From IMG/VR virus record IMGVR_UViG_3300029133_000263: a stretch of 64,000 bases of DNA; one strand, given 5' to 3'. The position numbers and the translations under genes were made by a program. This DNA is from a virus. Below, piece after piece: positions 1 through 64,000 of the stretch (within the stretch, counting starts at the first letter, position 1; every line of letters begins with the position of its first letter). The notes below the pieces were generated by a model. It worked only from the letters and a program-made list of their open reading frames with translations, ran no database searches and had not been told where the DNA came from.

Positions 1-1
1 T

Positions 2-160
2 CGTTCTAATTCCCAGCCTCAGCAGAAAAACGCTTATGAAGGAAAATCGTTCCGTGAAAGCAACTTTCGAAATGAGCGGAACAACAGGTTCCAGCAAATG
101 ATGCAAGGGAATAAGAATCGCAACGGTTCGAAAAACAAAAAGGATAAGCCGTCCAAGTAA
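2..160 (+). CDS. 3' end of an upstream gene (partial; Asn/Lys/Arg-rich tail)
   Basis: frame open from the window edge to TAA at 158-160; no start visible. Confidence 0.25.
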   Translation, partial: RSNSQPQQKNAYEGKSFRESNFRNERNNRFQQMMQGNKNRNGSKNKKDKPSK

Positions 161-306
161 TTCTTAGACGATACCCTTTTCCCGACTTTCGAAAGAAAGC
201 CGGGTGTCTCACGAAAAAGCCAGCACCTCCACGGGGTGTGAGATGGAAATGTGCAGAATCTTCTACACAGCTGAGACTGGCTTGATTAAGGAAGGAGTGG
301 TGTAAA

Positions 307-2031
307 TTGAGTAATTTAACCGATGAAGCGGTCAATGACGCAAAACAGGGAGCTAAAGCAGTTTCCTCAACAGTACATGCTGTAAAACAAGGCGTTAAGG
401 ATGCTAAGGTCATTGGTAAAGCGGCGGGACAAGCAGCAGCAGGCGATTTTGCCGGTGCTGCTGCCACCATGGTTTCACATCCAGAGACACTGATTAAAGT
501 TATCGCAGTAGTTATTGTTATTGCGCTTATTCCGGTTCTTTTGCTGCTTTTTGGATTTATGTTTATTACTCAAATTCCAGGCACAATTGCAGAAACGACA
601 ATGAGTGCTTTAGGAGAATCGGTTGATGAAGTTGTACTTGAATGGGAGGATTTCAAGGCTCAGCTATCCAATGGCATTGATGACTTTTTGACCTGGATTA
701 CAACAGGGGAAAAAGGCGATGCATCGCAAGCGTATCAGGATGATATTGCGATTGCTTCGGATGAAATTTTCCAATCCTACATGGGAACATCAAATGTTAT
801 TGTTGCGGTTCTGAATAACTACTTCAGAGATGCGTACGACAAATATTCGGAAGACATGAGGTCAAAAGCCCAGGAAGAGGTTGATAAAGCCAAAGACGCT
901 GCTATTGCGAATGGCGTTACGATGGATAATATTTCTTACACCATTCACAAAGACTTGTACGATGGTAAAAATTATCTTAACTGGACATTCTACATTATGG
1001 CCGGAGATAGTTATGCGGCACGTACGGAGGATGGGCTCCATTTCCGGGTCCCTAAGATGGTGAAAGCAGCCCGAGAGCTTGTCGGAGACAAAGTCTGGAA
1101 AACGGAAGCCACAACAACTACAACTTATGGCAAAAAGACCGTCACCAAAATGGAGCCTAAAATGGATGAAGACGGAAATCCGGTTTTTGATGAAGATGGA
1201 ACAATCGTGATGGAGCGCGTAAGTGAAGTAGTGAAGACCGCAACCATCACATGTACCTACAAAGTTTCCCCCTTGGAAGCAGCTAAGAAGAAAATTATGG
1301 AATACTACAATGTTCCGCAAGATGAGGACACGGTTGAGAGTGATACTTCCGAAGCCGACCTTTTTGATGAAGAAGCTGCGACAATGCGGCAGCTGTATAA
1401 TGCCGCTGAAGCAGATTTCGAAGGGGATTCTTCGTTGGATATCGGGGCTGGTGATAGCACTGGTGGCGCTGGTACTGGCACAGTTATCAGCGGTTCTATT
1501 AAGCAAATGATTGAGCAGTTTTATGCAAACCATTCCGACGAACTGTTTGAGTGCCCGGCTTCGGGCCTTCTCCCTGGACCGTGGAGCGGCTGGAAGGCCA
1601 AGGTTACATCCAGCTGGCAATCGCCTCGTGGCGATACGAAGCACAATGGCACTGATATTGTTCCCCCTCATTCGATATATCCAATGAGTGCGCCGTTTAA
1701 GGGTATCATTGTTGGTAAACAGGATGGTTATTCAAACGGTGTGCTTGTTACAAAAGGGAATGGTCAACGCGGTAACATGCTGATGATTTATTACGGGGAA
1801 CGCGGTGGTGTAGTTCCGGGCGAAAAGAATGGCGTTTTCATTCTGTATCAGCATTTGAGCCCGGGCCTTTCGTACAATGTTGATGATACAATTTCTGCTG
1901 GCGCAAAAATCGCTACTACCGGCTACAGTGGCTATTGTCTTAGTAGTCATGGTGGAACGGGTGAACACTTGCACCTTGAACTTTATTACGGCGAAACCCA
2001 AAAAGACCCTGAAATTGAAATGAGCAACTAA
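307..2031 (+). CDS. conjugation-associated cell-wall hydrolase: N-terminal TM anchor, C-terminal M23/LytM peptidase domain
   Basis: TTG start; hydrophobic segment LIKVIAVVIVIALIPVLLLLFGF; C-terminal HNGTD (HxxxD) and HLHLE (HxH) motifs typical of M23 metallopeptidases; position at the head of a T4SS gene block. Confidence 0.75.
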   Translation: MSNLTDEAVNDAKQGAKAVSSTVHAVKQGVKDAKVIGKAAGQAAAGDFAGAAATMVSHPETLIKVIAVVIVIALIPVLLLLFGFMFITQIPGTIAETTMSALGESVDEVVLEWEDFKAQLSNGIDDFLTWITTGEKGDASQAYQDDIAIASDEIFQSYMGTSNVIVAVLNNYFRDAYDKYSEDMRSKAQEEVDKAKDAAIANGVTMDNISYTIHKDLYDGKNYLNWTFYIMAGDSYAARTEDGLHFRVPKMVKAARELVGDKVWKTEATTTTTYGKKTVTKMEPKMDEDGNPVFDEDGTIVMERVSEVVKTATITCTYKVSPLEAAKKKIMEYYNVPQDEDTVESDTSEADLFDEEAATMRQLYNAAEADFEGDSSLDIGAGDSTGGAGTGTVISGSIKQMIEQFYANHSDELFECPASGLLPGPWSGWKAKVTSSWQSPRGDTKHNGTDIVPPHSIYPMSAPFKGIIVGKQDGYSNGVLVTKGNGQRGNMLMIYYGERGGVVPGEKNGVFILYQHLSPGLSYNVDDTISAGAKIATTGYSGYCLSSHGGTGEHLHLELYYGETQKDPEIEMSN

Positions 2032-2048
2032 CCAAAGAAAGGAGTAAG

Positions 2049-2083
2049 GCCCCACCTGAGATAAAAGTGGGGCCGCTTTTATT
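2049..2083 (+). terminator. intrinsic terminator / attenuator between the hydrolase and lipoprotein genes
   Basis: GGCCCCAC...GTGGGGCC stem followed by GCTTTTATT. Confidence 0.55.
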
Positions 2084-3490
2084 ATGGACAACTTTATGAA
2101 AAGCGCCGCCATTTTGGGCGCTTGCCTTTGCTGTCTGACTGCTTGTAAAGGAAACAGCGGAAACGGCAGCACAAATGCTACCAGTTCCACTGCACCGACC
2201 CCGTCCATTCAAAGCACGCCTGAACCGTCTTCGAATCCCGATATTGGCGGTGATGTGGATACATCGGGCGGCACCCAAATGAAGGATGGCGAAATCGTTC
2301 TGACCAAGTTGAATGTTAAGAGTCCAAACAATCTTGATTGCAACGGATACAAGGAAGTGAAAATGGGCGATGGCTCTCCTTTATATAAGGAGAAGGCTCA
2401 GGTAATTGAAAGCATGGGCTTGATTCCGTATACGGATGATAACGGAAACGGCCTTGAGATTTTCAGCGGCCATACCGTATATCTGCGTCCGAACCCGGAA
2501 TACATGGAGCCGGAAGAGACTCCCGTTCCTGACGATGAAGCCTCGGAAAGTGAGACTGTGGATGAGACGCAGATTTCCTCCGATGACTCTGCGTCAAGTG
2601 AAGAATCCGATGGCACGGTTTTGGGCGTTGATGAGAAGGATATCGTTTCGGAATCCGGACACTTTGATGCTGATGGGAACTATGTTGTCGATAGAGTGAG
2701 CACGACTGGATATGACGATTCGAACGGCTATAGCGTTGACGATGAATATTTGAAGTGCATTGTTTCCGGCGAGGAAGTCTATGAGCTTGACAAGGATTCG
2801 CTTGCCATCGATTATCCGACAGATTTCTCACAGCTTCGAAAAGAAGGTTCTTGCGAGCGGCTTTACATCTTCAATTCTCAGGAAGAATACGACCAGGCAA
2901 TCAAGAATCGAGAAGATGGTCAGGCTATCCTGAAAGGCGAAAAGACCGCTCCCACGAAATGCGTTATCTTGAACGGCTCTTTGGTTCCGGGCATGCACTT
3001 CTCCATCAACAGCGATGGCCGCCTGTGCGTTTCGGTTCGAGCATTGGCCGAGGCTTACGACAGCAATACGCAATATGCAGAGGACGCGGGTCTTCTCTAT
3101 GTGCCCATCACTTATGGGCATTGGGAATATGTGCCGTCCGCAAGAGCTTTGACCAAAGCAAGCGAGTATTTTGAAATCCACGGTGACAGGAAAACCTTCA
3201 AATATACGTCGCGCAATACATCGGATGCCTGGACCGATACGATGACGCTGGCCCAAGATAATACGTTCACAATGCCGATTGAAGACGTTTCGAGAATCTT
3301 TGGCTGGGAATTCTGGTACAACGATAATATTTTGAAGGTCGTCACGGATTCTCTTGACGATACAAACCCTAACAACTTTATCTTGCAGGAAGTGGATACG
3401 ACCGTTACAGAAGGAGAAGTTGAGGATTTGGATACTTCCGACAGCGAAGAAGAAACCGAAAACACTGACAGTGAGGTGGACAACCAGTGA
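2084..3490 (+). CDS. acidic Ser/Asp/Glu-rich surface lipoprotein
   Basis: signal peptide with lipobox LCCLTAC-KG; long low-complexity acidic regions; 4-nt overlap with the next gene. Confidence 0.65.
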   Translation: MDNFMKSAAILGACLCCLTACKGNSGNGSTNATSSTAPTPSIQSTPEPSSNPDIGGDVDTSGGTQMKDGEIVLTKLNVKSPNNLDCNGYKEVKMGDGSPLYKEKAQVIESMGLIPYTDDNGNGLEIFSGHTVYLRPNPEYMEPEETPVPDDEASESETVDETQISSDDSASSEESDGTVLGVDEKDIVSESGHFDADGNYVVDRVSTTGYDDSNGYSVDDEYLKCIVSGEEVYELDKDSLAIDYPTDFSQLRKEGSCERLYIFNSQEEYDQAIKNREDGQAILKGEKTAPTKCVILNGSLVPGMHFSINSDGRLCVSVRALAEAYDSNTQYAEDAGLLYVPITYGHWEYVPSARALTKASEYFEIHGDRKTFKYTSRNTSDAWTDTMTLAQDNTFTMPIEDVSRIFGWEFWYNDNILKVVTDSLDDTNPNNFILQEVDTTVTEGEVEDLDTSDSEEETENTDSEVDNQ

Positions 3491-5655
3491 CCAAATGGAA
3501 CGAATTCAAAACGAAAATTCTGATGCTGTCAAAGGGAGAAAAGCTCGTACTTTTGTTCTGCTTTTCCTTCCTTGTCAGCCTTTTCCCGGCAGGATGTATT
3601 GCGAAAGTCTTTGTCGGGGAATGGAATGCGGGGCTTTTGCGGGGGTTCGTGCTTGCCTTGACGACAGGCTACGGCATTGTGACGGCACTTGTCTTTGCGT
3701 GTGCCATTACATTCATTATTATCCGGTTTTCCGTCAATAACACAGACCTCAACGCAACCAAAGAAGTTGATGACCGTGGCGTTGCAACGTCTATGGCAGG
3801 CACATACGGCACAGCTCGCTGGATGAATGAAACGGAAGCCAAAAAAGTCTATGAGGTTGGTCCTGTCGAAAACGTAACGGGTACGATTCTTGGACAATTC
3901 ACGCAAGACGGTGAGGAAGTCATCGCGCTTCCTTTTGAACCTACCGGCAACCGAAACCTTATCCTTATCGGACCTCCGGGTTCAGGTAAGTCTTTTGGCT
4001 ATGTCAGAACGGCGGTATTCCAATCTATTGTGCGTGGCGAATCGGTTGTAGTCACTGACCCGAAAGGCGAAATCCACAACGATATGCGTAAACTTTTGGA
4101 GTCCCGTGGTTATAAGGTCAAGGTCTTTAACCTTATCAATCTGGACCTTTCTAATGCGTGGGATTGTGTTCAGGAAATCTACGACCCGATTACTGGTAAC
4201 ATTGATGACCAGCGTGTGATTACCTTCTGTAAGACCGTTATTGCTAACACGGGAGGCGGTGCAAACAGTAAGGGCGACCCGTTCTGGGAAAGCTCGGAAG
4301 AAAACTTGTTCCGCGTTGCTGTTTCCTATTGTGCGTATATCCGTGAAAAGAGCTTAATTGAGATTTATGAGCGCCGTGCAAAAGAGCTTTTGACTCAGCT
4401 GCCGTATATCACTCAGGAAGATGAGCAATCTCTGATTGAGATTGTAAAGAACCCGGAATCCGCCATGGTGGATAGACGCCGAGTTGTAGAATATCTTGCT
4501 CATTCGTTCTATGGCGATGAAGAAGGGAACAGAAAACTCTCTGAATGGGAGGAGGATGCTCCGACCTGTAACATCTCCGATATCTATGACGCGCTGCTTC
4601 ACAACGACCTGGATAAATGGGAAGCAAACTTCAAGTATGTACCGCTGAGCCATCCGGCCGCATCTGCATGGGCAGTGTTTAAGGGTATGGGTGAGCGCGT
4701 ACAGCCCAACATTGTTGGCGGCTTGAATACTCGACTCCAGCTGTTCATGACCTACAAGGTTCGCCGCGTTATCAGTAACGATGACATTCGCCTGGCAAAT
4801 CTTGGCGCGGAAAAAACCGCATTGTTCCTTATCATTTCCGATGATAACGCTTCTATGCAGCTGCTTTCCTCTCTGCTTTTGAGCTTCCTGTTCAAAGACC
4901 TGAAAGAAGCTTTCGATGCAGTTGGTGGTGAAGGACGCATCCCGGTCAACGTTGTTGCGGACGAGTTGGCAAACACTGGCGTCTGGCCGAACTTTGAAAA
5001 GACGATTGCTACTGCACGTTCTCGTAAGATTGCAGTTTCCCTCATTTTGCAAAGTTTGCCGCAGTTGACTCAGTTGTACGGCGAAGAAAACGCCGAAACT
5101 ATCATCGGCTGCTGCAATACGATGCTGGTTCTGGGCTGTAATGATAAGTATACAGCCGAATACATTTCCGATAAGAGCGGCATTGTTACGATTCGCGCTA
5201 AGAGCGTCAGCGATACTCGTGCTTCCTCTGCCGGAAATCGCGGCGTGATGCAAGGGTATTCGCTCAGTGAAGGCGACGGCAAACGCAATCTTGTGAATCC
5301 TGATGAAGTTCAGCATTTGGACAAGGAACAGATTTTGATTATGACGAATGGCCAGAACATGTTGGAAGCCAAGCGCTTCGGATTTATTCATCATCCTCTG
5401 TTCAATGACCCGCATTTTGTCCCCACCAAATGGGCAGAACTTCCGAAAACCGCAGACCTTTATCCCAATGCCCGGAAACACGACGCAATTGAATCCCGTG
5501 AATCGTCGTTCGGTGATATCCAGCGCCAGAAAGAAATCAATACAGATATTACGCAGAAGCGTTCCGAAGAGCGCATGAAACCGCGTTTGTCCAAGAAAGA
5601 TTTGCTGGCTACGGATGAACCTGCTCCCAAAAAGAAAAACGCATTCAAAAAATAA
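3487..5655 (+). CDS. type IV secretion coupling protein (VirD4/TraG/TraD family ATPase)
   Basis: GTG start overlapping the upstream stop; N-terminal TM helices; Walker A LILIGPPGSGKS; 722 aa; genomic context. Confidence 0.8.
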   Translation: MTKWNEFKTKILMLSKGEKLVLLFCFSFLVSLFPAGCIAKVFVGEWNAGLLRGFVLALTTGYGIVTALVFACAITFIIIRFSVNNTDLNATKEVDDRGVATSMAGTYGTARWMNETEAKKVYEVGPVENVTGTILGQFTQDGEEVIALPFEPTGNRNLILIGPPGSGKSFGYVRTAVFQSIVRGESVVVTDPKGEIHNDMRKLLESRGYKVKVFNLINLDLSNAWDCVQEIYDPITGNIDDQRVITFCKTVIANTGGGANSKGDPFWESSEENLFRVAVSYCAYIREKSLIEIYERRAKELLTQLPYITQEDEQSLIEIVKNPESAMVDRRRVVEYLAHSFYGDEEGNRKLSEWEEDAPTCNISDIYDALLHNDLDKWEANFKYVPLSHPAASAWAVFKGMGERVQPNIVGGLNTRLQLFMTYKVRRVISNDDIRLANLGAEKTALFLIISDDNASMQLLSSLLLSFLFKDLKEAFDAVGGEGRIPVNVVADELANTGVWPNFEKTIATARSRKIAVSLILQSLPQLTQLYGEENAETIIGCCNTMLVLGCNDKYTAEYISDKSGIVTIRAKSVSDTRASSAGNRGVMQGYSLSEGDGKRNLVNPDEVQHLDKEQILIMTNGQNMLEAKRFGFIHHPLFNDPHFVPTKWAELPKTADLYPNARKHDAIESRESSFGDIQRQKEINTDITQKRSEERMKPRLSKKDLLATDEPAPKKKNAFKK

Positions 5656-5856
5656 ATAGTTTGTTCCTTAACCCCTGGTTACTGATTGTGTGACCGGAGG
5701 TTTTCTTTTTCCCTGATTCGCTCCATGCGGGTCAGGAACCACACAAATCGACAGCCTCCGCGCGGCGTGTGGTGGACAGTGCCCGAATCCTGCTACCGGG
5801 CAGCGACAAATGTCGATAATCTCATATTTCTTTTTAATACAAAGGAGACAAATACC

Positions 5857-6993
5857 ATGAACGAAAATGAAATGCTGAATCCCACTGCCGTTGAAACCAA
5901 TGAAGCTGCTGTCGCTGCTGCGCCTGGAGAAAATGTAAACGCCGCGCCGGTATCTGAACCGCAGGAACCGAAAGAGGCTACCGAAGCAGCTCCCGCCGAT
6001 GAGGGCGTTGACGAAGAAGTCAATGAGGTTCCTCGTGCGACTCGCCGCTTCAATGATGATGACTTGGCGATTGGTGCTTTCATTGATGACGGCAACGATA
6101 TGCTGCATGTCGATATGCCCGAAGACCGCCGCGCTCGTGACCTGGCTGAGATGCGCCGCTGCGTTGCTGACAACAAGCACGGTCCTCGACGCTTCCTGCA
6201 GGGCAAGGTCTTTGGCGTTCGCCCGGTTCAGAACGGCAGCGCTGTCGTTGAAGTGAGCCGTGGCACGCTGCGCGTCATGATTCCGGCAGAGGACTTCTTC
6301 TACTTCAGTCTGATGAAGGGCATTGAGGAGAACGATGCGACTACCCGGCAGCGCCGTTATCTGCGTAAGGCAAAGCTGATGAATGGCGCTATCATCAACT
6401 TCTGCCCGTACATGGAAGCCAAGTCTGAGGATGGCGAGGTCGTATTCGCTGGCTCTCGTCAGGACGCTATGCAGCTCCAGCGCAACCGTCACTTCTTTGG
6501 CCGTAATGCGGATGTTCAGAACGGCTCCCGCGCTATCGCTTCTATTCTGTCCAGCGGCCCGGATTACGTCATCGCTGAAGCTCTGGGCGTTGAGACCAGC
6601 ATCGGTGCTGGTGCTCTGTCTGCTTACGAGTATATCGACGATGTATCCAAGAAGTTCCATGTCGGTGAAGGCATTCCCGTGGTCATCGAAGACCTGAACG
6701 TGGATAACGAAAATGGCACTGTCAGCATGCGCATGAACCGCGCTATCCTGGAACGCCGCGCTAATCCCGCAATGAACATCCACAGCCTGGCTCGCAACGG
6801 CGCTTACGGTGCTACCGTGACTTCCGTTCAGGACAACTACTACCGCCTGATTGTGGATGTCGGCAACATTCAGGCTCGCGTTGCTCGTACCGCTTCCGAT
6901 GAACTGCTGACTCGCGGCGACCGCGTGACGCTGCTTGTCTACGGTTACGACGATAAGCGCAACTACGTTTGGGGCGCTTGCCATAAGGCGTAA
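5857..6993 (+). CDS. hypothetical acidic protein of the transfer region
   Basis: ATG at 5857 with AAGGAGA upstream (ORF extends to 5686); no recognisable motif. Confidence 0.5.
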   Translation: MNENEMLNPTAVETNEAAVAAAPGENVNAAPVSEPQEPKEATEAAPADEGVDEEVNEVPRATRRFNDDDLAIGAFIDDGNDMLHVDMPEDRRARDLAEMRRCVADNKHGPRRFLQGKVFGVRPVQNGSAVVEVSRGTLRVMIPAEDFFYFSLMKGIEENDATTRQRRYLRKAKLMNGAIINFCPYMEAKSEDGEVVFAGSRQDAMQLQRNRHFFGRNADVQNGSRAIASILSSGPDYVIAEALGVETSIGAGALSAYEYIDDVSKKFHVGEGIPVVIEDLNVDNENGTVSMRMNRAILERRANPAMNIHSLARNGAYGATVTSVQDNYYRLIVDVGNIQARVARTASDELLTRGDRVTLLVYGYDDKRNYVWGACHKA

Positions 6994-7166
6994 CTGAAAC
7001 CCGGCCACTTACTTTTCTGGCGAGTGGCCGGATACCGCGCATTGTCATCAGCCTTCTCGCGGCGCGTGGTGAGCAACTGCAAAAATTGCAGGCCAATGAT
7101 GACTCTTGTTAAAAATGAATTTATTAAGTGGTGACGAGGTGATTTTTTGTGAGTAGGTGTGCGAAT

Positions 7167-7490
7167 ATGCGGTCGGGAATGTTTCATACGACAATAAATG
7201 ACACAGAAATTTTTGTTACGTGCAGTATAAATGGGCCATGCGTCAAACTGACGGTCTCTGCGTTCTTTGAAAGTGATTTATCTGATATGTGCAGTCAGAT
7301 GCAGGCAATGAAAAGCGAGCCGGTTTTGCTTTCAATGGATGTCTATAAAAACGGTACAGTAGCAAACATCAGCGCTGTTGGATTATTGTCCAGAAAAGAA
7401 AAGGAAGACCAGAATATGCTGATGCAGCTATATCGTAATTGCTGCGCCGCAATGCTTGTATTGGCTCGGCAAAAGGGGGAAGAAGCATGA
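7167..7490 (+). CDS. hypothetical small protein
   Basis: ORF overlapping the downstream start by ATGA; weak RBS. Confidence 0.25.
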   Translation: MRSGMFHTTINDTEIFVTCSINGPCVKLTVSAFFESDLSDMCSQMQAMKSEPVLLSMDVYKNGTVANISAVGLLSRKEKEDQNMLMQLYRNCCAAMLVLARQKGEEA

Positions 7491-8824
7491 GTAAAGAAGA
7501 GCAGAAGCCAAATATTTATCAAATCCCCAAAAACTCGTTTGATACCGGGTATGTGTTGAACGGACAATTCAAAACTCGAAACTTCGTTGAAGGTATCATC
7601 CTGGCACTACCGTTCTTGGGAATTTTCATTTATGGATGGCATGATTTGGGATGGGATGTACAAAGTACCGTGGCCTATTGCGCAATACTCTGTGCTGCTG
7701 CTTTCCTTGGTGCAGCTCACGGTGTTGGCGGCGATAGCTTGTTTGAGTTTATTCAACGTGTTATCCGTTTCCGGCAAAGTCGCAGAATCTCAAAATACAA
7801 TCCTCGTATCAAAACCGAACTTGAACCGGAATATCTGATTCATGACGGGCGGATGCTTCCGAAAGACAAGCTCAAGCAAATGCTTGGCACTGTAAAGGGA
7901 AAAGTCCTTGGTGAAGAGAACGGTCCTATCAGTTCCGATATTACAGATGAAGAGCTCAAGGTCTTCTACGATGATGACTATGGATTCCTGGAAAAACCGG
8001 ATGCCCTCAAATCTAAAGCAGAACTCCGTGCTGAAGCAAAACAGCGTGCGAAAGAAGAGAAGGAATACATTAACTCTTTGCCCCGTTCTGAACGCAAGGC
8101 TGCCAGAGAAGAAATCAAGCGTAAGCGTGAGCAGGAAGAGGCTGAGAAGAAGGCAAAAGAAGCAGAGCGCGAACGCATTATTAACGAAGCTATCAAGAAG
8201 CGTCTGGATAAAGCCGAGCGTGTTAAGACCGCACAGTATTACGAGAAGTTCATGGACCCCGACAATGAGCAGGAAAATAACAAGCCGGAAGAGAATAACG
8301 CTGAACTAAATCCTCAGGCTGTAGAGTTCAAGCCCGTCACTGTAGGGCCGAGCAATAATGCGGTTCAGGATGATGTCGATATCTTTGACAGTGAAGAAAG
8401 CATCGACACCGATGAAGTAGAAGCGAATGTGCAAGCAGATGCGGATACAGAGCTGTTTGAGGACGGCACTGATACCGATATCCAAGCCCCGCAGATTGAT
8501 GATGTAGTCTTTGACGATGAAACGGAAGTACTTGACGTCGATGAGGACTTGGATGACTTATCGGTTGATATCCAGGATACTCAGTCTGCACAGCCCGCAA
8601 AGCAGGGCAGGGGACAAGTCGTGAACAGCGATGACGATGTCAGCTTGGATGATGTAGACCTTTTCGATGACACCACGGTCAGCCGCACAGAGGAAAGACC
8701 TCAGAACGTCAAAACCTCTGGAAAGACGATGGGCTCGCAAAAGCAGCCGCAAACCACACAGAACAACAGCGATATTGATTATATGTCCTTGAATGACATT
8801 TCTATCTTTGATAGTGAGGAGTGA
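7487..8824 (+). CDS. PrgI/VirB3-like T4SS membrane protein with long coiled-coil and acidic C-terminal tail
   Basis: RBS AAAGGGGGAAG; two TM segments near the N-terminus; Lys/Glu coiled coil then Asp-rich tail; immediately precedes and overlaps the VirB4 gene. Confidence 0.55.
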   Translation: MSKEEQKPNIYQIPKNSFDTGYVLNGQFKTRNFVEGIILALPFLGIFIYGWHDLGWDVQSTVAYCAILCAAAFLGAAHGVGGDSLFEFIQRVIRFRQSRRISKYNPRIKTELEPEYLIHDGRMLPKDKLKQMLGTVKGKVLGEENGPISSDITDEELKVFYDDDYGFLEKPDALKSKAELRAEAKQRAKEEKEYINSLPRSERKAAREEIKRKREQEEAEKKAKEAERERIINEAIKKRLDKAERVKTAQYYEKFMDPDNEQENNKPEENNAELNPQAVEFKPVTVGPSNNAVQDDVDIFDSEESIDTDEVEANVQADADTELFEDGTDTDIQAPQIDDVVFDDETEVLDVDEDLDDLSVDIQDTQSAQPAKQGRGQVVNSDDDVSLDDVDLFDDTTVSRTEERPQNVKTSGKTMGSQKQPQTTQNNSDIDYMSLNDISIFDSEE

Positions 8825-8829
8825 AGCCT

Positions 8830-11490
8830 ATGTTTCGATTCAAAAATGGCGGAGAAATCCCCCACGGTGTTGTGGAACAGAGTATCGGTACAATCCCGCT
8901 GACGAAAAAGGAACGCGATGAAATCGCCAAAGAAGAGCGGCGGCGGATGAATCAAAAGCTGGAAGCTCAGAATGAGCGCTATCAAATCATTCGAAGCACA
9001 CAGCGTATCATCCCTATTGAGGATATTTACGGCGGCATTGTTGTGACAAAGGACCACCGATATATCAAAATCATGGAATTTCGCCCTATCAACTTTGCCT
9101 ATATGGACGCGGAAACTCAAAACCGTATTATTTCGCTTTTCTATCAAACGTTCAAAGCAACTCCCTGCAATATCCAGTTCAAAACCTTTTCTCGTAAAGC
9201 TGATGTCGAGAATTCAATCGCGACCGTGACGGACTATTACAAAGCAGAAAAGAATCCGAGTCGTAAGCGAATGTTGCAGGCATACATCGGATTGCTTCGT
9301 AAGACGGCTTTGTCCGTTGGTATTACCCGTCGCTTCTTTGTGGTCGTAGAATTCCAGCGCACTATCAGCAACGATGGTTCTAAATTTGAAATGGTTGTGG
9401 CCGACTTGAATGCCGTTGCGGCAAACGTCCGCTCTCACATGGAACAGTGTGGTAATATCTTTATTCCTGCACTTGGTAACCCTGACGGAAACGAGGACGC
9501 AGGTCTACACCAGCTTTTTTACCAGCTCTTGAACCGTAGAAAAAGCGAGACCATCACGTTCAAGCAGCACATGGACCCCATTGTTGACCGTTATTTTGAA
9601 GCCGAAAAGAATGGCGTTAAGACGTCTTTGCAGGCAACGGAACTGATTGCTCCGGACTGGATTGACTTTACGCATCACGATTACATTGTCATTGATGGCA
9701 AGTTTTATACTTTCGCTTACATTCCCTCGAACGGGTTCAGCCAGCGTGTCTACGCGGGCTGGGTGGCTACGTTCGTAAATGCTGGTGAAGGCATTGACGT
9801 CGATATGTTCTTTGAGCACATGTCCCGTGAAGCTGTCTTCAATAAAATCAGTACACAGCTTCGTCTGAGCCGTGCAAACGCCATGGACAGTCACGATACT
9901 GACTCTGACTATCAGGCGCGTATGGAAAAAATTTCGTCCAGTGAATATATGCTGCGCGGCCTTTCCAGCGGCGAAGAGTTCTATTACCTGTCAATGCTCA
10001 TCACTATCGTGGCAGATACAAAGAAGGAACTCGATTATAAGTTCGATGCTTTGAAAAAGCGTATCGAAGGTCAGAGCATGAAGATTCGCCGTGCGGATTT
10101 CATGATGGAAGAATGCTTCGATTCCTGCCTGCTTCCTCTTGCGAAAATCAATAAGGAGCTGGCAAAGAAATCTCATCGTAATCTTTTGACTTCGGGTGTT
10201 GCATCCTGCTATCCGTTCATCTCGTTTGAAATGCAGGACCCGGGCGGCGTTATGGTCGGTACAAACCATGTCAACAACTCTCTGGTCACCATCGATATGT
10301 TTGATACCCGCGCTCATGCAAACGCAAACGCCGTTATCCTGGGCTCCTCCGGTTACGGCAAGACTTTCACCGCACAGCTGTTCGCACTACGCTTGTCTGA
10401 AATGGACACGCAGGTGTTTATCATCTCTCCTCTGAAAGGTTTGGAGGACTACGGCGGCGGTTGTAAGGCAGTCAATGGTCAGTTCGTCTCCATGGACCCC
10501 TCTTCGGACAACAACATCAACATCATGGACATTCGCGCTCCTGACGATGAGGACGCAAAACTGCTGGATGATTATGAGGCTTCCGGCTCCTTCTTGACCA
10601 AAAAGATTCATACGATTCTTTCGTTCCTGCACCTGGTTGTTCGCAATATGACGCAGGAAGAAGAGCAGCTGATTGACGGCTGCCTGTATGCGACATACGC
10701 AAAGTTCGGCATCACCCGTGATAACAACTCTATCTACGATAAAGATGGCAACTATAAGGTGATGCCGCTGCTGGAAGATTTGCAGGAAGAAATGAGAAAA
10801 AACCCTGAACTGCATACCGTCTGCAACATCTTGAATCCGCTAATTAACGGTTCTATGGCTTGCTTCAATCACCACACCAACGTGGACCTTGACTCCAAGT
10901 ACATCGTATTTGACTTCAATGGTATGAAAGGCTCTTTGCTTACCATGTCTATGTTCGTGGTTCTGGACTTTGTCTGGACGAAAATCAAAGAGGACCGTAC
11001 ACAGCGCAAAGCCGTATTTATTGACGAATGCTGGAAATTGATTGGCACTGACTCCAACGAGCAGGCAGCTGAAGACGTTGTTGAAATCTTCCGTACGATT
11101 CGTGCTTATGGCGGTTCCGCTTTTGCTATGACTCAGGATATTTCTCAGTTCTACGAATACAAGGGCGGCAAATACGGCAAGGCAATTATTGGTAACGCCG
11201 ATACCAAAATCATCATGCACCTGATTCCGTCCGAAGCAAAAGCCCTTCAGGAAGCCATTCAGCTGACCAGCGTTGAGATGGAAGCGGTATCCAGCCTGCC
11301 GCGTGGTCAAGGTCTGGTTTGCTCTGCATCCGCAAAACTGTTCGTCGATTTTGTAGCCGATGACTATGAAGCCAAGGAAATCACAACCGATGCTAAGTCC
11401 TTCTACGAACGCCGCAAGGCTCTGGAAAAGAAAAAGCGGGAAGAAGAAGAGAAGGCGGCGGAAAATACCGTCATTGATGTTGAAATGTGA
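8830..11490 (+). CDS. VirB4/TrbE/CagE-family conjugal transfer ATPase
   Basis: GAGGAG RBS; Walker A AVILGSSGYGKTF; ~887 aa; Walker B-like VFIDECW; context. Confidence 0.85.
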   Translation: MFRFKNGGEIPHGVVEQSIGTIPLTKKERDEIAKEERRRMNQKLEAQNERYQIIRSTQRIIPIEDIYGGIVVTKDHRYIKIMEFRPINFAYMDAETQNRIISLFYQTFKATPCNIQFKTFSRKADVENSIATVTDYYKAEKNPSRKRMLQAYIGLLRKTALSVGITRRFFVVVEFQRTISNDGSKFEMVVADLNAVAANVRSHMEQCGNIFIPALGNPDGNEDAGLHQLFYQLLNRRKSETITFKQHMDPIVDRYFEAEKNGVKTSLQATELIAPDWIDFTHHDYIVIDGKFYTFAYIPSNGFSQRVYAGWVATFVNAGEGIDVDMFFEHMSREAVFNKISTQLRLSRANAMDSHDTDSDYQARMEKISSSEYMLRGLSSGEEFYYLSMLITIVADTKKELDYKFDALKKRIEGQSMKIRRADFMMEECFDSCLLPLAKINKELAKKSHRNLLTSGVASCYPFISFEMQDPGGVMVGTNHVNNSLVTIDMFDTRAHANANAVILGSSGYGKTFTAQLFALRLSEMDTQVFIISPLKGLEDYGGGCKAVNGQFVSMDPSSDNNINIMDIRAPDDEDAKLLDDYEASGSFLTKKIHTILSFLHLVVRNMTQEEEQLIDGCLYATYAKFGITRDNNSIYDKDGNYKVMPLLEDLQEEMRKNPELHTVCNILNPLINGSMACFNHHTNVDLDSKYIVFDFNGMKGSLLTMSMFVVLDFVWTKIKEDRTQRKAVFIDECWKLIGTDSNEQAAEDVVEIFRTIRAYGGSAFAMTQDISQFYEYKGGKYGKAIIGNADTKIIMHLIPSEAKALQEAIQLTSVEMEAVSSLPRGQGLVCSASAKLFVDFVADDYEAKEITTDAKSFYERRKALEKKKREEEEKAAENTVIDVEM

Positions 11491-11744
11491 TATTTGAAAC
11501 GTCAAAATAAGGCAAAGGAGCGCTGATTATTATAAAGAATGATACATTTTGAGTAAAGCTGTGAATGTACACGTTAAAATGTGTTCATTTTGCACTTTCA
11601 AAATGTGTCATTCTTTTTCTTTTATCCATAAAAAGGCACAATTCAATTTCACGTAAGCACAACGCTAATGCGTTTAATTTATGGTTCACAAACGGCAAAA
11701 GAACACATTGGTTCATTTTGCTAGAAATGAAAGGAGACATTTGT

Positions 11745-12335
11745 ATGTCTGAGATTCACAATTCCGATATCCGCGAACTGCTGGATGCTATCCCCGTTAT
11801 TCCCAATGAACTGATGGCCGAGTATCTCACTCGTCAATATCAGGTCAGCAAAAACATGGCACAGGAAATCATTTACAACGCCTGCCGTAAAGGCTCCAAC
11901 CGCCGTCCGGCTTGCTATCCTACCAAAGAAGGGTTGGCGAAAGCCGATTACATCACGATGACGAGCAGTATCCGCAAGCGCTGCCGTGCTTTCCGCGTTG
12001 CATGTGAATTTTTGCCGGAGAGTCGTAATTTTACGATTCCCAGCGGTACCCCCTGGCTTTTGAGCTTCTGCTTTGATGGCAGCGTCTATTATGTCTGCGA
12101 ATTTGAACGTGGTAACGAGCTTATTTTGGGAGACACGATTCGGAGCCTTGGCATTCGTGAGGATATGATGCCGGTCACTTCCCGTATCGCAATCCTGGCC
12201 CCCGGCGCAAATCGAAAGCTTCTGAGTGAATGCGGGATTCGTTATTTCTGCATGGTCAGCGACAACTATGACCTGAATGTGACGGAACAAATTGACGACG
12301 AGGATGTTTGGAATGGCGTTCCCATCATTAAATGA
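11745..12335 (+). CDS. hypothetical protein
   Basis: ATG with AAAGGAGA RBS; upstream tandem AAAATGTGTYCATT repeats. Confidence 0.5.
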   Translation: MSEIHNSDIRELLDAIPVIPNELMAEYLTRQYQVSKNMAQEIIYNACRKGSNRRPACYPTKEGLAKADYITMTSSIRKRCRAFRVACEFLPESRNFTIPSGTPWLLSFCFDGSVYYVCEFERGNELILGDTIRSLGIREDMMPVTSRIAILAPGANRKLLSECGIRYFCMVSDNYDLNVTEQIDDEDVWNGVPIIK

Positions 12336-13080
12336 TTATAAACGTCGCATCGACAAAAACGATGTCAAACGTAACGCCGGTGATGATGCCCCTGAAGCCG
12401 AATATCAAGCCCCGGTTTTATACAATGCATCGACAAAGTTCGTAAAAAGCAAGCTCCAAAAGGCAGTGGATGCTTTGAAATCGGTTCCGGATGATGTTCC
12501 CTTGAAAAAGCTGCCGGATTCCATTCGTAATGATGTCTCGATTGAGATTCTTAAAGCCGAGCGGTCAATCCTTGTCTCATTTGAGAGTGATGAAGCCCCT
12601 GCACCGTATCAGCGAAAAAACATTGCAACGTCAATTCCAAACGATTTCTGTATGGTTTCTATCCCTCAAAACGGCTTTCTCAAGCTCCGGTTTTCTTCCT
12701 TTTTGCCGCCTTTTCAGCATGAGTGGTACAGCCGCAAGGCAAAGGCGAAAGACGCTGGTGGGCAGTATTATCTTGATGCCGAATTCGATTACATCACGGA
12801 GGCTGCTATCAAGGCATTTATCGCTCAAAATGGGCCAATCAACCTGCCTTCCGAACAACTTTTTCTCGTGTTTTGTCGCGGCGTTTCACCCACGAAAAAG
12901 ACCCCGATTGACAGCAACAATGTCTATACGGGAGCCATCACAAATGCCATTTGCAGGGTGCTCCAACACGGTGATGGATGGGATATGATGAGCTTCCTTT
13001 ACACTGCAATTCCGACCGAATATGACCCGTATTTGGAAGTGATTCTTTGCTCAAAAGCCGACCTCTTCCATTGGCTTTAA
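12313..13080 (+). CDS. hypothetical protein
   Basis: ORF 12292-13080; internal ATG 12313 has the best SD spacing. Confidence 0.45.
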   Translation: MAFPSLNDYKRRIDKNDVKRNAGDDAPEAEYQAPVLYNASTKFVKSKLQKAVDALKSVPDDVPLKKLPDSIRNDVSIEILKAERSILVSFESDEAPAPYQRKNIATSIPNDFCMVSIPQNGFLKLRFSSFLPPFQHEWYSRKAKAKDAGGQYYLDAEFDYITEAAIKAFIAQNGPINLPSEQLFLVFCRGVSPTKKTPIDSNNVYTGAITNAICRVLQHGDGWDMMSFLYTAIPTEYDPYLEVILCSKADLFHWL

Positions 13081-13110
13081 CGTAGTCCGGTAGTAACATT
13101 TTAAGGGATA

Positions 13111-13173
13111 TAAAAGAGTAACATTTTTAGGTGTCATATTTTCGTTCCCTAGAAATGTTACTCTTTCTTTTTG
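13111..13173 (+). terminator. terminator-like long inverted repeat
   Basis: AAAAGAGTAACATTT ... AAATGTTACTCTTT followed by CTTTTTG. Confidence 0.45.
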
Positions 13174-13252
13174 ATTTTACGCGGTACGATATGAATTTCA
13201 GCCCTGCGATTCGTATGAGGTACGAAATCGAACGGACAACTTTGGTGGTACT

Positions 13253-14530
13253 ATGACGAACGAACAAAAGCTTCTCGTATATCTCTATGGCGTTGATTCT
13301 ATCCAGCACAAGCAGCTTGCCATTGCTCTCTCTGACATCCCATATCAATGCGTTACCAAAGCTCTGAGAGCGGCCAAAAAGCATGGGTATGTTGAGGTCT
13401 TTATGAGAGATGAATCGCGGTATGTGCGTATCTCTCCGGACGGTCTGAAATACATTCGAAGCACTCAAAAAGACGCTCTGGATGTAGACAAGCGGGCGGC
13501 TATGAAGCGGCGAATCAAAGGCGAACAAGGACGGCTCACCAGGGTGGAAACGACACTCTGCATGTGCCGAGCAGCGGGAATTCAGCCTGCCAAGGAGGCT
13601 GGTATCAAGTTAATCGATGTGCTTGACCCCGAACAGGATGCGACCCAAACTTTCATGAATGACTTCTTCTATGACAAAGGACTTCTTTTCCTGTCCGATG
13701 AAATCTCTGCAACTATCAAGACGAGCACCACAATGGGCGAGGAGTACACGCTCGGTCAAAGCCGTCTGGTAGGTATCGTAATCAACCGCACAGGTATTTC
13801 TTTTCTCTACTGTACGCTCGATAAGCTGATGCGATGGGTTGTGTCTTACGAACAGCGGCGTGTAAGTGCAGTGATGGAACTCTTGAAATCCAGCTCACTT
13901 GCGGCAACGGACGAGGACTTCGCAACAATCTGCAATATGTCTCCTAAGTGCATCGTTATCGGCAAGACCTGCGCTATAGTTCCAAAAATCATTACTGGCG
14001 ATAAGTATGGCAAAGCAATCGACAGCACTGATATTATCAAAACCCATAACGCAACAAGGCTCTTGACGCTCACGAATCTCGAACAAGTCTACAAGTACAG
14101 CTATTTCGTTCCAACAAGTTCTATCGGCGTGGAACTTCTTGCTCGAACAGCAGCTTTAACACGAAACGAACTCAATGAAATGATTTCCGTGTGGCTGGAT
14201 GAGATGGTTGAAAGCCATACAACCGTTACTACTGGGCGATATGTTGAAGCATACATCAATGAACAGAAATGCAAAACCATAACGCTGCCGGTCATTGAGT
14301 TTGAAGAACTCGAATATCAAAAAAACGGACGAGTGCCTTATCATGTCGTTTGTGAGCGAGGAACGCAAGACGGTATCAGCCGGGCACTAGGAAGCAAAGT
14401 TCTCGATTTCAAGGATTTTGACAACATCCCAATGCCAGCACATAAATACGACGACGACGGAATTCGCCGCGATGGGATTAACCCATTGACGCATAATGGA
14501 TACAATGAAGAGGAGATGGATGACCAATGA
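13253..14530 (+). CDS. hypothetical protein with N-terminal winged-helix-like domain (possible replication/DNA-binding protein)
   Basis: N-terminal ~70 aa resemble a wHTH (LAIALSDIPYQCVTKALRAAKKHGYV); translationally coupled to the next ORF (ATGA). Confidence 0.5.
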   Translation: MTNEQKLLVYLYGVDSIQHKQLAIALSDIPYQCVTKALRAAKKHGYVEVFMRDESRYVRISPDGLKYIRSTQKDALDVDKRAAMKRRIKGEQGRLTRVETTLCMCRAAGIQPAKEAGIKLIDVLDPEQDATQTFMNDFFYDKGLLFLSDEISATIKTSTTMGEEYTLGQSRLVGIVINRTGISFLYCTLDKLMRWVVSYEQRRVSAVMELLKSSSLAATDEDFATICNMSPKCIVIGKTCAIVPKIITGDKYGKAIDSTDIIKTHNATRLLTLTNLEQVYKYSYFVPTSSIGVELLARTAALTRNELNEMISVWLDEMVESHTTVTTGRYVEAYINEQKCKTITLPVIEFEELEYQKNGRVPYHVVCERGTQDGISRALGSKVLDFKDFDNIPMPAHKYDDDGIRRDGINPLTHNGYNEEEMDDQ

Positions 14531-14829
14531 TAGCGATTCGAGTATGTCCAACCTGCAAGCGCAAGTTTGAAGCTCGTGTGGGAGAACCCCAAACTTATTG
14601 TGAAGAGTGTCTTGAACTCAAAACCATGAGTGAATCGTCCGTGTGCTCTTGGTTCTTTGATGACGATGACTTCGATGACGATTTCGATATCTCGGAAGCT
14701 GGAAAAGAAGAAAAGGCGGAGACACAAGAGGGAAAGCAGAGTAGACAAGTATTTGACTTGATTCCGCCGCACAAGGAAAAGACAAGACGCATGGACAACG
14801 CTTTCTTCCAGGAAGCATTGAAAGGCTGA
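14527..14829 (+). CDS. small zinc-ribbon protein with acidic tail
   Basis: CPTC...CEEC motif; DDDDFDDDFD tract. Confidence 0.45.
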   Translation: MIAIRVCPTCKRKFEARVGEPQTYCEECLELKTMSESSVCSWFFDDDDFDDDFDISEAGKEEKAETQEGKQSRQVFDLIPPHKEKTRRMDNAFFQEALKG

Positions 14830-14927
14830 CAGAAGGGTTGATGGAGCTACTTCCACCTCTCGTCTGGCAGGCTGGCAACACTTTAACCGCTAATCGTGAA
14901 CTTTCATTTAACAAACCGGCTTCCAAA

Positions 14928-14956
14928 TTGAGAAAAAGTGCAATTTATGGTATAAT
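14928..14956 (+). promoter_or_regulatory. promoter, degenerate member of the repeated promoter family (TTGAGA-N17-TGgTATAAT, spacer AAGTGCAAT, then AAATATAGGA)
   Basis: read directly; drives 15061 gene. Confidence 0.5.
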
Positions 14957-15060
14957 GCAAATATAGGAAAGAAAAATTGTACATACCTCTGACCACAAAT
15001 CATTCAGATGCAATCTAATCAAAGTTTGAGGTTATCTAAATCAAATCGGAAGCATGTCCT

Positions 15061-15729
15061 ATGAAAAGAAAGTTTTTAATTCCATACGCTGCAGCAACAC
15101 TGGCAATGGCAGCCGCAATCTGCACTGCCGGAATACCTTCCGTTGCTTTAGCAAGGACCTATGAGGGCTATAATGGAATGAAGCGTAGCTCGACGGCGGA
15201 AGAGACATTCCAGGAAATCAAAGTTCCTGCCTTTGCCTCCATCAAAGAAGTGACGGCGGAGGAAGCACGAAGCGTAGCTGATGGCATTATCGTTTTTGCA
15301 TTTCCTACCTGCCCTTATTGCCGGAACCTGATGCCGGAACTTATTGAAACCGCAAAAGAGGAGGGAAAGACCCTCTACTATTGCCAGATTGATAACTACC
15401 GCGACAAGTATGAATTTGATGAGACTCTGAATGGCCCGGTCATGACCGTGGCTCCCGGAAAAGGGTATTATGAGCTTCTTGACTGGCTGAGCGATTATCT
15501 CATCGACTATACTGTGAAAGACGAGAACGGCGAAAGCATCAGTATCGGTGAAAAGAGAATCGGAGCGCCCACCATAATTACAGTCCAGAACGGGGTTCCT
15601 GTATCCTCCTGGAAGCTGAGCATGGTAGAGAATGCCGAGTTCCCTGACAATGCGTATACTCGTTGGAGCCAGGAAACGCAGGAAATCGTATCGGAGTCAC
15701 TGCATCAATATTTTGCTGAGGAGGCATAA
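15061..15729 (+). CDS. secreted thioredoxin-fold thiol-disulfide oxidoreductase
   Basis: signal peptide; CPYC active-site motif in the context FAFPTCPYCRNLMPEL. Confidence 0.7.
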   Translation: MKRKFLIPYAAATLAMAAAICTAGIPSVALARTYEGYNGMKRSSTAEETFQEIKVPAFASIKEVTAEEARSVADGIIVFAFPTCPYCRNLMPELIETAKEEGKTLYYCQIDNYRDKYEFDETLNGPVMTVAPGKGYYELLDWLSDYLIDYTVKDENGESISIGEKRIGAPTIITVQNGVPVSSWKLSMVENAEFPDNAYTRWSQETQEIVSESLHQYFAEEA

Positions 15730-15732
15730 ATC

Positions 15733-15957
15733 ATGTCGAATATCACTGTTGGTCGAATCTTGCTTCTGGACCTTGTGTTCCTTGTTAATTCTGCTTTAAC
15801 TCTTGTTGTTTTCAAGTTCGTTGGTCTTTTGGATGTTATGACTACACCGGCCTTGTTCTTTCATTTTGTTGGTTCTTATATTATCCTGGCATATTTCATG
15901 TTTTGGATTTATCCGCAGATTCTGGAAGACCGGGAAAACAACGACGACGATAAATAA
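15733..15957 (+). CDS. small membrane protein
   Basis: two hydrophobic helices; tight spacing after the thioredoxin gene. Confidence 0.4.
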   Translation: MSNITVGRILLLDLVFLVNSALTLVVFKFVGLLDVMTTPALFFHFVGSYIILAYFMFWIYPQILEDRENNDDDK

Positions 15958-15965
15958 CCTGGTCG

Positions 15966-16172
15966 GAACCGTAGGTGCTTGAAACCGTAGGTACTTGCCT
16001 AAAGTTGAGCGAAATGTACTTGCGGGAAGCGTAGCCGCAATAGACTACTCCGAAAGTACCGTAGGCCCGCATACCGTAGGTCATACAATGAAGCGTAGCT
16101 GTTTGTAAAGAAATGAAAGACGGATGACGGAAGCGTAGCCGCTGCCCGGTAACAGGCTGCCGGTTGCGTAGC
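15966..16172 (+). repeat. 8 direct copies of GAA(A/C)CGTAGG / GAAGCGTAGC in a non-coding stretch ending in a T-run
   Basis: copies at 15966, 15981, 16026, 16058, 16071, 16090, 16130, 16165. Confidence 0.6.
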
Positions 16173-16209
16173 TGCCATTCGTCTTTTTTGGTTTAGAGGA
16201 GAGACGAGA

Positions 16210-16443
16210 ATGGTATATGAGATAATTAGTCCACGCCCACATGGTTCAGAAACATTCGTGGGATTGCATACAGAATACCCGGAATGCATCGACCCGTTGA
16301 GTGTGCAGGAAGCGATGCTCAGCGGCGGCAATAAAATCATATTCAAAGGCACCGAAAAGGAATATGAGGCAGTTAAGAAAAAACTGGCAGCCAAAGTCAA
16401 GGTGACCATCATCAAAGAACAGAAAGCGAAGAAAGAAAAATAA
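16210..16443 (+). CDS. hypothetical small Lys-rich protein
   Basis: ORF with GAGGAGAGACGAGA RBS. Confidence 0.45.
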   Translation: MVYEIISPRPHGSETFVGLHTEYPECIDPLSVQEAMLSGGNKIIFKGTEKEYEAVKKKLAAKVKVTIIKEQKAKKEK

Positions 16444-16444
16444 T

Positions 16445-17194
16445 ATGGTAAAGACTGATTTCAAGAACACTTATGAAGCATTTATGCATTGCGATAAAAA
16501 CAAGCTGGCGAAAGAATTTGCTGCCATGTATTCCGATAACGAGGAACAGGCGGCAGCAGTTAAGGAAGTCGATAGAGCATTTGCCAGAATGGAGACCGTC
16601 ACGCCAAAAGCAGTAAACCCGGATGAGCAAAGTATCATTGTGGTTTGCAAGGGATTTGGCGATGAAGGCGATGACACTGTCTGTATCGAAGTGAGAGACC
16701 TCCGTAACTGGAAAGAAAAGCACACGAAAAAGTCTGAGCCTATTAGTGACGAGATACTGACCTTTATGAGCACGGACGAAATCGAAAACGCGGTGATGAA
16801 TCAGGACCTTCCCACGAAATATGCTTTTGAACTCAGCGCTTGGGACGAAATTCTTAGCTGGAAACTTGCACCATCTAGTATCTACATCTACGGCCTTGAG
16901 TTTTGCCTGTCCCGTGTGTTGTGGGAAATGACATTCTTCGGAGTGGATGAATCCGGTGTGGAGTTGGAAAAGGAAAAGCTCGATACGAGATTTGAGGAAG
17001 CGCAGAGGGCTTTTGATGAAAACAAGGAACCTCGAATCGGATTCTCGATTGAAGACATTGCCAAGAAACTTCTCGGTGATGACTATACCGATGACTGGTA
17101 TCCCGAAGAGGAGCAGGAGCGCGACCGCCGGAATATGGTTATTTCCTCCTATAAGGACAACAATGAAATGGAACGGCTGCTCATGATGCTTTAA
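16445..17194 (+). CDS. hypothetical protein
   Basis: ORF adjacent in operon. Confidence 0.45.
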   Translation: MVKTDFKNTYEAFMHCDKNKLAKEFAAMYSDNEEQAAAVKEVDRAFARMETVTPKAVNPDEQSIIVVCKGFGDEGDDTVCIEVRDLRNWKEKHTKKSEPISDEILTFMSTDEIENAVMNQDLPTKYAFELSAWDEILSWKLAPSSIYIYGLEFCLSRVLWEMTFFGVDESGVELEKEKLDTRFEEAQRAFDENKEPRIGFSIEDIAKKLLGDDYTDDWYPEEEQERDRRNMVISSYKDNNEMERLLMML

Positions 17195-17219
17195 GAGAAA
17201 ACGAGAAGGGGAGATGAGG

Positions 17220-18059
17220 ATGAGCGAAATCTTCGTGGCGGGAGATATCCATGGAAACTATCAAGGATTGATGGAATCTCTCAATGCAGCAGGCTGGCAG
17301 GAAGGCGATACCATCATCTGCGTGGGAGATGTCACCGACCGTGGAAAAGATAATGCCAGAACGGTGTCTTTTCTGCAAGAGCATGAATGTGATGTGAGAT
17401 TGGTTCAGGGCAACCATGAGCTTCAACACAGGAAGATGCTTCAGTACTATCATGTGTTAATCAAAGTCCCCCAAATTCGGTTGTTTGCGGCAGGAATATT
17501 CAGAACATACAAGGAAGGATATACTTATCCCAAAACAAAAGAAGAACTCAAAGAGTATGAGTGCAGTGCCGATAAACGAATCGAAATCATTCAGGGAAAG
17601 CCTAAGACCTTCCATGCTTTTGTTCGAGCCTTTATCGCTTATACATTAGCATGGGAAGACGATAGCCTTTGGAAGATTATTCTGTACTTGCTGGAAGTGA
17701 TGTGCGGTAATCCCTATAATGCTGAAAGAACCATCTATGAATATCTCTCTTGTACAAGAAAACAAAGAGCATTATTTGAATGGCTTTGGAATCAGACGGT
17801 TACGGAGGTTAATATAGATTATACAGAGCCATATAGATATCAGCATATAGTGATTACGCATAACAATCCTTTTGGAAGATATTACAGTTACGACCTGGAT
17901 GAGTTACGACCTGGACACGATAAGACGCTCTATGTGTTTGGGCACATCCCGCATTCCGAAATCGTCAGGTTTGACAGGGCTTGTTCCGGATGCACTTATC
18001 TGGACATTGACACATCCCTGAATTCGGTCGGCGTCATTAAGCTGAGTGATTATCTCTAA
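17220..18059 (+). CDS. calcineurin-like metallophosphoesterase (PPP-family Ser/Thr phosphatase-like)
   Basis: GDIHG, GDVTDRG, GNHE signature motifs. Confidence 0.8.
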   Translation: MSEIFVAGDIHGNYQGLMESLNAAGWQEGDTIICVGDVTDRGKDNARTVSFLQEHECDVRLVQGNHELQHRKMLQYYHVLIKVPQIRLFAAGIFRTYKEGYTYPKTKEELKEYECSADKRIEIIQGKPKTFHAFVRAFIAYTLAWEDDSLWKIILYLLEVMCGNPYNAERTIYEYLSCTRKQRALFEWLWNQTVTEVNIDYTEPYRYQHIVITHNNPFGRYYSYDLDELRPGHDKTLYVFGHIPHSEIVRFDRACSGCTYLDIDTSLNSVGVIKLSDYL

Positions 18060-18139
18060 GAAAGCATAAGCGCCATAGGGGCGCAGAGCCTCTGTGGTGC
18101 TTTTTCTTTTTGCATGGGTAAAGTTTCCTTGCTCACACG

Positions 18140-18200
18140 GAAACAATGCACAGGCAAAAAAAGAAAGGAGCCACCCGAAGGTGACTCCAATAGTTTAGGT
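18140..18200 (-). terminator. intrinsic terminator for the minus-strand small gene
   Basis: GGAGTCACC..GGTGGCTCC stem followed by a T-run on the minus strand. Confidence 0.55.
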
Positions 18201-18223
18201 TCCTGTTTTAGCCGTGAAAAGCA

Positions 18224-18445
18224 TCAGGCGGCAGACGGGGTATCCGTTGCTGCGTCAAAGAGCAGTGTGCCTTCGCCGTTATAGCTTGCGTCGTTCAGGG
18301 CGGCGTAGATGTAGTCAATGAAATAGCCATCATCACCATTGTAGGTGGACTTCATGGAGACAAGATTGCCGTTGTCATCATAGGTGTTCTCGAAGGTCTG
18401 TTCGAAGTTGCCCATCGTAGCATCTTTGCCCTGCTGTTTGGTCAT
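18224..18445 (-). CDS. small Asp/Gly/Tyr-rich protein (73 aa), isolated on the minus strand
   Basis: ORF ends just upstream of its own terminator; no signal peptide. Confidence 0.35.
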   Translation of the reverse strand: MTKQQGKDATMGNFEQTFENTYDDNGNLVSMKSTYNGDDGYFIDYIYAALNDASYNGEGTLLFDAATDTPSAA

Positions 18446-18511
18446 ATTACCATCGACATTGTGCGCATCCGTGCTATGACGAACTGCTGCCGCAAGTTCA
18501 AGACGATGTAA

Positions 18512-18552
18512 CTACAAGCCGTCTGCTTTCGGATGGACGGCTTTTTTCTTTT
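18512..18552 (+). terminator. intrinsic terminator
   Basis: AAGCCGTC..GACGGCTT stem followed by TTTTTCTTTT. Confidence 0.55.
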
Positions 18553-18562
18553 GAAAAAATGT

Positions 18563-18590
18563 TTGACGAAACTTGCGAACGGCATACAAT
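18563..18590 (+). promoter_or_regulatory. family promoter (TTGACG-N16-TACAAT, spacer ACTTGCGAAC)
   Basis: read directly. Confidence 0.55.
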
Positions 18591-18681
18591 AAGTGTTGTA
18601 CGACAGATAATAAACCGGCATCAACCATTCATAATCTGACAAATTCAGACAGGCACCAATCGGGTGACCTGTCTTTTTTTG
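18591..18681 (+). ncRNA. short promoter-proximal transcript / leader ending in an intrinsic terminator (starts TGTACGACAGATAA)
   Basis: GACAGGCACC..GGTGACCTGTC hairpin plus T8 at 18648-18681; homologous to the 58269-58382 leader. Confidence 0.4.
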
Positions 18682-18720
18682 TTGCAAGACCGCGTAATGC
18701 GGAGAAAGTCGAGGAAAGCT

Positions 18721-19071
18721 ATGAACACCATTATGAACACCGCCGAATTCATCCGCGTTACCGACCTCCTGAAGAAGGAGAAAATTGCCAAAAATAGCGG
18801 CAACATATTTGCCGCTATGATGGCGATGCGCGAGAACCGCCCCGAAGCAATCTGCGCAGATGGCTTTAAGATGTCTATCCAGGCATCCGAAGACCACTAC
18901 TGCCAGAAGGACGACGAGGGGAGCTACGTGAGCGTAGAAGTCGGGTTCCCGTCTCCGTCCGAGCCATTGCTCGACGAATATGGTGATGACGGAGTGTACG
19001 GCTATGTGCCGCTCACTGTTGTCGATGCCATCATCGCCAAGCACGGTGGAATCCTGCTCGATGAGCAGTAA
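18721..19071 (+). CDS. small conserved protein, paralogue of 59189-59515
   Basis: shared motifs EAICADGF.MSIQAS..HYC ... YVP..VVDAI.AKHGGI in both copies. Confidence 0.55.
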   Translation: MNTIMNTAEFIRVTDLLKKEKIAKNSGNIFAAMMAMRENRPEAICADGFKMSIQASEDHYCQKDDEGSYVSVEVGFPSPSEPLLDEYGDDGVYGYVPLTVVDAIIAKHGGILLDEQ

Positions 19072-19220
19072 GCCACTCTATCCAATTCCAGCATGACATT
19101 CGGCTGCACGCCGTTTGTTCATATATGAAGCGGTTATCATTTCTCTTAATGAGAGCAAAAATGATAGCTGCTATTTTTATTTTACAAGCCTCGAAAATAC
19201 GAGGAGAAAGAGAGTTTGCT

Positions 19221-19919
19221 ATGAACACCAACACTATCACTATCAATTCCAAGAAAGCTATCCCCGGCATCAATGATGTGGCTACTAAGTGCCCTGCAGC
19301 AGCCAACATGTGGGGCAGCAAAAACGCTTGCTCTCCAAATGAGGTATCTGCAGGCAACAACAAAATGGCATGGTTTGTCTGCCCCGATTGCAAACAGGAG
19401 TTTAAGGCTCCCGTTTGCAACGTCGTCAATTCTTTGTTGCATGACAATACCGGTTGCCCTGTTTGTGCAGGTCGCAAAGCTGTTTTCGGCGTCAACGATT
19501 TGGCGACCATGTATCCAAAAGCCGCTGCTATGTGGAGCGGCAAGAACGATTACGCCCCCAGCGAAATTCCTGCTCGGTCGTCCAGACGCGCAATTTTTGC
19601 GTGCCCCGATTGCAAACAAGAGTTTGTGACAAGCGTCCACAACATGACGCGGGCTATTGCATCCGGTGTTACTTGCTGCCCCAATTGCAGAATGCGAGGA
19701 AATACTATCGGTGCGATTTACAAGGATGAGTATGGTTCGCCAAAATCTGTTGGCACTACGATGACGATGAAGGACGGCAGCAAAGCCACCTGCACCGCTT
19801 ATCATGGTGTCAACAACATCACCGTCGAGTTCGAAGACGGGTTCGTTCTGTACCATGCTCGCTGGAATCAGTTTATCCGTGGCGTTCTTCACCACGGTCA
19901 GAAAACCACTGAAGAATAA
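19221..19919 (+). CDS. zinc-ribbon repeat protein (three GxNDLAT...AAMWS...CPDCKxEF units)
   Basis: repeated CxxC-containing units; paralogue of the next gene; conserved 5' leader. Confidence 0.6.
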   Translation: MNTNTITINSKKAIPGINDVATKCPAAANMWGSKNACSPNEVSAGNNKMAWFVCPDCKQEFKAPVCNVVNSLLHDNTGCPVCAGRKAVFGVNDLATMYPKAAAMWSGKNDYAPSEIPARSSRRAIFACPDCKQEFVTSVHNMTRAIASGVTCCPNCRMRGNTIGAIYKDEYGSPKSVGTTMTMKDGSKATCTAYHGVNNITVEFEDGFVLYHARWNQFIRGVLHHGQKTTEE

Positions 19920-20048
19920 TAAAAAGCCATCTGATACGAAGTTGGCTTGTGAATGTGAATGTAGCAGCTATCATCTTCCTCCAGTAGGGGGATGGTCGCT
20001 GCTTTTTTATTACAAGCCTCGAATGTTACGAGGAGAAAGAGAAAAATT

Positions 20049-21608
20049 ATGAATGCTTTTATGAATGTTATGCACACCACCACCTGCAACTGCACTGCTT
20101 GCACGACTGTTCCGACTCTTGGCATTAAGATGCCGTATGAGGAAGAGGAAAAGAAAGCTACTAAAACTAGAAAGACTCGCCAAAAACTGATTGTTGGAGA
20201 AAACGATTTGGCTACGGTCGCTCCTGAAGTTGCCGCAATGCTGAGTGAGAAAGATAAGCACTTTGCTTTTGAAGTTACTGCTGGAAGCAACAGGAAACTT
20301 ACTTTTGTCTGCCCTGACTGCAAGAAAGAGTTTGAGGCTAAAATTTGCAGTGTCACAATAGCAGTTTGCCCATGTCCTTATTGCCGCAAAGTAAAAAAAG
20401 CGCGTCGCAATCCGAAACCTATTGTTGGAGTTAATGATTTGGCTTCGCAATGCCCGCAGGCTGTAGCAATGTGGAGTGAAAAGAATAAATGCTACCCAAC
20501 AGAAGTTTTCGCCCAAAGCACTAAGACTGCAATTTTCAATTGCCCAAAATGTAAGCACGAATTTGAGACGACTGTCACATCCTTTGTGAAAAGCATCAAA
20601 AAATCGAAAGGCAATACTACTGGCTGCCCTATCTGTAATGGGACTAAAGTTGTTGTTGGCTACAATGATTTAGCTACGACCTGCCCCCAAGTAGCTGCTA
20701 TGTTAAGCAAAAAAAACGCTGACTTTGCAACAAAGTACACTATGGGAAGCAATGCGGTTGCAAGTTTTACTTGTCCTGATTGCAAAAAAGAGTTTGAGGC
20801 TAAAATTTGCAAAGTCACAAATGTAGTTTACCCATGTCCTTATTGCCGCGATACGAAAATTCTCGCTAATCATATGGATTTGGAAACTTACTTAAAGAAA
20901 AATAATCGAGAGGATATTCTTAACTGTATTCGTCCAGATAGTCCGTATCAGGCAAGTGAAGTTTCTTATTCCAGCAACAAAACATTATTTCTTAATTGCC
21001 CTGAATGTGGTAATAAATGGGTGATTTCAGCCAATTATCTGACTGCACAAGGCATTAGTTATATGTGTGGTAATTGTAATCAAACGACAAATTTTATTTC
21101 CAAGCCAGAGCAGTATGCTGTTCGTATTGCAATGGGTTTTGCAAGGGAAAACGGAGTTCCAAATGCATTCGATGAAGTTCGTCACATTTTTGGCTATAAC
21201 AACAAATATGGTGTAGATTTTGTCGATAACACTCGCAAGGTTTGCATGGAGTACAATGGTGTATATTGGCATAAAGACAAAAAAAGAGTTGATTGCTATA
21301 AATTCATCAAAATCCATAATGCCGGATATACTTTTATTCGTATACTGGAACCGGGCTTAAAAGCTTTTGACAAAAAATATGACATTGTATTGCCAAAAAA
21401 CTACAAACACGGTAACGAGTATGAATCAAAAATCATGGAGGACCTTGGCTATAAGCTTATTTCTTTATTTGAGGAAATCTATAATTACAAGGCCACTCCT
21501 GAAATTCAAAAATTAGTCGATTTTAAAGAATTCGAAAAGTGGTACGATATTCATCGCAAAAGAATTTCTGCAAAAGCTACCGAAAACGCAGCAAAGAAAG
21601 CTGCCTGA
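20049..21608 (+). CDS. zinc-ribbon repeat protein with C-terminal Vsr/PD-(D/E)xK-like endonuclease-fold domain
   Basis: four zinc-ribbon units; C-terminal FDEV..FGYNNKYGVDFVD...EYNGVYWHKDKK..D resembles very-short-patch-repair-like endonuclease domains. Confidence 0.55.
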   Translation: MNAFMNVMHTTTCNCTACTTVPTLGIKMPYEEEEKKATKTRKTRQKLIVGENDLATVAPEVAAMLSEKDKHFAFEVTAGSNRKLTFVCPDCKKEFEAKICSVTIAVCPCPYCRKVKKARRNPKPIVGVNDLASQCPQAVAMWSEKNKCYPTEVFAQSTKTAIFNCPKCKHEFETTVTSFVKSIKKSKGNTTGCPICNGTKVVVGYNDLATTCPQVAAMLSKKNADFATKYTMGSNAVASFTCPDCKKEFEAKICKVTNVVYPCPYCRDTKILANHMDLETYLKKNNREDILNCIRPDSPYQASEVSYSSNKTLFLNCPECGNKWVISANYLTAQGISYMCGNCNQTTNFISKPEQYAVRIAMGFARENGVPNAFDEVRHIFGYNNKYGVDFVDNTRKVCMEYNGVYWHKDKKRVDCYKFIKIHNAGYTFIRILEPGLKAFDKKYDIVLPKNYKHGNEYESKIMEDLGYKLISLFEEIYNYKATPEIQKLVDFKEFEKWYDIHRKRISAKATENAAKKAA

Positions 21609-21663
21609 TAGATTACAAGACCTCTGACGTATCAGTCGTCTTTTTACATAGATAGCGTTTCCT

Positions 21664-21703
21664 GCCGTTCACCCATAACCGGGTGGGCGGCTTTTTCTTT
21701 TGC
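21664..21703 (+). terminator. intrinsic terminator
   Basis: GCCGTTCACCC..GGGTGGGCGGC followed by TTTTTCTTTT. Confidence 0.55.
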
Positions 21704-21832
21704 CAACTACTTGCCATACGTCAATTTCATGCATGAATTACAAAATAGTAACCGTTCCATACAACCGCTGGCGATAACTACCAGTTGTAGTGTATTTGAT
21801 TGGACTTCCAAATTCTATTTTAGTCGCACATA

Positions 21833-21861
21833 TTGCAACTTACGGTTGTATTTGCTATACT
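21833..21861 (+). promoter_or_regulatory. sigma-70-type promoter TTGCAA-N17-TATACT, followed by three phased ATAACAAC repeats (21863-21901)
   Basis: read directly. Confidence 0.5.
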
Positions 21862-21935
21862 AATAACAACCGATAACAACCAACGAAGCACAAATAACAA
21901 CTAATAGGTGTTACCGCGAACCGAGGAGGCCAATC

Positions 21936-23237
21936 ATGGCGAGCGAACGAGCGATACTTCACTGTGACATGAACTCTTTTTACGCAAGCTGCGAGGCGGC
22001 TTATAACCCAAAGCTGCAGGGTAAGCCGATTGCAGTATGTGGTGACCCGGAAAGGCGAAACGGCATTGTGTTGACTGCCTCGTATCCGGCCAAACGGATG
22101 GGCGTGAAAACCGGGATGGCACTCTGGGAAGCGCAGCAGCATTGCCGTGACATCATCTTTGTTCCGGCTCATTATGACCTATATACCAGGTACAGTGGGT
22201 ATACCAGAGAGATATTCCTCAGATACTCTGACATGGTCGAACCGTTTGGCTTGGATGAAGCATGGCTCGATTGTACCGCAAGCCGGTCTCTCTTTGGAAG
22301 CGGGGAAGAGATAGCCAAGAAAGTATCTGATACCGTGAAGAATGAACTGGGCATTACCTGTTCCATCGGAGTGAGCTGGAATAAAGTCTTTGCCAAGTTG
22401 GGGTCTGATTACAAGAAGCCAGATGCCACCACCGTTATATCAAGGTCAAACTGGAAAGATATTGTGTTCCCGCTGCCTGCCACGGACCTTCTGTATGTTG
22501 GGTCCAGAACGGGGAAAAAGTTATCAAGCTACTGTATCCATACAATCGGTGATTTGGCGACCGCCAATCCAAACTTTCTGAAAGAAAAATTCGGGAAAAT
22601 CGGCCCGATGCTTTGGGGATTCGCCAATGGCCTTGACACGGGAGCAGTGGCGAAATACGAGGGAAGGGAAGCTCAGGTACCTATCAAGAGCATCGGAAAC
22701 AGCTGGACAACGCCACGGGACTTGAAGACTAACCGGGATGTCTGGATTGTTATTTATCTGCTCGCGGAAAGTGTCGCTGCGCGGCTCAGAGAGAACCATT
22801 TCCGATGCCGAGGCGTAGAGGTGAGTCTCCGGGATTCCAGCCTTTTCTCTTTTGAGAGACAGTGCAAGCTCGGCCAGCCAACGATGCAGGAAAAGGATAT
22901 TGCGGAGGCAGCTTACCAGCTGTATAAGAAGAACTACCGGTGGAGTGAGCACCTACGCTCAGTTGGCGTGCGTGCCATTGACCTGCGGCCAGATACGGAA
23001 CCAAACCAGATATCTTTTGAGTACAGCGCCGAAAAGCAGGAAGAGACCGAGCGGCTTGAATCCGCGATTGACGGGATACGGAACCGGTTCGGATACTATT
23101 CCGTACAACGAGCCGTCATGTACAAAGACCGGTTTCTCTCTCATTGTGACGCCAAGGGAGACCACACCATACACCCACACGGGTATTTGCAGGGAAGCAC
23201 AGGGGAGCATCTAATCTATGTCAGAACCAAGAATTAA
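21936..23237 (+). CDS. Y-family (DinB/UmuC-like) translesion DNA polymerase
   Basis: N-terminal HCDMNSFYASCE signature; 433 aa. Confidence 0.9.
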   Translation: MASERAILHCDMNSFYASCEAAYNPKLQGKPIAVCGDPERRNGIVLTASYPAKRMGVKTGMALWEAQQHCRDIIFVPAHYDLYTRYSGYTREIFLRYSDMVEPFGLDEAWLDCTASRSLFGSGEEIAKKVSDTVKNELGITCSIGVSWNKVFAKLGSDYKKPDATTVISRSNWKDIVFPLPATDLLYVGSRTGKKLSSYCIHTIGDLATANPNFLKEKFGKIGPMLWGFANGLDTGAVAKYEGREAQVPIKSIGNSWTTPRDLKTNRDVWIVIYLLAESVAARLRENHFRCRGVEVSLRDSSLFSFERQCKLGQPTMQEKDIAEAAYQLYKKNYRWSEHLRSVGVRAIDLRPDTEPNQISFEYSAEKQEETERLESAIDGIRNRFGYYSVQRAVMYKDRFLSHCDAKGDHTIHPHGYLQGSTGEHLIYVRTKN

Positions 23238-23490
23238 GAAATATGTCGAGGTCATTGCCGATTTCTCTCCTGAAGGCATATTAACGCCTCAGACAGTCAT
23301 CTGGGACACGGGCCAGAGATTCGATATCACCTGCATCTCGGAAGTGTTGCCCCGGAAATACTCGAAAACTGGCGGAGTAGGAGTTCGCTATACCTGCCAG
23401 ATAGGAAGAGCCAAAACATATCTGTTCTTTGAGGAGGACAGGTGGTTCGTGGAAGCAAAGGAAAATGCTGCAGCCGGAGACCCCTGCTAA
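23218..23490 (+). CDS. YolD-like protein (accessory to Y-family polymerases in Firmicutes)
   Basis: ~90 aa; overlaps the polymerase gene; family resemblance. Confidence 0.6.
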   Translation: MSEPRIKKYVEVIADFSPEGILTPQTVIWDTGQRFDITCISEVLPRKYSKTGGVGVRYTCQIGRAKTYLFFEEDRWFVEAKENAAAGDPC

Positions 23491-23876
23491 AAATCGAAGA
23501 AATAATCGCCCGTCAAGACTCCACCAACTTCCATGGTCGAGTTTGGGTCGGGCTTGCAACCAGATTTGCAGCAGAATGACTCCATTTCGGGCGTCAACAC
23601 AGATTGGATAATAATGCGGTGTACGCCGTTTTCTTCGCAGATTTTCTTTAAGGCAAAAAGTATCGCTGTCATCGTACCACAACGTTTGTGAGCAAACTCA
23701 ACGCGAGAAAGAACCAATGCAAAATTTCCAAGGAAAGCAACACGCAGCTCATTTTCCCCGTCGCTAGAAGTAATCCAAATAGTACGCATACTGTTGGAAA
23801 CACTGCAATGACAGTCTTGCTTGCTCTCGATAGTATCTACAAGTTGTTGTATTTGCTCTTTCGTAAGCTCAAGCAT
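23487..23876 (-). CDS. hypothetical protein, possibly GNAT-like
   Basis: GGAGG RBS and TGGTATAAT extended -10 upstream on the minus strand; weak GNAT-like motif. Confidence 0.4.
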   Translation of the reverse strand: MLELTKEQIQQLVDTIESKQDCHCSVSNSMRTIWITSSDGENELRVAFLGNFALVLSRVEFAHKRCGTMTAILFALKKICEENGVHRIIIQSVLTPEMESFCCKSGCKPDPNSTMEVGGVLTGDYFFDF

Positions 23877-23971
23877 ACCTAAAGCCTCCATCATTTTTTG
23901 GTTGTAAAAATTATACCACAAACAGTGTCAAGCAGACGAAGTGATTTTGCAACGAAAGGAGAAGAAACAAG

Positions 23972-24502
23972 GTGAATAGCAAATACCGAGAGCAAACCTG
24001 CTGCTTTGTTGGGCACAAGGATATCCCACCGGGCGAGCAGCTCAAAATATTGGCCAGGGTGGAACACCGGCTTATTCCACTTATCCAGCAGGGAGTCACT
24101 TACTTTGGTATCGGCGGTTCTTTAGGTTTTGATACTCTTATGGCGGATATGCTGGTTTCGTTGAAAGCAGCACATCCCCGAATTCGCGTTATTGAGGTTT
24201 TGCCTTTTGAGGGATACCGTTCTAAATGGAGCTTAGAACAGCAGCGGCATGCCGAGAAAATAGACAAGCAGGTAGACAAAATAGTATATGCTGCGAAAGA
24301 ACCAGGCAGGGGAGTATACCTTCTAAGAGACCGACATCTAGTCGATTACTCTGCTTATTGTATCTCCTATTGCACAAGGACTACCGGCGGCACGGCATAT
24401 ACGGTGAAATACGCTCTGGAACACGGCATAACGGTGTACAACGCCTCCAGTTTCGATGTGAGCGCCTTGCTTCAGGCCCGACCGCTTGCGAAGAACGGAT
24501 GA
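23972..24502 (+). CDS. DUF1273/YpsA-like SLOG-family protein
   Basis: N-terminal CFVGHKDIP motif and overall SLOG-like pattern; GTG start with AAAGGAGA RBS. Confidence 0.55.
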   Translation: MNSKYREQTCCFVGHKDIPPGEQLKILARVEHRLIPLIQQGVTYFGIGGSLGFDTLMADMLVSLKAAHPRIRVIEVLPFEGYRSKWSLEQQRHAEKIDKQVDKIVYAAKEPGRGVYLLRDRHLVDYSAYCISYCTRTTGGTAYTVKYALEHGITVYNASSFDVSALLQARPLAKNG

Positions 24503-24745
24503 AAAAGCGCCCTTGCACAAAACATGAGGGAGATTTCCGGGCGTTTGGAGAAATACCCATAGGACTTTGAGCTTTGCTGCACAAAAACAAGCCTCCGCTC
24601 TTTGGCGGGGGCTCTTCTTGTATTCTCAAAAACGTTGAATTTAATTTCACTGAATTCCGATTCAGCATTATTTGGCGTGGCTCAGCTTGGCCCGACAGCA
24701 CGATACCATGGCGGCCGAACACAATGATTCTCCAGAACGGAATTC

Positions 24746-24773
24746 TCGACATTCGGTGCGAATCGTATATAAT
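24746..24773 (+). promoter_or_regulatory. family promoter (TCGACA-N16-TATAAT, spacer TTCGGTGCGAATCGTA)
   Basis: read directly. Confidence 0.55.
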
Positions 24774-24846
24774 CTAAATAATAAAACAGTATAGGAATAT
24801 AGCTAAGCCGCCAAGCGAGTGAAATCGTTTGGTGGCTTTTCTTTTT
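24774..24846 (+). ncRNA. short promoter-proximal transcript ending in an intrinsic terminator (AGCCGCCAA..TTGGTGGCT + T-run)
   Basis: no ORF; promoter + hairpin + T-run. Confidence 0.4.
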
Positions 24847-24869
24847 GCTACGGAAAAGTAGACATTGTA

Positions 24870-24950
24870 CTTGTCATGAGCTTGTTGCATACTTGCTACG
24901 AACTTGCTAAAAACTTGCTAAGCACTTGCTACGCTTCACCTCGAAGCAAG
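24870..24950 (+). repeat. six tandem 11-bp iterons CTTG(T/C)(T/C)A.... plus one inverted copy (GCAAGTT at 24944-24950)
   Basis: cttgtcatgag / cttgttgcata / cttgctacgaa / cttgctaaaaa / cttgctaagca / cttgctacgct. Confidence 0.7.
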
Positions 24951-25452
24951 TTCATTTTTTTTGCGCGAAAGAATATCGGATAAGTGACGCTTCTTACTCG
25001 TATGACCGAGAGAAAACATGCAAAGACTCTACCATTCTGGTAGGGCTTTTTTGCTGCCCAAAAAGTTGGAAAAATGTCGCAAGCGAGCCGCTGAAACCTC
25101 GGAATTTTGTCGCAGCCTTTCCGAATATGAGATGTATCTCACAAAAGCGAAATGCGCTGCTTCGTATCTGTGGTGAGACAATCGGAACAGGCAAATAGCA
25201 AAATCTCAGCTGCCGCAAATGCTGTCAAGTTCAAATCACAACTCCCAAAAGTTTCGTTTGGGAAAGCCTGCATTAAAAGTTTCGTTCTGGAAAATGCAGA
25301 GGGGAAAGGAAAATGTCGAAGCATATATGCACTGATTTTCTTCTTGCTATTTGTGCAATCCGCTCAAATTGGCGATAAATATTCCCAAAATAAATAAGTC
25401 AAAGTGCTTTTGGTGTATAATGGCTCTGACAAACAGAAAAAAGGAGAACACT

Positions 25453-26535
25453 ATGAAAAAGGTTGTATCATTAGCACTTTCGACTTTGCTCGTCCTCTCG
25501 TTGGCTGCCTGCGGCAAGGCGAATAGTTCCGCTGCAACAGCCGCAAGTGAATCCAAGTCAAGTGCTTCGTCAAATAGCACTTCCAATAGCACGCAAGATT
25601 ACAGCCCTGACGGGATTAAAGTAGGAGAGACATATACTACAGAAGACGGCAAAACATATGAAAGGGTGTGGAACGGCACAGGCAGCGATTTACCTACGCC
25701 GTCCCCCGAACCCAAAATTACATACGATAATGATTTCCAGGCACAGACACTTGTTGATAATGAAGAATGCACCATTATCTTGCAGAGCGTAGGCTACGAT
25801 GATGATTACGGCTATTATTGGAAGCTTTACTTCAAGAATAAGACATCAGATAAAAAACTCGGTTACTCGTTTGGCGACTGCACATTGAATGGCGTGGGTG
25901 CGAGCCTTTGGCTTACGAGTGTTGAACCTGGTCAAGAGGAAACGGAGATTCATCATTGGGAAAGTTCCGGGCTTAAAATTTATAACATCAATCCGCAGGA
26001 TATCAATACGGTAAGTTTTTATCTCGATGTCTATAACGAATTAGATTATGATGTTATCCCACGGCATGACTTTGTTGATGACGATTTCGTGGTTTATCCA
26101 AAAGGGGAAGAAAACGCAACCGAGCCAAAGCATGAAACCCAACCCACAGACCTCGTACTGGCCGACAATGACGCTTGCACTCTGATGATTTGTGGATTTG
26201 ACCCCGATGGCCTGCACGGTTATACGACCAAAGCTTACATAGAAAACAAGACGGATAAAGAAATCATGTTTGCCTTTAGAAGCGGAGGCTCTATAAACGG
26301 TTTTGAGTGCTTCCCTGAAACAGATACAATGGGAATTGATGCGCACACTAATGCCTATGTAGACATCTACTATTACGATTATTTAGATACTTATGAGGCC
26401 AACGGTAAAGACCCCACCTCTGTCACCGAAATGGTGATGCCAATCGTTATAAACAATTCCAGCACTCGGGACATCTATGTAGATGAGACTTTCACTATTA
26501 ACCCTCAGACAAATTCCGTGACAACATCGGAATAA
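25453..26535 (+). CDS. lipoprotein with two tandem copies of a ~130-aa domain
   Basis: signal peptide + lipobox LAAC; internal repeat (…NDACT.MICGFD…GF.C.PE…NAY.DI.). Confidence 0.6.
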   Translation: MKKVVSLALSTLLVLSLAACGKANSSAATAASESKSSASSNSTSNSTQDYSPDGIKVGETYTTEDGKTYERVWNGTGSDLPTPSPEPKITYDNDFQAQTLVDNEECTIILQSVGYDDDYGYYWKLYFKNKTSDKKLGYSFGDCTLNGVGASLWLTSVEPGQEETEIHHWESSGLKIYNINPQDINTVSFYLDVYNELDYDVIPRHDFVDDDFVVYPKGEENATEPKHETQPTDLVLADNDACTLMICGFDPDGLHGYTTKAYIENKTDKEIMFAFRSGGSINGFECFPETDTMGIDAHTNAYVDIYYYDYLDTYEANGKDPTSVTEMVMPIVINNSSTRDIYVDETFTINPQTNSVTTSE

Positions 26536-26749
26536 TTTGACGCCCTCCTGCGATTAAAATTATTAACTTTCCCGGGCTTCGTTTGCAACTTTGTAAATAA
26601 AGGTTTCGTTCTGGAAAACACGGTGGAAAATTGACACCTCCCACGATTGAAATCGTGGGATTCCTGGGCGGCGCGGCAAGGTTCATCGCCAAATCGTGTC
26701 TGAAACAGCGAGTTATGCGGTTTCCCATCATACGCTACGGGTGTAGCGC

Positions 26750-27217
26750 ATGACGAGCATCCAGCCAAAATATCCGAAAGGTGAAGAGAAAGCGACAAAA
26801 CCAAAACACGAGATTCAGCCCACGGATATTGTGCTGTTCGACAATAATGCCTGCAGCATGGTCGTTTGCGGATTTTATTCTGATAGTTTCATGGGCTATA
26901 CGGCAAAAGCCTACTACGAAAACAAAACCAACGACCGTATCGATGTCATTCTGGACAAAGGCTCTATCAATGGTTTTGAGTGTACCCCGGAAGGGACAAC
27001 GCTGCTGGAACCACATTCTAACGCCTATATTGATATTCGTTGGCAGGAATATGCCGAAACCTACGCAGAAAATGGCAATGACCCAACATCCATCACAAAA
27101 ATTGTAATGCCAGTTTTTGTGAGAAAAGACACAGGGAGCAATACGGTATACATTGACGCCACTTATTCCATTGACCCGCAGGCAAGAACTGCAACGCCGA
27201 TAGTGAACCCCCAATGA
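26750..27217 (+). pseudogene. truncated paralogue of the lipoprotein repeat domain (no signal peptide, starts inside the domain)
   Basis: sequence parallels the second repeat of the 25453 gene. Confidence 0.4.
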
Positions 27218-27349
27218 TAGTCGCATGATTTTCCGAAACCAAAAACTACTGGAAAAGCAGCAAAATTTTTCTGAGTTCAGAAAACTTTTGGTACTTTGGG
27301 GAAAAGTTTTCTGGAATGGGAAAACTCTCCGACTTTTTGGAATAAAAAA

Positions 27350-27386
27350 ATAAAAGCGCTCACCATTTTTCGGTGGGCGCTTTTCT
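27350..27386. terminator. bidirectional intrinsic terminator
   Basis: GCGCTCACC..GGTGGGCGC stem with T-runs on both strands. Confidence 0.6.
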
Positions 27387-28916
27387 TCATTCTTCGGTTT
27401 TCTTTTTCAGCCACTGCCTTCTAACGAACGGCGTTACATAGGTTTCATCACTCTTCAGCTCATAGCCATAGCTTTCAGCTATCAGGATGGCACGTTCGCT
27501 TGCTTTCTGTCCGGCAGGCAGGTGGCGAATGAAACCATTGATGTTTTTGGACGAAGCATCATATTTGGACTTGTCGAACACCCGCAGCGGCTCGTCGTCA
27601 TCATTGCCTTTCTTGCGATAATCGCGGGGCTTTCCGCCAATCATCAGACAACGAATCCCGAATGGAGTATCCGCGTGTGTCACAAACGAAGACCGGAACG
27701 ACGCATCAGTGGGCAGGACATCCGGCAAATCACAGGCGAGAGAAGTGTACAGCCAGAGAATCAGATTCGTGACGCTGTCAACCAGCTCTGGAAATTGAGC
27801 CCGGTCAGTCAAAATATAAAACCACTCGGTGCTTGTGTTATAGTATCCGGCCAGGTCACCAAACTTGGTTACGATTTTATACAGACACACAATCTCGTTG
27901 TCGCGGCAAGTCTCTTTCAGCTTAATTTCCTGTATCAGCTGGCAGGCATCAAACTGAAACAATGCACCGTTGGCGGGAAGAGTTCTGCGGCGATGGTGCA
28001 GCGTATCTTTCAGAAACTCTGTCGTATATTTGGGTGAGATGGGCTTTGGCCACCAGGACCACATGTTCGGAGTATTCTCAATCAGCGGCTTGTCCGGCAG
28101 CATGTCCACGGTATACTCGTTCACATAGGTAGCCATCGAAAGGACTGTGTTCGTATACAAATGTGAGAGCAAAGCAAGGTTGTTGATGCTGTCGAAGTCG
28201 GCAACGCCCTCATAACCATAACGCTTATAGTACGAAAAGACCATATCCAAGCGTCTGTCTTCAGAAATCTGAGATTCACATTTGTCGTATGGCCGATTGT
28301 TGAAAAGAGCATCACTATAATAGACAGGAACATCGGCGAGGGGATAGGGGTCCCGGATGATGATTGGCTCGTTCTCAGTTGAGATACCGACAATGTTGTT
28401 CACAATATCGAATTCCTGAGGCTTGAGGTATTCGCTCCCCTGCATCAGCATATCGATTACCGCGTACAGGACAGAATCATTACGTTCCACATTTCCGTCA
28501 ATGGATAATCCTGAATGAACACATTCCTGCACATAAGCAATGGTCTTAAAGTACAGAGCATAGTCCTTATTCTTCTTGATGGGCTTTGTGAGCTCCTGCA
28601 TGAGCCGATGATATCCCTTGATGAATTTGTCAGAGTTCGCCATAGCAAGCTCTATCTGAGAGTTAATGGCCTCAATGATAGGCTTACATTCCTCGGCTTC
28701 ACGAGCCAAGTGAAAAAGGAAAGTGGACGCTTTCCCGAAATCTGCATCATGCAGCGTCGCCACGACCTGGCAAGCACTGGACAGGGTTCTTCTCTGAAAT
28801 ACCCAGATAGACTCGCCTTTGCTCCGATACTTCTTATCCCATACCGGTGCGTATTTATCGACTAAGGCATTACCGAAATCTTCCTGCACTGCCAAAACAC
28901 CATTTTCGTTCTGCAC
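27387..28916 (-). CDS. hypothetical 509-aa protein, second gene of a minus-strand operon
   Basis: long ORF; starts 10 nt after the upstream HD-domain gene's stop. Confidence 0.6.
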   Translation of the reverse strand: MQNENGVLAVQEDFGNALVDKYAPVWDKKYRSKGESIWVFQRRTLSSACQVVATLHDADFGKASTFLFHLAREAEECKPIIEAINSQIELAMANSDKFIKGYHRLMQELTKPIKKNKDYALYFKTIAYVQECVHSGLSIDGNVERNDSVLYAVIDMLMQGSEYLKPQEFDIVNNIVGISTENEPIIIRDPYPLADVPVYYSDALFNNRPYDKCESQISEDRRLDMVFSYYKRYGYEGVADFDSINNLALLSHLYTNTVLSMATYVNEYTVDMLPDKPLIENTPNMWSWWPKPISPKYTTEFLKDTLHHRRRTLPANGALFQFDACQLIQEIKLKETCRDNEIVCLYKIVTKFGDLAGYYNTSTEWFYILTDRAQFPELVDSVTNLILWLYTSLACDLPDVLPTDASFRSSFVTHADTPFGIRCLMIGGKPRDYRKKGNDDDEPLRVFDKSKYDASSKNINGFIRHLPAGQKASERAILIAESYGYELKSDETYVTPFVRRQWLKKKTEE

Positions 28917-28926
28917 GGTATCCTCC

Positions 28927-30324
28927 TTACAACTTTAACTGCCCCACACAACTCTGCGCAGTGGGCAGTAGTTTGTGGGCCATCTCGTTGCGGAAATACT
29001 TAGGGTCTACGGCTCGCATCCCGAACCGCACACGGTCTAAAGCATCTGCGTCTTTCAGAATCGTATACAGCAGCCACACCCGTTCTTTGTCCCGGATATT
29101 GGATGCTTTGAGGTCTGCAAGAGCTTTGCGGTCGTCTAAGCAATGATATTTGATGAGGAAAGCAGTTGCCGAATTGCAGTCGGAGTCTGCGTCATAATAA
29201 ATGTCCCTGGACTTTGCTCCGTGACTGTCATCGACATCATCATTCGTCCGCCCAATATCATGATAAAGAATCGCATCACATAGCTGGTGGGATTCTTTTT
29301 TTGTTAAGGCAATGCCCTGAACCTGGACAAGGAGCAGAGCATCAAAGAGAACCCGCAGCGTGTGCTCGGCATTGTGCTCCTCGTCATCAATCCGGCCATA
29401 ATCATCGTACAGTGCGGAGATACGGCTCCGGTAGCGCTGGTAGAGAGGGTAGAACGCCTGAATTTCATCTGTCAGAGCGTTAATGCCGTATAGTGTATCG
29501 ACCTTTCTATCTTTTACAGCAGCCGGTGGGACAAGGACCTCTTTTTCTTCATCATTCGGAAAATACTCGATGATGTCACATTTGCTGACATGGGCAGTGA
29601 TGATTCTGCTGTTCTCGAGACTCGGGATGCGGCAGGCAAAGAAACAGGCTGCCTTGTAGCTTGTGGTCCAGGAGAAAGATTTCTCGTATGGAGTTGACTT
29701 ACTCCCTTCCCCACGATAGATGGTCACAATATCCGGCAGGCTGGATAGCTTCTTTTCAGTGTCCTGCTTTTGCTTCTGAGACTTTCCAGAAAAGACTTTC
29801 TGAAGGTTATCCTCTTTGAGAGCCGAGAACCCAAAATCACTGGTACGATAGAAGTCCAGAAAAAGTGCGTATAGATTCTCACCCGGACTGGACAACTCAA
29901 TGTACCTGGAAAGAACAGACACACGAAGGCTGTTTTCCAGGGAAAAGAGGTAGCTGCGAATGAAGGGGGCGTTTCCCGATGAGATTTTCTCGGCCATATC
30001 CAGAACTCTCTGCTGAAACTTTTCGTCCGATTCGCCGTTCACAGCCAGACGCTTGTCCCCGTAAATGTTCAGAGAAAGAACAATGGGAACGGTCGTGCTA
30101 TCGAGCTCGCAATAATAAAGAGGAGCAAGCATATTGTGCGCAGCATAAATCTTGTCGACGGGGAGTCTCGGATACTTTTTAGCGAATTCAGTGGCCGTTA
30201 TACCGATGCTGTAGCCTTCTTTGTAGTACCGTTCAATGTCAGCACTTGTCTGCACTGCAGTGAGGGGTAGCATCGTCTCGAGACTTGCTTGGTTGATGCT
30301 TACAAGAATATCCCCGACCGTCAT
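28927..30324 (-). CDS. HD-domain phosphohydrolase-fold protein with unknown N-terminal domain
   Basis: C-terminal H..L..LYHDIGR...D motifs (HD); GGGAGGAG RBS; TATAAT upstream. Confidence 0.6.
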   Translation of the reverse strand: MTVGDILVSINQASLETMLPLTAVQTSADIERYYKEGYSIGITATEFAKKYPRLPVDKIYAAHNMLAPLYYCELDSTTVPIVLSLNIYGDKRLAVNGESDEKFQQRVLDMAEKISSGNAPFIRSYLFSLENSLRVSVLSRYIELSSPGENLYALFLDFYRTSDFGFSALKEDNLQKVFSGKSQKQKQDTEKKLSSLPDIVTIYRGEGSKSTPYEKSFSWTTSYKAACFFACRIPSLENSRIITAHVSKCDIIEYFPNDEEKEVLVPPAAVKDRKVDTLYGINALTDEIQAFYPLYQRYRSRISALYDDYGRIDDEEHNAEHTLRVLFDALLLVQVQGIALTKKESHQLCDAILYHDIGRTNDDVDDSHGAKSRDIYYDADSDCNSATAFLIKYHCLDDRKALADLKASNIRDKERVWLLYTILKDADALDRVRFGMRAVDPKYFRNEMAHKLLPTAQSCVGQLKL

Positions 30325-30614
30325 TGTTTTTCTCCTCCCACAATTCTTTCTAACATAATTATATCATATTTTACAGATGGACGGGCCAAAATCGCAACTT
30401 TGTTCATGAATACTTAAACTTTATGCACGAGATTTATTGTTGCCCTAATATATAAAACTAGAACCCCGTCATCTTGGATGGGGCTCTTGAGTTGTAACTG
30501 GAGGTGTATCTCATTTTGTGCCAGGGGTATTGTATGGTAGTTTTCGAAAATGAGTGCAAAAAAACAAACACCAGAAGTCGAACTCAAAAATATCTTAGTC
30601 TTGGCAAGTTTACC

Positions 30615-30642
30615 CTTGCGCCGCTGTGCGAACTTCGTACAA
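30615..30642 (+). promoter_or_regulatory. family promoter (TTGCGC-N16-TACAAT, spacer CGCTGTGCGAACTTCG)
   Basis: read directly. Confidence 0.55.
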
Positions 30643-30781
30643 TAAGAATTGTACAAGAGAAACGGCAAGAGACATTTGTAGTGATTGTAGTTGGTCGCCA
30701 CGAATCGATGCCGTGTCTGCTTGCGCATAATTACCTCTTTTCGAAGCCCACAGGTCATTCTCTCACCTGTGGGTTTTGTTT
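30643..30781 (+). ncRNA. promoter-proximal transcript ending in a terminator (CCCACAGGT..ACCTGTGGG + TTTTGTTT)
   Basis: no convincing ORF. Confidence 0.4.
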
Positions 30782-30782
30782 A

Positions 30783-30810
30783 TTGCGGAATCGTGCGAAT
30801 TGCAGACAAT
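30783..30810 (+). promoter_or_regulatory. family promoter (TTGCGG-N16-GACAAT, spacer AATCGTGCGAATTGCA)
   Basis: read directly; followed by a ~390-nt leader. Confidence 0.55.
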
Positions 30811-31198
30811 TAAAGACAGAGCGATTGTGAGATGGGGCGATACCGATGCAGTAGGAATGAGAATCTTAGCAGCTAAAAGAGTCAACAACCCCGCCTAAAC
30901 CGGTTCGCCGGTTATAGACGGGGCTTGCGGGGCAACCTGTAAGCCCAGTTGATTAGCCTAAGCCCATTGCTCCGGCAGTGGGGAAAACTACGTTGTGTAC
31001 TAATAATATAGGCACCTTATCCATGCTCCACAAGTGGTGAGCTCTGCAGGCGTTTCGTTAAACATCTCCGAGGGGAGGAGAAGTGCGAGCGTCATGTCGA
31101 AAGGCTAAAACAGTGCATAACATTGGCGAAGTGGACCACAGGACGCAAGTCCTGACTTATAGTTTTATTACTATTTTACGAATGGAGAAACAAAAATT

Positions 31199-32842
31199 AT
31201 GGTATATGTGATTGCGATTGTGGCAGCCCTGATTATTCTCTTTGGATTTCTCTGCTACAAGAAAGCTCCGCCCACGGAGGCTATCGTTGTGACCGGCTTT
31301 GGTCTGTCTAAGCCTAAAGTAGTTTGCGGAAAAGGTACATTTGTTCTGCCCGTTCTTCAGCGGGCTGACCGGCTAAATATGCGCCTTCTGAAAATTGACG
31401 TCAAAACTCCTGAAACAGGTGTTAAGACGAAGAACGGCGTAAGTCTCTGGATTGACTCTGTTGTCACGATTCAAGTCTACAGCGAAAACTCTACCGTTCT
31501 GGATGAAGAAGTGAAGGCATCCGGTCTGAAAGACGCCAAGGCGTACATCATGTCCCGCCAACAGGCAGCCATCTCGAACTTTCTGGGCATGAACGAGCAG
31601 GGCATCAATGAGAAAGTTAATGACGTTCTGCAGGGCAATTTGCGTGAGATTGTCTCTGACATGACCGTCGACCAAATTCTGACGAACCGCAAGCAGATGG
31701 CTGTGAGCGTTATCGAGAATGCTCGCCCCGACCTTGCTAAGATGGGACTTGAGGTCGTGACTTTTAACGTCCAGGATATCAGGGATGCGGTGGATGTTCA
31801 GGGCCACAACCACGGCGTCATTGAGGCTATCGGCATTGAACAGGAAGAGCTTGTGAAAAAACAGGCTGAAATTGCCCGTGCTCAGGCTGCCCGTGATGTA
31901 GCCTGCGCGAAGGCCGATGCTGAGATGGCTGCAAATGCCAAGGAAGTTGAAGCGCAGACTGCGATTGCAAAACGCAACAATGAATTGCAGCTCGCCAAGG
32001 CAAAGCTGAAAGCTGAAGCTGATAAAGCTGCGGCTGACGCAGATGCTGCCGGTCAGATTCAGATGAATCTCCGCGCCAAAGAAATCAAAGAAGCGGAAGC
32101 GGATGCTGAAATCGCCAAGCAGAAGAAAATGGTAGACCTTGCCGCACAGGAAGCCGAGGTCCAGCAACGCAAACTGGATGCGGAAGTCCGCAAACAGGCA
32201 GATGCTGACCTGTACCGCCGCCAGAAAGAGGCAGAAGCCAAGAAATATGAGGCGGAACGTGCAGCTGAGGCACAGAAGTTCTCCAAGCAGCAGGAAGCAG
32301 AAGGCATTGAACTTGTCGGTAAGGCAGAAGCTGAAGCGATTCGTCAGAAAGGCTTGGCTGAAGCGGAAGCCATGAAACAGAAAGCAGAGGCATATAAGCA
32401 GTATAACGATGCGGCTGTGGCTGAAATGCTCATCAAGGTTCTTCCTGACATTGCCAAAAGCGTGGCTCAGCCTTTGTCCAGCATTGATAAGGTTTCTATC
32501 ATTGGCGGTGACGCCTCCGGCGTATCCGGCGTTTCCGGGAACGTTCCTATCCTGATGGCTCAAACCATGCAGACGGTGAAAGAAGCGACCGGAATCGACA
32601 TGGGCGAAATTGTCCGTGCCAACAGCATCCAGGCAAAGACCGACCGCAACATCAACATCATGAATCAAGGCGAACAGCCTGTGAATAGTGAAAAGGAAGG
32701 AGGTGTCAATGCTATGGAACGCGTAGAAGGCGGCTATCTAATTCATGAGAAGCGTCTCAACGGTGAGGAAGTCACTCATTTTCGACCGGATGTGACCGAA
32801 GAAGAGAAGGCTATCATGAAAGACAAAAAGGCCAAAGATTAA
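31199..32842 (+). CDS. SPFH/band-7 flotillin-like membrane protein with long Ala/Glu/Lys coiled coil
   Basis: N-terminal TM, SPFH-like region, long heptad-rich AEAKAEA segment; 547 aa. Confidence 0.75.
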   Translation: MVYVIAIVAALIILFGFLCYKKAPPTEAIVVTGFGLSKPKVVCGKGTFVLPVLQRADRLNMRLLKIDVKTPETGVKTKNGVSLWIDSVVTIQVYSENSTVLDEEVKASGLKDAKAYIMSRQQAAISNFLGMNEQGINEKVNDVLQGNLREIVSDMTVDQILTNRKQMAVSVIENARPDLAKMGLEVVTFNVQDIRDAVDVQGHNHGVIEAIGIEQEELVKKQAEIARAQAARDVACAKADAEMAANAKEVEAQTAIAKRNNELQLAKAKLKAEADKAAADADAAGQIQMNLRAKEIKEAEADAEIAKQKKMVDLAAQEAEVQQRKLDAEVRKQADADLYRRQKEAEAKKYEAERAAEAQKFSKQQEAEGIELVGKAEAEAIRQKGLAEAEAMKQKAEAYKQYNDAAVAEMLIKVLPDIAKSVAQPLSSIDKVSIIGGDASGVSGVSGNVPILMAQTMQTVKEATGIDMGEIVRANSIQAKTDRNINIMNQGEQPVNSEKEGGVNAMERVEGGYLIHEKRLNGEEVTHFRPDVTEEEKAIMKDKKAKD

Positions 32843-32964
32843 AGACAACGAATAAAAAGAGGGTGACTCGAAAGAGCCATCCTTTTTTCTGTTGTGACGC
32901 AAACGAAAAGTTCATGGTAGCCATCCAATTAGGGTGACTGTCTTTTTTGCATGTTAAGGCTTTG

Positions 32965-32992
32965 TTGCTGAATCGTGCGAATCGAAGATAAT
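32965..32992 (+). promoter_or_regulatory. family promoter (TTGCTG-N16-GATAAT, spacer AATCGTGCGAATCGAA)
   Basis: read directly. Confidence 0.55.
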
Positions 32993-33062
32993 TAGAAGCA
33001 AAAGATACTTCGTATCAAGCCCTCTTGATAGCAAATAGAGTAAAACCGGAGAGGTGAAGTTA

Positions 33063-33866
33063 ATGCTCGGCGTGAGTTTGATTATCATAGCAGCGGCTAT
33101 AGTCTACATGGTCGAAACCTATATCAGCACCTATTACACTATCGAATACATGCACGGAACATCGCTGTTCCTTATCCTCCTTGCGAAATATGGCACGCCA
33201 GTCCTGTTCCTGCTGCTCTGCGCCTACATTGCATATCGCAATTTTCTCAAAAAGCAGAAAGCTGCGGCTTCTGCTGCATCTGAACGGCCTACAAGCAAAG
33301 AAGAGCTGTATACCAACAAAATTCAAACGGCAGTAAAGACAAAAAGCGTCTTCTCAGAGCAGGCTGACCAAATGCTGTATCAGGTACGGCGCTTCGGGCA
33401 AAAAATGGCCGTTGCCTACAGCATGACCCAGGATAGCAAGACATCCGGGGAACAAACCAAGTGCCTAACGTTATTGGAATCCGCAGAACGTATCTTCTAT
33501 GACCGACTGGATGACGCGATTCGCTCGGCTTCAATGTTTGATGAAACGGAATACAAGGCTTTCTGTCAAGGCTCTATCTCGTTTGGAAACAAAGAAGAAG
33601 CGCAGAAAAAGAAAGAAATCTACAATGGTATCGTAAGTACCGTGGATAAGGTAGTTCATGACAATGAGCGCTTAATCCTCCGATTGGATTCTTTAGCATA
33701 CGCTCTGAACCAACGTTCTGCCCAGAATCCGTGGGATACAGAGGTTGTGCTCGCAATGTCAAAGCTCGATGCTGTCATTAACAAGACGACGCAGGATATT
33801 GAACAGGATGAAGATATCAGTCGTGAGGCTATGAAACGATATAACAACTTGAAAGGAGAAATTTAA
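33063..33866 (+). CDS. membrane protein (two N-terminal TMs, coiled-coil C-terminal region)
   Basis: ATG with GGAGAGGTG RBS; hydrophobic N-terminus. Confidence 0.5.
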   Translation: MLGVSLIIIAAAIVYMVETYISTYYTIEYMHGTSLFLILLAKYGTPVLFLLLCAYIAYRNFLKKQKAAASAASERPTSKEELYTNKIQTAVKTKSVFSEQADQMLYQVRRFGQKMAVAYSMTQDSKTSGEQTKCLTLLESAERIFYDRLDDAIRSASMFDETEYKAFCQGSISFGNKEEAQKKKEIYNGIVSTVDKVVHDNERLILRLDSLAYALNQRSAQNPWDTEVVLAMSKLDAVINKTTQDIEQDEDISREAMKRYNNLKGEI

Positions 33867-33867
33867 C

Positions 33868-35562
33868 GTGACAAAAAAGAACATTTTCCCTGTGGTTGCA
33901 ACCATTGCTGTGGTAGGCGTTGTTCTCGGAGTATTTTCGATGACGGTGATGAGGGACTCAAACGTCAGCATTAGTACAATGACGTCCGAGCAGGCATATG
34001 CCAACTTGAGCAGCAAGATGAAGCGCATCGGCGTGCAGGAGGTCAAGGTCAATCCTCAGCAGCTGGATGTCTCTGAATTCCTTGATGCAAAGGATGAACT
34101 GCCCGACATTGAATCCTCCTACCCATTCGTGGTCGTAGGAAACGGAGATGTGAACATCGAAATCTTTTCCTCTGGCGAGAAAGCAGCAGAGTCCGGCTCA
34201 GATTCTTTCCTGACCGAAATGGCAAAGAAGTTCAACGCCCAGCACAACAAGACTTCCGGAGACAAGACTATGAGTGTCTCCCTGCGCTCCATTCCGTCCG
34301 GTACGGCGGCTGAGTACATCTCGACGGGAAAGTATCAGCCCGAGTGCTATACCCCCTCAAATACGCTCTTTGGCGAGCTGGTGAAGAACGAGGGCGTAGA
34401 ATTGACCGTTGAGGCTGACCGTCTGGTCGGCAATGTGGCGGGTATTCTCGTATCAAAGAAGACAGGGGATATGCTTCGCTCTGAATACGGTGAAGCGTCT
34501 GTTTCTTCCGTTCTGAACGCAACCATCGATGGCAAACTCATGATGGGATACTCGAACCCCTACACAAGTGCTACGGGTCTTAATTTTCTGCTTGAGGCTC
34601 TTGCGAGCAGCGGCAGCGATACGATTGTCGATACGGCTGCTGTTGAGAATTTCCAGAAATTTCAAGCGAACGTCCCTCTCGTATCCTTCACGACCCAGCA
34701 GATGGTCCAGTCGGCAGACAAGGGCATCGTGGACGGCGTTGTCATGGAGTATCAGTCTTATCAGAATGACCCGACCTTACAGCGCAACTACGAGTTCATC
34801 CCGTTCGGTGTACGGCACGATAATCCTCTGTATTCCATCGGGAATGTCTCTGCGGAGAAGAAGGAAGTTATTGCTGCCTTCGTTTCCTTCTGCGCTCAGA
34901 ACCAGGCAGAGGCGACCAAGGACGGATTCAATGGTCTTGACGACTATGCTTATACAGGCAAGGCATACGATGGCAACACCATCGCACAGGCTCAGAGTGT
35001 CTGGAAAGAAGAGAAGGACTCAGGCATTCCTATTGTGGCAGAGTTCGTTGTCGATACTTCCGGCTCGATGCGCGGCGAACCCCTGAATGCCCTGAAAACC
35101 GCGATGATAAACACCATCCAGTATATCAATGACGACAACTATATCGGCATCATTGGCTTTGATTCAGATGTCAGGGAATACCTGCCCATTAACCAGTTCT
35201 CTCTGACCCAGAAAACTCTGTATAAGGGTGCCGTGAACTCCCTCGATGCGAACGGCAGCACCGCAATGTACAACGGTCTTTGCGTTGCTATGGACCGCAT
35301 CTACCAGAAATCTCAGGAACTGGGTGGGAATTGCACGCCCATCATCTTTGTGCTCACGGACGGTGACAACAATACCGGATATGGCTTCTCCGATACGAAG
35401 AACATCATTGCCGGTATGGATATCCCTATCTATACCATCAGCTACAACTACGCAGCGGATAGTCTTTCGGAGCTCGCTTCCATCAACGAAGCGGCAGCTA
35501 TCGTCGGCAACAGCGAGGATATCACCTACAAGCTCCGCAACCTGTTTAACGCAGAGATGTAA
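33868..35562 (+). CDS. membrane-anchored von Willebrand factor A (vWA) domain protein
   Basis: GTG start with AAAGGAGA RBS; N-terminal TM; C-terminal MIDAS motif DTSGSM...NGSTAM...TDGDNNTGY. Confidence 0.7.
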   Translation: MTKKNIFPVVATIAVVGVVLGVFSMTVMRDSNVSISTMTSEQAYANLSSKMKRIGVQEVKVNPQQLDVSEFLDAKDELPDIESSYPFVVVGNGDVNIEIFSSGEKAAESGSDSFLTEMAKKFNAQHNKTSGDKTMSVSLRSIPSGTAAEYISTGKYQPECYTPSNTLFGELVKNEGVELTVEADRLVGNVAGILVSKKTGDMLRSEYGEASVSSVLNATIDGKLMMGYSNPYTSATGLNFLLEALASSGSDTIVDTAAVENFQKFQANVPLVSFTTQQMVQSADKGIVDGVVMEYQSYQNDPTLQRNYEFIPFGVRHDNPLYSIGNVSAEKKEVIAAFVSFCAQNQAEATKDGFNGLDDYAYTGKAYDGNTIAQAQSVWKEEKDSGIPIVAEFVVDTSGSMRGEPLNALKTAMINTIQYINDDNYIGIIGFDSDVREYLPINQFSLTQKTLYKGAVNSLDANGSTAMYNGLCVAMDRIYQKSQELGGNCTPIIFVLTDGDNNTGYGFSDTKNIIAGMDIPIYTISYNYAADSLSELASINEAAAIVGNSEDITYKLRNLFNAEM

Positions 35563-35681
35563 CTCAAAAGCGCGGTTTTGTCCGCGCAGCTGCTCCAAAA
35601 GACAGCCTCCACGCGGCGAGCAGCGGGCAACGGGAGACAGTCCCGGCAAATTGTCTTTGAGACGGAAGGAAGAAGTGCCCT

Positions 35682-36071
35682 ATGCGAGTACAACAGGTTC
35701 CGAACTCACCCTATTTCATCCATTACGACGATGAGGGCTTTTGCTGTATATCCAAAAGCAGAGAAAGCCAAGAACCTATCCCGGAATCTGAGATGCAAGC
35801 GTTCCTTGATGCAGTAGCCAACGGGTTACTCTACATCGAGAAAGAGCGAAAGAGCAGATACCAGCGCATCGAAGAAGCCGAAAAAGCAGCTTTTGCCAAG
35901 GGTGAAGCGGAAGGTCGAGAAGATAAGCTGCTCGCCACAGTCAAGGAGCTGAAGGAAGAACAAGCGTCAAGAGCAGAGTATGAGCGCAAGCTGCAATATG
36001 AAGTATATGCTCATCATACTTCGCACACCACGAAAACCGAGTGGGTTCGCCTTGGTCGTGGAGGATGGTGA
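35682..36071 (+). CDS. hypothetical protein
   Basis: ORF. Confidence 0.4.
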   Translation: MRVQQVPNSPYFIHYDDEGFCCISKSRESQEPIPESEMQAFLDAVANGLLYIEKERKSRYQRIEEAEKAAFAKGEAEGREDKLLATVKELKEEQASRAEYERKLQYEVYAHHTSHTTKTEWVRLGRGGW

Positions 36072-36076
36072 TTGAC

Positions 36077-36422
36077 ATGATGGGAAGCATTCCGATTCCG
36101 AATACAAGATTTTATCTGACCAGCATCGATGGCAAAAAGTGGTTCGTAACAGAATACTACAGAACCGCACCATTTAACCCCGACAAAGAGACCTATGACT
36201 TGTACAAGGCGTTTGCGGAAGCATTCAGAAAGAACGAAATGGAAGAGCAGGAGTTTCAAGAGGAGCTCAAAAAGGCCGTCAATAAAGCTTACGGAAACGG
36301 CTTATACGCCGGACGGCATAGTGTTGATTTCTGGCGGCAACCAGCTTATCATGAACTACGAGCAGGCACAGGAATTGTTCGGCATCAAGTTTCGGCGCTG
36401 GCTGGGCATCTTTAACCTCTAA
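36077..36422 (+). pseudogene. hypothetical gene apparently split by a frameshift near 36300 (ORFs 36041-36415 and 36195-36422)
   Basis: two overlapping frames, each with protein-like sequence (…KAYGNGLY / TPDGIVLISGG…). Confidence 0.3.
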
Positions 36423-36426
36423 TATG

Positions 36427-36463
36427 CATGGCAGGTTCTTTTCGGAGCCTGCCTTCTTATTTC
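36427..36463 (+). terminator. intrinsic terminator
   Basis: GGCAGG..CCTGCC stem followed by TTCTTATTT. Confidence 0.55.
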
Positions 36464-36473
36464 GCAAAAATAG

Positions 36474-36501
36474 TTGCCCATTTGTGCGAATTGCAGACAA
36501 T
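36474..36501 (+). promoter_or_regulatory. family promoter (TTGCCC-N16-GACAAT, spacer ATTTGTGCGAATTGCA)
   Basis: read directly. Confidence 0.55.
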
Positions 36502-36584
36502 CAGAAATAAAGCGTAAAGCAAAGGAGTTGAGTACCATCTCAAAATTTGCAAGCAAAAAGTTGATTGAGCGAAATTGCAATATC

Positions 36585-36713
36585 ATGAAAGACTACGGCA
36601 ACGGCTATTCCATTGAGGAGCTTGCCGCAAAATACAGGTTGAGCGTCCGTACATGCTATCGAGCGTTAGACGACGCGAAACAGGAGGCCAGTACAAGGTT
36701 ATCCAGCGAGTGA
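36585..36713 (+). CDS. small HTH protein (42 aa; sigma-70 region-4-like / HTH_23-like)
   Basis: YSIEELAAKYRLSVRTCYRAL motif. Confidence 0.4.
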   Translation: MKDYGNGYSIEELAAKYRLSVRTCYRALDDAKQEASTRLSSE

Positions 36714-36737
36714 GAAGGCAAAAGGAGGCGATGAGTC

Positions 36738-37376
36738 TTGCAATGGATTGTGAAGCAAACCAAATCGAAAGGATATGAGTTCACCTTCGATATCGTGAAA
36801 GGCAAGGCCGTTATCGGGCAGGCACACTATATCCCGAAATTGCTACGGCAGGGTTATGGCATCCGGCTGAATGATTCCAAGTTCCTGCTGCAATACATGC
36901 CAGCTGCTGACGCAAGGGCGTACATGCGCGGCATCAACACAAAAGATATTCTGAGACACCCTTTTGCTATCCGTGAGAACAACTGCACGGTAGGCGAGAT
37001 TTCCGTCATCCATACAAAAACCGGATTCCTCCAAGGATACAATTCTATCGCCATGCAGCTGTATGGCGAGGAATACCAGAGCTACAAAATTGGTTTTGGA
37101 AAAGAAGGAGTATGCTGCCCTGTATTTCTTGGCGGACAGCAAATCGCCCAAATCAATAAGAGCGCGGTGGTCAAGGATAATCTGGATGAATACCTGATTT
37201 ACGCAGTGAATGAAAAGGCACTGATGCCGTCCGTCATGTTCGCCATTTATATTGATGGAATATACTACGCAAACCGAGGCATGTATGTGGATGACGCAAC
37301 GACTATCAACTGCGAATACAGCTTGAACGAGGAAGTCCTGTCCCACTACGACCCGAATTTTGTCAAAGGACTATGA
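36738..37376 (+). CDS. hypothetical protein
   Basis: TTG start 9 nt after AAGGAGG. Confidence 0.45.
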   Translation: MQWIVKQTKSKGYEFTFDIVKGKAVIGQAHYIPKLLRQGYGIRLNDSKFLLQYMPAADARAYMRGINTKDILRHPFAIRENNCTVGEISVIHTKTGFLQGYNSIAMQLYGEEYQSYKIGFGKEGVCCPVFLGGQQIAQINKSAVVKDNLDEYLIYAVNEKALMPSVMFAIYIDGIYYANRGMYVDDATTINCEYSLNEEVLSHYDPNFVKGL

Positions 37377-37409
37377 CTCCGATAACTGGTATTCACAGAC
37401 AATATCATG

Positions 37410-37437
37410 TTGCGAAACTGTGCGAATTGCAGACAAT
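37410..37437 (+). promoter_or_regulatory. family promoter (TTGCGA-N16-GACAAT, spacer AACTGTGCGAATTGCA)
   Basis: read directly. Confidence 0.55.
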
Positions 37438-37476
37438 TAAAAGTGAATGAATTACAAAAGCTACAGAGGATAAACA

Positions 37477-38076
37477 ATGAGCTATGAACCCATTATCACA
37501 CCGGGCAGGAATTTCTTTCTTGTCTCGACGGAGTACAAAGAGAGCAGCTCTGCCTGGTGCCGCAAGCAAATTAGAGCGACACTGAGGACCTGTCAGGGAC
37601 GAGTCATCATCATTGATGCAACGGGCGAGTACGCGGACTTGGCGCTTGAACATGACAGATTGATTCGAGAGAAAATCCCGTCCATCATTTATCGGTATAA
37701 GCTGGTGGACGGGAAACCGTATATTGCTCATGTCATTGAAGTTGATACGGAAGCAAATGAAGCACCGCACCTGATTGTATACGATATCAGCCGGACCATA
37801 ATCACCAGCTGGAAGGTCGGCGTGGAGGCAATTGATAAAATCCTACAATCCTATGCCGTGATGCAGGACAGTGAAATCGCGTGGCTGTATGTTCCGCTGG
37901 ACTTATATACCAATGTCAAGCCCGAAAGCGAATCCTGGAACATTTTGGAACGAACTATCAAGGGTAATGAAGGCAAGCTCATGACAGTACTGACGACTCG
38001 CAAATTCACCATTGGGATGGTCCAGCGCTGTTTGCATATGGCAAAAATCAAAAATAATTTGGAGGATAACAAATGA
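37477..38076 (+). CDS. hypothetical protein
   Basis: ORF; overlaps the next gene. Confidence 0.45.
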   Translation: MSYEPIITPGRNFFLVSTEYKESSSAWCRKQIRATLRTCQGRVIIIDATGEYADLALEHDRLIREKIPSIIYRYKLVDGKPYIAHVIEVDTEANEAPHLIVYDISRTIITSWKVGVEAIDKILQSYAVMQDSEIAWLYVPLDLYTNVKPESESWNILERTIKGNEGKLMTVLTTRKFTIGMVQRCLHMAKIKNNLEDNK

Positions 38077-38960
38077 CCAATGAACAGCTGAGAATCGCAT
38101 TGACGGCGAATGCCGTTACCAAACAAACCCGAAACCATTTTGGATTCAGTGACCCGTGTGGAAAAACGCTGGAAGAATACAACAAGTCCGCGATGCTGTG
38201 CTGCATGACAGCGGCGCAGAGAATGAACACGCCGGGTTTTGAGCGTGTTTTGGCTGCGCAGATTTTTCCCTGCTTTACCATTGGCTGCTGGAATCAGACG
38301 AAGACGGTCTATGATTTTGACTACGAGTTTCAGAAAATGCTGATGGATACGGATGACGTGGCAATTCATCAGGATATCCTGCAGCGACTCCCGGTTCGTG
38401 ATTTCTTTATCCCGGTGTATGACAGCTACGACTACAACGGTATGTTCGTGCATGTGGAATTCGACGAAAAAGAGAAAACCACAGCTTTCGGTATCGTTCT
38501 TGTCGGCCCCACTAAGGGCAGCCACGATGATTTCACGTTCCTGACTCTGCCTGCCTGGGCCAAGGAAAATCAGAGTTTGACGGAAGCAACTCGGAGCACG
38601 AAAGAATACCTGGAAAAGGCAGCAGGGCAGCGGCAAGTAAATGGTATCAGCGTACCGGCTGTGATGGAAGCAGTCCCTTCGGTCTTTGACGGCGGCACAC
38701 CTTATGTCCGGCTGGCAATCCTGTGCGCCAACTATCTTGCCAGCAAGAACCCTGATGTCTGCTTGGAAACTTCCAAAAAGCGTGACCGCCCGGTATTCGT
38801 GTTTCAGGGAAAGGCACAGCGAATCAACGTCAAGACATATACCGTTGGTGAGAATGCGGCCAAAGAATACAAAAAGAATGGGGAAGGCAAAACTCCCCGC
38901 TGGCGGCATTACTGGTGCGGCAATGGCCGGGAACGCCGGGAATGCAAGTTTATTTACTGA
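38073..38960 (+). CDS. hypothetical protein
   Basis: ORF. Confidence 0.45.
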   Translation: MTNEQLRIALTANAVTKQTRNHFGFSDPCGKTLEEYNKSAMLCCMTAAQRMNTPGFERVLAAQIFPCFTIGCWNQTKTVYDFDYEFQKMLMDTDDVAIHQDILQRLPVRDFFIPVYDSYDYNGMFVHVEFDEKEKTTAFGIVLVGPTKGSHDDFTFLTLPAWAKENQSLTEATRSTKEYLEKAAGQRQVNGISVPAVMEAVPSVFDGGTPYVRLAILCANYLASKNPDVCLETSKKRDRPVFVFQGKAQRINVKTYTVGENAAKEYKKNGEGKTPRWRHYWCGNGRERRECKFIY

Positions 38961-38978
38961 TGGCGGTGAGGGTGAATC

Positions 38979-39686
38979 ATGGCTCCCCATACTTATCAGG
39001 ACCCGATTGGGTTCTATGAATGGTTCGATGACCTTCCTTATGCTATCCAGGATAGTATTCTGAAACACCTGCCGCATATGGAAGACGAGGAATGGCTCAT
39101 TGTCATTATCCTTGCAGCTCTTCTTCTGATGATTCTGGTTTCAGCGTATCTGTGCTATGCAAGGCATAATGTCAGAAAGACGAGTGAACGACTCAACGCT
39201 CTGAAAGAACTGAATGCTGCAACAAAGTTTATACCGGTCGAGACGCAGTACCGATACTACCTACGCTCTGATACGAAACTGGAATACGAGGAGTTTTCAC
39301 TCCCGAAATTCTTCCGCCGCGAAGTGAGAGAAAACTTTAAGCTGTTCAACACTCTTCTTGGCAATGCTCGGGCAAACACGATATTTTATGAAACATACGG
39401 CCGCGAAATCCAGGAACTCCCGGATTGGACAGAATCGGATGACGATTGCGGGCGGCATATCCCGTTCTTCCTCTACCACAACATCGAGAAAGAGTTGTAC
39501 GATGAAACTGTCCTGGACTGCCCTGTAACGAGCCCTGAGTTTGTCTGTACGAAAAGCTATCTGCCCAAAGATGCCAAAGAGCCGATTGAGACGGAAGAAA
39601 CCTATACGCTGGAAGAGCTCGAAGAGTACATACGCCGCTTGAAGGTTGCAGCCGATGTCAAGAAGAACAGCCAGAACGCAGGCTGA
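38979..39686 (+). CDS. hypothetical membrane protein (single TM)
   Basis: WLIVIILAALLLMILVSAYLCYA helix. Confidence 0.45.
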   Translation: MAPHTYQDPIGFYEWFDDLPYAIQDSILKHLPHMEDEEWLIVIILAALLLMILVSAYLCYARHNVRKTSERLNALKELNAATKFIPVETQYRYYLRSDTKLEYEEFSLPKFFRREVRENFKLFNTLLGNARANTIFYETYGREIQELPDWTESDDDCGRHIPFFLYHNIEKELYDETVLDCPVTSPEFVCTKSYLPKDAKEPIETEETYTLEELEEYIRRLKVAADVKKNSQNAG

Positions 39687-39825
39687 AAAAAGTCAGCAGC
39701 CATAAGCAAGAAGCAGGGCCCTGTGTTTCATGGTTCCAGAACGTCTTCCCACCTTAATTTTACCAGTACTTTGATATTTTGTGGCCATTGACAAACGGCG
39801 CAAAAGGTGCTTGGGTTAAAAGCCC

Positions 39826-39853
39826 TTGCAAAAAAGTGCAATATCCATATAAT
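39826..39853 (+). promoter_or_regulatory. family promoter, degenerate (TTGCAA-N16-TATAAT, spacer AAAAGTGCAATATCCA)
   Basis: read directly. Confidence 0.5.
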
Positions 39854-39880
39854 AAGAAATCCAAAAGGGAGATACACATT

Positions 39881-40489
39881 ATGAGTGAACAGAAAGAAAA
39901 TGCTCAGCTCGAAGCTTATCGGAAGCTCGTTGAAGATTTCAAGCGCTTCGTCAGTTCTGAAATTCGGGCAGAAGAGAACAGCTACAGGATTGTGGACATG
40001 ACTTCCGAAGATGCCGAAATCGATGACCCGAGCGTTCCGGTGACTCAACTGGAGGACGAAAAAGCAGAGAAGCTTGCCGGTATCTGCATGGACCTGTCCA
40101 ACGCTACGCTGTGGCTCTACTACAACCGCGATAAGTTTGCGAACGTTGAGTTTATGCCTCTGAAAGAGGAGACTTTGAAGGAATACCAGAAGCAGGCTCA
40201 GAATGCTCTGAATGAGCCGAAGAGCCCGCTGTTCCTGAAATCCTGGTATCAGCTCATTGAAATGTTGAGTCAGGAATGTATCCCGCAGCGCTACGAGGAC
40301 GACGGTCAGCGATATACAGACGTCTATGTGAACACCTATATGCTCATGTACCTGACCATGACCCGACTCAAGAACGGCGGAACTTTTACACGCCTTGCAA
40401 ACGGGCAGGGAAGCGATGCTGTGAAAATCACGACCATCGCAATGTACTACTTCTCCAGCCTTTTGACGGTTCTCTGCACCGAGTACTAA
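39881..40489 (+). CDS. hypothetical protein
   Basis: AAAAGGGAGA RBS. Confidence 0.45.
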   Translation: MSEQKENAQLEAYRKLVEDFKRFVSSEIRAEENSYRIVDMTSEDAEIDDPSVPVTQLEDEKAEKLAGICMDLSNATLWLYYNRDKFANVEFMPLKEETLKEYQKQAQNALNEPKSPLFLKSWYQLIEMLSQECIPQRYEDDGQRYTDVYVNTYMLMYLTMTRLKNGGTFTRLANGQGSDAVKITTIAMYYFSSLLTVLCTEY

Positions 40490-40546
40490 GCAGCATTTTC
40501 CCGCGTGAGTGATAGCGCTCATGCGGGAATTTTTTGTAATTTTCTA

Positions 40547-40574
40547 TTGCTAATCTGTGCGAATTGCGTACAAT
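40547..40574 (+). promoter_or_regulatory. family promoter (TTGCTA-N16-TACAAT, spacer ATCTGTGCGAATTGCG)
   Basis: read directly. Confidence 0.6.
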
Positions 40575-40644
40575 AGCAAATATAAAGTAGAAGTATATCG
40601 AATCGCTGCCCCGCATGAATTGCTTGTGCGGGGCTTTTTGTTTG
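40575..40644 (+). ncRNA. ~60-nt leader ending in an intrinsic terminator (GCCCCGCA..TGCGGGGC + T-run)
   Basis: promoter-proximal hairpin + U-tract directly before the 40659 gene. Confidence 0.4.
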
Positions 40645-40658
40645 CGGAAAGGAAATGC

Positions 40659-40859
40659 ATGATGTACGGTTTATCAGAAGAGAGCTTAACGATTGTTGGT
40701 GTTATTTTGATTGTGGTTGGTGTCGCTATGATTGGTTGGGGATTTGAATGGAATCAGGACATTACCAATGATAAACGGGTCGGAACCGTTGTCAGAGACA
40801 TTGGCGTTATGGTTTTGGCAACCGGCATCATATTTGTGATGCAGCGGGCAATGAACTAA
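40659..40859 (+). CDS. small two-TM membrane protein
   Basis: 66 aa, hydrophobic. Confidence 0.4.
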   Translation: MMYGLSEESLTIVGVILIVVGVAMIGWGFEWNQDITNDKRVGTVVRDIGVMVLATGIIFVMQRAMN

Positions 40860-40873
40860 ATTGGGAAAATGTA

Positions 40874-40907
40874 AGGCAGGCTCATTTCGGGCCTGCTTGT
40901 TTTTTTA
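40874..40907 (+). terminator. intrinsic terminator
   Basis: GGCAGGC..GCCTGC stem followed by T8. Confidence 0.6.
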
Positions 40908-40915
40908 GGTGAAAT

Positions 40916-43111
40916 ATGACAATGACAAAGAAGATTGACTCCCGGCCCTACCAACAGGAAGCTGCTGCAGCGATTCACAGGGAGTGGGATGCCGGGAATA
41001 AGAAAACGCTGGTTGTGATGCCGACCGGAACCGGCAAAACTATTGTGTTTGCAAGCATCGTGAACGACCAGGTGGCAAAGGGCGAACACGTTTTGATTCT
41101 TGCGCACCGGGAAGAGCTTTTACAGCAGGCAAGCGACAAGCTCAAGATGGTGACGGGGCTAGAGACCGCGTTAGAGAAAGCACAAAGCTCGGCGCTCGAT
41201 TCCGATAAGATGGTCGTGGTTGCCAGTGTACAGACTCTCTCTAAGCAGAATCGGTTAATGAAGTATCCGCGTGATTATTTCGGGACTATCATCATTGATG
41301 AAGCGCATCACACGGCAACCAAAACTTACAAGGGAATTCTCGAGCATTTCATCGATGCCAAAGTGTTGGGCGTGACCGCAACACCCGACCGAAGCGACAT
41401 GAAATCCCTATCTGATATCTTTGATAGTCTTGCATTTGAATATAAGCTTCCGGATGCAATTCGGGAAGGTTATCTCTGCAAAATCAACACGAAGACGATT
41501 CCTGTCAAGGTGGATATCAGCAAAGTCCATATCAACGCCGGTGATTTCAGTGCTCAGGACCTCGGCAATGTTCTTGACCTGTATCTGGACACGATTGCGG
41601 ATGCCATTGTACGAGAATGCCAGAACCGAAAGACCGTTATCTTTACGCCTCTGGTACGAATCAGCAAAAGACTGTGCAATATCCTCAATAAGCGGAACTT
41701 CAAGACTGCAGAAGTCAATGGCGCGTCTGCGGACCGCGAGGACGTTCTGAAAGGATTCGACAACGGCGAGTACAAGGCGCTCACGAACGCGATGCTTCTG
41801 ACGGAAGGCTGGGATTGCCCGACCGTTGACTGCATCATTTGCCTGCGTCCTACCAGGAGCCGCAGCCTGTATGCGCAGATTGTGGGACGCGGAACACGTC
41901 TGTGTGAAGGGAAAAAGAATCTTCTCGTGCTGGATTTCCTGTGGCTGACAAAGAAACATAGTCTTTGCCATCCTGCTGATATTTTCTGTGAAGACCAAGA
42001 AGTGGCACAAAAGACCACCGATATGCTGGCGGATGCGGCACTCACCGGTTCGAATAGCCAGGAGAATTTCGGGAGTCCTGAATTGGGGCTGATTGAGGCA
42101 ATCGAGGAAGCACAGACTGAGCTGGACGAGGAAAAGCGGAAAGCACTGTGTGAACTCGAAAAGCAGGATACGATTCAGCGTAAACTCCAGGCACAGCGTC
42201 AAAAGCCGAGAGGGCTCGTTGACCCTCTGCAGTATATCTTCAGCATCGAAGCGCCGGAACTCAACGACTATCAGCCGATGTTTGAGAGTGAGAGGCAGGA
42301 GCCTTCCGATGACATCATCGATAGTATTTCGTGCTACGGCGTAAAAGGGGATGCCATCAAATCTCAGGGCCTTGCCGCTGCAATTCTCAAACGACTCATT
42401 GCTCGCAGAGCCAGCGGAATGGCTACCCCGAAACAGATTCGGTGTCTTGAAAGTTTTGGGTTCGTCCATGTTGGGCGCTGGACAATGCAGTATGCAAGCA
42501 GTTTCCTGAACGTCATCAGTTCTCATGACTGGGAGCTTCCAAATGGGTTCGACGCATCTACGCTGGACCCGGAAAAGAATACGGCGGACGACCTCGCCAA
42601 GCTGTATCCAGACTACAAGGAGGATGAGACGAAGAAAGCACCGCGTGGGGATGCTTTCATCTGCTGCTACTACGATGCAGGGTATAATTTAGCACGCAAG
42701 AAGGTCTGCAGCAGCGAGAAAGAAATGCTTAATATGTATTATTCGCTGTTCAACAATTGTGAAGCAAAGTACTTCTATTATATGAAGGAAGCTGATGCCT
42801 GGATGGCAGAAAAGCAGAATCTAATTGCCAGAAAGACCGGAACACCGATTTCTGCCGCACAGCCGACTCAGGCAACACCCGCAGTACCTCCTCCCTTTGT
42901 CCCGACAGCTCCCGCCAAGAGCCACGAATATTACTGCTGCCTTGCCCGATGGGATGGGTCCTACATTGGCTATGAAACTTACAAGAGTGAGCAGGCAGCA
43001 CAGAATGCCCGAAAGCAGATTGCCCGGCGCGGTGAGACGGCTGTGTATGCCACAGTAGAGGAAGCTGAAGCGTGGGTTGACAAGCAGAAGGCCGCAAGAA
43101 CTAGGAGGTAA
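40916..43111 (+). CDS. SF2 DEAH/ResIII-type helicase with ~350-aa C-terminal extension
   Basis: motif I VVMPTGTGKT, motif II IIIDEAHH, motif III GVTATPDR, motif VI QIVGRGTR. Confidence 0.8.
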   Translation: MTMTKKIDSRPYQQEAAAAIHREWDAGNKKTLVVMPTGTGKTIVFASIVNDQVAKGEHVLILAHREELLQQASDKLKMVTGLETALEKAQSSALDSDKMVVVASVQTLSKQNRLMKYPRDYFGTIIIDEAHHTATKTYKGILEHFIDAKVLGVTATPDRSDMKSLSDIFDSLAFEYKLPDAIREGYLCKINTKTIPVKVDISKVHINAGDFSAQDLGNVLDLYLDTIADAIVRECQNRKTVIFTPLVRISKRLCNILNKRNFKTAEVNGASADREDVLKGFDNGEYKALTNAMLLTEGWDCPTVDCIICLRPTRSRSLYAQIVGRGTRLCEGKKNLLVLDFLWLTKKHSLCHPADIFCEDQEVAQKTTDMLADAALTGSNSQENFGSPELGLIEAIEEAQTELDEEKRKALCELEKQDTIQRKLQAQRQKPRGLVDPLQYIFSIEAPELNDYQPMFESERQEPSDDIIDSISCYGVKGDAIKSQGLAAAILKRLIARRASGMATPKQIRCLESFGFVHVGRWTMQYASSFLNVISSHDWELPNGFDASTLDPEKNTADDLAKLYPDYKEDETKKAPRGDAFICCYYDAGYNLARKKVCSSEKEMLNMYYSLFNNCEAKYFYYMKEADAWMAEKQNLIARKTGTPISAAQPTQATPAVPPPFVPTAPAKSHEYYCCLARWDGSYIGYETYKSEQAAQNARKQIARRGETAVYATVEEAEAWVDKQKAARTRR

Positions 43112-43115
43112 TCAT

Positions 43116-43670
43116 ATGCGTACAGACAAGACGGCAAGCCACATTTGCTACGAGCTTGACCACGATGTGCAGGAATATGCGAAACGGCTTTTAGCCAAAA
43201 AAATTCTGCACGCGGCACAGCAGGACAATGCCGTTCCGTTCCCTGATGAAACGGCAAAGAGAATTGCCGAGACGGCGGTGTTTCTGACCGAACGCCTCAC
43301 GCTTTTGTATGAGGTCAGTTCTGGCTTTCGAGGCATTCGGTTCAGCGATTCCGGGAAACAACCCGCTGTTTATACTACCATGGTTCAGCGCAATGCTCCT
43401 TTGTACGATGAGCCGATGCTTGGGCGGGCCTACAACCTCGCCAGCTTCCTTGCCGCTGAAAATGCGGATATCAGAGAAGTGGTTTTGATGAAGCATGGGG
43501 TTTTGGCGGCAATTTATAATGCTGCTGCGCACATGAAAGAGCGGACTCCGGAGCCGGGGAAAATCACGGTTCAGAGCCAGCTGTTTGTGTCCACGGCGGT
43601 TGAGCTGTTCGATGGCCTTTCGGATGCGGCGACAGAAAAGAAGAACGACAGCGATAAAAGCGCTGCCTGA
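43116..43670 (+). CDS. hypothetical protein
   Basis: AGGAGG RBS. Confidence 0.5.
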   Translation: MRTDKTASHICYELDHDVQEYAKRLLAKKILHAAQQDNAVPFPDETAKRIAETAVFLTERLTLLYEVSSGFRGIRFSDSGKQPAVYTTMVQRNAPLYDEPMLGRAYNLASFLAAENADIREVVLMKHGVLAAIYNAAAHMKERTPEPGKITVQSQLFVSTAVELFDGLSDAATEKKNDSDKSAA

Positions 43671-43692
43671 GCTATAAATTAGGAGAATTTGT

Positions 43693-44145
43693 ATGATTCG
43701 ATTCAGAAAAGATACCCCTCGCTACTGGTTTATGAGTAACTATTATCCTTGCGAATTCGTGATGGATGGGATTCGTTACAAGAATGCCGAAGCAGCGTTT
43801 CAGAGCCACAAGGTTCCGCTGGAAGAGCGCAAACAATTTTCAGACATGCCTCCGGCAACGGCTAAGCATTTTGGCCGTCATGTGGCTTTTCCTGCCAACT
43901 GGGACGAAACCCGGGACGATGTAATGCGCCGCGTGGTGATGGCCAAATTCGAGCAGAATGAGGACCTCAAACAGCGCCTCCTCGAAACGGGTACGCAGCC
44001 TATTGAGGAAGACACGACCAGCTGGCATGACAACTATTGGGGCAACTGCCACTGCCCGAAATGCCGGAACATCCCGGGCCAGAATCGGCTCGGTATCATT
44101 CTGATGGAAACCAGGGACAAGCTGAAAAAGCAAGCGGCCAAATAA
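43693..44145 (+). CDS. NADAR / YbiA-like (DUF1768) domain protein
   Basis: FMSNYYPCEFVMDGIRYKNAEAAFQSHK closely follows the YbiA/NADAR N-terminal signature. Confidence 0.65.
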   Translation: MIRFRKDTPRYWFMSNYYPCEFVMDGIRYKNAEAAFQSHKVPLEERKQFSDMPPATAKHFGRHVAFPANWDETRDDVMRRVVMAKFEQNEDLKQRLLETGTQPIEEDTTSWHDNYWGNCHCPKCRNIPGQNRLGIILMETRDKLKKQAAK

Positions 44146-44260
44146 TGCTTGCAATGGCTTGCGGGTTCCATGTAATTAAAGGTGTAATCAAAAAGAATTA
44201 TCTTTTGCGAGGACTCCGTTGCTGACGGCGTTCTCGTTCTCTTTTTTTACAAAGACAAAA

Positions 44261-44298
44261 GGCTGCCGCCCATCATGGGCAGCAGCCTTCTTTTTTTG
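44261..44298. terminator. bidirectional intrinsic terminator
   Basis: GGCTGCCGCCCATCATGGGCAGCAGCC followed by a T-run. Confidence 0.6.
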
Positions 44299-44348
44299 TT
44301 TGTATCAACCGATAGGGCAGCAAATCATCTTGCCGCATTCAGAACGAC

Positions 44349-46235
44349 TCACTGAACAACCTCGCCAAGGTCGTTTGCATATTTCGGGTCACACATCATG
44401 AAGTAGTTGACGGGGCCGTACTCCAGACCGAGCTCCTGCGCGTATGCCTTGATGGCTTCCAGGACGTCCTCTTTCTTGAGGCCAAACTTGGAATGCAGAC
44501 GGGCAAACTCTTTGTCAGAGACAGAAACGCAAGAGCAATTTTCTGCATCGGTTTCTTTGCTGCCCAGCATCCCGTCAAAGATGTCCTGTCCTGCACAGAG
44601 AATCGTCTCATTGTTCATCACATAGGCGATAACGGAAGCCTTACAGTCAAAGTCGCTGTCTTCCACAAGGAAATCCTCAGGGCGGCCGTGACGTTCAACA
44701 ACGTTTTCATAGATGTCCCGGAGTTCGATAGGAGCAGAAGGAGCGGTCAGCGCTGCTTTATGAAGGCGCATGAATTCCACGAACTTTTCATCCGAGAGGG
44801 TATCGGTATAAAAGCCGATGCCGGAAACGCGAACCTTCACTTCGCTGGCAAAGTAATCGTCAATTTTGGAGACGATTTTCTGCTGGACCCGCTTGTATGC
44901 TTCCTGAACATTGGAAGCCGTGTAAAATACCGGAAACTTCATGATGTCGATTTCCTCCGGCAGACTCGCGTCATAGGCCGCATCAATGCCGCCTCGCAGC
45001 GCCGGAACCGCGTCATGCAGCTCTTTCACAGAAGAAATGTATCCGGTAATGTACAGCTCATCGTTTTTGCTGTAATGCCCGATAAGTCCCACATAGAGGG
45101 TCTGCATCAGCATCCGCTTGAAGCTGAACCAGCAAAGTCGAATAGGAAGAATGACGTTTGCGGCCGAACCTTCCGCGTGATAGTTGCTGGGTGCAGAGAC
45201 CTTTTCCAGCAGAATCTGGCCGTTCTTGTCACCGTATTTTTCCTTGAAAAGAGCTTGAAGAATTTCAGTGGACGAAAGAGGAGTGGACATTGGAATCGTT
45301 TCATTCAGAAAAGAGAGGAATGCATCCACGTTGTCTTTCTGCCATGCGTCATCAGACATGCTTGCACGCTGCATAGAGAGCTTGTCTTTCCCGTCGTCAG
45401 GCAAGGGCTCATACCCACAGGCGATACGAAGCTCGTTCTCCGTGACAGCATCCGTTGCGCTTGCAATTTTCTTGAGGGTGTTTTCGGTCGGCTGAGCTTT
45501 TGCGTTGCCATTCACGAGGCTGCTGATATACCCACGAGTCAGTCCTGCCTGAAACGCAAACTTACCCTGTGTTCGGGTTCCGATGGCTTTTTTGACCAGC
45601 GATGCCAGCCTTTGAAAGTCGGGCTCTTTGGGAAAGGTGGCCTCCGTATCCTTATTGCTGTTCTTTTCAAGTACCGACTTGTCCCAACCGGTGACAAGAG
45701 AATACCCAATATCCTTCAAGGATTGGTAGGCAACCCCGTTCTGGTCAAGAGCCGGGGAGAATGTACCGCTGTTATCTTCCAGCTGCTCTACTGCCTCACG
45801 CACCATCCTTGCTTCGTTCATCAGGATGACGTCCGGGGCTTCAAGCCGGGCAAGACTCTTGTACCGACTATTGAGGCGCTCGACTCGTGCGGCCAATGCA
45901 GTGATGTTGGCAACTTGGCCCTTCGTTGCATGGGCAGAGATATCTGCACCAAGTTCAAAATGGTTCAGTGCAGGAATATCCACGCTTTTGCTCTTGGCGA
46001 ATTCCACAATGGCTTCCGCGCCATAGAAACGCTTCTCATGGGCTGCGACAACTTTCGTTATCGTGTCGGCCGAGTTGTCCAGCTCAAGCACTTCACCTTT
46101 TCCGGCATCCTCGACATAACACCTGGCGTTGGTGAGAAAGCCTTTCAAAAAATCAGCATCCACATCCAGCTTCTTAGCGATGCCGGGCAGCTGCTTATAG
46201 AAAATCACGGGTGTGGCGAGGTTAACAGAAATCAT
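44349..46235 (-). CDS. large (628 aa) protein with central XRE-family HTH domain; candidate element regulator
   Basis: HTH_3-like segment GKFAFQAGLTRGYISSLVNGNAKAQPTENTLKKIA; divergent from tandem family promoters. Confidence 0.6.
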   Translation of the reverse strand: MISVNLATPVIFYKQLPGIAKKLDVDADFLKGFLTNARCYVEDAGKGEVLELDNSADTITKVVAAHEKRFYGAEAIVEFAKSKSVDIPALNHFELGADISAHATKGQVANITALAARVERLNSRYKSLARLEAPDVILMNEARMVREAVEQLEDNSGTFSPALDQNGVAYQSLKDIGYSLVTGWDKSVLEKNSNKDTEATFPKEPDFQRLASLVKKAIGTRTQGKFAFQAGLTRGYISSLVNGNAKAQPTENTLKKIASATDAVTENELRIACGYEPLPDDGKDKLSMQRASMSDDAWQKDNVDAFLSFLNETIPMSTPLSSTEILQALFKEKYGDKNGQILLEKVSAPSNYHAEGSAANVILPIRLCWFSFKRMLMQTLYVGLIGHYSKNDELYITGYISSVKELHDAVPALRGGIDAAYDASLPEEIDIMKFPVFYTASNVQEAYKRVQQKIVSKIDDYFASEVKVRVSGIGFYTDTLSDEKFVEFMRLHKAALTAPSAPIELRDIYENVVERHGRPEDFLVEDSDFDCKASVIAYVMNNETILCAGQDIFDGMLGSKETDAENCSCVSVSDKEFARLHSKFGLKKEDVLEAIKAYAQELGLEYGPVNYFMMCDPKYANDLGEVVQ

Positions 46236-46472
46236 GGTGTACTCCTTTCAAATATGTCATTAGGTGTACAATGCTGTCATCTTCTGTAATTATAATAGCA
46301 CATCCCGCACCAAAAAGCAAGCAAGAATTTACAATAAATGACAAGAAAATACACGAGATGACATATTTGAGTGTGACGGCTGATTTTTGAGTCTTTCCTG
46401 TTCAGCAGCGGAACAAGCCTTGTGCGTCTTGTCTATGCCATGACTTTGCCACTGTTTTGCCACAGTTTTGCC

Positions 46473-46500
46473 TTGTGCATCCGTGCAAATTGAATATTAT
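46473..46500 (+). promoter_or_regulatory. family promoter (TTGTGC-N16-TATTAT, spacer ATCCGTGCAAATTGAA)
   Basis: read directly. Confidence 0.55.
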
Positions 46501-46560
46501 TGTAAATATAGGATGAATCAGTGTGAGCTGCAGAGATTAGGAATTCTGCGGCTCTTTCTT
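46501..46560 (+). ncRNA. ~58-nt transcript ending in a terminator (GAGCTGCAGAG..TCTGCGGCTC + T-run); tandem copy 1
   Basis: starts AAATATAGGA; no ORF. Confidence 0.4.
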
Positions 46561-46688
46561 ATGTGGCCCCTAAAAGTCGTGATAAATGCACGCGTGCGTT
46601 CTAAAAATGTGTGCGTGCGTTTTTTGTGTATTTTCACGCATTTATCGCTCGTTATTTGTGTGGGGTAGTGTTTTGCCATAATTTTGCC

Positions 46689-46716
46689 TTGTGCATCCGT
46701 GCGAATTAAATATGAT
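46689..46716 (+). promoter_or_regulatory. family promoter (TTGTGC-N16-TATGAT, spacer ATCCGTGCGAATTAAA)
   Basis: read directly. Confidence 0.55.
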
Positions 46717-46779
46717 AAGAAATATAAGATAAATAAGTGTGAGCCGTAGAGATTGAGTTTCTGCGGCTCCTTTCTTTTG
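46717..46779 (+). ncRNA. ~60-nt transcript ending in a terminator; tandem copy 2, followed by a second hairpin terminator at 46784-46821
   Basis: GAGCCGTAGAG..CTGCGGCTC + T-run. Confidence 0.4.
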
Positions 46780-46825
46780 TGGTCCCCATGCGGATGAAAA
46801 TGTCTGCGTGGGGTTTTTTTTAATT

Positions 46826-48016
46826 ATGGAATACTTGTATAAGCAATATAACAACGAACCCGGGAAAGCTCCGACAGGAGAAAAATATATATACGTTATT
46901 ACTGAAATAGAAACAGGAAAAATGTATATAGGACAAACCAGTAATTTCCACGCTCGTATGCGTTCGCATAGAACCTGCAAGTGCAACCAACATAGCGCAA
47001 TTGATAGAGCTATTCAAGAAAAAGGTGCGGACGCATTCCAATATGAGATTTTAGAGTTGTGTGCTGCTGATGACGCTGATAGCAGAGAACGATATTGGAT
47101 AGAAAAATCCGATTCTTGCAATGAACAAAAAGGTTTCAATACGTTTAAGGGCGGCCAAAAGAGTTTTTCAGATGAAAACTACTCTATGCTTGTAGAAATG
47201 CTTCAGCAAGGAATGACATTAAAGACTGCGTGTGACGCTATAAATACCTCTATTGCTTCTGCAAGGAGAGAATTGAAGAGGCGAGACACAAATTTGTCGG
47301 AAATCCGCTGTTCGGCAGCCGAACATAAATATCTGCGCCGCAAAAGCACTCTCGGAAAAGAAATCAATATAGCTGACGTACTGAAAATGTATCAAAATGG
47401 CATGTCATCGAAAGAAATAGCAGAGCACTATGGTATGAACTCATCCGCTTTTTATCGCCGGTTAAAAGAAAATGGGTTGAGCGCCAGAGCAATTGCTCAG
47501 CCAAATTACGGAACAGCATCTGCTCTTTTCGACAAAGATAAAGCTATTGCAATGTGTAAAGACGGATATTCTGCCAGCGAGATAGGCGATGCTATGGGAT
47601 TGCCGTATTACACAATAGAGAGGCTTCTTCGAAAGTCTGGATATTCTATATCATTGATTGCAGATGAAGAAGCAGCAGATAAAAGAAAGAAGCGAAACAA
47701 AAAACGAAGCCAAAATGGAAACTTCAATTTTGAAATGGCCGTTGATTTTTTAAGAGAAGGTTACAAGATACAAGCGATAGCTGATTTGATGGGCATATCA
47801 GATGCTCACCTAAGAACAAAGCTCAAACAAAACGGCTTTGATTTAGAAAAAACGCTTCCAATTATAGTCTGTGACGAAACGGGCGAAACGTTTCTTACAA
47901 TGATAGAAGCGGCAAAAGCGTACAACGTAAGCTATACATCACTACGGAAATGTTTTGAAAAAAAGCAGGGTTACTGTGGCGGCTACCATTGGCACAAAGA
48001 AAAGCAGAATTTTTGA
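46826..48016 (+). CDS. GIY-YIG nuclease domain protein with three HTH repeats and NUMOD-like C-terminus (homing-endonuclease-like)
   Basis: KYIYVITEIETGKMYIGQT...R..H GIY-YIG motif; repeated (Y/M)..G.S..EI......S...Y.RL..NG units. Confidence 0.65.
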   Translation: MEYLYKQYNNEPGKAPTGEKYIYVITEIETGKMYIGQTSNFHARMRSHRTCKCNQHSAIDRAIQEKGADAFQYEILELCAADDADSRERYWIEKSDSCNEQKGFNTFKGGQKSFSDENYSMLVEMLQQGMTLKTACDAINTSIASARRELKRRDTNLSEIRCSAAEHKYLRRKSTLGKEINIADVLKMYQNGMSSKEIAEHYGMNSSAFYRRLKENGLSARAIAQPNYGTASALFDKDKAIAMCKDGYSASEIGDAMGLPYYTIERLLRKSGYSISLIADEEAADKRKKRNKKRSQNGNFNFEMAVDFLREGYKIQAIADLMGISDAHLRTKLKQNGFDLEKTLPIIVCDETGETFLTMIEAAKAYNVSYTSLRKCFEKKQGYCGGYHWHKEKQNF

Positions 48017-48063
48017 CTCCAATGCAAAATACAGCATCGGATTTTTTATTGGGAGATATAGAC

Positions 48064-49050
48064 ATGGCAAAGAATGAGAATCTGCACAAGGCAAAGGACG
48101 CGAAGAACGACGAGTTTTATACCAGAATCGAGGATGTTGCAGAGGAACTACGGCACTACAAAAAGCATTTCGCGGGCAAGGTCGTATTCTGCAACTGCGA
48201 TGACCCGACATGGTCCGCTTTCTGGCGGTATTTCCACCTGAACTTTGCAGAACTTGGCTTAAAGAAGCTGATTTCCACGCACTACGACCGTACAGAACCC
48301 ACCTATAAAATGGAGTACGAGGGCGGAGATGACAACAATGTAGAAGTCGGAGTCAAGACTCCGCTGGAAGGCAACGGTGATTTCCGGAACAAAGAATGCC
48401 TTGACCTGCTGGATGAGTGCGACATCGTAGTCACAAATCCTCCATTCAGCTTAGCTAGAGCCTATGTCCAGTATCTACGTGAGCACAATAAGCAATTCGT
48501 TATTATTGGGGACCTCAACTGGATTACATACAAAGAAATTTTCCCGATGCTGAAAGATAATGAAATCTGGCTGGGATATTCTTCTGTAAAAGAGTTCACG
48601 CAACCTGACGGGACAATCAAGAAGTTCGGGAATAAATTGTGGTATACCAACCTCGACATCCAGAAACGTCACGAGAAGCTGATTCTCTGGCAGCGGTACT
48701 ATGACGATGACGGGAATCCGCTGCCGGATGCAGAGGAGCGCTACCCCCACTATGATAACTACGACGCTATCAACGTGGATAGGGTCGCCGATATTCCGAT
48801 GGATTATCAAGGTGTAATGGGTGTGCCGATTACATTCTTGAATGGTTACAATCCGGAGCAGTTTGAAATTGTGGAGTTAAGTAGATATCTTAACCATGAA
48901 GGAATGTCTAAGAAATTCGTTGAAACGTATTACAAACAAGGCGGAAAAGGCCAAATTAAAGAAGGTCATCCAGACCTTTGCTATTATGATGACAAAGGTA
49001 AAGCAATCGTTCCATACATGCGAGTCCTTATAAAGAAAACAATTGCTTGA
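48064..49050 (+). CDS. putative N6-adenine DNA methyltransferase (orphan)
   Basis: catalytic-type DIVVTNPPFS motif; GGGAGA RBS; no cognate restriction gene recognised. Confidence 0.6.
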   Translation: MAKNENLHKAKDAKNDEFYTRIEDVAEELRHYKKHFAGKVVFCNCDDPTWSAFWRYFHLNFAELGLKKLISTHYDRTEPTYKMEYEGGDDNNVEVGVKTPLEGNGDFRNKECLDLLDECDIVVTNPPFSLARAYVQYLREHNKQFVIIGDLNWITYKEIFPMLKDNEIWLGYSSVKEFTQPDGTIKKFGNKLWYTNLDIQKRHEKLILWQRYYDDDGNPLPDAEERYPHYDNYDAINVDRVADIPMDYQGVMGVPITFLNGYNPEQFEIVELSRYLNHEGMSKKFVETYYKQGGKGQIKEGHPDLCYYDDKGKAIVPYMRVLIKKTIA

Positions 49051-49103
49051 AATTGAATGTAATGTGCTTATTCTTTTTGTAAATAATGAGAGGAGAAAAA
49101 GCA

Positions 49104-49886
49104 ATGAAACTGATTGAATATCCCACGATGAACGCGGATATGTATTCACGCGTTACATCAAATTATTCGTACTCTCCTTTTGAGTGTGTTACAACACCGT
49201 GGAGAAGCTATCCAAGCACACCTATTAAAGTACCTCATCCCGATACATGTCCATGCTGCAATAAAGTAATGTCGGATGATTTGAGCCCGGTAATGGCAAT
49301 TAACAACATCAACATCGGAGAAGAAAAATACGAAAAATGCAAAGTAGTATCAGTTTATAGATGTGCATCGTGTAATTCGCTATTTGCAATTTGGAGTGAA
49401 CATAAAGCAATCGAGCAAGACGAAACAACATTGGAAAATTTATCATATACATGCAAAATACTTGCCATGTTTCCTTTTGAAAAAGTTACAGTATTTACTC
49501 AAAACATTACCAATTTGTCTGCGGAATTTGTATCTGTATTTAATCAAACTGAAATCGCAGAAGCGCAAAATTTGAATGATATTTGTGGTATGGGGTACAG
49601 GAGAGCATTAGAGTTTTTGGTGGATGCTTACATACGGAAAAATAGACCCGCAGAAACCATTGATGCGAGCCTCCCTCTCAGCAAAAAAATACGCGATTAT
49701 ATCGATAACGAGCAAATTAAAACATTAGCACAAAAATCGGCGTGGCTTGGAAATGATGCTACGCACATTGTAAACAATCATCCAGATAGAAGTGTAAAAG
49801 ATGTCAAAAAATTTATAAAAGCTATAACAGCAATAATTGATGCCGAATTTGCTTGTGAAGACGCAAGTACCATAGAAAGGAATTGA
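49104..49886 (+). CDS. hypothetical protein with N-terminal Cys4 zinc ribbon and DUF4145-like C-terminus
   Basis: CPCC...CASC; C-terminal ..WLGNDATHIVN.. resembles DUF4145. Confidence 0.45.
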   Translation: MKLIEYPTMNADMYSRVTSNYSYSPFECVTTPWRSYPSTPIKVPHPDTCPCCNKVMSDDLSPVMAINNINIGEEKYEKCKVVSVYRCASCNSLFAIWSEHKAIEQDETTLENLSYTCKILAMFPFEKVTVFTQNITNLSAEFVSVFNQTEIAEAQNLNDICGMGYRRALEFLVDAYIRKNRPAETIDASLPLSKKIRDYIDNEQIKTLAQKSAWLGNDATHIVNNHPDRSVKDVKKFIKAITAIIDAEFACEDASTIERN

Positions 49887-49892
49887 ACAACA

Positions 49893-50396
49893 ATGAAAAT
49901 CACAGAAACGAAAATCAAGGTATCTGACCTTGTCGAGAACTACAAGGACAATGGTGATGGCGGAGTCTTTGGCTACAACGACCGCCTTACGATTCGCCCG
50001 TCTTTCCAGCGCGAGTTCATTTATGGAGAAAAACAGCGTGCAGCCGTCATCGATTCCGTAATGAACGGATTCCCTCTGAACGTCATGTACTGGTCTAAGA
50101 CCGGGACTGACACATACGAGGTTCTTGATGGGCAGCAGCGTACCGTCTCTATTGCTCAGTACATCAACAAGGATTTTCCTATCAAAATCAATGGCAACGA
50201 TAAGTTCTTCCAAAACTTGACCAACGAGGAAAAGCAGACAATTCTGGACTATGAACTGACGGTTTATGTCTGCGAAGGTACTGAGGCAGAGAAGCTGGAA
50301 TGGTTTAAGCGCATCAACATCGCTGGTGAAGTTCTGACTCCGCAGGAACTGCTGAATGCTACTTATACAGGACCGTGGCGTGGCCGGTTCGCCTGA
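49893..50396 (+). CDS. DUF262 (ParB/Srx-fold, GmrSD-N-like) domain protein, apparently truncated
   Basis: RPSFQREF and VLDGQQRTVS motifs. Confidence 0.55.
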   Translation: MKITETKIKVSDLVENYKDNGDGGVFGYNDRLTIRPSFQREFIYGEKQRAAVIDSVMNGFPLNVMYWSKTGTDTYEVLDGQQRTVSIAQYINKDFPIKINGNDKFFQNLTNEEKQTILDYELTVYVCEGTEAEKLEWFKRINIAGEVLTPQELLNATYTGPWRGRFA

Positions 50397-51231
50397 AATT
50401 TTGGGATTCAATCATTTTGAGCAGGCAATCGATAACCAAACGGATACCGTCATCTACGCGGTCAACAAATTCGTCAGTTTGCTTGTGCAGGGCAACCCCA
50501 ACATTATCGAACTTCTTGGCAATGACCCGGAGTTGTACGTTAATATGACACCGGAAGGCCAAATGCTGCTCGACAACAAAGAGCTATTTTTGACTCGCCG
50601 CATTGCCTATAGCTACGGCGGATTTGCGAACGACCAGCTCAGACGCCTGCAGATGGGCCTTCTTCGGAATGGGACCTCGCCAGAAGCATTTAAGAACAAA
50701 TTTGAGAAGAGGAGCTTGGAACGGTCGATTGCCGGTTGGGGTAAGGATGACATTTTTGAAATCTCCATCAGCGAAGATGCGGATGAAGAAGGCAAACATC
50801 CGCTCCTGATTTCCGGCAATTTGAACGATTATCCGGTCACCTCTCTCAAGTCCCTGCTAAAGAGTCTGACTACGACCATCGACCAGTATGAGCAGCCGCA
50901 GCATCCGAAAGCACAAAAAGATGCTGCCCACATCAACAAACACGCGATGCACATTGTGCGGCTGTACTACACCGCGTTCGATATCCTGGAAAAGGGCGAA
51001 ATCATCACTCGCCGGGACAAAGAGCGAGAAGAGCTGTTGGCGATTCGCAACGGCAAGTACCTGCGTGAAGACGGGTCGTATGCACCGGAATTCTTCGAGT
51101 TTGTTGATGCGCTTGAAAAGAGATTTCAGGATGATGCAAGGAAGACTGCACTTCCTGCGAAACCTGACTTTGGAAAAATTGAGGAGCTTCTGGTGGAAAT
51201 CAACAAGGAATATTTGCGGCGTATCGTGTAA
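50356..51231 (+). CDS. hypothetical protein; possibly the frameshifted continuation of the DUF262 gene
   Basis: overlaps the previous ORF by 41 nt in another frame; no independent RBS. Confidence 0.35.
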   Translation: MLLIQDRGVAGSPEILGFNHFEQAIDNQTDTVIYAVNKFVSLLVQGNPNIIELLGNDPELYVNMTPEGQMLLDNKELFLTRRIAYSYGGFANDQLRRLQMGLLRNGTSPEAFKNKFEKRSLERSIAGWGKDDIFEISISEDADEEGKHPLLISGNLNDYPVTSLKSLLKSLTTTIDQYEQPQHPKAQKDAAHINKHAMHIVRLYYTAFDILEKGEIITRRDKEREELLAIRNGKYLREDGSYAPEFFEFVDALEKRFQDDARKTALPAKPDFGKIEELLVEINKEYLRRIV

Positions 51232-51348
51232 AGCGGAACACCAACGACAACAACCATCAAGGTTGTACAAGATTATGCGCTCATCCGCAAAATGCGGGTG
51301 GGCGTTCTTTTTTTGCAAAAAAACAAAAATAAAACATAGCAAAAAACC

Positions 51349-51376
51349 TTGCACATCTGTGCGAATCAGATATAAT
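51349..51376 (+). promoter_or_regulatory. family promoter (TTGCAC-N16-TATAAT, spacer ATCTGTGCGAATCAGA)
   Basis: read directly. Confidence 0.6.
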
Positions 51377-51444
51377 AACCCTAATAAGATAAGAATTGTG
51401 CCCTGGCGGCTTCTGAATTGGATGCTGCCGGGGCATTTTGTTTG
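51377..51444 (+). ncRNA. ~60-nt leader ending in a terminator (GCCCTGGCGGC..GCTGCCGGGGC + ATTTTGTTTG) directly before the helicase gene
   Basis: hairpin with two G-U pairs followed by a U-tract. Confidence 0.4.
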
Positions 51445-51461
51445 TTAAGGAGAATTTGGCT

Positions 51462-54182
51462 ATGACACTGAACGACTTGTCAAGCGAACAACAGGAATTC
51501 GTACATTTGGCATTGTCGGGCAAAAACGTATTATGTGATGCCTGCATTGGCAGCGGAAAAACATCGACCATCAACGTGCTCTGTGATGCGTACCCTCCAG
51601 AACGGCGTATCCTGTACTTGACCTATAACCGATTACTCAAACTTGACGCCAAAGACAAAATCAAAAATCATAATGTCTTGGTTCAGAACTATCATGGATT
51701 TGCAAGCCTGCTGCTGAACAAAAAGGGAATCCGGAATTGCGGGCAGGGTGAACAGCTTGCCATGGTATTGGAAAAGAAAATTCCGATTCCGCCAATTGAT
51801 ACTCTTATCATTGACGAGTATCAGGATATCAATGACGAGATTGCAGAACTGCTCAAATATATCCGTTCTCAGAATCCGGGCCTTCAAATCGTCGCAGTGG
51901 GCGATATGAAGCAGAAAATCTACGATGATACAGCGCTGGATGTCTGGGAGTTCATGCAGGATTTTCTCGGCCGCCATGAACAGGTGGTTTTCACGAAATG
52001 CTTCCGTATTTCTCATGACTTGGCAGAACGACTCGGCAATATCTGGGGCAAGACCATCAACGGCGTAAATGGTTCCTGCATCGTGGAACAGATGTCAGTC
52101 GATGAGGTGACGGAGTTTCTGAATAAACAAAATCCGAAAGATGTTTTGTGTCTGGGCGCTCGAATCGGGGCTATGACGAAGGTTCTCAATGACCTGGAAA
52201 ATCGCCCCGGAAACCTCTATGACAAGCATCATGTCTATGCAAGTATCGCGGACAATGACGGAGACAAGGCGGTAGCACCTTCCTCAGATGTCGGCATCTT
52301 CACGACTTTTGACGGCAGCAAAGGTATGGAGCGACCTATCTGTGTCGTGTTCGATTTCACGGAAGAATACTGGTCGTCCCGCACAAACAAGCCGATGTCA
52401 CGATATGAGATTCTTCGGAATCTGTTTTGTGTCGCAGCAAGCCGAGGAAAGCAGCGGATTATCTTCGTGAACTATGACCATCCGTTGAGCGATAAATCCC
52501 TGATGACTCCGACTGGAATGAATTGCGTGTTCCGGCATCCGTTTTCGTTCTCCGAGATGTTCGACCACAAATTCATCGAAGATGTGGATGCCTGCTATAA
52601 GCTGCTGGAAGTCACACCGATTGAGCACAACGACAATACGACCATCGATGTGCAGGCAGCGGATGCCATGATTGACTTGTCTCCCTGCATCAGCATCTAT
52701 ATGCAGGCAGGGTTCTTCAACTCCTACGACATTGATGACGCACTTGCATATTATATGGACCTGCATGATGATATGCAGTATTTGAAAATCAAGAAGGGGG
52801 CAACGGTCGAGGATAAGGTTCTGCTGCTCACGGCGCTTGAAACGAATCAGTGCCGGTATGTAAAACAGGTCAAGCCTCCTTTTGTGAACGCAAAAGCCAA
52901 AATGTCGCTCAGTATGCGGCTTGGCACCGTGTTCACTCCCGATGAGTATGTTCAGGCACGCGGAGATATCGACATCCATACTAATGACCATAAAGTAATT
53001 TATACTTCGGGCCTTGCGGATGTCGTAAAGAACAACACCGTCTACTGCATCAAGTTCATCAGCAGTCTGGCACACAAGCATTTTCTGCAGTGTGCGTGTT
53101 CTATGATTGCGCTGGGTCTTCCATATGGCGTTGTCTGGAACGTCAAAAGCAACCTGATGTACAGCGTAAAAATCAAGGATAAGGACGCTCTGATTGACGC
53201 AATCCTCAAGTGCATCACGAAACGAGCTTACAACGGCGCGGATTATTACACCTGCCGAAAAGGCTTTGTACAGGATACGGCATCGATTATCGACCGCTGG
53301 ACTGACGACGGATATGCGGAAGAACCCATCGCCATCACTTCCGGCGACGGTATCGCCATCATCAAGCAGGGAACTCGCTATTTTGTGATGGACGGGGCAC
53401 GCCGAAACACTCTGAACGATAATTTAGGGCTTGGTTTTGCCGATGTAAAAGATGCCTGTCTTGCATATGCAAAAAGCTGTGAACTACAGAAAGCCGTGGA
53501 CCGTGATTCTCCTTATTCCGAAGTTGAGTTTTGGCTCGACCAGAACAAGGCATTTGAGGAATACATGACGCAGGCGAGCCATGAAATCGAACAGCACGAA
53601 GAAGGACCGTATGCCAAATACAAGTCTTTCGCTGCGCCTGTCGTCCGAAAGATGCTGGCGGAAAAGGGACTGACCATCACGTTCCCGGAAAAAGCCCTCA
53701 TCAAGGTTTGGAAGATGCGCCGCGCCGAAGATGCCATGTATCAGAAAATCGAGGAAGCAAAGAAGCAGAACAATTCTAATGTACCGCTTGATGAAGCGTT
53801 CTTTGATTCTGAACTGGTGGATTCCGTCGAGGGAAATACCGAAAGCGCTAAGGCAAAAACCAAACCCAAAAAGGAATCGGCACTGCCGTTTTCCAAGTAC
53901 GGTGCAGATGAAAAGAAGAGTTACCGTGTCGTGAAAAGCGATGAGCTCTCAAAGCCCAACCAGCCCCGTTATGTTGTGGTCGAGACGGCTACCGATAAGG
54001 TCCTGGACAACGCAAACGGATACGGATACCTCTCCTATCAGGCTGCCTGGAAAGGGTATTCGTACAAGAGCAAGCATCATCTGGATGGGGCAAAGAAGCC
54101 TATGAGCAAGAGCGCAAAAGAACGGGCTAAGAAAAAGGCAGCTTTCTTCTCGACCGATTCGGAACAGCTCAGTTTCGGCTGA
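51462..54182 (+). CDS. SF1 (UvrD/AAA_19-like) DNA helicase, 906 aa, Lys-rich C-terminal tail
   Basis: Walker A DACIGSGKTST; Walker B LIIDEYQD; AAGGAG RBS. Confidence 0.75.
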   Translation: MTLNDLSSEQQEFVHLALSGKNVLCDACIGSGKTSTINVLCDAYPPERRILYLTYNRLLKLDAKDKIKNHNVLVQNYHGFASLLLNKKGIRNCGQGEQLAMVLEKKIPIPPIDTLIIDEYQDINDEIAELLKYIRSQNPGLQIVAVGDMKQKIYDDTALDVWEFMQDFLGRHEQVVFTKCFRISHDLAERLGNIWGKTINGVNGSCIVEQMSVDEVTEFLNKQNPKDVLCLGARIGAMTKVLNDLENRPGNLYDKHHVYASIADNDGDKAVAPSSDVGIFTTFDGSKGMERPICVVFDFTEEYWSSRTNKPMSRYEILRNLFCVAASRGKQRIIFVNYDHPLSDKSLMTPTGMNCVFRHPFSFSEMFDHKFIEDVDACYKLLEVTPIEHNDNTTIDVQAADAMIDLSPCISIYMQAGFFNSYDIDDALAYYMDLHDDMQYLKIKKGATVEDKVLLLTALETNQCRYVKQVKPPFVNAKAKMSLSMRLGTVFTPDEYVQARGDIDIHTNDHKVIYTSGLADVVKNNTVYCIKFISSLAHKHFLQCACSMIALGLPYGVVWNVKSNLMYSVKIKDKDALIDAILKCITKRAYNGADYYTCRKGFVQDTASIIDRWTDDGYAEEPIAITSGDGIAIIKQGTRYFVMDGARRNTLNDNLGLGFADVKDACLAYAKSCELQKAVDRDSPYSEVEFWLDQNKAFEEYMTQASHEIEQHEEGPYAKYKSFAAPVVRKMLAEKGLTITFPEKALIKVWKMRRAEDAMYQKIEEAKKQNNSNVPLDEAFFDSELVDSVEGNTESAKAKTKPKKESALPFSKYGADEKKSYRVVKSDELSKPNQPRYVVVETATDKVLDNANGYGYLSYQAAWKGYSYKSKHHLDGAKKPMSKSAKERAKKKAAFFSTDSEQLSFG

Positions 54183-54336
54183 TTATTACTGCCGATGAGA
54201 GGAGGTGTATCAAGCGCAGCTTCAGGACGTTGCACGTTGTTTTCCAACACAAATAAAATCACAAATCGGAAAATCCTTCTGAATATCACATAACAAATAT
54301 CAGACATATGCCCACATAGGCAGAAAGGAATTACAG

Positions 54337-55203
54337 ATGGGACGCTATAATTTTAATCAGAGGACTCGGGACGGCTACGAAATCTCGCCCGAACAGGCGG
54401 CAAGATGGCTTGAAAGAAACGACAATAATCGAAACGTCAACGTCGCTAAAGTCAAAAAGATGGCAAAGGACATGAGAGAAGGGCATTGGGATACAACGCA
54501 TCAGGGTATTGCCATCGCCTCCGATGGTACGCTGGTCGATGGACAGCACCGGCTGCTTGCTATCGTTGAATCCGGTGTGACCGTGCGTATGAACGTGACC
54601 TTTAATGCCGCCAAGTCTCAGCACATCGATTCCGGAAACATCCGCTCCATGGCAAATCGCGTGCAGATGTCTGAGTACGATATGAGCTGGACAAACAATA
54701 CGATTCTCTCCGCAGCAAATCTCATTGGCCGCGTATTCACGGGTTCCAACCTCAGTCACGAGGAAGCCTTGAGTGAATGGCTGATGAAATACCGCACGCA
54801 AATCGAATCTGCCACCAAATGCATCAAGAAGGCTACGCTGCCGGGACTCAATTCTGCAGGCACAACAGCCGCTATCATTGTAGCCGCCATGAACGATGTC
54901 CCCGCCATCTACATTGAGAAATTCATGGACGTGTTCTATTCTGGATTCACCAACAACGAAGCCGAGCATTATGCTATCACGCTGCGGGACGAACTGCTGC
55001 GCGAAAACCGTGTCAAGCGCGGCACACAGTATGCAAGGTTTGCCTTTTTCCGTACTGCCAATCGCCTGAACCAGTATTACAAGACTGCCACCGGGCAGCG
55101 GGTTGCCAAGCGTGTCAACAATGGGGATTTTCCGTACAACGTCTATGACGCAAACGGCGGAATCGTAAAGCCCGAAACCAAGAAAACCAAGAAGGCTGTG
55201 TAA
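54337..55203 (+). CDS. ParB N-terminal domain (ParB/Srx-fold) nuclease-like protein
   Basis: LVDGQHRLLAI motif typical of ParBc-like domains. Confidence 0.55.
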   Translation: MGRYNFNQRTRDGYEISPEQAARWLERNDNNRNVNVAKVKKMAKDMREGHWDTTHQGIAIASDGTLVDGQHRLLAIVESGVTVRMNVTFNAAKSQHIDSGNIRSMANRVQMSEYDMSWTNNTILSAANLIGRVFTGSNLSHEEALSEWLMKYRTQIESATKCIKKATLPGLNSAGTTAAIIVAAMNDVPAIYIEKFMDVFYSGFTNNEAEHYAITLRDELLRENRVKRGTQYARFAFFRTANRLNQYYKTATGQRVAKRVNNGDFPYNVYDANGGIVKPETKKTKKAV

Positions 55204-55313
55204 TTTCAAAATGGCTTGAATCTTTGAGGTTGTATATATGTTGCAAAGTTCAGATACAACCCCAAAAATTCCGATAAATCGCATAAAAGATTGTTGCAAG
55301 GAGGACAAAAACC

Positions 55314-55589
55314 ATGAATAAGTTTGAAGCAAGGAGCACGCTGGGGAGCGAGGCTGTCCCGGTTTTCGACGATGACGGTGAGCTCACAGAATGGCTGCAC
55401 CGGGACAACTATACTGTCGAGGAATTGGAACTGATGAACTTTGTCGGCAATGAAAAGCCCGTCATCAAAAAGGACGGTGTGAAAATCATCCGGGATGGCA
55501 CGGTCATTCGGAGAACCAACACTGAAACAAGAAAAACTGAATTTCTGTTCATTCCGCGCATTGTCGTCGATGAGCAGAAAACCGTGTGA
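55314..55589 (+). CDS. hypothetical small protein
   Basis: AGGAGGACAAAAACC RBS. Confidence 0.45.
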   Translation: MNKFEARSTLGSEAVPVFDDDGELTEWLHRDNYTVEELELMNFVGNEKPVIKKDGVKIIRDGTVIRRTNTETRKTEFLFIPRIVVDEQKTV

Positions 55590-55879
55590 GGTGCAGCGTG
55601 GTAAAAATTTACGGGTCGAGTGATGACCTTGTCTGCCTGGATAATTCCAACTATGGGGTCGATGAAATTGGTTGCTTCGATGTCAAGGGAGTTCGGCTAT
55701 TTCTGGACGACGACACCATTTTGGTAGTGCGCTATACGAACGGTATCTGGCGCATCGAAATCGAGCGAAAAGGCACGGCACCGTATCAACGCACGGTTTG
55801 TCCTGGCGATGATGAGGACGATTATAGCGATGTGTTTTGTACGGAGTCCGATATCATCGCACATGAAATCATTCGATAA
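55586..55879 (+). CDS. hypothetical small acidic protein (GTG start; 55586 or 55598)
   Basis: ORF coupled to the previous gene. Confidence 0.35.
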   Translation: MRCSVVKIYGSSDDLVCLDNSNYGVDEIGCFDVKGVRLFLDDDTILVVRYTNGIWRIEIERKGTAPYQRTVCPGDDEDDYSDVFCTESDIIAHEIIR

Positions 55880-55893
55880 GGATTGGAGTAGCC

Positions 55894-56559
55894 ATGGCAA
55901 AAACTCTTCTGACTCAAAAAATAGAATCAGCGCTAAAGGTTTGGCATCCTGCCAACTATGGTGGATACCGGGTTGATTCGTTCCGTCAAGGCTTCGACGC
56001 TCTGGAAGTACCTGTCGAGTGTGGCTCGATAAAATCCGGCCTTGTTGACTTCGTTCGGGTTCAAGAGTGCTTCACATCAGAAACAAAATGTGGGACCTGC
56101 AAGCTGTCGATGTACAAAGACGAAGACAAAGACTTAGTTATGCCGTCCATCCAACAATGGACGCAGGAAGTGTCATGCCCTAAAGACATCTCCAGCTGGA
56201 ATTTTCGAAACGAACCCTGCACGGAACGGTTCTGCAGGCTGTACAAAACGAAACATACATACACCATCGACACTGTCATCACCTGTGTGGAAATCAAAGT
56301 TTCGGTAGGGGATTTTCATTCTGACCACGGCCACAACTTTGTAGGGCACTGCAACTACTACGCAATGCCGTTAGCGTTGTATAAGAAAGTGAAAGACGAG
56401 ATTCCTGACGGCATAGGCGTTTTGATTCATTATGACGGCGAAAACGCCTGCGGAATTCGCAAGAAAGTGGAGTGCAAGCCTCATCAGCTTTCAGAAGAAA
56501 GCCAAAAATGGCTCATCATGTCGGTTGCGAAACGGCTTGCAAAAGCAAGTGGAAGTTGA
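55894..56559 (+). CDS. hypothetical protein, possible PD-(D/E)xK nuclease fold
   Basis: D...EIK arrangement (VDFVRV ... CVEIKVSVGDF); many Cys/His. Confidence 0.4.
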   Translation: MAKTLLTQKIESALKVWHPANYGGYRVDSFRQGFDALEVPVECGSIKSGLVDFVRVQECFTSETKCGTCKLSMYKDEDKDLVMPSIQQWTQEVSCPKDISSWNFRNEPCTERFCRLYKTKHTYTIDTVITCVEIKVSVGDFHSDHGHNFVGHCNYYAMPLALYKKVKDEIPDGIGVLIHYDGENACGIRKKVECKPHQLSEESQKWLIMSVAKRLAKASGS

Positions 56560-56707
56560 GCATTTCTTAATTTGAAAAAGGAGAAAGTAATGAGAAAGTT
56601 TCTAAAGTTAATTGTTATCGCATTTTTGGCAGGATTCGCTATTTTCTGGTATGCTGAAACCCGAAAGCGCCGAACACTGATTCCGCTTGAATTCCGAGGC
56701 GAATGAA

Positions 56708-56920
56708 ATGCGGCAAAACATTAAAATTCTACTGGAAACCATCTGGTATCTGGTTCTGCCGGTGTTTATTTTTGTACTTAACATTAGATACTGGCATGGA
56801 TATCTTGCGAATCCTGGCTGGTCCTTGACCCATCCGTCATATGTTGTTCTTGGATTTGTCTTGAGCGCTGCGTTGTGCTTTGAGATTGTATATATCGACA
56901 TCAAGTTTGGGGAAAAATAG
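56708..56920 (+). CDS. small membrane protein
   Basis: two TM helices; a possible 39-aa membrane peptide ORF lies at 56590-56709. Confidence 0.35.
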   Translation: MRQNIKILLETIWYLVLPVFIFVLNIRYWHGYLANPGWSLTHPSYVVLGFVLSAALCFEIVYIDIKFGEK

Positions 56921-57061
56921 CGCTTGCTATATTATTCGATTTCGGTAAAATATAAAATGTAAACAGATACTAAGAACCAGTAGGATTCACAATCTGTATG
57001 TTTAGCGGACTTATCCCATCGTGGGGTAGGTCCGCTTTTTTTGTTGAAAGGAGAAGAATTC

Positions 57062-58222
57062 ATGAAAATCAAAAACAAGCTTTTACGGAGTACAGCGGCA
57101 ATCATCGCTGCACTCTTTGCACTCAGCTTCACCGGCTGCGGTCAGAGTCCGATAACCTCGGAAAGTCCATCCAGCACCGGGGTCGTCTCAGAAAGCACTG
57201 CAAGCAGTGAACAGACGGCTGGCGGTTCGGTGGACGGCAGCTTTACTATTCACTTTTTAGACGTAGGACAGGCGGATTCAGCTCTTATCACCTGCGACGG
57301 CCACTCAATGCTGATTGATGGCGGCAATGTAGATGATTCTAACCTCTTATATTCTGTCATGCAGCGTGAAACCGATGGGCACCTGGATTATGTCGTTGGG
57401 ACTCACGCGCACGAAGACCACATCGGCGGCTTGTCTGGTGCTTTTGAAGCCGTTACTGCGGACATGACTCTATGCCCTGTGACAGAATACGACAGCAAAG
57501 CATTTCGGAACTTTGCAAGCTACGCGGAACAAAAAGGCGGAGGCATCACGATACCGGATGTGGGTGAAACCTACACTCTGGGGGAAGCGAAATTCACGAT
57601 AGTTGGTGTTAATTCTGTTCCCGATGATACGAACAATGCATCAATTGTTCTGCGCATCGTTTATGGGAATACTTCGTTCCTCTTTACTGGTGATGCTGAA
57701 CAGGAAGCCGAAAATGTGATACTTGCATCGGGACAAGACATTCAGTCAACGGTTCTGAAAGTAGGTCATCACGGTTCAAGCACATCTACCTCAGAGGCTT
57801 TTCTGGACGCAGTGAATCCGACCTATGCTGTGATTTCCTGTGGAGCAGGGAACAGCTATGGCCATCCGCATCAGGAAACACTCGACAAGCTGCAAAACAA
57901 AGGTGTTGAGGTTTATCGTACAGACCTGCTGGGCGATATCTATTGTACATCGGATGGCAAAGAGGTAAGTTTCACTACCGGAGAATATCATGATGAGAAT
58001 CGGATTGAAGCCGGTTCTGCTGCAGAGTCCAATGATGAACAAAACAGCAGACCTCTTGTAATAGACAAAACATACGTTCTGAACACAAGTACCATGAAGT
58101 TTCACAGGCCCGATTGTTCTGCAGTCGAATCGATGAGCCAGAAGAATAGAATCGACTATATGGGTTCACGTGACGAGCTCATCCAGGAAGGGTATTCGGC
58201 GTGCGGGATTTGCAAACCATAA
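57062..58222 (+). CDS. MBL-fold metallo-hydrolase lipoprotein (ComEC C-terminal-domain-like) with C-terminal Cys4/His metal-binding tail
   Basis: lipobox FTGC; GTHAHEDHIGG (HxHxDH); C-terminal FHRPDC...CGICKP. Confidence 0.65.
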   Translation: MKIKNKLLRSTAAIIAALFALSFTGCGQSPITSESPSSTGVVSESTASSEQTAGGSVDGSFTIHFLDVGQADSALITCDGHSMLIDGGNVDDSNLLYSVMQRETDGHLDYVVGTHAHEDHIGGLSGAFEAVTADMTLCPVTEYDSKAFRNFASYAEQKGGGITIPDVGETYTLGEAKFTIVGVNSVPDDTNNASIVLRIVYGNTSFLFTGDAEQEAENVILASGQDIQSTVLKVGHHGSSTSTSEAFLDAVNPTYAVISCGAGNSYGHPHQETLDKLQNKGVEVYRTDLLGDIYCTSDGKEVSFTTGEYHDENRIEAGSAAESNDEQNSRPLVIDKTYVLNTSTMKFHRPDCSAVESMSQKNRIDYMGSRDELIQEGYSACGICKP

Positions 58223-58240
58223 AAATTGCACCTGATTTAC

Positions 58241-58268
58241 TCGACAAGCTGTGCGAACTGACTACAAT
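58241..58268 (+). promoter_or_regulatory. family promoter (TCGACA-N16-TACAAT, spacer AGCTGTGCGAACTGAC)
   Basis: read directly. Confidence 0.55.
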
Positions 58269-58382
58269 AAAAAATGTACGATAGATAACAAACATCGAAA
58301 AAGGCATTCTGCCTTTCGTACAATTCACAATTCTGCAGACATAAGGCAGACTCACCGTCTTGGTGGGCCTGCCTTTTTTGTT
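58269..58382 (+). ncRNA. ~110-nt leader ending in a terminator (GGCAGACTCACC..GGTGGGCCTGCC + T-run); homologous to 18591-18681
   Basis: shared TGTACGAYAGATAA start and ATTCAYAATYTG core. Confidence 0.4.
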
Positions 58383-58412
58383 TGCGCAACTATAAAAAAG
58401 GAGTATAACGCA

Positions 58413-59153
58413 ATGTTCAAAATTCACAATGACAAAGTCTATTTCGTCGCCGAGACCCCCGATATCAACAAAGTTATCGAAATCTTCCTACCCAAGGATG
58501 GCCATGGCACCATTATGAATTCACACGAAATTCGTGTGGACCTGTGCCGTGCCGTCATTCACATGGAGAAGAAGGGTATCCGTGTCTTGAAGGTCCGCAA
58601 CATTGAGGATACCAACAAGGCAAACATCGACGTCTGGCACATGCCGGAATATCAGGAGGCTGCAGAGTCTCCCACGAGCGATGTGGTCGATGCCTGCATC
58701 GAGTCCAACTTTGATTCCGGCGCAACGTTCAACCTGCCCTGCAAAGCAAACCGCAAGACTCGCGAAGTCTTCGACATTGAGTGCGGCGCTTGCCCTAATG
58801 ACGATGACACGTTCAGCTATGCAGAGGTTAAAGTTAATGGATGGCACTATCCGGTCAACAACATCACCGACATTATGGAGGAAAACGATGTTGACAGTGC
58901 GTTGGATGAGCTCTACCGCATCCAGCAGAAAGGCGAGTATTGGGAAGCATACGAGGGCAAATCGCTCACGGATGCCATCCACGAATTCCGCTGGGCTATC
59001 CTGAAGGATGCCATTCAGAAGCGCGGACATGAGGCTGTTGCTGATTTTGTCGGAACCGACATTTCCAGTGACGCTTATGACCGCGTGATGGACGAAACCG
59101 AAACCCAGATGCCGAACGAAGAATTCGAGCGCTTCTGGGAAAAGTACATCTAA
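58413..59153 (+). CDS. hypothetical acidic protein
   Basis: AAAAAGGAG RBS. Confidence 0.5.
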   Translation: MFKIHNDKVYFVAETPDINKVIEIFLPKDGHGTIMNSHEIRVDLCRAVIHMEKKGIRVLKVRNIEDTNKANIDVWHMPEYQEAAESPTSDVVDACIESNFDSGATFNLPCKANRKTREVFDIECGACPNDDDTFSYAEVKVNGWHYPVNNITDIMEENDVDSALDELYRIQQKGEYWEAYEGKSLTDAIHEFRWAILKDAIQKRGHEAVADFVGTDISSDAYDRVMDETETQMPNEEFERFWEKYI

Positions 59154-59188
59154 GAAACATCTCACACACAGAAAGGGAGCATATTACT

Positions 59189-59515
59189 ATGGCTATTTTC
59201 AACACCAACGATTTCCTTCGCAAAACCTTCAGCAAGACCATTTTTGGTACTGCTGCACTTCGTCCGGAAGCGGTTTGTGCAGACGGCTTCACCCTGTCTA
59301 TTCAGGCAAGCAGCATGCACTACTGTATACCGAGTGAGGACCTGTCGGACGGCGATTACTCTAAGGTCGAACTCAGCTACTTGTCTGAGGAGGTCGAAGA
59401 GTTTCTGCCGTTTGCTGAAGACGACGAGGCTCCGCTGGCTACGGTCTACGGGTATGTGCCTGTAGAAATCGTGGATGCGGTTCTTGCCAAGCACGGCGGC
59501 ATCGTCAACGTTTAA
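59189..59515 (+). CDS. small conserved protein, paralogue of 18721-19071
   Basis: shared motifs with the 18721 gene. Confidence 0.55.
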   Translation: MAIFNTNDFLRKTFSKTIFGTAALRPEAVCADGFTLSIQASSMHYCIPSEDLSDGDYSKVELSYLSEEVEEFLPFAEDDEAPLATVYGYVPVEIVDAVLAKHGGIVNV

Positions 59516-59530
59516 GAAGGAGGGATACCA

Positions 59531-59872
59531 ATGTTAAAGACTTTTACTGTCGTTGCCAATGAAGTTATTGGCTTATCCGCAACGGAATGCACGCTGATGC
59601 AGTTCAACTACAATCCGGAACAGATTCATGACCCCGAAACCGTTCTGCGCAGTGCCGTTAAGGACTATCTCCTGACGGATGAAGGCAAGCGTCAGTTGGA
59701 ACTCAACTGTGGCTGCTGGAACTGGGGCGATGTCGATGACATTCCCGACTCGTTCTTTTTGAACTATGGCCTAGCTAAAGTTGCTCCGCTTGATGTGGAT
59801 ATTGTCGTTGACCGCAACGAAAGCTTTACGGATGGCTGCGACGAGGACGAGGAGGAGTTATGCAATGAGTAA
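59531..59872 (+). CDS. hypothetical acidic Cys-containing protein (113 aa)
   Basis: GAAGGAGGG RBS; overlaps the next ORF. Confidence 0.45.
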   Translation: MLKTFTVVANEVIGLSATECTLMQFNYNPEQIHDPETVLRSAVKDYLLTDEGKRQLELNCGCWNWGDVDDIPDSFFLNYGLAKVAPLDVDIVVDRNESFTDGCDEDEEELCNE

Positions 59873-60029
59873 GTTGTACATTAACGGCGAAGTTGTGCAA
59901 AACGCTATTGGCTGGCGCTTGACCGCAGTTCCCGAACTGGGTTGGGCTATTTTGCTGAGTGATGGCACGCAGAGCTTTATCCCGAAAACAGAAATCAAAT
60001 TCATGTACGTTGAAAAGGGAGATGAATAA
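59865..60029 (+). CDS. small protein (54 aa), candidate precursor-like peptide immediately upstream of the radical SAM gene
   Basis: GGAGGAG RBS 7 nt upstream; coupled to its neighbours. Confidence 0.4.
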   Translation: MSKLYINGEVVQNAIGWRLTAVPELGWAILLSDGTQSFIPKTEIKFMYVEKGDE

Positions 60030-60030
60030 C

Positions 60031-60771
60031 ATGCGCATTTGTAGTGTAAGCAATGTGGTCATAGAAATCACGCGCCGGTGCAATATGTGTTGTGCGCACT
60101 GCCTGCGCGGAGATGCCGAAAATGTCGATATTCAGGAAAGATACATAGATGCTTTTCTTGACAGCTTTGAGAAAGGCGCTTGTATCAGCTATATCGTTTT
60201 CAGCGGTGGAGAGATTTCTCTGAATATCCCGGCAATTCGGTATATTCTGAAAGCCGTTAAAGAGCGAAACATCTCGGTTGGCAGCTTCTATATGGTCACC
60301 AATGGCAAGGCTGTCGATAAGATGGCGGACCTTGCTTTGGCGAGTCTTGAATGGTGGAACTACTGTTGCGACAAAGACGACGACATGTGCGGTCTTTGTA
60401 TCAGCAGCGACAACTTCCACGAGAAAATCCCGCATGAAAGCGAAGGCTTCTTTAGTGGCTTGAAATACAGCCACGACGATAAGGTGACGGACTTTCGCTT
60501 TCATCCCCTTATCAACGAAGGCCGCGCCGAAACCATCAATTCGAGTCTCTACAGAAAATGCGAACCATGCGTGGAGAAGCTCGAATACGAAATCAATGGA
60601 GATGACGGTATCGATTTCTGGTGCAGCGAGATGTACCTGAACGCTGTTGGTGATGTTGTCTCCGGCTGTAACTGGTCTTATGAGTCTCAGAAAAAGTACC
60701 GTATCGGGAACGTGATGGACAAAAACTGGCTGGATAATATCTCCGACAGCGAATGGTGCATTGCGAACTAA
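60031..60771 (+). CDS. radical SAM enzyme with Cys-rich SPASM/twitch-like C-terminal domain
   Basis: CNMCCAHC (Cx3Cx2C) near the N-terminus; about nine further Cys in C-terminal clusters (CCDKDDDMCGLC, CEPC, WCSE, GC, WC). Confidence 0.7.
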   Translation: MRICSVSNVVIEITRRCNMCCAHCLRGDAENVDIQERYIDAFLDSFEKGACISYIVFSGGEISLNIPAIRYILKAVKERNISVGSFYMVTNGKAVDKMADLALASLEWWNYCCDKDDDMCGLCISSDNFHEKIPHESEGFFSGLKYSHDDKVTDFRFHPLINEGRAETINSSLYRKCEPCVEKLEYEINGDDGIDFWCSEMYLNAVGDVVSGCNWSYESQKKYRIGNVMDKNWLDNISDSEWCIAN

Positions 60772-60790
60772 AAAATATCATCAACAAATA

Positions 60791-60827
60791 GCCACCGCCT
60801 CCTTAACGGGAACGGTGGCCTTTTTTC
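60791..60827 (+). terminator. intrinsic terminator between the radical SAM and ATP-grasp-like genes
   Basis: GCCACCG..CGGTGGC followed by T6. Confidence 0.6.
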
Positions 60828-60844
60828 AAAAAGGAGACCAAAAA

Positions 60845-62278
60845 ATGGCTGAAATTAAGAACATGCTTGCACAAATCGGTGCAATGCTGACCAATAAAAA
60901 AGATAAACCATTTTCTTACGAAGAACTTGCAGCAATGCTCAAAACCGACCCGGATGCTCTCAAGACCTTTGATGAAGTTTATAAGACTCAGGTCCTGGAA
61001 AGCCGAGAACTGCATGAGAACATGCTCCAGTGGAATTCGGCTACTATCAAAGCAATTCTCGACAAAAAGGTCTATTTTCCGCCAGAACTCAATTCACTGA
61101 TTGACCGCATCGTTGATGAACTGATTCCTGAAACGCGTCTGTATATCTACAATGCGAAACACGGCGGTTATTACGTGAAATACTCTGCCAACCGCGATTT
61201 TGTGACGGATGTGACGAACAAAGAGCTCAATCGCTACCCGGAGGAACTTCGTCCGCAGCTTACCGGAAAGTTGATGATGGTTGATGTTTCGGAGCCGTCG
61301 TACAAGTCACTGCTCCAGAATTACGCAGAATACAAGAACGCCAAAAACGACCGCATGAAAATGCTCTACTACAACCTCTTCCGTCAGGGTCTTGATATCC
61401 TTGACCTTGACGACTTCACTTATCAGATGTTGGAGATGAATCCCATTTCTATGGGTTTCTGGCTCCCGCCTCTGGTAGGAGGGTTGTACGGTAACAAGTT
61501 CTTCAAAGTGCCGGATACGAAGATTCTTCACGTTCCCATCACGATGCTGCAGCTTACCCGTCTTGGCTTTGAGACTCTAAATCCCGTGACGAAAGAAATC
61601 GTGAACCGCTATTGCCAGAAGGTCTTCCATCTCGACAGACACGAAGATTATTTCATTAAGACGGGCACGTACTCCTCCAAATACGAATTCCGAAACGCTC
61701 ATATCCACGAGCCTAAGGAAGTCGATGAGATGGGCGAGTATTTCCTGCTCCTAAATCATCTGACTTGCTCTATGGCAGCTCCCACGAATAACCGCAGTTT
61801 CTACGGCGCAAACACCACCAATGAGTGGGTTGTCCGAGAGTATATCAAGGATAAGGAAAACAATCCCACCATCTACAATGGCCTGCCGCTTCATACCGAA
61901 TATCGCGTGTTTGTGGATTTTGACACGAAGGAAATTCTTGGTGTGAGTCCCTATTGGCGCAGTGACGTTATGAAGAATAAGTTCAAGGAAGTCGCCAGCC
62001 CACAGGAACGCCATGATTACGTTGTCTACCAGATACACGAAGATGTTCTGAACCAACGTTACCATGAGAGCGTTCAGACCGTTCTGAATGAGATGGAAAA
62101 GGTCATTCCTCGAATTAAGCTGACAGGGCAGTGGAGTATTGATGTAATGCGCAATGGTGATGACTACTATATCATCGACATGGCCCTTGCTGAACATTCC
62201 GCTCTGAACGACTGCGTACCGAAAAATCTGCTTCGCGCTTATCCTCAGCAGTGGCTGCCGGGGGAATCGAACGGCTGA
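60845..62278 (+). CDS. hypothetical protein with ATP-grasp-like motif pattern
   Basis: FIKTGTYSSK ... EYRVFVDF ... WSIDVMRNGDDYYIIDMA resembles ATP-grasp nucleotide-binding elements; AAAGGAGACC RBS. Confidence 0.4.
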   Translation: MAEIKNMLAQIGAMLTNKKDKPFSYEELAAMLKTDPDALKTFDEVYKTQVLESRELHENMLQWNSATIKAILDKKVYFPPELNSLIDRIVDELIPETRLYIYNAKHGGYYVKYSANRDFVTDVTNKELNRYPEELRPQLTGKLMMVDVSEPSYKSLLQNYAEYKNAKNDRMKMLYYNLFRQGLDILDLDDFTYQMLEMNPISMGFWLPPLVGGLYGNKFFKVPDTKILHVPITMLQLTRLGFETLNPVTKEIVNRYCQKVFHLDRHEDYFIKTGTYSSKYEFRNAHIHEPKEVDEMGEYFLLLNHLTCSMAAPTNNRSFYGANTTNEWVVREYIKDKENNPTIYNGLPLHTEYRVFVDFDTKEILGVSPYWRSDVMKNKFKEVASPQERHDYVVYQIHEDVLNQRYHESVQTVLNEMEKVIPRIKLTGQWSIDVMRNGDDYYIIDMALAEHSALNDCVPKNLLRAYPQQWLPGESNG

Positions 62279-62314
62279 TTACAAACAACTAATAACATTT
62301 TGGGAGGTAAAATT

Positions 62315-63394
62315 ATGGCCACTATTAACGACGTAAAATATCTGACAGAAGAAGGAATTTATGAATTTCTTCACAACCCGAACGAAAATTATCTTGAGGG
62401 GTTCGCGGTAGATAAGGAACCCGCTTTCTATTGCCCTAGCAACTGCGAAGATGGAACGTATCTAAGGCTCTTCAAGGCCCCGGTTAACAGTAGGATGACA
62501 GAGTTGCTTATGCAGGATTTTAGATGGAGCGCACGAGAAGGCTGTTACAACACGCCGCTCCCTGAAGACTGCACAATCAGCTTTAAGCGTGCCGGATTTA
62601 TTGCCGATTCATCCAAGTTCTGGATTCTGTCGGATTATCTTCTTAAAGTTTGCCCTAAATTGAAACCTGAATTAACAGATTTCCGTCAGCAGTTTGAACG
62701 GGCATTCTGCAAGAAAATTCTCGACGATTTCAGTATGAGCCGTGACCTAATCAATAGCAAAGAAGCAGAAGGACGTGCAGAGCAGTATGCCATCTATGCT
62801 ATGCTCAAGAAGAAGCCGGTTTATCATGAATATGTAATTGACGATGCAATGAGTATTGTTCGCAGTTTTGGCTTTAGAAGCATGGCAAACTATATCCTTG
62901 ACGCGAATGATTATCTTGAAAGTGCATTAGCCAACCTCAAAGATAGAGTAATAAGAAGCTTTGTTTTTCAAGGAGTATGGTACAGCAGACGAGCATGTGA
63001 TTTTCCTAAAAAAGTTGAAGCTGCAAGACTGGCTGATAAAATTGCACATACGTTCATTGCTGCCGACAATGACTCTCAACGTATTGCAAAAAGTGTATGT
63101 GCATATTGCTCACGGGAACTTAATGATAGAAAAAACGTGACCATCACGATTGGAACCAGCGATGATAACGGTATTCCCGTTAAAGTTTCTTGCGATACCC
63201 TGCTTCATTATGAGCCAACCTCCAAAGAGATTTTTATCAATGTCAAATCCGCAAGCAAGAACGAACGCGAAAAAATCAATCAATACGTAAAAGATAACGG
63301 CGCTTTTGTAAGCGAAGACCTTGTTCCAATGAACCTTTTACAGTCTGTTATCTCCTACGGTTGGGAACATTGGAATCGAGATTTTCCTGAATAA
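62315..63394 (+). CDS. hypothetical protein
   Basis: GGGAGG RBS. Confidence 0.5.
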   Translation: MATINDVKYLTEEGIYEFLHNPNENYLEGFAVDKEPAFYCPSNCEDGTYLRLFKAPVNSRMTELLMQDFRWSAREGCYNTPLPEDCTISFKRAGFIADSSKFWILSDYLLKVCPKLKPELTDFRQQFERAFCKKILDDFSMSRDLINSKEAEGRAEQYAIYAMLKKKPVYHEYVIDDAMSIVRSFGFRSMANYILDANDYLESALANLKDRVIRSFVFQGVWYSRRACDFPKKVEAARLADKIAHTFIAADNDSQRIAKSVCAYCSRELNDRKNVTITIGTSDDNGIPVKVSCDTLLHYEPTSKEIFINVKSASKNEREKINQYVKDNGAFVSEDLVPMNLLQSVISYGWEHWNRDFPE

Positions 63395-63467
63395 TAATCC
63401 TAGATATTTGTATCACTCATACAAAGCTGGAAAACTCCTGGATTGACTTTCCCAAAAAATAACAGTT

Positions 63468-63507
63468 AAGACCACTGCCCCGAAAAGGGTAGTGGTCTTA
63501 TTTTTTT
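63468..63507 (+). terminator. intrinsic terminator
   Basis: AAGACCACT..AGTGGTCTT stem followed by T7. Confidence 0.65.
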
Positions 63508-63544
63508 GCACAATACTTACCATAAATTACCAGAAAGAAAAACG

Positions 63545-63572
63545 TTGTGCATCTGTGCGAATTGCATATAAT
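63545..63572 (+). promoter_or_regulatory. family promoter (TTGTGC-N16-TATAAT, spacer ATCTGTGCGAATTGCA)
   Basis: read directly. Confidence 0.6.
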
Positions 63573-63689
63573 ACAAAATATAGAACGAAAGGCATCAAAA
63601 AATATCGTTGGTCGGGCAAAATCGGACCAAAAGGCTAGGGCAGCTCGGAAATACAGAAGGAGTCAAATCTAATGGAAAGGAGGCTTCAC

Positions 63690-64000
63690 GGTGAAAATAA
63701 CTTCAAGCTATGCCGTAGAAATAAAAAAGCAGCGGATGTTCGATGATACTATAAAATTGTATCGTGAAGCCGTTTCTTTCTTGATTGACTGCTTTAACAA
63801 AGAATGGCCAGCCATTCAAGCCGTTGATAAAGCAAAAGCTAAGTTCAACTTTGCTGAAAAGTTGGTACACACAACTAAATACAATGTAGCAAAGTATGAT
63901 TTTGATGCAAAATTTTATAAATTCCCTAGTTATTTGCGCAGAGCTGCTATTCAAGCGGCGCTGGGCTCCGTAAGCAGTTACCGCAGCAACTATAAAAACT
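63690..64000 (+). CDS. 5' part of a gene running off the window (hypothetical; begins VKITSSYAVEIKKQ)
   Basis: GTG start 7 nt after AAGGAGG; open to the window end. Confidence 0.4.

Follow-up and report, generated by a model that had tools for sequence, protein, structure and literature searches.

A modular, fast-changing cargo stretch of a human-gut conjugative megaplasmid with an overlooked gene for a probable, RNA-polymerase-like regulator

The dense run of genes for nucleic-acid enzymes between positions 40,916 and 56,559 of the IMG/VR virus record IMGVR_UViG_3300029133_000263 (64,000 nucleotides analysed, hereafter the window) raises the question of whether it forms an anti-defence island that acts during establishment in a new host, as proposed in the first-pass annotation, or a cargo of another kind. 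Comparison with ~40 near-identical contigs (siblings), with gene presence counted over 31 loci, revealed a modular, fast-changing cargo stretch of a very common human-gut conjugative megaplasmid, which follows the norm of mobile elements apart from an overlooked gene for a probable regulator, one domain of which resembles a part of RNA polymerase. We consider it probable (roughly 0.6) that the region forms part of a long accessory arm, essentially one-directional, in a conjugative megaplasmid of the "Hodor" G1 type, and that it is composed of promoter-delimited modules that comprise a conserved unit and a hypervariable hotspot.

The plasmid-like setting assumed at first is borne out by T4CP, VirB4 and a pilin gene upstream of the island, which place the region on a conjugative element; a RecD2-like helicase is likewise found in a conjugative context. 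In its features the element matches the G1 type of the recently described Hodor megaplasmids, reports of which cover thousands of metagenome samples from the human gut (Yuan et al., bioRxiv 2026; PMC12934698). This assignment was judged by matching features (VirB4, VirD4, 47% GC, human gut, viral misclassification, degraded I-C CRISPR-Cas and no canonical relaxase). The island sits 25–45 kb downstream of the T4SS block of a ~350 kb plasmid, in an accessory arm of at least 60 kb that also carries a Y-family polymerase, and an AcrVA2-like gene (precomputed Pfam) lies 2 kb upstream. All island genes are on the plus strand, with the single exception of the gene for a 628-aa protein (Table 1).

Table 1. 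Features of the region (window coordinates; ".", no strand given)
Position	Strand	Feature	Details
40547..40574	+	Family promoter copy, drives unit 1	TTGCTA-16-TACAAT, GTGCGAA in spacer
40608..40641	+	Leader intrinsic-terminator hairpin	~35 nt past promoter
40659..40859	+	Predicted membrane peptide, 66 aa	Called gene in all siblings; second hairpin 40874-40905 after it
40916..43111	+	SF2 helicase, 731 aa	RadD-like core, GTGKT and DEAH motifs; C-terminal 380 aa without assigned function
43116..43670	+	Lineage-specific ORFan, 184 aa	Not in the first-pass list
43693..44145	+	Orphan NADAR, predicted YbiA-type ADP-ribosyl glycohydrolase	HMM 1e-26
44257..44291	.	Strong terminator, 16-bp stem	Between convergent units; placed by the scan on the minus strand, ending the 628-aa gene
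44349..46235	-	628-aa protein gene	Not in the first-pass list; ribosome-binding site and terminator
46248..46370	.	42-nt inverted repeat, candidate operator	74% complementary; TGTCAT/ATGACA half-sites; precedes the 628-aa gene
46473..46622	+	Family promoter copy A and two leader hairpins	Left edge of hypervariable hotspot
46670..48073	+	GIY-YIG module, self-contained	Promoter copy B 46689-46716, leader hairpin, terminator, gene 46826-48016
48064..49050	+	EcoRI-family N6-adenine methyltransferase, intact, 328 aa	HMM 1e-105; NPPF motif
49104..49886	+	Zinc-ribbon, DUF4145-like protein, 260 aa	Variable middle gene of three-gene R-M-like module
49893..50396	+	Truncated DUF262 nuclease	GmrSD_N/DUF262 8e-22; N-terminal 163/378 aa left, HNH deleted
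50356..51231	+	RlaP nucleotidyltransferase remnant	Without catalytic N-terminal 50 aa; terminator 51277-51305 after it
51349..51445	+	Family promoter and leader hairpin	Promoter itself 51349-51376
51462..54182	+	SF1 UvrD-like helicase, 906 aa	Large MGE family; homologues carry PDDEXK_3
54337..55203	+	ParB/Srx-fold protein, 288 aa	Invariant DGQHR motif
55314..55879	+	Two small ORFs, 91 and 93 aa	Without assigned function
55894..56559	+	MmcB-like PD-(D/E)xK protein, 221 aa	D...EIK motif

HMM searches confirmed the helicases, the NADAR and GIY-YIG proteins, the DUF262 domain and the N6-adenine methyltransferase that had been called from the sequence, and the ParB/Srx-fold protein is also real. 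The DUF4145-like and PD-(D/E)xK-like calls stand on their motifs and PHROG matches (CxxC pairs and phrog_1305 at 7e-32 for the former, phrog_2776 at 2e-17 for the latter), but their Pfam scores are below or barely above the cut-off (DUF4145, 21.6 bits, under the cut-off; MmcB-like, 22.4 bits vs 22). The original gene list missed the 628-aa gene, the 184-aa ORFan and several small ORFs.

Each unit had been described as lying behind its own family promoter or leader terminator. The promoter family, with the consensus TTGC-N7-GTGCGAA-N6-AnAAT, is real and heads three units (copies at 40547, at 46473 and 46689 in tandem for one unit, and at 51349), each followed by leader hairpins or terminators. 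A pattern search found 11 copies vs ~1 expected by chance, and the addition of weaker ones brings the number to ~13. The copies (at least 13 in all) are distributed over 15–64 kb of the window, so that the regulation they share is no peculiarity of the island. The siblings contain 63 copies, no copy was found on the minus strand in the window or in the siblings, and about half of the family promoters are followed by terminators.

The hypervariable hotspot spans 46.2–56.6 kb between flanks conserved at 95% identity or more. The 10 kb past the NADAR gene encode 105 protein clusters in ~32 loci, and the genes seen in the window are present in only some of the 31 loci (GIY-YIG in 7, methyltransferase plus DUF262 in 9, SF1 helicase in 8, ParB/Srx in 3). 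Breakpoints cluster at 46496, 46564-70, 46670, 48039-73, 51231-51343, 56544-76 and 58223-50, the first two of these, at the left edge of the hotspot, accounting for 18 sibling breakpoints. The alternative cargo includes an intact 378-aa DUF262+HNH protein with three versions of the methyltransferase and middle gene, as well as IscB, type I-C cas genes, type I M+S genes, a PLD nuclease, TnpB and, in one sibling, Lar. Modules are acquired, exchanged and lost at the borders of promoters, leaders and genes. Since intact R-M, type I M+S and I-C cas genes occupy the same site in siblings, the variable half consists mainly of defence genes and selfish nucleases; the proposed designation of the region as anti-defence cargo could apply to the conserved unit and its orphan NADAR, but not to this variable part.

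Two modules of the hotspot illustrate such turnover. The GIY-YIG module occurs in its 7 loci independently of its neighbours, and its 396-aa product combines a GIY-YIG domain (Pfam 2e-10) with several HTH repeats and matches the HEase models of PADLOC; the domain, the DNA-binding modules and the patchy presence point to a free-standing homing endonuclease. The gene next to it had been called an orphan methyltransferase. There is indeed no intact nuclease here, but the methyltransferase is 100% identical to copies that stand beside an intact nuclease, so it was orphaned only by a recent deletion. What had been read as a split DUF262 gene is a restriction nuclease that this deletion has cut short and joined to a dead remnant of RlaP: relative to siblings with the intact 378-aa DUF262+HNH protein, 1.75 kb is missing from the window, and the deletion junctions exhibit microhomology. 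The methyltransferase, the zinc-ribbon protein and the DUF262-HNH protein make up a three-gene R-M-like module (GC 41% vs 47-50% in the surroundings), the nuclease of which was presumably killed by the deletion. A methyltransferase with an intact nuclease, as expected of a type II R-M system, is found in siblings L003, L005, L006 and L179-L186, whereas the nuclease of the window is cut at residue 163 of 378. On evolutionary grounds, the retained methyltransferase can still be argued to give immunity to the same module in siblings. GmrSD-like type IV restriction (DUF262 + DUF1524), in which DUF262 is joined to a DUF1524 or HNH nuclease and works independently of a methyltransferase, was considered and rejected, as the protein is truncated here and in siblings is always paired with a methyltransferase.

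The conserved unit (40.5–44.3 kb) comprises the RadD-like helicase, the 184-aa ORFan and the orphan NADAR, each found in 31/31 loci. The helicase matches ResIII (9e-36) and Helicase_C, with RadD as its nearest solved relative (3e-33); in siblings L180 and L185 IscB takes its place, so the unit is not strictly essential. The ORFan evolves fast (77-100% identity vs 95-100% for the helicase). This unit would protect or repair the plasmid's own DNA, with the NADAR protein stripping DarT-type ADP-ribose from guanines on single-stranded DNA, the form taken by an incoming plasmid. HMM searches of the island ORFs gave no DarT-like match beside NADAR, the neighbours of which are the helicase, the ORFan and the HTH protein, and a DarTG toxin-antitoxin, which calls for an adjoining DarT ADP-ribosyltransferase, was therefore rejected. 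Orphan NADAR proteins have a precedent as counter-defence (PMC11825919, PMC11543638): phage AdfN (T4 gp30.3), which counters DarTG1 (PMC11825919), is likewise a stand-alone protein of ~150 aa on a mobile element without DarT, and the window NADAR weakly matches Pfam Phage_30_3 (5e-4), the likeness being at the superfamily level only. It also weakly matches the "anti-phage NADAR" model (59 bits vs a cut-off of 240) and hence could instead be a defence gene. The anti-defence reading is plausible for the conserved unit alone; credible candidates for counter-defence in this left part are the orphan NADAR, the AcrVA2-like gene upstream and, in one sibling, Lar. The terminator that follows is assumed to end unit 1 as well.

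It is unlikely that the 16 kb as a whole form an anti-defence island of the leading-region type, first into the recipient and expressed at once against R-M, DarTG and CRISPR systems. Such a role would agree with the uniform gene orientation, the orphan NADAR and upstream AcrVA2-like gene, the Lar and orphan type I M+S genes of siblings and the Y-family polymerase (UmuC-type genes often accompany leading regions; PMC11541004), and zygotic induction from the shared promoter is possible. However, the scanned ORFs include no ssb, psiB or ardA, no Frpo-like hairpin spans the -35/-10 region (single-stranded folds of three promoter regions gave terminator hairpins only), about half of the promoters lead into terminators, the same slot holds intact R-M and cas genes in siblings, and the arm extends far past the ~30 ORFs that define leading regions. 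Location of oriT and the relaxase had been suggested as a check, and neither was recognised from about -18 to +74 kb (window coordinates). The sole published prediction of oriT and a MOBH-like relaxase for this element class, based on context, assigns both to the backbone, in the neighbourhood of the T4SS genes (PMC12934698); if the polarity is as usual, the island would be expected to enter late. Given this placement and the lack of Frpo-like promoters, the leading-region label is unsupported.

The most unusual item of the region is the missed 628-aa protein. Its N-terminal domain resembles the β′ clamp of RNA polymerase, with clamp helices at aa 108-176, and is followed by an XRE HTH (aa 222-269) and a C-terminal α/β domain. 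The clamp helices of RNA polymerase are the docking place of σ region 2 and NusG. A protein of this composition probably regulates transcription; binding of σ or NusG would make it a kind of regulator for which we found no precedent. Perhaps the arm could be a dedicated regulon and gene-capture platform under its control? Its co-oriented modules, dozens of them, would each have the same promoter with the invariant GTGCGAA spacer motif, and often a leader terminator. The 628-aa protein would control their expression: its clamp-like domain, clamp helices included, would be a decoy, tethered to DNA, that attracts σ or a NusG-type factor and in this way determines initiation or the read-through of terminators along the entire arm of defence and counter-defence genes. 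The repeated promoters would also supply homology for module swapping. We regard this reading as unlikely.

The right-hand genes, from the SF1 helicase to the PD-(D/E)xK protein, are in our reading a run of stand-alone genes of mobile elements: a putative helicase-nuclease, a ParB/Srx protein (ParB-N/sulfiredoxin fold, with DGQHR as its conserved GxxR-type nucleotide-binding motif), two small ORFs and a putative nuclease. Their co-transcription behind a single family promoter, the combination of helicase, nuclease and NTP-binding folds, as in many defence systems, the location in a defence hotspot and the weak match of the helicase to GajB-type proteins would fit one new multi-gene defence system. 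This is quite improbable, as PADLOC has no match for four of the five proteins, ParB/Srx homologues (47% and ~27% identity) stand alone elsewhere without helicase or nuclease, the helicase belongs to a family that resembles a backbone gene in small mobile elements, the ParB-to-PD-(D/E)xK genes occur at loci L001 and L093 in the absence of the helicase, and elsewhere different genes come after the helicase. Gabija, which pairs a GajA OLD-family nuclease with a GajB UvrD helicase, was rejected, since the GajB-type matches are short (aa 120-200) and no GajA was found.

An origin from a jumbo phage or phage-plasmid, with the region serving early host takeover, is very improbable for the element: its siblings are filed in IMG/VR as viral contigs (28-188 kb), PHROG matches are many and the content is T4-like (Seg-like GIY-YIG endonuclease, AdfN-like NADAR, Mor-like regulators, YqaJ), but T4CP, VirB4 and a pilin gene were found, the window has no structural phage genes, and the Hodor class lacks TerL save for inserted prophages, its misclassification as viral being explained in the same paper (PMC12934698).

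If the region is a stretch of a Hodor accessory arm, one arm of these plasmids, the accessory genes of which are so far undescribed, can now be seen as a modular hotspot, with turnover of homing endonucleases, R-M, CRISPR-Cas and candidate genes for counter-defence among plasmids that are otherwise nearly identical; the defence and anti-defence cargo, the promoter family and the clamp-like regulator are not discussed in the preprint (PMC12934698). The hotspot offers a natural system for conflict of plasmids with one another and with their hosts in gut Bacillota. The orphan NADAR on a conjugative plasmid suggests the testable idea that conjugation is held back when single-stranded DNA is ADP-ribosylated, in the manner of DarT, on its entry.

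Among known systems, Hodor G1 is defined by Rep_3, ParA/B/M, three sortases, VirB4/VirD4, a MOBH-like HD nuclease, ~47% GC and human gut origin (PMC12934698). The window element shares with it the restriction to the human gut, the GC content, the viral classification by standard pipelines, VirB4 and VirD4 without a canonical relaxase, type I-C cas genes, frequent TnpB and a comparable size (contigs to 280 kb, a sister family to ~350 kb); Hodor comprises two deeply diverged groups, and here a sister family has 40% identity in the 628-aa protein. Like the anti-defence islands in the leading regions of plasmids (Samuel et al. 2024; PMC11541004), the region has genes of shared orientation on a conjugative element, with orphan methyltransferases and candidate anti-defence genes among them. 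It differs from these islands in having intact defence systems at the same site, no oriT recognised from about -18 to +74 kb, and no Frpo-type ssDNA promoter, ssb, psiB or ardA. The PADLOC REase_II model PDLC03418, used with MTase_II, matches the N-terminus of the truncated nuclease (1e-67; methyltransferase, 6e-102), but the HNH half is deleted in the window, and between methyltransferase and nuclease there is always one more gene, of variable type (DUF4145-like, DUF4238 or another). Defence and counter-defence hotspots of phages, satellites and ICEs are variable cargo between conserved core genes. The site described here resembles them in its conserved flanks, alternative R-M, CRISPR-Cas and nuclease modules and frequent deletions, and differs from them in that the modules usually bring or use one element-specific promoter, with breakpoints at those promoters.

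The island at 40916-56559 was read in the first-pass annotation as resembling the anti-defence cargo of a plasmid leading region, an interpretation that proved half right: it is a familiar type of hotspot of defence and counter-defence genes, here on a megaplasmid described only recently, but a position in a leading region is not supported. The proposed gene list was largely right, with HMM searches bearing out the SF2 helicase, NADAR, GIY-YIG, methyltransferase and SF1 helicase assignments (see table); it contained one mis-call (a "split" DUF262 gene) and missed one gene, the minus-strand gene of a 628-aa protein with an XRE HTH, as well as a 184-aa gene and a 66-aa membrane peptide.

Features of the window (window coordinates)
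Feature	Coordinates	Strand	Remarks
M23 peptidase, T4SS coupling protein, VirB4-like ATPase	first 15 kb		conjugation apparatus
DUF4379 gene pair	19125-21608		repeated treble-clef zinc fingers
HEARO RNA (IscB ωRNA family)	30881-31141	+	91 bits, above gathering
HDV-like ribozyme, F. prausnitzii type	35589-35658	+	60 bits, above gathering
274-bp absence	36691/36692		
AcrVA2-like protein, 295 aa	38073-38960		
Family promoter copies in island	40547; 46473 and 46689; 51349	+	46473/46689 (copies A/B): tandem pair, 85% identical
66-aa membrane peptide	40659-40859	+	
SF2 helicase	40916-43111		ResIII and Helicase_C
184-aa gene	43116-43670	+	
NADAR	43693-44145		1e-26
628-aa protein	44349-46235	-	GGAG ribosome-binding site, strong terminator
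TTTTGCC(A) repeats	46436-46472; 46669-46689		three copies; pair
GIY-YIG protein	46826-48016		several HTH repeats
N6-adenine methyltransferase	48064-49050		EcoRI family, 1e-105
DUF4145-like protein	49104-49886		
DUF262/GmrSD_N domain	49893-50396		
SF1 helicase	51462-54182		UvrD-like
PD-(D/E)xK-like protein	55894-56559		
MBL-fold protein	57062-58222		C-terminal Ada-type zinc domain
TnpB-like ORF	start 63692		runs past window end
Sibling breakpoints, family promoter and leader	46496; 46564-70; 46670		
Sibling breakpoints, gene boundaries	48039-73; 49874-93; 54056-54244; 56544-76		
Sibling breakpoints, next promoters	51231-51343; 58223-50		

Comparison of 31 loci on near-identical sibling contigs, all carrying the SF2 helicase, separates a conserved left unit (40.5-44.3 kb), in which this helicase, the 184-aa gene and NADAR occur in 31/31 loci, from a hypervariable part (46.2-56.6 kb) with the GIY-YIG gene in 7/31, methyltransferase and DUF262 in 9/31, RlaP in 7/31, the SF1 helicase in 8/31 and the ParB/Srx protein in 3/31. 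The 10 kb following NADAR hold 105 protein clusters in about 32 loci, the alternative cargo including three versions of a module composed of methyltransferase, variable middle gene and DUF262/HNH, type I M and S genes, type I-C cas genes (Cas5d, Csd1, Cas7), IscB, TnpB, a PLD/NgoFVII-like nuclease and Lar. Sibling sequences diverge at the family promoter and leader, at gene boundaries and at the next promoters; promoter copy B and the GIY-YIG gene (46670-48073) behave as one discrete module, and one locus (L001) carries a 7.1-kb deletion that starts at codon 45 of the GIY-YIG gene and stops where the SF1 helicase gene ends. The variable right part is a hotspot that gathers defence systems and selfish nucleases, its R-M module having decayed in the window copy. 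Another locus (L085) carries in its hotspot a 622-aa protein related to those encoded by the window's two adjoining DUF4379 genes, which contain internal DNA repeats of 51-86 nt.

The nearest solved relative of the SF2 helicase is E. coli RadD, with a score far below the cut-off of the NCBIfam RadD model (5e-51), and the type I, type IV and Pbe enzyme models of PADLOC align with nothing but its helicase core. The 184-aa ORFan is fast-evolving, with only 18 relatives among 1.8 billion representatives. The substrate of DarT is single-stranded DNA, and a plasmid transferred by conjugation arrives as a single strand, so an orphan NADAR accompanied by a RadD-like helicase and the ORFan fits counter-defence or repair. 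The ADP-ribose that DarT1 attaches to guanine is removed by NADAR enzymes (PMC11543638), and orphan phage NADARs (T4 gp30.3, AdfN) neutralise DarTG1 (PMC11825919). We infer that the left unit, the best candidate for plasmid protection, would act on incoming DNA. In two siblings (L180 and L185, locus coordinates 13374-14744) a 456-aa IscB (RRXRR and HNH) stands in for the SF2 helicase, flanked by the membrane-peptide gene and the gene of the 184-aa ORFan. Further upstream, a 295-aa protein has a precomputed AcrVA2-like match (PF26125), for which a separate Pfam search gave none; this gene and its neighbours are present in every sibling locus extending that far.

The DUF4145-like protein shows CxxC pairs and a strong PHROG match, but scores below the Pfam cut-off. 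The DUF262 domain is present as proposed, but its gene is truncated by a deletion rather than split: in the PADLOC alignment the 167-aa product covers positions 1-163 of a type II restriction-enzyme model that is 372 residues long (1e-67), and near-identical siblings encode a 378-aa DUF262+HNH protein at the matching place. Relative to the siblings the window lacks 1.75 kb, with the junction in the short microhomology CGTGGC; a single deletion accounts for the loss of the nuclease's HNH half, of two small genes and of the initial 50 codons of an RlaP nucleotidyltransferase gene, which encode its catalytic GS...DxD motif, so the remaining 291-aa ORF is a dead remnant and not the second half of DUF262. 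The methyltransferase, described as orphan, indeed has no intact partner here, but has lost it only recently, as it is 100% identical to copies that still adjoin an intact nuclease; alone, it could still protect against sibling copies of the R-M module. The cassette has a GC content of 41%, versus 47-50% around it. Elsewhere the window also lacks 274 bp found in siblings, inside the gene of a 155-aa Mor-like regulator, which is therefore disrupted in this copy.

To the right follow the SF1 helicase, the ParB/Srx protein, two small ORFs and the PD-(D/E)xK-like protein, which has a D...EIK motif and reaches the MmcB-like cut-off, but only just, and so stands on weaker evidence. That these genes form one system does not look likely, since the ParB/Srx protein has homologues (47% and about 27% identity) that occur without such partners in conjugative or phage-like regions elsewhere, the SF1 helicase is one of a very large family (helicase + PDDEXK_3 proteins of roughly 600 aa), and only one of the five proteins is represented by a PADLOC model. 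The one member of the SF1 family examined lies in a small mobile-element-like context and adjoins defence genes. A common RNase-H1-like hybrid-binding domain in the C-termini of both helicases was dropped (BLASTP E 0.46). The MBL-fold protein, conserved beside the hotspot, was considered as Apyc1, but carries a lipoprotein signal peptide and matches Apyc1 in Pfam only faintly; it resembles a secreted nuclease of ComEC type more than a cytoplasmic Apyc1.

The remark that the units lie behind family promoters or leader terminators was correct, but the promoter is a property of the whole accessory-gene arm, not of the island. This σ70-like promoter with a conserved spacer (TTGC-N7-GTGCGAA-N6-AnAAT) has 11 pattern matches in the window where about 1 would be expected, and about 13 copies if weaker ones are counted, all on the plus strand and within 15-64 kb. 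A regex search of siblings, covering 362 kb, found 63 copies on the plus strand and 0 on the minus strand, with the conjugation genes almost devoid of them. About half of all copies, including those in the island, are followed after 30-60 nt by an intrinsic-terminator-like hairpin; Rfam searches of 40.4-58.4 kb (E up to 1) revealed no RNA family, only two chance-level matches. Three TTTTGCC(A) repeats with 11-bp phasing directly precede the -35 element of copy A, and a similar pair precedes copy B; they may be activator binding sites. Outside the island, the HEARO RNA has a family promoter (30783) on one side and a flotillin gene on the other, with no adjacent IscB ORF, IscB genes being present elsewhere in the arm of siblings, and the HDV-like ribozyme directly follows a VWA gene. 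At the window end (63545-64000) a family promoter precedes a TnpB-like ORF, which would place a transposon-type nuclease under the element's own promoter.

The 628-aa protein, encoded between the left unit and the hotspot, is also called in siblings, and an overlapping plus-strand ORF found no support. Its family profile matches residues 262-330 of the RNA polymerase β′ subunit in >60 solved chains (E 4e-8 to 8e-7), the single sequence matches the NCBIfam rpoC model at aa 108-175, and the likeness is visible by eye between RLEAPDVILMNEARMVREAVEQLEDN of the window protein and a 26-letter E. coli β′ segment. The matched part of β′ is the clamp helices, the docking site of σ region 2 and of NusG/RfaH. 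A DNA-binding protein displaying such a predicted surface could tether or titrate σ or NusG. NusG promotes intrinsic termination in Bacillus (PMC8060035), which makes a hypothetical link to the leader terminators conceivable. In about 7/31 siblings that retain the promoters the protein is absent or truncated, which makes it a less likely candidate for the only repressor of this family. No relatives were found in plasmid or phage collections, and no precedent for a clamp-like regulator in the literature searched. This putative regulator and the promoter-module architecture are the parts of the region that deserve further attention.

Coding is almost wholly on the plus strand, with GC near 47%; the arm extends from about 15 kb onward and includes the island, and a pilin, a 1772-aa protein and a RecD2-like helicase are encoded just upstream of the window. 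Many contigs from human-gut metagenomes, the longest of 280 kb, and dozens of "viral" IMG/VR contigs encode exact copies of window proteins. Megablast of the island region against plasmid and phage collections gave no match. VirB4 has its best matches among known plasmids in Oscillospiraceae megaplasmids, at only 38% identity; Phascolarctobacterium was not trusted as host, the sole GTDB match being a 6.5-kb contig binned to a MAG of this genus. Pfam searches of all large window ORFs and of 10 kb upstream of the RecD2-like helicase identified no relaxase, a look for the HD nuclease motif was unconvincing, and no oriT or relaxase was seen from about -18 to +74 kb. As for the leading region, the published prediction for this class of elements assigns oriT and relaxase to the backbone, near the T4SS genes (PMC12934698); if the polarity is the usual one, with the relaxase entering last, the arm would enter late. 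Three promoter regions folded as single-stranded DNA gave terminator hairpins only, without the long hairpin across -35/-10 typical of Frpo (criteria from PMC11541004).

The class in question is the "Hodor" conjugative megaplasmids of a 2026 preprint (PMC12934698), which are restricted to the human gut, average 357 kb and are routinely mistaken for viral in classification. They possess VirB4 and VirD4 without a canonical relaxase; an HD nuclease resembling MOBH and, separately, a helicase adjoin the replication, partition and T4SS genes, with a putative oriT just upstream of the nuclease, and the preprint makes no mention of defence, anti-defence or a leading region. In VirB4 and VirD4, the missing canonical relaxase, GC content, habitat and misclassification as viral, the present element agrees with this description, and from these matching features it is regarded as a Hodor of group G1 (47.1% GC). 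Hodor falls into two deep groups, and the present element likewise has a sister family, 40% identical in the 628-aa protein, whose contigs measure about 345-351 kb.

Follow-up and report, generated by a model that had tools for sequence, protein, structure and literature searches.

Several NADAR proteins are known to act against DNA ADP-ribosylation, and phage-encoded NADARs have been demonstrated to serve as erasers that oppose DarT toxins (2025; PMC11825919). The orphan NADARs AdfN-Bas32, AdfN-Bas60 and T4 gp30.3 counter DarTG1 and not DarTG2, and AdfN-Bas32 neutralizes DarT1 and allows phages to grow again on DarTG1 hosts (Johannesman et al., PMC11825919). In vitro, all NADAR subtypes tested, YbiA included, hydrolyse guanine-linked ADP-ribose (ADPr) (Cihlova et al., PMC11125620). 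A 2026 paper added cytidine-ADPr as a substrate, whereas the thymidine mark left by DarT2 is not reversed by NADARs (PMC11543638, PMC11125620, PMC11825919). Despite their in vitro activity, neither YbiA nor T4 gp30.3 rescues uninfected Escherichia coli from DarT1 toxicity (PMC11125620), so the in vivo specificity of a NADAR cannot be read from its sequence. The residue at the catalytic position follows NADAR type, with Glu in the YbiA subfamily, Asp in DarT1-linked antitoxins and His in T4-like phage proteins (PMC11543638). NADARs are also found with other partners: a YbiA from a myxobacterium serves as antitoxin to another ADP-ribosyltransferase (ART; PMC11125620), and DS-32 is a validated anti-phage pair composed of the PRTase DS-32A and the NADAR DS-32B (bioRxiv 10.1101/2025.01.08.631726).

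Here we describe a NADAR gene in a 64-kb stretch of DNA (the window) that has the features of AdfN-type proteins, being borne on a mobile element, having no cognate ADP-ribosyltransferase and keeping the catalytic E/K pair intact. The gene and its immediate surroundings are laid out as follows, with Pn denoting the Phytophthora nicotianae NADAR.

40916-43111, plus strand: SF2 helicase of 731 aa (ResIII/Helicase_C, by Pfam; C-terminal half unassigned), with its stop codon 4 nt before the start codon of the next gene
43116-43670, plus strand: 184-aa ORFan (the partner), 22 nt upstream of the NADAR gene
43681-43686, plus strand: Shine-Dalgarno sequence AGGAGA, 6 nt before the NADAR ATG, as read from the sequence
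43693-44145, plus strand: NADAR gene of 150 codons plus a stop, starting with ATG, for a 'naked' core domain of the YbiA type
43789-43812, plus strand: codons E33 to K40 (EAAFQSHK), equivalent to E43/K50 of Pn, which are catalytic or contact ADPr, and to E36/K43 of T4 AdfN (PMC11543638, PMC11825919)
44008-44040, plus strand: codons E106 to W116 (E-DTTSWH-D-NY-W), with the YbiA-type catalytic Glu (Pn E125), D113 (Pn D130) and W116 (Pn W133)
44026-44064, plus strand: putative zinc knuckle, a subclade-specific H112...C119-x-C121-x-x-C124 insertion recognized by sequence comparison
44257-44291: 16-bp GC-rich hairpin with a T-run on each strand, probably a bidirectional terminator that separates the NADAR gene from a convergent 628-aa gene

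A preliminary description had placed the open reading frame at 43693-44145 on the plus strand and had read its product as a YbiA/NADAR protein from the N-terminal signature SN.YP..F..DG..Y...E..FQ..K. The frame lies exactly there and encodes 150 aa behind the AGGAGA ribosome-binding site, and every residue of the signature is present (S15, N16, Y18, P19, F22, D25, G26, Y29, E33, F36, Q37 and K40). The family assignment was likewise borne out by Pfam, NCBIfam, PHROG, PDB sequences and the AlphaFold2 fold. The protein matches Pfam PF08719 (NADAR/DUF1768) at 94.3 bits (gathering cut-off of 35.1 bits; E = 1.3e-26) over profile positions 2-163 of 163, passes the cut-off of NCBIfam TIGR02464 (82.6 versus 73.7 bits) and is matched by phrog_1017 (E = 1.7e-36). 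Its PDB sequence matches are E. coli YbiA (2B3W, E = 5e-14) and Pn (8BAU, E = 4e-11). From 27 homologues, AlphaFold2 built a model with a mean pLDDT of 96.4; in Foldseek it aligned with 2B3W at a TM score of 0.84 and with 8BAU at 0.78, with no further significant PDB match, and it also superposes on dozens of viral NADARs. Comparison with homologues of 92-93% identity gave a dN/dS of ~0.05 at a dS of ~0.6, strong purifying selection that indicates that the enzyme has been kept functional. In PADLOC, the protein matches the candidate PDC-M42C.

The residues that hold ADP-ribose in Pn (E43, K50, R79, W89, R93, E125, D130 and W133; Schuller et al., PMC11543638) all have an equivalent in the window protein (E33, K40, R62, W70, R74, E106, D113 and W116; 8 of 8 present in a HMMER alignment to 8BAU, in which chain index and published numbering differ by a constant offset of 2). 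In an alignment of 27 sequences, with homologues down to 34% identity, E33, K40, W70, E106, D113 and W116 are invariant and R62 is nearly so. The protein falls in the YbiA subfamily because it has Glu at position 106. The NADAR core starts at residue 2, the model shows neither an N-terminal nor a fold extension, and the motif at the active site reads I104-E105-E106, not D-x-E.

A feature that sets the protein and its closer relatives apart is an insertion within the pattern W-H-D-N-Y-W-G-x-C-x-C-x-x-C, which YbiA and the homologous proteins or domains of phage SPbeta-L3, Bas32 and Enterococcus lack. Among 47 non-redundant sequences, a sample biased by the use of WHDNYWGN as a search pattern, all three Cys were present in each of the 41 with the His (CxCxxC-type spacing in 40 and another spacing in 1), and the three-Cys insertion was found in none of the 6 homologues without it. 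This co-occurrence suggests that the insertion probably forms a small zinc knuckle. The subclade that carries it was found on dozens of viral and metagenome-assembled-genome contigs, and its more distant members lie on phage-like contigs, without the partner gene.

To place the protein among its relatives, we compared it with phage, plasmid and genome collections. Homologues were found in 428 phage records as against 48 plasmid records, 9 of the latter conjugative, and species-representative genomes contained no homologue above 45% identity. The nearest annotated relative (46%) is the NADAR of phage SPbeta-L3, encoded 3.4 kb from the anti-Gabija gene gad1, and NADARs of AR9/PBS1, gut phage Phass-1 and Aeromonas LAh phages are ~44% identical. 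T5-like phages carry a homologue encoded by a gene with 97% DNA identity to bas32_0066 of phage IrisVonRoten, which is Bas32 (PMC8594841). The window protein aligns with bas32_0066 at 32% identity over 143 residues (pairwise E = 2e-20), and a neighbouring ORF in a related T5-like phage, likewise annotated as 'swarming motility protein', gave no alignment to NADARs. As bas32_0066 was the only Bas32 gene matched by the NADAR query, it is presumably the published AdfN-Bas32. Finally, on the conjugative plasmid pEfm12493 of Enterococcus faecium, the gene directly after that of the MobP2 relaxase encodes a 954-aa protein (WP_194235706) in which a NADAR domain is fused to ArdC_N and a zincin peptidase.

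Like AdfN-Bas32, the window protein is a stand-alone mobile-element NADAR of ~150 aa with no cognate toxin, the same E/K pair and the YbiA-type Glu; AdfN-Bas32, in contrast, is phage-borne and without the WHD...CxCxxC insertion, and neither a 184-aa partner nor a helicase precedes it. AdfN-T4 (gp30.3) is also an orphan anti-DarTG1 NADAR whose E36 and K43 correspond to E33 and K40, but it is very divergent (with Pfam Phage_30_3, the window protein scores only 20 bits and stays under the cut-off), carries His where the catalytic Glu would be and requires T-even infection for full activity (PMC11825919). The best structural match, E. coli YbiA (30% identity in the structural alignment), shares the bare core and the Glu, but is the product of a chromosomal SOS-operon gene, has a riboflavin-intermediate glycosidase role as well, does not rescue cells from DarT1 and has no Cys insertion.

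DarG1 (BC4488-type) belongs to the same superfamily, presumably shares the guanine-ADPr chemistry and is, like the window NADAR, the second gene of a tight pair. However, DarG1 has an upstream DarT1, a basic N-terminal extension and a catalytic Asp (D171 in E. coli C7), and membership in this group was rejected because the window protein has none of these defining features. DS-32 resembles the locus as a two-gene unit of a NADAR and an unrelated partner, but the window partner is not a PRTase and the two genes can be lost independently. Membership in DS-32 was rejected as well, with a score of 59 bits against a cut-off of 240 for NF053876 and no PRTase match for the partner. The NADAR domain of pEfm12493 is 38% identical and is likewise found on a Bacillota conjugative element, in an explicitly anti-restriction setting, but it is one domain of the fusion rather than stand-alone and lacks the Cys insertion.

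The preliminary description had further proposed that the gene sits on a mobile, conjugative element. Genes for a VirD4-type coupling protein and a VirB4-like ATPase in the window agree with this proposal, and two further genes of the element enter into alternative readings of the NADAR below.

3487-5652: VirD4-type coupling protein, a conjugation-type gene
8821-11487: VirB4/TraG-P-loop ATPase, a conjugation-type gene
21936-23234: Y-family polymerase
23972-24499: YpsA-type SLOG protein, 20 kb from the NADAR gene

An M23 peptidase is also encoded among the conjugation-type proteins, and on the sole contig found with the window gene at 2084-3487, the genes just upstream encode a T4SS pilin (weak Pfam match), a 1,772-aa protein and a RecD2-like helicase. 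The coupling protein is only ~30% identical to its counterparts on Clostridium plasmids, and phage and plasmid collections contained no DNA similar or near-identical to the window. The exact NADAR protein is found on many contigs from human-gut metagenomes, up to 237 kb in length. Thirty-odd related contigs of 37-188 kb are catalogued as viral in IMG/VR, and at least four of them carry an identical VirB4-like gene. We retain the term conjugative-type element, although pipelines call such contigs viral, because none of the ~50 window ORFs scanned matched capsid, portal or terminase families. A search for a relaxase or an oriT, which would place the NADAR gene relative to a leading region, found neither, whether in the window or in 8 kb of sequence recovered upstream of the left end. 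The distance from the VirB4-like gene to the NADAR gene is ~35 kb in the window and ~21 kb, 38 kb and 44 kb on three related contigs. A scan for tRNA genes across the 64-kb window found none, and Rfam identified a match to the Faecalibacterium prausnitzii HDV-like ribozyme at 35589-35658. The host probably belongs to the gut Clostridia, with the ribozyme hinting at a Faecalibacterium-type bacterium.

No DarT (PF14487/DUF4433) or other ADP-ribosyltransferase was found among the ~50 window ORFs scanned, and the NADAR is thus an orphan. Orphan status and the phage precedents make the anti-DarTG role suggested in the preliminary description plausible, although only in a narrower form: as NADARs reverse guanine (and cytidine) ADP-ribosylation and not that of thymidine, such a role would extend to DarTG1-type systems, with their guanine-specific DarT1, and not to DarT2. 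We favour the reading, to which we give a probability of roughly 0.5, that the element uses the protein to erase base-linked ADP-ribose from DNA and so to oppose DarT1-type enzymes in recipient cells. A DNA ADP-ribosyltransferase of the recipient or host, such as the DarT1 of DarTG1, would mark the DNA of the element; the NADAR, acting as a stand-alone N-glycosidase, would cut the ADP-ribose off guanine and possibly also cytidine; and removal of the adducts would allow the transferred strand to be copied and established. DarT enzymes act on single-stranded DNA, and conjugative DNA enters the cell single-stranded. The eraser reading therefore fits especially well, as the form in which conjugative DNA arrives is the one that these enzymes modify. 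The biochemical half of this reading, N-glycosidase activity on ADPr-base adducts, stands on much firmer ground than the biological half; guanine-ADP-ribose on DNA as the substrate, the role in counter-defence and the timing of expression are all points that we infer.

Further points can be set on either side of this reading. In favour, the NADAR gene ends a conserved block that includes an AcrVA2-like protein, and pEfm12493 pairs a NADAR with ArdC anti-restriction; against it, the catalytic Glu is of the YbiA type and the basic N-terminal extension of DarT1-linked antitoxins is missing. The block runs along the plus strand in the order Mor-like regulator, proteins of 212, 199, 295, 235, 202 and 65 aa, SF2 helicase, 184-aa ORFan and, last, NADAR. 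The AcrVA2-like Pfam match of the 295-aa protein was precomputed and was not reproduced with a local Pfam copy. Upstream of the helicase gene, the stretch 40498-40898 contains three hairpins that resemble terminators. The helicase, partner and NADAR genes are probably co-transcribed, the first two in particular because the helicase stop codon lies so close to the partner start codon. In PADLOC, the helicase matched only the helicase motors of type I/IV restriction enzymes and PbeA. An RNase-H1-type hybrid-binding domain was considered for its C-terminal repeat but was not supported, a PDB sequence search returning only chance matches to nanobodies.

The best-surviving alternative to an eraser of DNA marks is that the NADAR degrades or sequesters low-molecular-weight ADPr derivatives, either cADPR-type signals or ADPr-derived toxins, of NAD-based defences. 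NADAR, Macro, SLOG and Nudix domains of phages have been argued from context to target mainly diffusible ADPr derivatives and tend to co-occur (Iyer et al. 2022, PMC9503650), the window also encodes the YpsA-type SLOG protein, and one phage NADAR (Carabias 2024, as cited in PMC11825919) is said to act without its enzymatic activity. However, the SLOG gene is distant, all biochemical tests of NADARs to date have found hydrolysis of base-linked ADPr on nucleic acids, and a nucleic-acid substrate is suggested by the close linkage of the NADAR gene to that of an SF2 helicase. We regard a small-molecule target as unlikely.

A second alternative concerns the 184-aa partner, which in a partner-swapped module would be a new toxin with the NADAR as its type IV antitoxin, serving element addiction or phage defence. 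The partner had no match in Pfam, NCBIfam, PADLOC or PDB, and only 18 matches among 1.84 billion representative proteins, nearly all of them from the same element family. One distant homologue (43% identity, on contig L026) is encoded directly upstream of a NADAR gene, with a 20-nt overlap, on an element without the helicase, and the NADAR there is 65% identical to that of the window. The partner-first order and tight spacing of both loci recall DarT1-NADAR pairs, the adjacency thus persists down to 43% partner identity, DS-32 shows that NADARs pair with non-DarT partners, and the NADAR matches a PADLOC candidate. Among 54 related contigs, 48 encode a full-length NADAR, and in 47 of the 54 the NADAR and partner genes are both full length and adjacent.

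The exceptions argue against such a pairing. On four contigs (L040-L043), the NADAR is cut after residue 85-88, with the loss of its catalytic C-terminal half including E106, D113 and W116, while the partner ORF is intact; these breaks lie at a TnpB-remnant junction or a rearrangement, in three junction contexts. L135 has an intact partner and no NADAR, and L063, conversely, has an intact NADAR beside a partner split into three fragments. Because the two genes have been lost separately, neither strictly needs the other. A partner that is a toxin needing the NADAR is unlikely, and an obligate toxin is disfavoured by the contigs that keep it intact beside a truncated or absent NADAR. The occasional truncations of the NADAR gene fit a conditionally useful accessory gene.

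Specific identities for the partner were also rejected. Searches for DarT, YarT, another ART or a PRTase gave no Pfam match even at E values up to 10 (19 family members) and no PDB profile match, and homology to AdfA (T4 gp61.2, a DarT-binding inhibitor) had an hhalign probability of 0.25%. The partner thus bears no ART or PRTase signature, its AlphaFold2 model is all-helical with low confidence (pLDDT 45), and its dN/dS is 0.14-0.25. With a NADAR score against NF053876 that is far below the cut-off as well, a defence or toxin-antitoxin role is improbable; it stays a live if less likely rival because of the conserved ORFan upstream and the occurrence of NADARs in DS-32.

Returning to the eraser reading, the helicase and the partner may help to target the NADAR enzyme. 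In its most extended form, the helicase, the 184-aa ORFan and the zinc-knuckle NADAR would make up an undescribed counter-defence module of large gut conjugative elements, in which a lineage-restricted partner targets or potentiates the NADAR, or inhibits the transferase, while ADP-ribose is stripped from the incoming single strand. We consider this three-gene proposal tentative and, as a whole, doubtful.

We next considered what surrounds the block. Downstream of the NADAR gene, content varies by contig: some carry the full convergent gene for the 628-aa HTH protein and others only its last 140 codons, and further variants contain type I-C cas genes, genes for a GIY-YIG protein and an EcoRI-like methylase, N6 methylases, or a metallo-beta-lactamase with a faint Apyc1 match. 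As the 3' content changes from contig to contig, the NADAR gene lies at the edge of a recombination hot spot. The hot spot mixes defence-like and anti-defence-like genes, the former including GmrSD_N, a GajB-like UvrD helicase and RlaP, so guilt by association points both ways.

This setting also bears on the possibility of general DNA-adduct repair, in which the NADAR would protect host or element replication from the ART toxins of competitors or from endogenous ADP-ribosylation rather than from a defence directed specifically at mobile elements. The linkage of helicase and NADAR resembles the LexA-controlled dinG-ybiB-ybiA operon of E. coli (PMC11125620), the element encodes a Y-family polymerase, and protection from competitor ARTs has been raised in discussion of the phage proteins (PMC11825919). 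Set against these points, the gene is absent from species-representative genomes at >45% identity and confined to one mobile-element family, and the hot spot that it borders is rich in conflict genes. We judge general repair to be about as improbable as a partner-swapped pair, after which we rank it.

The last alternative, a housekeeping YbiA-type N-glycosidase that clears reactive riboflavin-pathway intermediates, is the least likely of all and very improbable: the protein passes the cut-off of TIGR02464 ('riboflavin biosynthesis intermediates N-glycosidase') and has a YbiA-type Glu on a bare YbiA core, but the ~50 ORFs scanned in the 64-kb window include no riboflavin (rib) gene, the NADAR gene belongs to a mobile element and has its closest relatives on phages, and YbiA itself also cleaves guanine-ADPr (PMC11125620).

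The window NADAR joins the known orphan NADARs of mobile elements, in a type of element for which this role has not been described; its conserved ORFan partner and its CxCxxC insertion are both features not reported before. To date, NADAR erasers directed at DarT-type enzymes have been demonstrated for phages only. In the literature searched, no paper linked NADARs to conjugative elements or to plasmid leading regions, and the supplementary tables of a study of leading regions (PMC11541004) contained no entry for NADAR, PF08719, YbiA or DarG. If the eraser reading is correct, DNA ADP-ribosylation would, alongside restriction and CRISPR, limit the spread of plasmids and ICEs in the gut, and orphan NADARs would mark anti-defence regions of conjugative elements. 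Were the three-gene module real, an anti-DarT-type system would be known from a conjugative element for the first time, and there would be evidence that DNA ADP-ribosylation restricts conjugation. The WHDNYWG-CxCxxC subclade and the conserved ORFan partner also provide handles on the poorly understood in vivo specificity of NADARs. On the plasmid side, the NADAR fusion of pEfm12493 represents an unremarked precedent on a conjugative plasmid.

Natural truncations of the NADAR gene occur in several of the contigs compared with the window (L040, 5001-5525; L041, 2979-3503; L042, 4063-4500). They keep the first 85-88 codons, joined either to a C-terminal remnant of TnpB (Cas12f-like) or, at a rearrangement junction, to unrelated sequence. 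Because these truncations join the start of the gene to foreign sequence, we place a recombination breakpoint in the 3' half of the NADAR gene. On the other side of the partner gene, wherever the helicase has been deleted, its last 70-100 residues (...YYCCLARWDGSYIGYETYKSEQAAQNARKQIARRGETAVYATVEEAEAWV...) remain as a small ORF preceding the partner.

Window 42900-43111, +, helicase C-terminal segment
L135 (compared contig) 4742-5050, small ORF, helicase C-terminal remnant
L063 (IMG/VR record of the element family) 5108-5392, small ORF, helicase C-terminal remnant

A motif resembling YYCCLARWDGSYIGYETYKSEQAAQNARKQIARRGETAVYATVEEAEAWV is present one further time within the helicase, and a family assignment sought for the C-terminal segment was not obtained.

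Downstream of NADAR, gene content varies among related elements. In the window the next gene is convergent, and its 628-aa product has an HTH_3 domain (residues 222-269) and a weak match, over residues 103-176, to residues ~244-311 of the RNA polymerase beta' subunit. In many related contigs this gene is cut down to its last 140 codons. In three related elements, type I-C cas genes (Cas5d, Csd1/Cas8c and Cas7) lie directly downstream of NADAR, followed by a UvrD-like helicase gene and then an IS200/605 Y1 transposase gene.

Window 44349-46235, -, 628-aa protein gene
L019 9569-12480, type I-C cas genes
L021 10140-11551, type I-C cas genes
L023 13383-14978, type I-C cas genes

Further genes of the window encode conflict-type cargo; for the metallo-beta-lactamase protein, a faint Apyc1 match was seen in relatives.

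Window 23972-24502, +, YpsA-type SLOG protein
Window 57041-58222, +, metallo-beta-lactamase/Ada-type zinc domain fusion protein
Window 59959-60771, +, small radical-SAM protein

Two other genes are listed separately.

Window 38073-38960, +, 295-aa protein
Window 49893-50396, +, GmrSD_N ORF, 167 aa

The 295-aa protein has a precomputed Pfam match to the AcrVA2-like family (PF26125) in all related contigs, but this match was not reproduced against a local Pfam copy, where the protein had no match. The GmrSD_N ORF is what remains of a 378-aa GmrSD_N-HNH gene, which three compared contigs (L001, L002 and L007) carry intact. The ORF and the beginning of an RlaP-type nucleotidyltransferase gene overlap.

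IMG/VR lists the whole element family (L045-L076, L105-L144) as viral genomes, despite its VirB4 and T4CP genes, and the scanned ORFs of the element gave no match to capsid, portal or terminase families. Contigs with NADAR span 37-188 kb; among contigs whose VirB4 is 78% identical, lengths go up to 389 kb.

NADAR domains were also found in a plasmid fusion protein and in phages.

L034 (E. faecium plasmid pEfm12493, NZ_KP342511) 6950-9814, 954-aa polyvalent protein
L037 (compared record) 2474-2923, NADAR of the AdfN-Bas32 type

The plasmid protein combines NADAR (residues 22-157), ArdC_N (521-635) and zincin/M78 peptidase (706-796) domains; its gene lies between that of a MobP2 relaxase, which it directly follows, and genes for toprim and topoisomerase IA. 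The 2017 paper on polyvalent proteins makes no mention of NADAR. In L037 and in many T5-like phage records, GenBank names the AdfN-Bas32-type NADAR 'swarming motility protein', 'GTP cyclohydrolase II' or 'riboflavin biosynthesis protein', names that look like carry-over from YbiA and rib-fusion annotations.

Structured RNAs were detected in the window with Rfam.

Window 30881-31141, +, HEARO RNA (omega-RNA of IscB), scoring over the gathering threshold at 91 bits
Window 35589-35658, +, HDV-like self-cleaving ribozyme, Faecalibacterium prausnitzii type, scoring 60 bits against a gathering threshold of 44

No IscB ORF adjoins the HEARO RNA in the window; in the matching region, related contigs carry RRXRR+HNH (IscB-like) genes of 456-465 aa. 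The ribozyme lies between a VWA gene and the next ORF, and it gives a hint of the host genus.

Clustered, GC-rich long hairpins with T-runs occupy the intergenic stretch ahead of the helicase unit (40498-40898, +), and a second intergenic cluster of the same type lies ahead of the GIY-YIG gene (46525-46813, +), where the hairpins at 46525-46554 and 46741-46769 look alike in sequence when judged by eye.

Follow-up and report, generated by a model that had tools for sequence, protein, structure and literature searches.

The 628-aa protein encoded at 44349-46235 of the window (the whole 64,000-nt stretch of DNA analysed) is a chimera that carries a copy of the RNA polymerase β' clamp head without being a polymerase subunit. 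Its N-terminal module (N-module) is, by sequence and predicted structure, a homolog of the β' clamp head, including the clamp helices. The clamp-head module is the new part of this system; taken singly, neither the helix-turn-helix (HTH) nor the divergent promoter nor the set of leader hairpins is unusual. We tentatively favour a reading in which the protein is an autoregulated element regulator whose predicted clamp mimic captures a clamp-helix-binding factor. The features are listed in Table 1.

Table 1. Features of the 628-aa regulator gene, its promoter region and the adjoining cargo genes
Feature	Position	Strand	Remarks
Intrinsic terminator 3' of the 628-aa gene	44257..44291	-	16-bp stem + T-run
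628-aa regulator gene	44349..46235	-	Clamp-head module + XRE HTH + middle domain + C-terminal domain (CTD)
CTD	44352..44840	-	aa 466-628; local HMM matches
Middle alpha/beta domain	44841..45389	-	aa 283-465
XRE-type HTH	45420..45617	-	aa 207-272
N-module (clamp head)	45666..46235	-	aa 1-190; homolog of β' residues ~100-193 and 262-330
Helical hairpin	45777..45923	-	aa 105-153; equivalent of β' clamp helices, E. coli 259-307
Ribosome-binding site of the 628-aa gene			AAGGAG, 7 nt 5' of ATG
Boxes 1 and 2, candidate operators	46255..46280		TGTCAT at 46255 and 46275; 5' UTR of the 628-aa gene
Putative own promoter of the 628-aa gene	46292..46320	-	TTGCTT, 17-nt spacer, TATTAT; read from sequence
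Boxes 3 and 4, candidate operators	46338..46363		ATGACA at 46338 and 46358; 5' of the -35
Four TTTGCC(A) repeats	46437..46473	+	11-bp phase; abut -35 of promoter copy 1
Family promoter copy 1	46473..46500	+	TTGTGC, 16-nt spacer, TATTAT; spacer motif GTGCAAAT
Copy-1 leader	46525..46632	+	Hairpin 1 46525-46554, tail TTTCTT; strong terminator 46584-46622 + T-run
Two TTTGCC repeats of copy 2	46674-46688	+	
Family promoter copy 2	46689..46716	+	TTGTGC, 16-nt spacer, TATGAT; spacer motif GTGCGAAT
Copy-2 leader (5' leader of cargo genes)	46741..46821	+	Hairpin 1 46741-46769 + CTTTCTTTT
Hairpin 2 of copy-2 leader	46784-46813	+	Then T8
GIY-YIG homing endonuclease	46827..48016	+	Pfam and PHROGs; inserted between leader and methylase gene
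EcoRI-type adenine methyltransferase	47989..49050	+	Pfam 1e-105; first conserved cargo gene of the divergent promoter

Homology of the N-module to the β' clamp head

The preliminary description had called both flanks of the HTH unknown and suggested structure modelling and fold searches. These led to the β' clamp for the N-terminal flank, whereas the C-terminal domains gave no informative fold match, and neither the middle domain nor the CTD has informative relatives. A profile-to-PDB search with the N-module (E=5.8e-8 and 1.7e-22) aligned two collinear segments to β' 100-193 and 262-330. Single-sequence phmmer against 1.8 billion proteins matched true RpoC fragments at 1e-9 and 2e-7, and the NCBIfam rpoC models match the module at 2.9e-7. 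The AF2 model (pLDDT 86.7) contains helices at 105-130 and 135-153, and the best 50 Foldseek-PDB matches were all β', over ~230 aligned columns. The module begins at the equivalent of β' M102 (MGHIEL.PV versus MIxIxL..PV) and retains the helical-hairpin core AP.II..NE.RML.EAV..L..N. The match is limited to aa 1-190: the β' catalytic domains (Rpb1 domains 2-5, with the NADFDGD Mg site) and a length of >1000 aa are absent, and the window yielded no gene for another polymerase subunit. Searches of Pfam, NCBIfam, PADLOC and the literature returned no description of a free-standing clamp homolog.

In the family consensus, ~23 of the 48 clamp-helix positions are identical to E. coli β', in a family that is internally only ~25-30% identical, and the retained positions include solvent-exposed polar residues. 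The basic rudder residues, which make nucleic-acid contacts, have been lost from the clamp-head family. Residues R124, N140, E141, R143, A148 and N155 of the 628-aa protein correspond to R278, N294, E295, R297, A302 and N309 of E. coli β', and R275 is replaced by L121. The substitutions R275Q, E295K and A302D in β' impair holoenzyme formation (PMC8321222). Stand-alone clamp heads mostly keep the docking-face positions (R275 in 28/36 sequences, R278 in 35/36, E295 in 33/36, R297 in 31/36). In the fused subfamily, which includes the 628-aa protein, R275 is lost (G, S or L in relatives), and A302 and R297 occur in only 5 and 9 of 29 sequences, respectively. Because of these losses, sigma binding is less well supported for the 628-aa protein, which among the predicted sigma contacts retains E295 and R278 but not R275, than for the stand-alone family.

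The regulator gene and its relatives

The 628-aa ORF has a codon-usage score of 0.25, compared with 0.03 for the overlapping plus-strand shadow ORF. Between 30 and 64 kb, the other long ORFs on the minus strand have scores typical of shadows of plus-strand genes, so the 628-aa gene is the sole large minus-strand gene of that region, in agreement with the preliminary description. The central HTH_3-type domain named there was also recovered, with a score above the Pfam gathering threshold and a five-helix XRE fold. No match to a Peptidase_S24 or ImmA-type partner was found in the protein or its neighbours (Pfam, PHROGs). PADLOC has no model for the protein, which gave a weak match to 'Control_protein'.

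We found 453 homologs; the 97%-identical cluster, built at 90% identity, has 4588 member sequences, and human-gut metagenomes contain the family in abundance. The layout, a single gene on the opposite strand that diverges from a family promoter, is kept in homologs down to 40% identity. In the 40%-identical homolog (L009) the divergent family promoter is likewise followed by a hairpin-1 leader; the L002 and L003 homologs lack the GTGCGAAT motif. In other mobile elements the parts are split over two adjacent genes, the clamp-head gene being immediately followed by an HTH-C gene (L010, L011, L023, L024/25). The clamp-head module also occurs as an independent protein, in dozens of 50%-identity clusters, and N+CTD fusions that lack the HTH exist. 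The CTD is common to these fusions and to stand-alone HTH-C proteins (local HMM matches).

Candidate operators

The putative own promoter of the 628-aa gene is conserved in relatives. Four candidate operator boxes, detected as inverted repeats I1, I3 and I4, flank it in two pairs symmetric about ~46309. L009 has a different box, TGTATC/GATACA, at the same four positions, and L001 carries TGTCTAAAG twice and one inverted TTTAGACA. This co-change of box sequence and protein is the pattern expected of cognate operators and fits an autoregulated repressor. The cargo promoter instead has the phased TTTGCC repeats, which number 2 to 4 in relatives and were not seen at other family promoters.

A simpler account would make the protein a plain master repressor or controller, its HTH repressing both its own and the divergent cargo promoter in the manner of R-M C-proteins or ImmR/CI/Rco, with an N-module that is a mere oligomerisation or scaffold coiled coil without an RNA polymerase-related partner and with upstream units that are small regulatory RNAs. 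The divergent layout and symmetric boxes agree with this account, as do the weak PADLOC match, the methylases and R-M systems behind the promoter in relatives, and the loss of two of three sigma-critical residues in the fused lineage. We nevertheless consider it unlikely, if a serious contender, since a scaffold role fails to explain the clamp-helix identity with its exposed polar residues, or the occurrence of the N-module as an independent protein and in HTH-less fusions. Its small-RNA component is also weak, as the leader comparisons below indicate.

Promoter-leader cassettes and the promoter family

The two tandem repeats reported earlier at ~210 bp have a period of 216 bp and are 85% identical (46453-46538 and 46669-46754), with a common 21-mer (2 occurrences against 0.00 expected). 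Each contains a family promoter, as had been described, with the consensus TTGc-N6-GTGCGAAyT-N5-tAyAAT. The motif GTGCGAAYN5ANAAT has 10 exact matches in the window, all on the plus strand, against 0.04 expected; with near variants there are 13 family promoters, both cassette copies among them. A hairpin and T-run precede the start codon at 9 of the 13. The hairpin terminators noted previously were located at the four positions given in Table 1. RNA folds of the leader region gave z = -3.7 and -6.4, and G.U pairs make the copy-2 leader structure specific to the plus-strand RNA. Against L009, the leader hairpin shows one compensatory change and four one-sided changes that preserve pairing. Even the 40%-identity clade conserves the early leader sequence with its -10-like TATAAG.

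The proposal of two potential sRNAs was not supported by comparison with other loci. The hairpin leader is single-copy in 10 of 12 related loci carrying it, where it runs directly into the cargo-gene ribosome-binding site; the duplication is common only to L013 and L014, and no Rfam family reaches its gathering score in the cassette region. On this comparison, a single promoter-plus-5'-leader cassette was duplicated in a lineage-specific way to give the two "sRNA" units. The short orphan RNA expected from copy 1, which has its own promoter and terminator (consensus matches only), would be an incidental product of that duplication.

Terminator-like hairpins before genes at most family promoters could also suit a Q-like antiterminator, that is, a protein loading onto RNA polymerase at the GTGCGAAT element between -35 and -10, after which the leader terminators are read through. 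The lambda Q binding element is located in the promoter spacer, and the conserved motif here sits in the spacer as well; the conserved early leader with its -10-like sequence points the same way. Gram-positive conjugative elements use processive antitermination, as exemplified by conAn (PMC8191782) and canT (PMC11658703). A clamp copy, however, cannot replace the clamp within the polymerase, which makes it hard to see how it would travel with the enzyme, and the four co-varying boxes are the more plausible target of the HTH. General Pfam, PHROG and NCBIfam searches found no similarity to the Q, ConAn1 or NusG families, the window has no Q, NusG or KOW match, and no large antiterminator RNA was identified there. 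Antitermination of this kind is the most improbable of the readings weighed here.

Element type and cargo genes

The window encodes type IV secretion genes (T4CP, VirB4-like, M23 peptidase), which identify the element as conjugative; it is of Clostridia type and gut-bacterial. The region is accordingly not one of phage immunity. Of the suggested arrangement, an XRE regulator divergent from a promoter region is supported.

For the GIY-YIG gene, the most likely start codon is ATG 46827 and not GTG 46808, which falls inside the terminator. It is absent from L020-L022, where the leader is joined straight to the methylase; the same methyltransferase gene follows the leader in these loci and in L004. 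The genes behind the divergent promoter form a defence-type hotspot of variable content: relatives carry methylases, type I R-M, TIR, GmrSD/HNH and Cas type I-C there, and the window itself has GmrSD_N and DUF4145.

Such cargo raises the possibility of a decoy sensor, with the clamp copy baiting phage or rival-element proteins that target the host clamp (sigma-like factors, polymerase inhibitors) and their binding derepressing defence or anti-defence cargo. A decoy must retain a host-like surface, which the observed conservation fits, and an HTH-less N+CTD fusion lies 15 bp 3' of a HamA(DUF1837)-NACHT gene and 5' of a Schlafen/AlbA_2 gene. That defence-island context is one independent case, the two loci concerned (L026 and L027) being near-identical. 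The 628-aa gene, moreover, belongs to the syntenic core of the element and has conserved non-defence neighbours (helicase, NADAR); its product is not covered by any PADLOC model and has no known trigger. Overall, we find a sensor role rather doubtful.

Proposed mechanism

To our knowledge, the β' clamp helices are the main docking site of every sigma-70-family factor and of NusG/Spt5, itself the only universally conserved transcription factor known to us. In the capture reading that we favour, the HTH would bind the four TGTCAT/ATGACA boxes and thereby autoregulate its gene. From the same boxes it would also govern the divergent cargo promoter, with its phased repeats and two-hairpin leader, and may govern the whole GTGCGAAT promoter family. 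The clamp-head module would act as a docking mimic and capture a protein that normally binds the β' clamp helices, most likely the primary sigma factor of the host, through its region 2, or alternatively NusG, a factor that stimulates pausing and intrinsic termination in Firmicutes. After the regulator has built up, capture would depress initiation or alter read-through of the leader terminators, so that cargo genes would be expressed in a burst when the element enters a new cell and shut off afterwards. The window gave no match to a sigma-70-family or NusG/KOW domain, so any docking target is probably a host protein.

Several considerations constrain this reading. A low-abundance regulator cannot titrate abundant sigma globally, so any effect must be local. 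The GTGCGAAT spacer motif is asymmetric, unlike the four boxes, and the HTH may therefore not read it. Without requiring any dedicated factor, the leader hairpins could stabilise the mRNA or act as leaky terminators, and the hairpin is supported by only one compensatory base-pair change.

A bolder variant predicts a pseudo-holoenzyme: the module would bind sigma region 2 exactly as β' does, switching sigma to its DNA-binding state, and together with the HTH a catalytically dead complex would sit on, and perhaps melt, the -10 of GTGCGAAT promoters. We judge this quite unlikely. If true, these promoters would be locked shut after establishment or bookmarked for rapid firing, and stand-alone clamp heads would form a widespread, undescribed class of transcription factors that mobile elements have derived from part of RNA polymerase itself.

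Comparison with known systems

The N-module resembles the RpoC clamp head (E. coli ~100-330) in sequence and predicted fold. It differs in comprising only ~190 aa, without the Zn-binding N-terminus, catalytic domains or NADFDGD motif, and in belonging to a family that is found on mobile elements, stand-alone or HTH-fused, and has lost the basic rudder residues. On conjugative elements this family neighbours defence and anti-defence cargo, whose expression on transfer it may govern.

With XRE repressors and R-M controllers (434/lambda CI, ICEBs1 ImmR, SinR, C.AhdI) the protein shares an HTH_3 domain, a layout divergent from a promoter, and inverted boxes around its own putative promoter. Unlike them, it has 628 aa and three extra domains, its HTH is central rather than N-terminal, and it has an RNA polymerase-derived module in place of an S24 peptidase or ImmA-type partner. 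The terminator-like hairpins within ~100 nt of promoters and before genes recall lambda Q/tR', pLS20 conAn and Tn916 canT.

The proposed action, competition for clamp-helix docking, is like that of the anti-sigma factors Rsd and AsiA and of Bacteroides UpxZ, which blocks the face through which NusG paralogs bind the clamp helices (PMC11685472). Those proteins have their own folds, unrelated to β', whereas the competitor proposed here would reproduce the polymerase surface itself; the 628-aa protein has no Pfam, NCBIfam or PHROG match to anti-sigma families (ASD/zinc-ASD, Rsd/AlgQ, FlgM, AsiA). A natural free-standing copy of this kind would represent a different principle, regulation by enzyme decoy, and if it bound sigma or NusG, the clamp head could serve as a ready-made probe or inhibitor scaffold for the docking interface.

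A further related system is engineered. According to a secondary account, a minimal promoter-melting system combines sigma-R2/R3 with β'(1-314), and this isolated β' fragment suffices to bind sigma region 2, switch sigma to high affinity for -10 single-stranded DNA and melt DNA (Young et al. 2001, 2004, via PMC12000874). The N-module overlaps the fragment described there, lacking residues 1-99 and part of 194-261, and is natural; the clamp-head copy would be a natural counterpart of the engineered β'(1-314) plus sigma "minimal melting machinery".

The N-terminal domain is a clamp-head copy

The 628-aa protein begins with a copy of the clamp head of RNA polymerase. The preliminary description had called this N-terminal domain unknown, a view overturned by profile, single-sequence and structure searches, all of which identify a homolog of the β' clamp head. 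The PDB was searched with a profile of 29 full-length homologs, which aligned family positions 108-176 with E. coli β' 262-330 (E=5.8e-8); NCBIfam rpoC models match at 2.9e-7. A single-sequence search of 1.84 billion proteins reached genuine RpoC fragments, P0178 (1e-9) and P0214 (2e-7), both confirmed as RNA_pol_Rpb1_1. The same search found counterparts of aa 1-200 as stand-alone proteins of ~200-240 aa, and a profile of this stand-alone family (36 sequences) matches β' in two collinear pieces (E=1.7e-22, 83 bits): positions 1-89 correspond to β' 100-193, from the MGHIEL.PV motif onward, and positions 113-179 to β' 262-328. In the AlphaFold model (mean pLDDT 86.7), aa 105-130 and 135-153 form a helical hairpin, and the top 50 Foldseek matches in the PDB are β' throughout, with ~230 aligned columns and 20-22% identity. 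A word-index search using the N-terminal 203 aa alone returned close relatives only. No family describing the clamp-head proteins exists in Pfam, NCBIfam or PHROG, PADLOC has no model for clamp-like proteins, and the source annotations read "hypothetical protein".

The ORF was confirmed, as was its central HTH, which matches Pfam HTH_3 above the gathering score. Using a codon-usage score trained on window genes with Pfam confirmation, the gene reached 0.25, versus 0.03 for the plus-strand ORF overlapping it. No other large gene runs on the minus strand between 30 and 64 kb, since the remaining long minus-strand ORFs score like shadows of plus-strand genes. Homologs are plentiful in gut metagenomes (453 matches; 4588 sequences fall in the 97%-identity cluster).

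Positions of features in the window or, where named, in related loci
Feature	Position	Strand	Remark
628-aa gene	44349-46235	-	
Pfam HTH_3	aa 222-269 of 628-aa protein		
Disordered linker	aa 192-199 of 628-aa protein		
Putative own promoter	46320-46292	-	TTGCTT-17-TATTAT
Boxes TGTCAT	46255, 46275		candidate operators, bracket own promoter
Boxes ATGACA	46338, 46358		candidate operators, bracket own promoter
Tandem repeat	46453-46538, 46669-46754		85% identical, 216-bp period
GIY-YIG gene	46827-48016		
Family promoters with leader hairpin	18563, 24746, 30616, 40547, 46473, 46689, 51349, 58241		
Ninth family promoter with leader hairpin	30783	+	counted on GC-rich stem-loop in fold
Second tandem arrangement	30616-30810	+	terminator about 30745-30775
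Small paralogous genes	18664-19071, 59189-59515	+	
DUF4379 genes	19125-21608	+	
HEARO RNA	30881-31141	+	Rfam RF02033, 91 bits
SPFH/flotillin gene	31199-32842		
VWA-domain gene	33868-35562		
HDV-like ribozyme	35589-35658	+	RF02682, 60 bits
Feature within the 810-bp region upstream of homolog	L002 7615-7880	reverse strand of locus	
168-aa protein	L023 1921-2427		
Locus of the clamp-head+CTD fusion	L026 4891-8519, L027 5620-9248		fusion of 415 aa

Fused and split architectures

In the 628-aa protein the HTH is followed by a middle alpha/beta domain and then by the C-terminal domain (CTD). When architectures were counted as 50%-identity cluster representatives, ~55 had the clamp head only, ~47 the HTH and C-terminal part only, and 4 both modules. 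Two of these four fusions (P0215 and P0254) have no HTH and join the clamp head straight to the CTD. Wherever the contig around a stand-alone clamp-head gene was long enough (L010, L011, L023 and L024/25), an HTH+CTD gene begins 0-16 bp after it. Because the two are adjacent genes elsewhere and fused in the window's lineage, a Rosetta-stone link indicates joint action of the clamp head and the HTH-CTD protein.

Two further observations concern the neighborhoods of these genes. In L026 and L027 a clamp-head+CTD fusion lacking an HTH sits between two other genes: a 788-aa HamA(DUF1837)+NACHT+SNaCT14 gene ends 15 bp before it, and a Schlafen/AlbA_2-HATPase gene comes after it. The group may be a new defence operon using the clamp copy. 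In L023, ~6 kb from the split gene pair, a 168-aa protein has a weak precomputed match to the RNA polymerase alpha C-terminal domain and may be a further polymerase-fragment mimic on the same element.

The 628-aa protein could also be a decoy sensor for polymerase-binding proteins of invaders. The placement of an N+CTD fusion behind a HamA-NACHT gene speaks for this reading, as does the cargo behind the divergent promoter, a variable defence-type hotspot; we nevertheless consider it unlikely.

Conservation of the docking face

The clamp helices of β' are the principal docking site for σ region 2 and for NusG-family NGN domains (PMC12000874, PMC11685472). The stand-alone family's majority consensus agrees with E. 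coli β' at about 23 of the 48 clamp-helix positions. Holoenzyme formation is impaired by the β' substitutions R275Q, E295K and A302D (PMC8321222). Within the fused subfamily R275 is gone, and A302 and R297 are mostly substituted. The basic rudder residues, which contact nucleic acid in β', are lost from stand-alone and fused families alike. The module has the look of a docking mimic for proteins, not of a part that handles nucleic acid. Judged by these residues, the case for predicted σ binding is weaker for the 628-aa protein than for its stand-alone cousins.

Clamp-helix residues of E. coli β' in the stand-alone family (n=36) and the fused subfamily (n=29)
β' residue	Stand-alone	Fused	628-aa protein
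R275	28/36	lost (G/S/L)	L121
R278	35/36	28/29	R124
N294	27/36	26/29	N140
E295	33/36	28/29	E141
R297	31/36	9/29	R143
A302	19/36	5/29	A148

Candidate operators

The two box pairs around the gene's putative promoter are symmetric about position ~46309. In L009, where the homolog has 40% protein identity, TGTATC/GATACA occupy the same four positions, and in L001 (56%) the boxes are two copies of TGTCTAAAG and one inverted TTTAGACA. The four boxes are the best candidate operators of the 628-aa protein, and we infer autoregulation because box sequences at fixed positions change in concert with the protein. A plain repressor or controller, with the N-module acting only as a scaffold, would likewise use such boxes and is in our estimate rather unlikely. 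The gene's own promoter was also considered as a minus-strand family promoter and rejected, its GTGCGGG not being kept in L004.

L002, from a 40%-identity clade on ~350-kb contigs, has an 810-bp region upstream of the homolog. It holds a small cysteine-rich ORF ending in ...CGRCKP and, with a canonical TTGACA/TATAAT promoter ahead of them, a ~120-nt structured RNA and a terminator; the GTGCGAAT motif, the conserved spacer element of the family promoter, was not found there.

The family promoter and the divergent cassette

The family promoter was verified: GTGCGAAYN5ANAAT has 10 matches in the window against 0.04 expected, on the plus strand every time. Near variants bring the set to 13 promoters, both copies facing the 628-aa gene among them, with the form TTGc-N6-GTGCGAAyT-N5-tAyAAT and a 16-nt spacer. 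The family promoter adjoins the homologous gene in L001 and L009 too, and not in L002 or L003. We rejected GTGCGAAT as a palindromic operator, since it is conserved in one half only.

A hairpin and T-run lie between start site and start codon at 9 of the 13 promoters. A second tandem arrangement opens with a family promoter, continues with a ~130-nt RNA that closes in a strong terminator, and has another family promoter immediately after it. As an element-wide rule, such terminator-like leader hairpins hint at attenuation or antitermination control. In several Gram-positive conjugative elements, promoter-proximal terminators silence genes until an antitermination system acts (PMC8191782, PMC11658703). 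That the 628-aa protein is itself a Q-like antiterminator acting on such leaders seems quite improbable to us.

The two promoter-leader units facing the gene had been described as promoter-sRNA-terminator repeats. The tandem repeat and all four hairpin and T-run sites were found as described, and a 21-mer common to both repeats occurs twice against 0.00 expected. The interpretation as sRNA genes did not stand: the unit is a single-copy 5' leader in most related loci. It is single in 10 of the 12 related loci carrying the hairpin leader (listed as L004-L006 and L015-L022), and only L013 and L014 have the window's duplication. On this comparison the putative sRNAs are a duplicated promoter-leader cassette, and we read the copy 1 RNA as a probable short, terminated by-product of the duplication, not a conserved sRNA gene. 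Rfam searches of the intergenic region yielded no known sRNA or riboswitch, only sub-threshold chance matches.

The leader has two stable hairpins with a U-rich run after each, and both leader RNAs fold far more stably than shuffled sequences (z = -3.7 and -6.4). Since the hairpins hold several G.U pairs and their 5' arm tolerates C-to-U changes, they would form in the plus-strand RNA. Close relatives, too similar to one another for covariation to show, gave 0 compensatory pairs; in the distant L009, one pair of hairpin 1 is exchanged in a compensatory way (G-C to A-U), and four further changes affect one side only and keep the pairing. The -35 of the cassette's promoter is preceded directly by two to four TTTGCC(A) repeats in 11-bp phase, which run into it and were not seen at other family promoters.

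The single cassette ends at the GGGAG-N8-ATG of an EcoRI-type methylase in L004 and L020-L022 and at a type I R-M methylase in L006. A GIY-YIG homing endonuclease gene lies between leader and methylase in L015, L017, L018 and the window. Relative to L020-L022, the window's GIY-YIG gene is an insertion between leader hairpin 2 and the methylase gene. A GGGAG ribosome-binding site is kept at this place in relatives that lack the insertion. The window's endonuclease ATG follows the terminator T-run with no obvious ribosome-binding site.

The element and its host

A phage immunity region was ruled out, there being no INPHARED match and T4SS genes in the window. The window is a conjugative element. 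It encodes a VirD4/TraG coupling protein, a VirB4-like ATPase, an M23 peptidase and an ImpB/UmuC polymerase, together with helicases, NADAR, methylase, GmrSD_N, RlaP and other cargo. A Faecalibacterium-type HDV-like ribozyme (Rfam), and a Clostridiales MAG as the sole match among GTDB species representatives when the full-length family was the query, place the host among gut Clostridia-type bacteria, otherwise vaguely.

Several other features of the element were recorded. The ribozyme (F. prausnitzii type) follows the VWA-domain gene and precedes the next small gene, a position that suggests self-cleavage within an operon transcript. A full-length HEARO RNA stands directly 3' of family promoter 30783; since the next gene encodes an SPFH/flotillin protein and not an IscB-type nuclease, it is an orphan or repurposed HEARO/omega-RNA-like element. 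Two neighboring genes carry repeated DUF4379 treble-clef zinc-finger units, with DNA repeats of 51-86 nt that are spaced 222-708 bp apart and share 73-86% identity. Two small paralogous genes share the C-terminus VYGYVP..VDA..AKHGGI (DNA 70% identical over 60 nt); one directly follows the family promoter and leader terminator of 18563, and the other lies ~1 kb downstream of promoter 58241 with one gene in between.

Proposed function and comparison with known systems

Our working interpretation is tentative and falls somewhat short of probable: the 628-aa protein would autoregulate via the boxes, would control the divergent cargo promoter, and would capture through its clamp head a factor normally docked on the clamp helices. 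An isolated β' clamp fragment binds σ region 2 and raises its affinity for -10 single-stranded DNA, and the fragment together with σ R2-R3 melts DNA (PMC12000874). Because the isolated fragment binds σ, a DNA-tethered clamp copy could hold σ at or near promoters without polymerase activity. NusG would be an alternative target, given the leader terminators. A Pfam scan of essentially all ORFs in the window, including concatenated small ORFs, found no σ or NusG gene, which would leave a host protein as the target. Serglycin matches among the concatenated ORFs were discarded as an artefact of GS linkers.

Searches of Pfam, NCBIfam, PHROG, PADLOC and a full-text literature with few subscription-journal papers turned up no prior description of a free-standing β' clamp homolog. 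By its HTH the 628-aa protein belongs with the XRE-family regulators. Its layout resembles that of element master repressors and R-M controller proteins; the partner domains that define those regulators are missing from it. It is a member of none of the known anti-σ families, nor is it a subunit of RNA polymerase, for it has no catalytic domains. In our view the clamp-head module represents a new kind of protein, and the remainder of the locus is ordinary.
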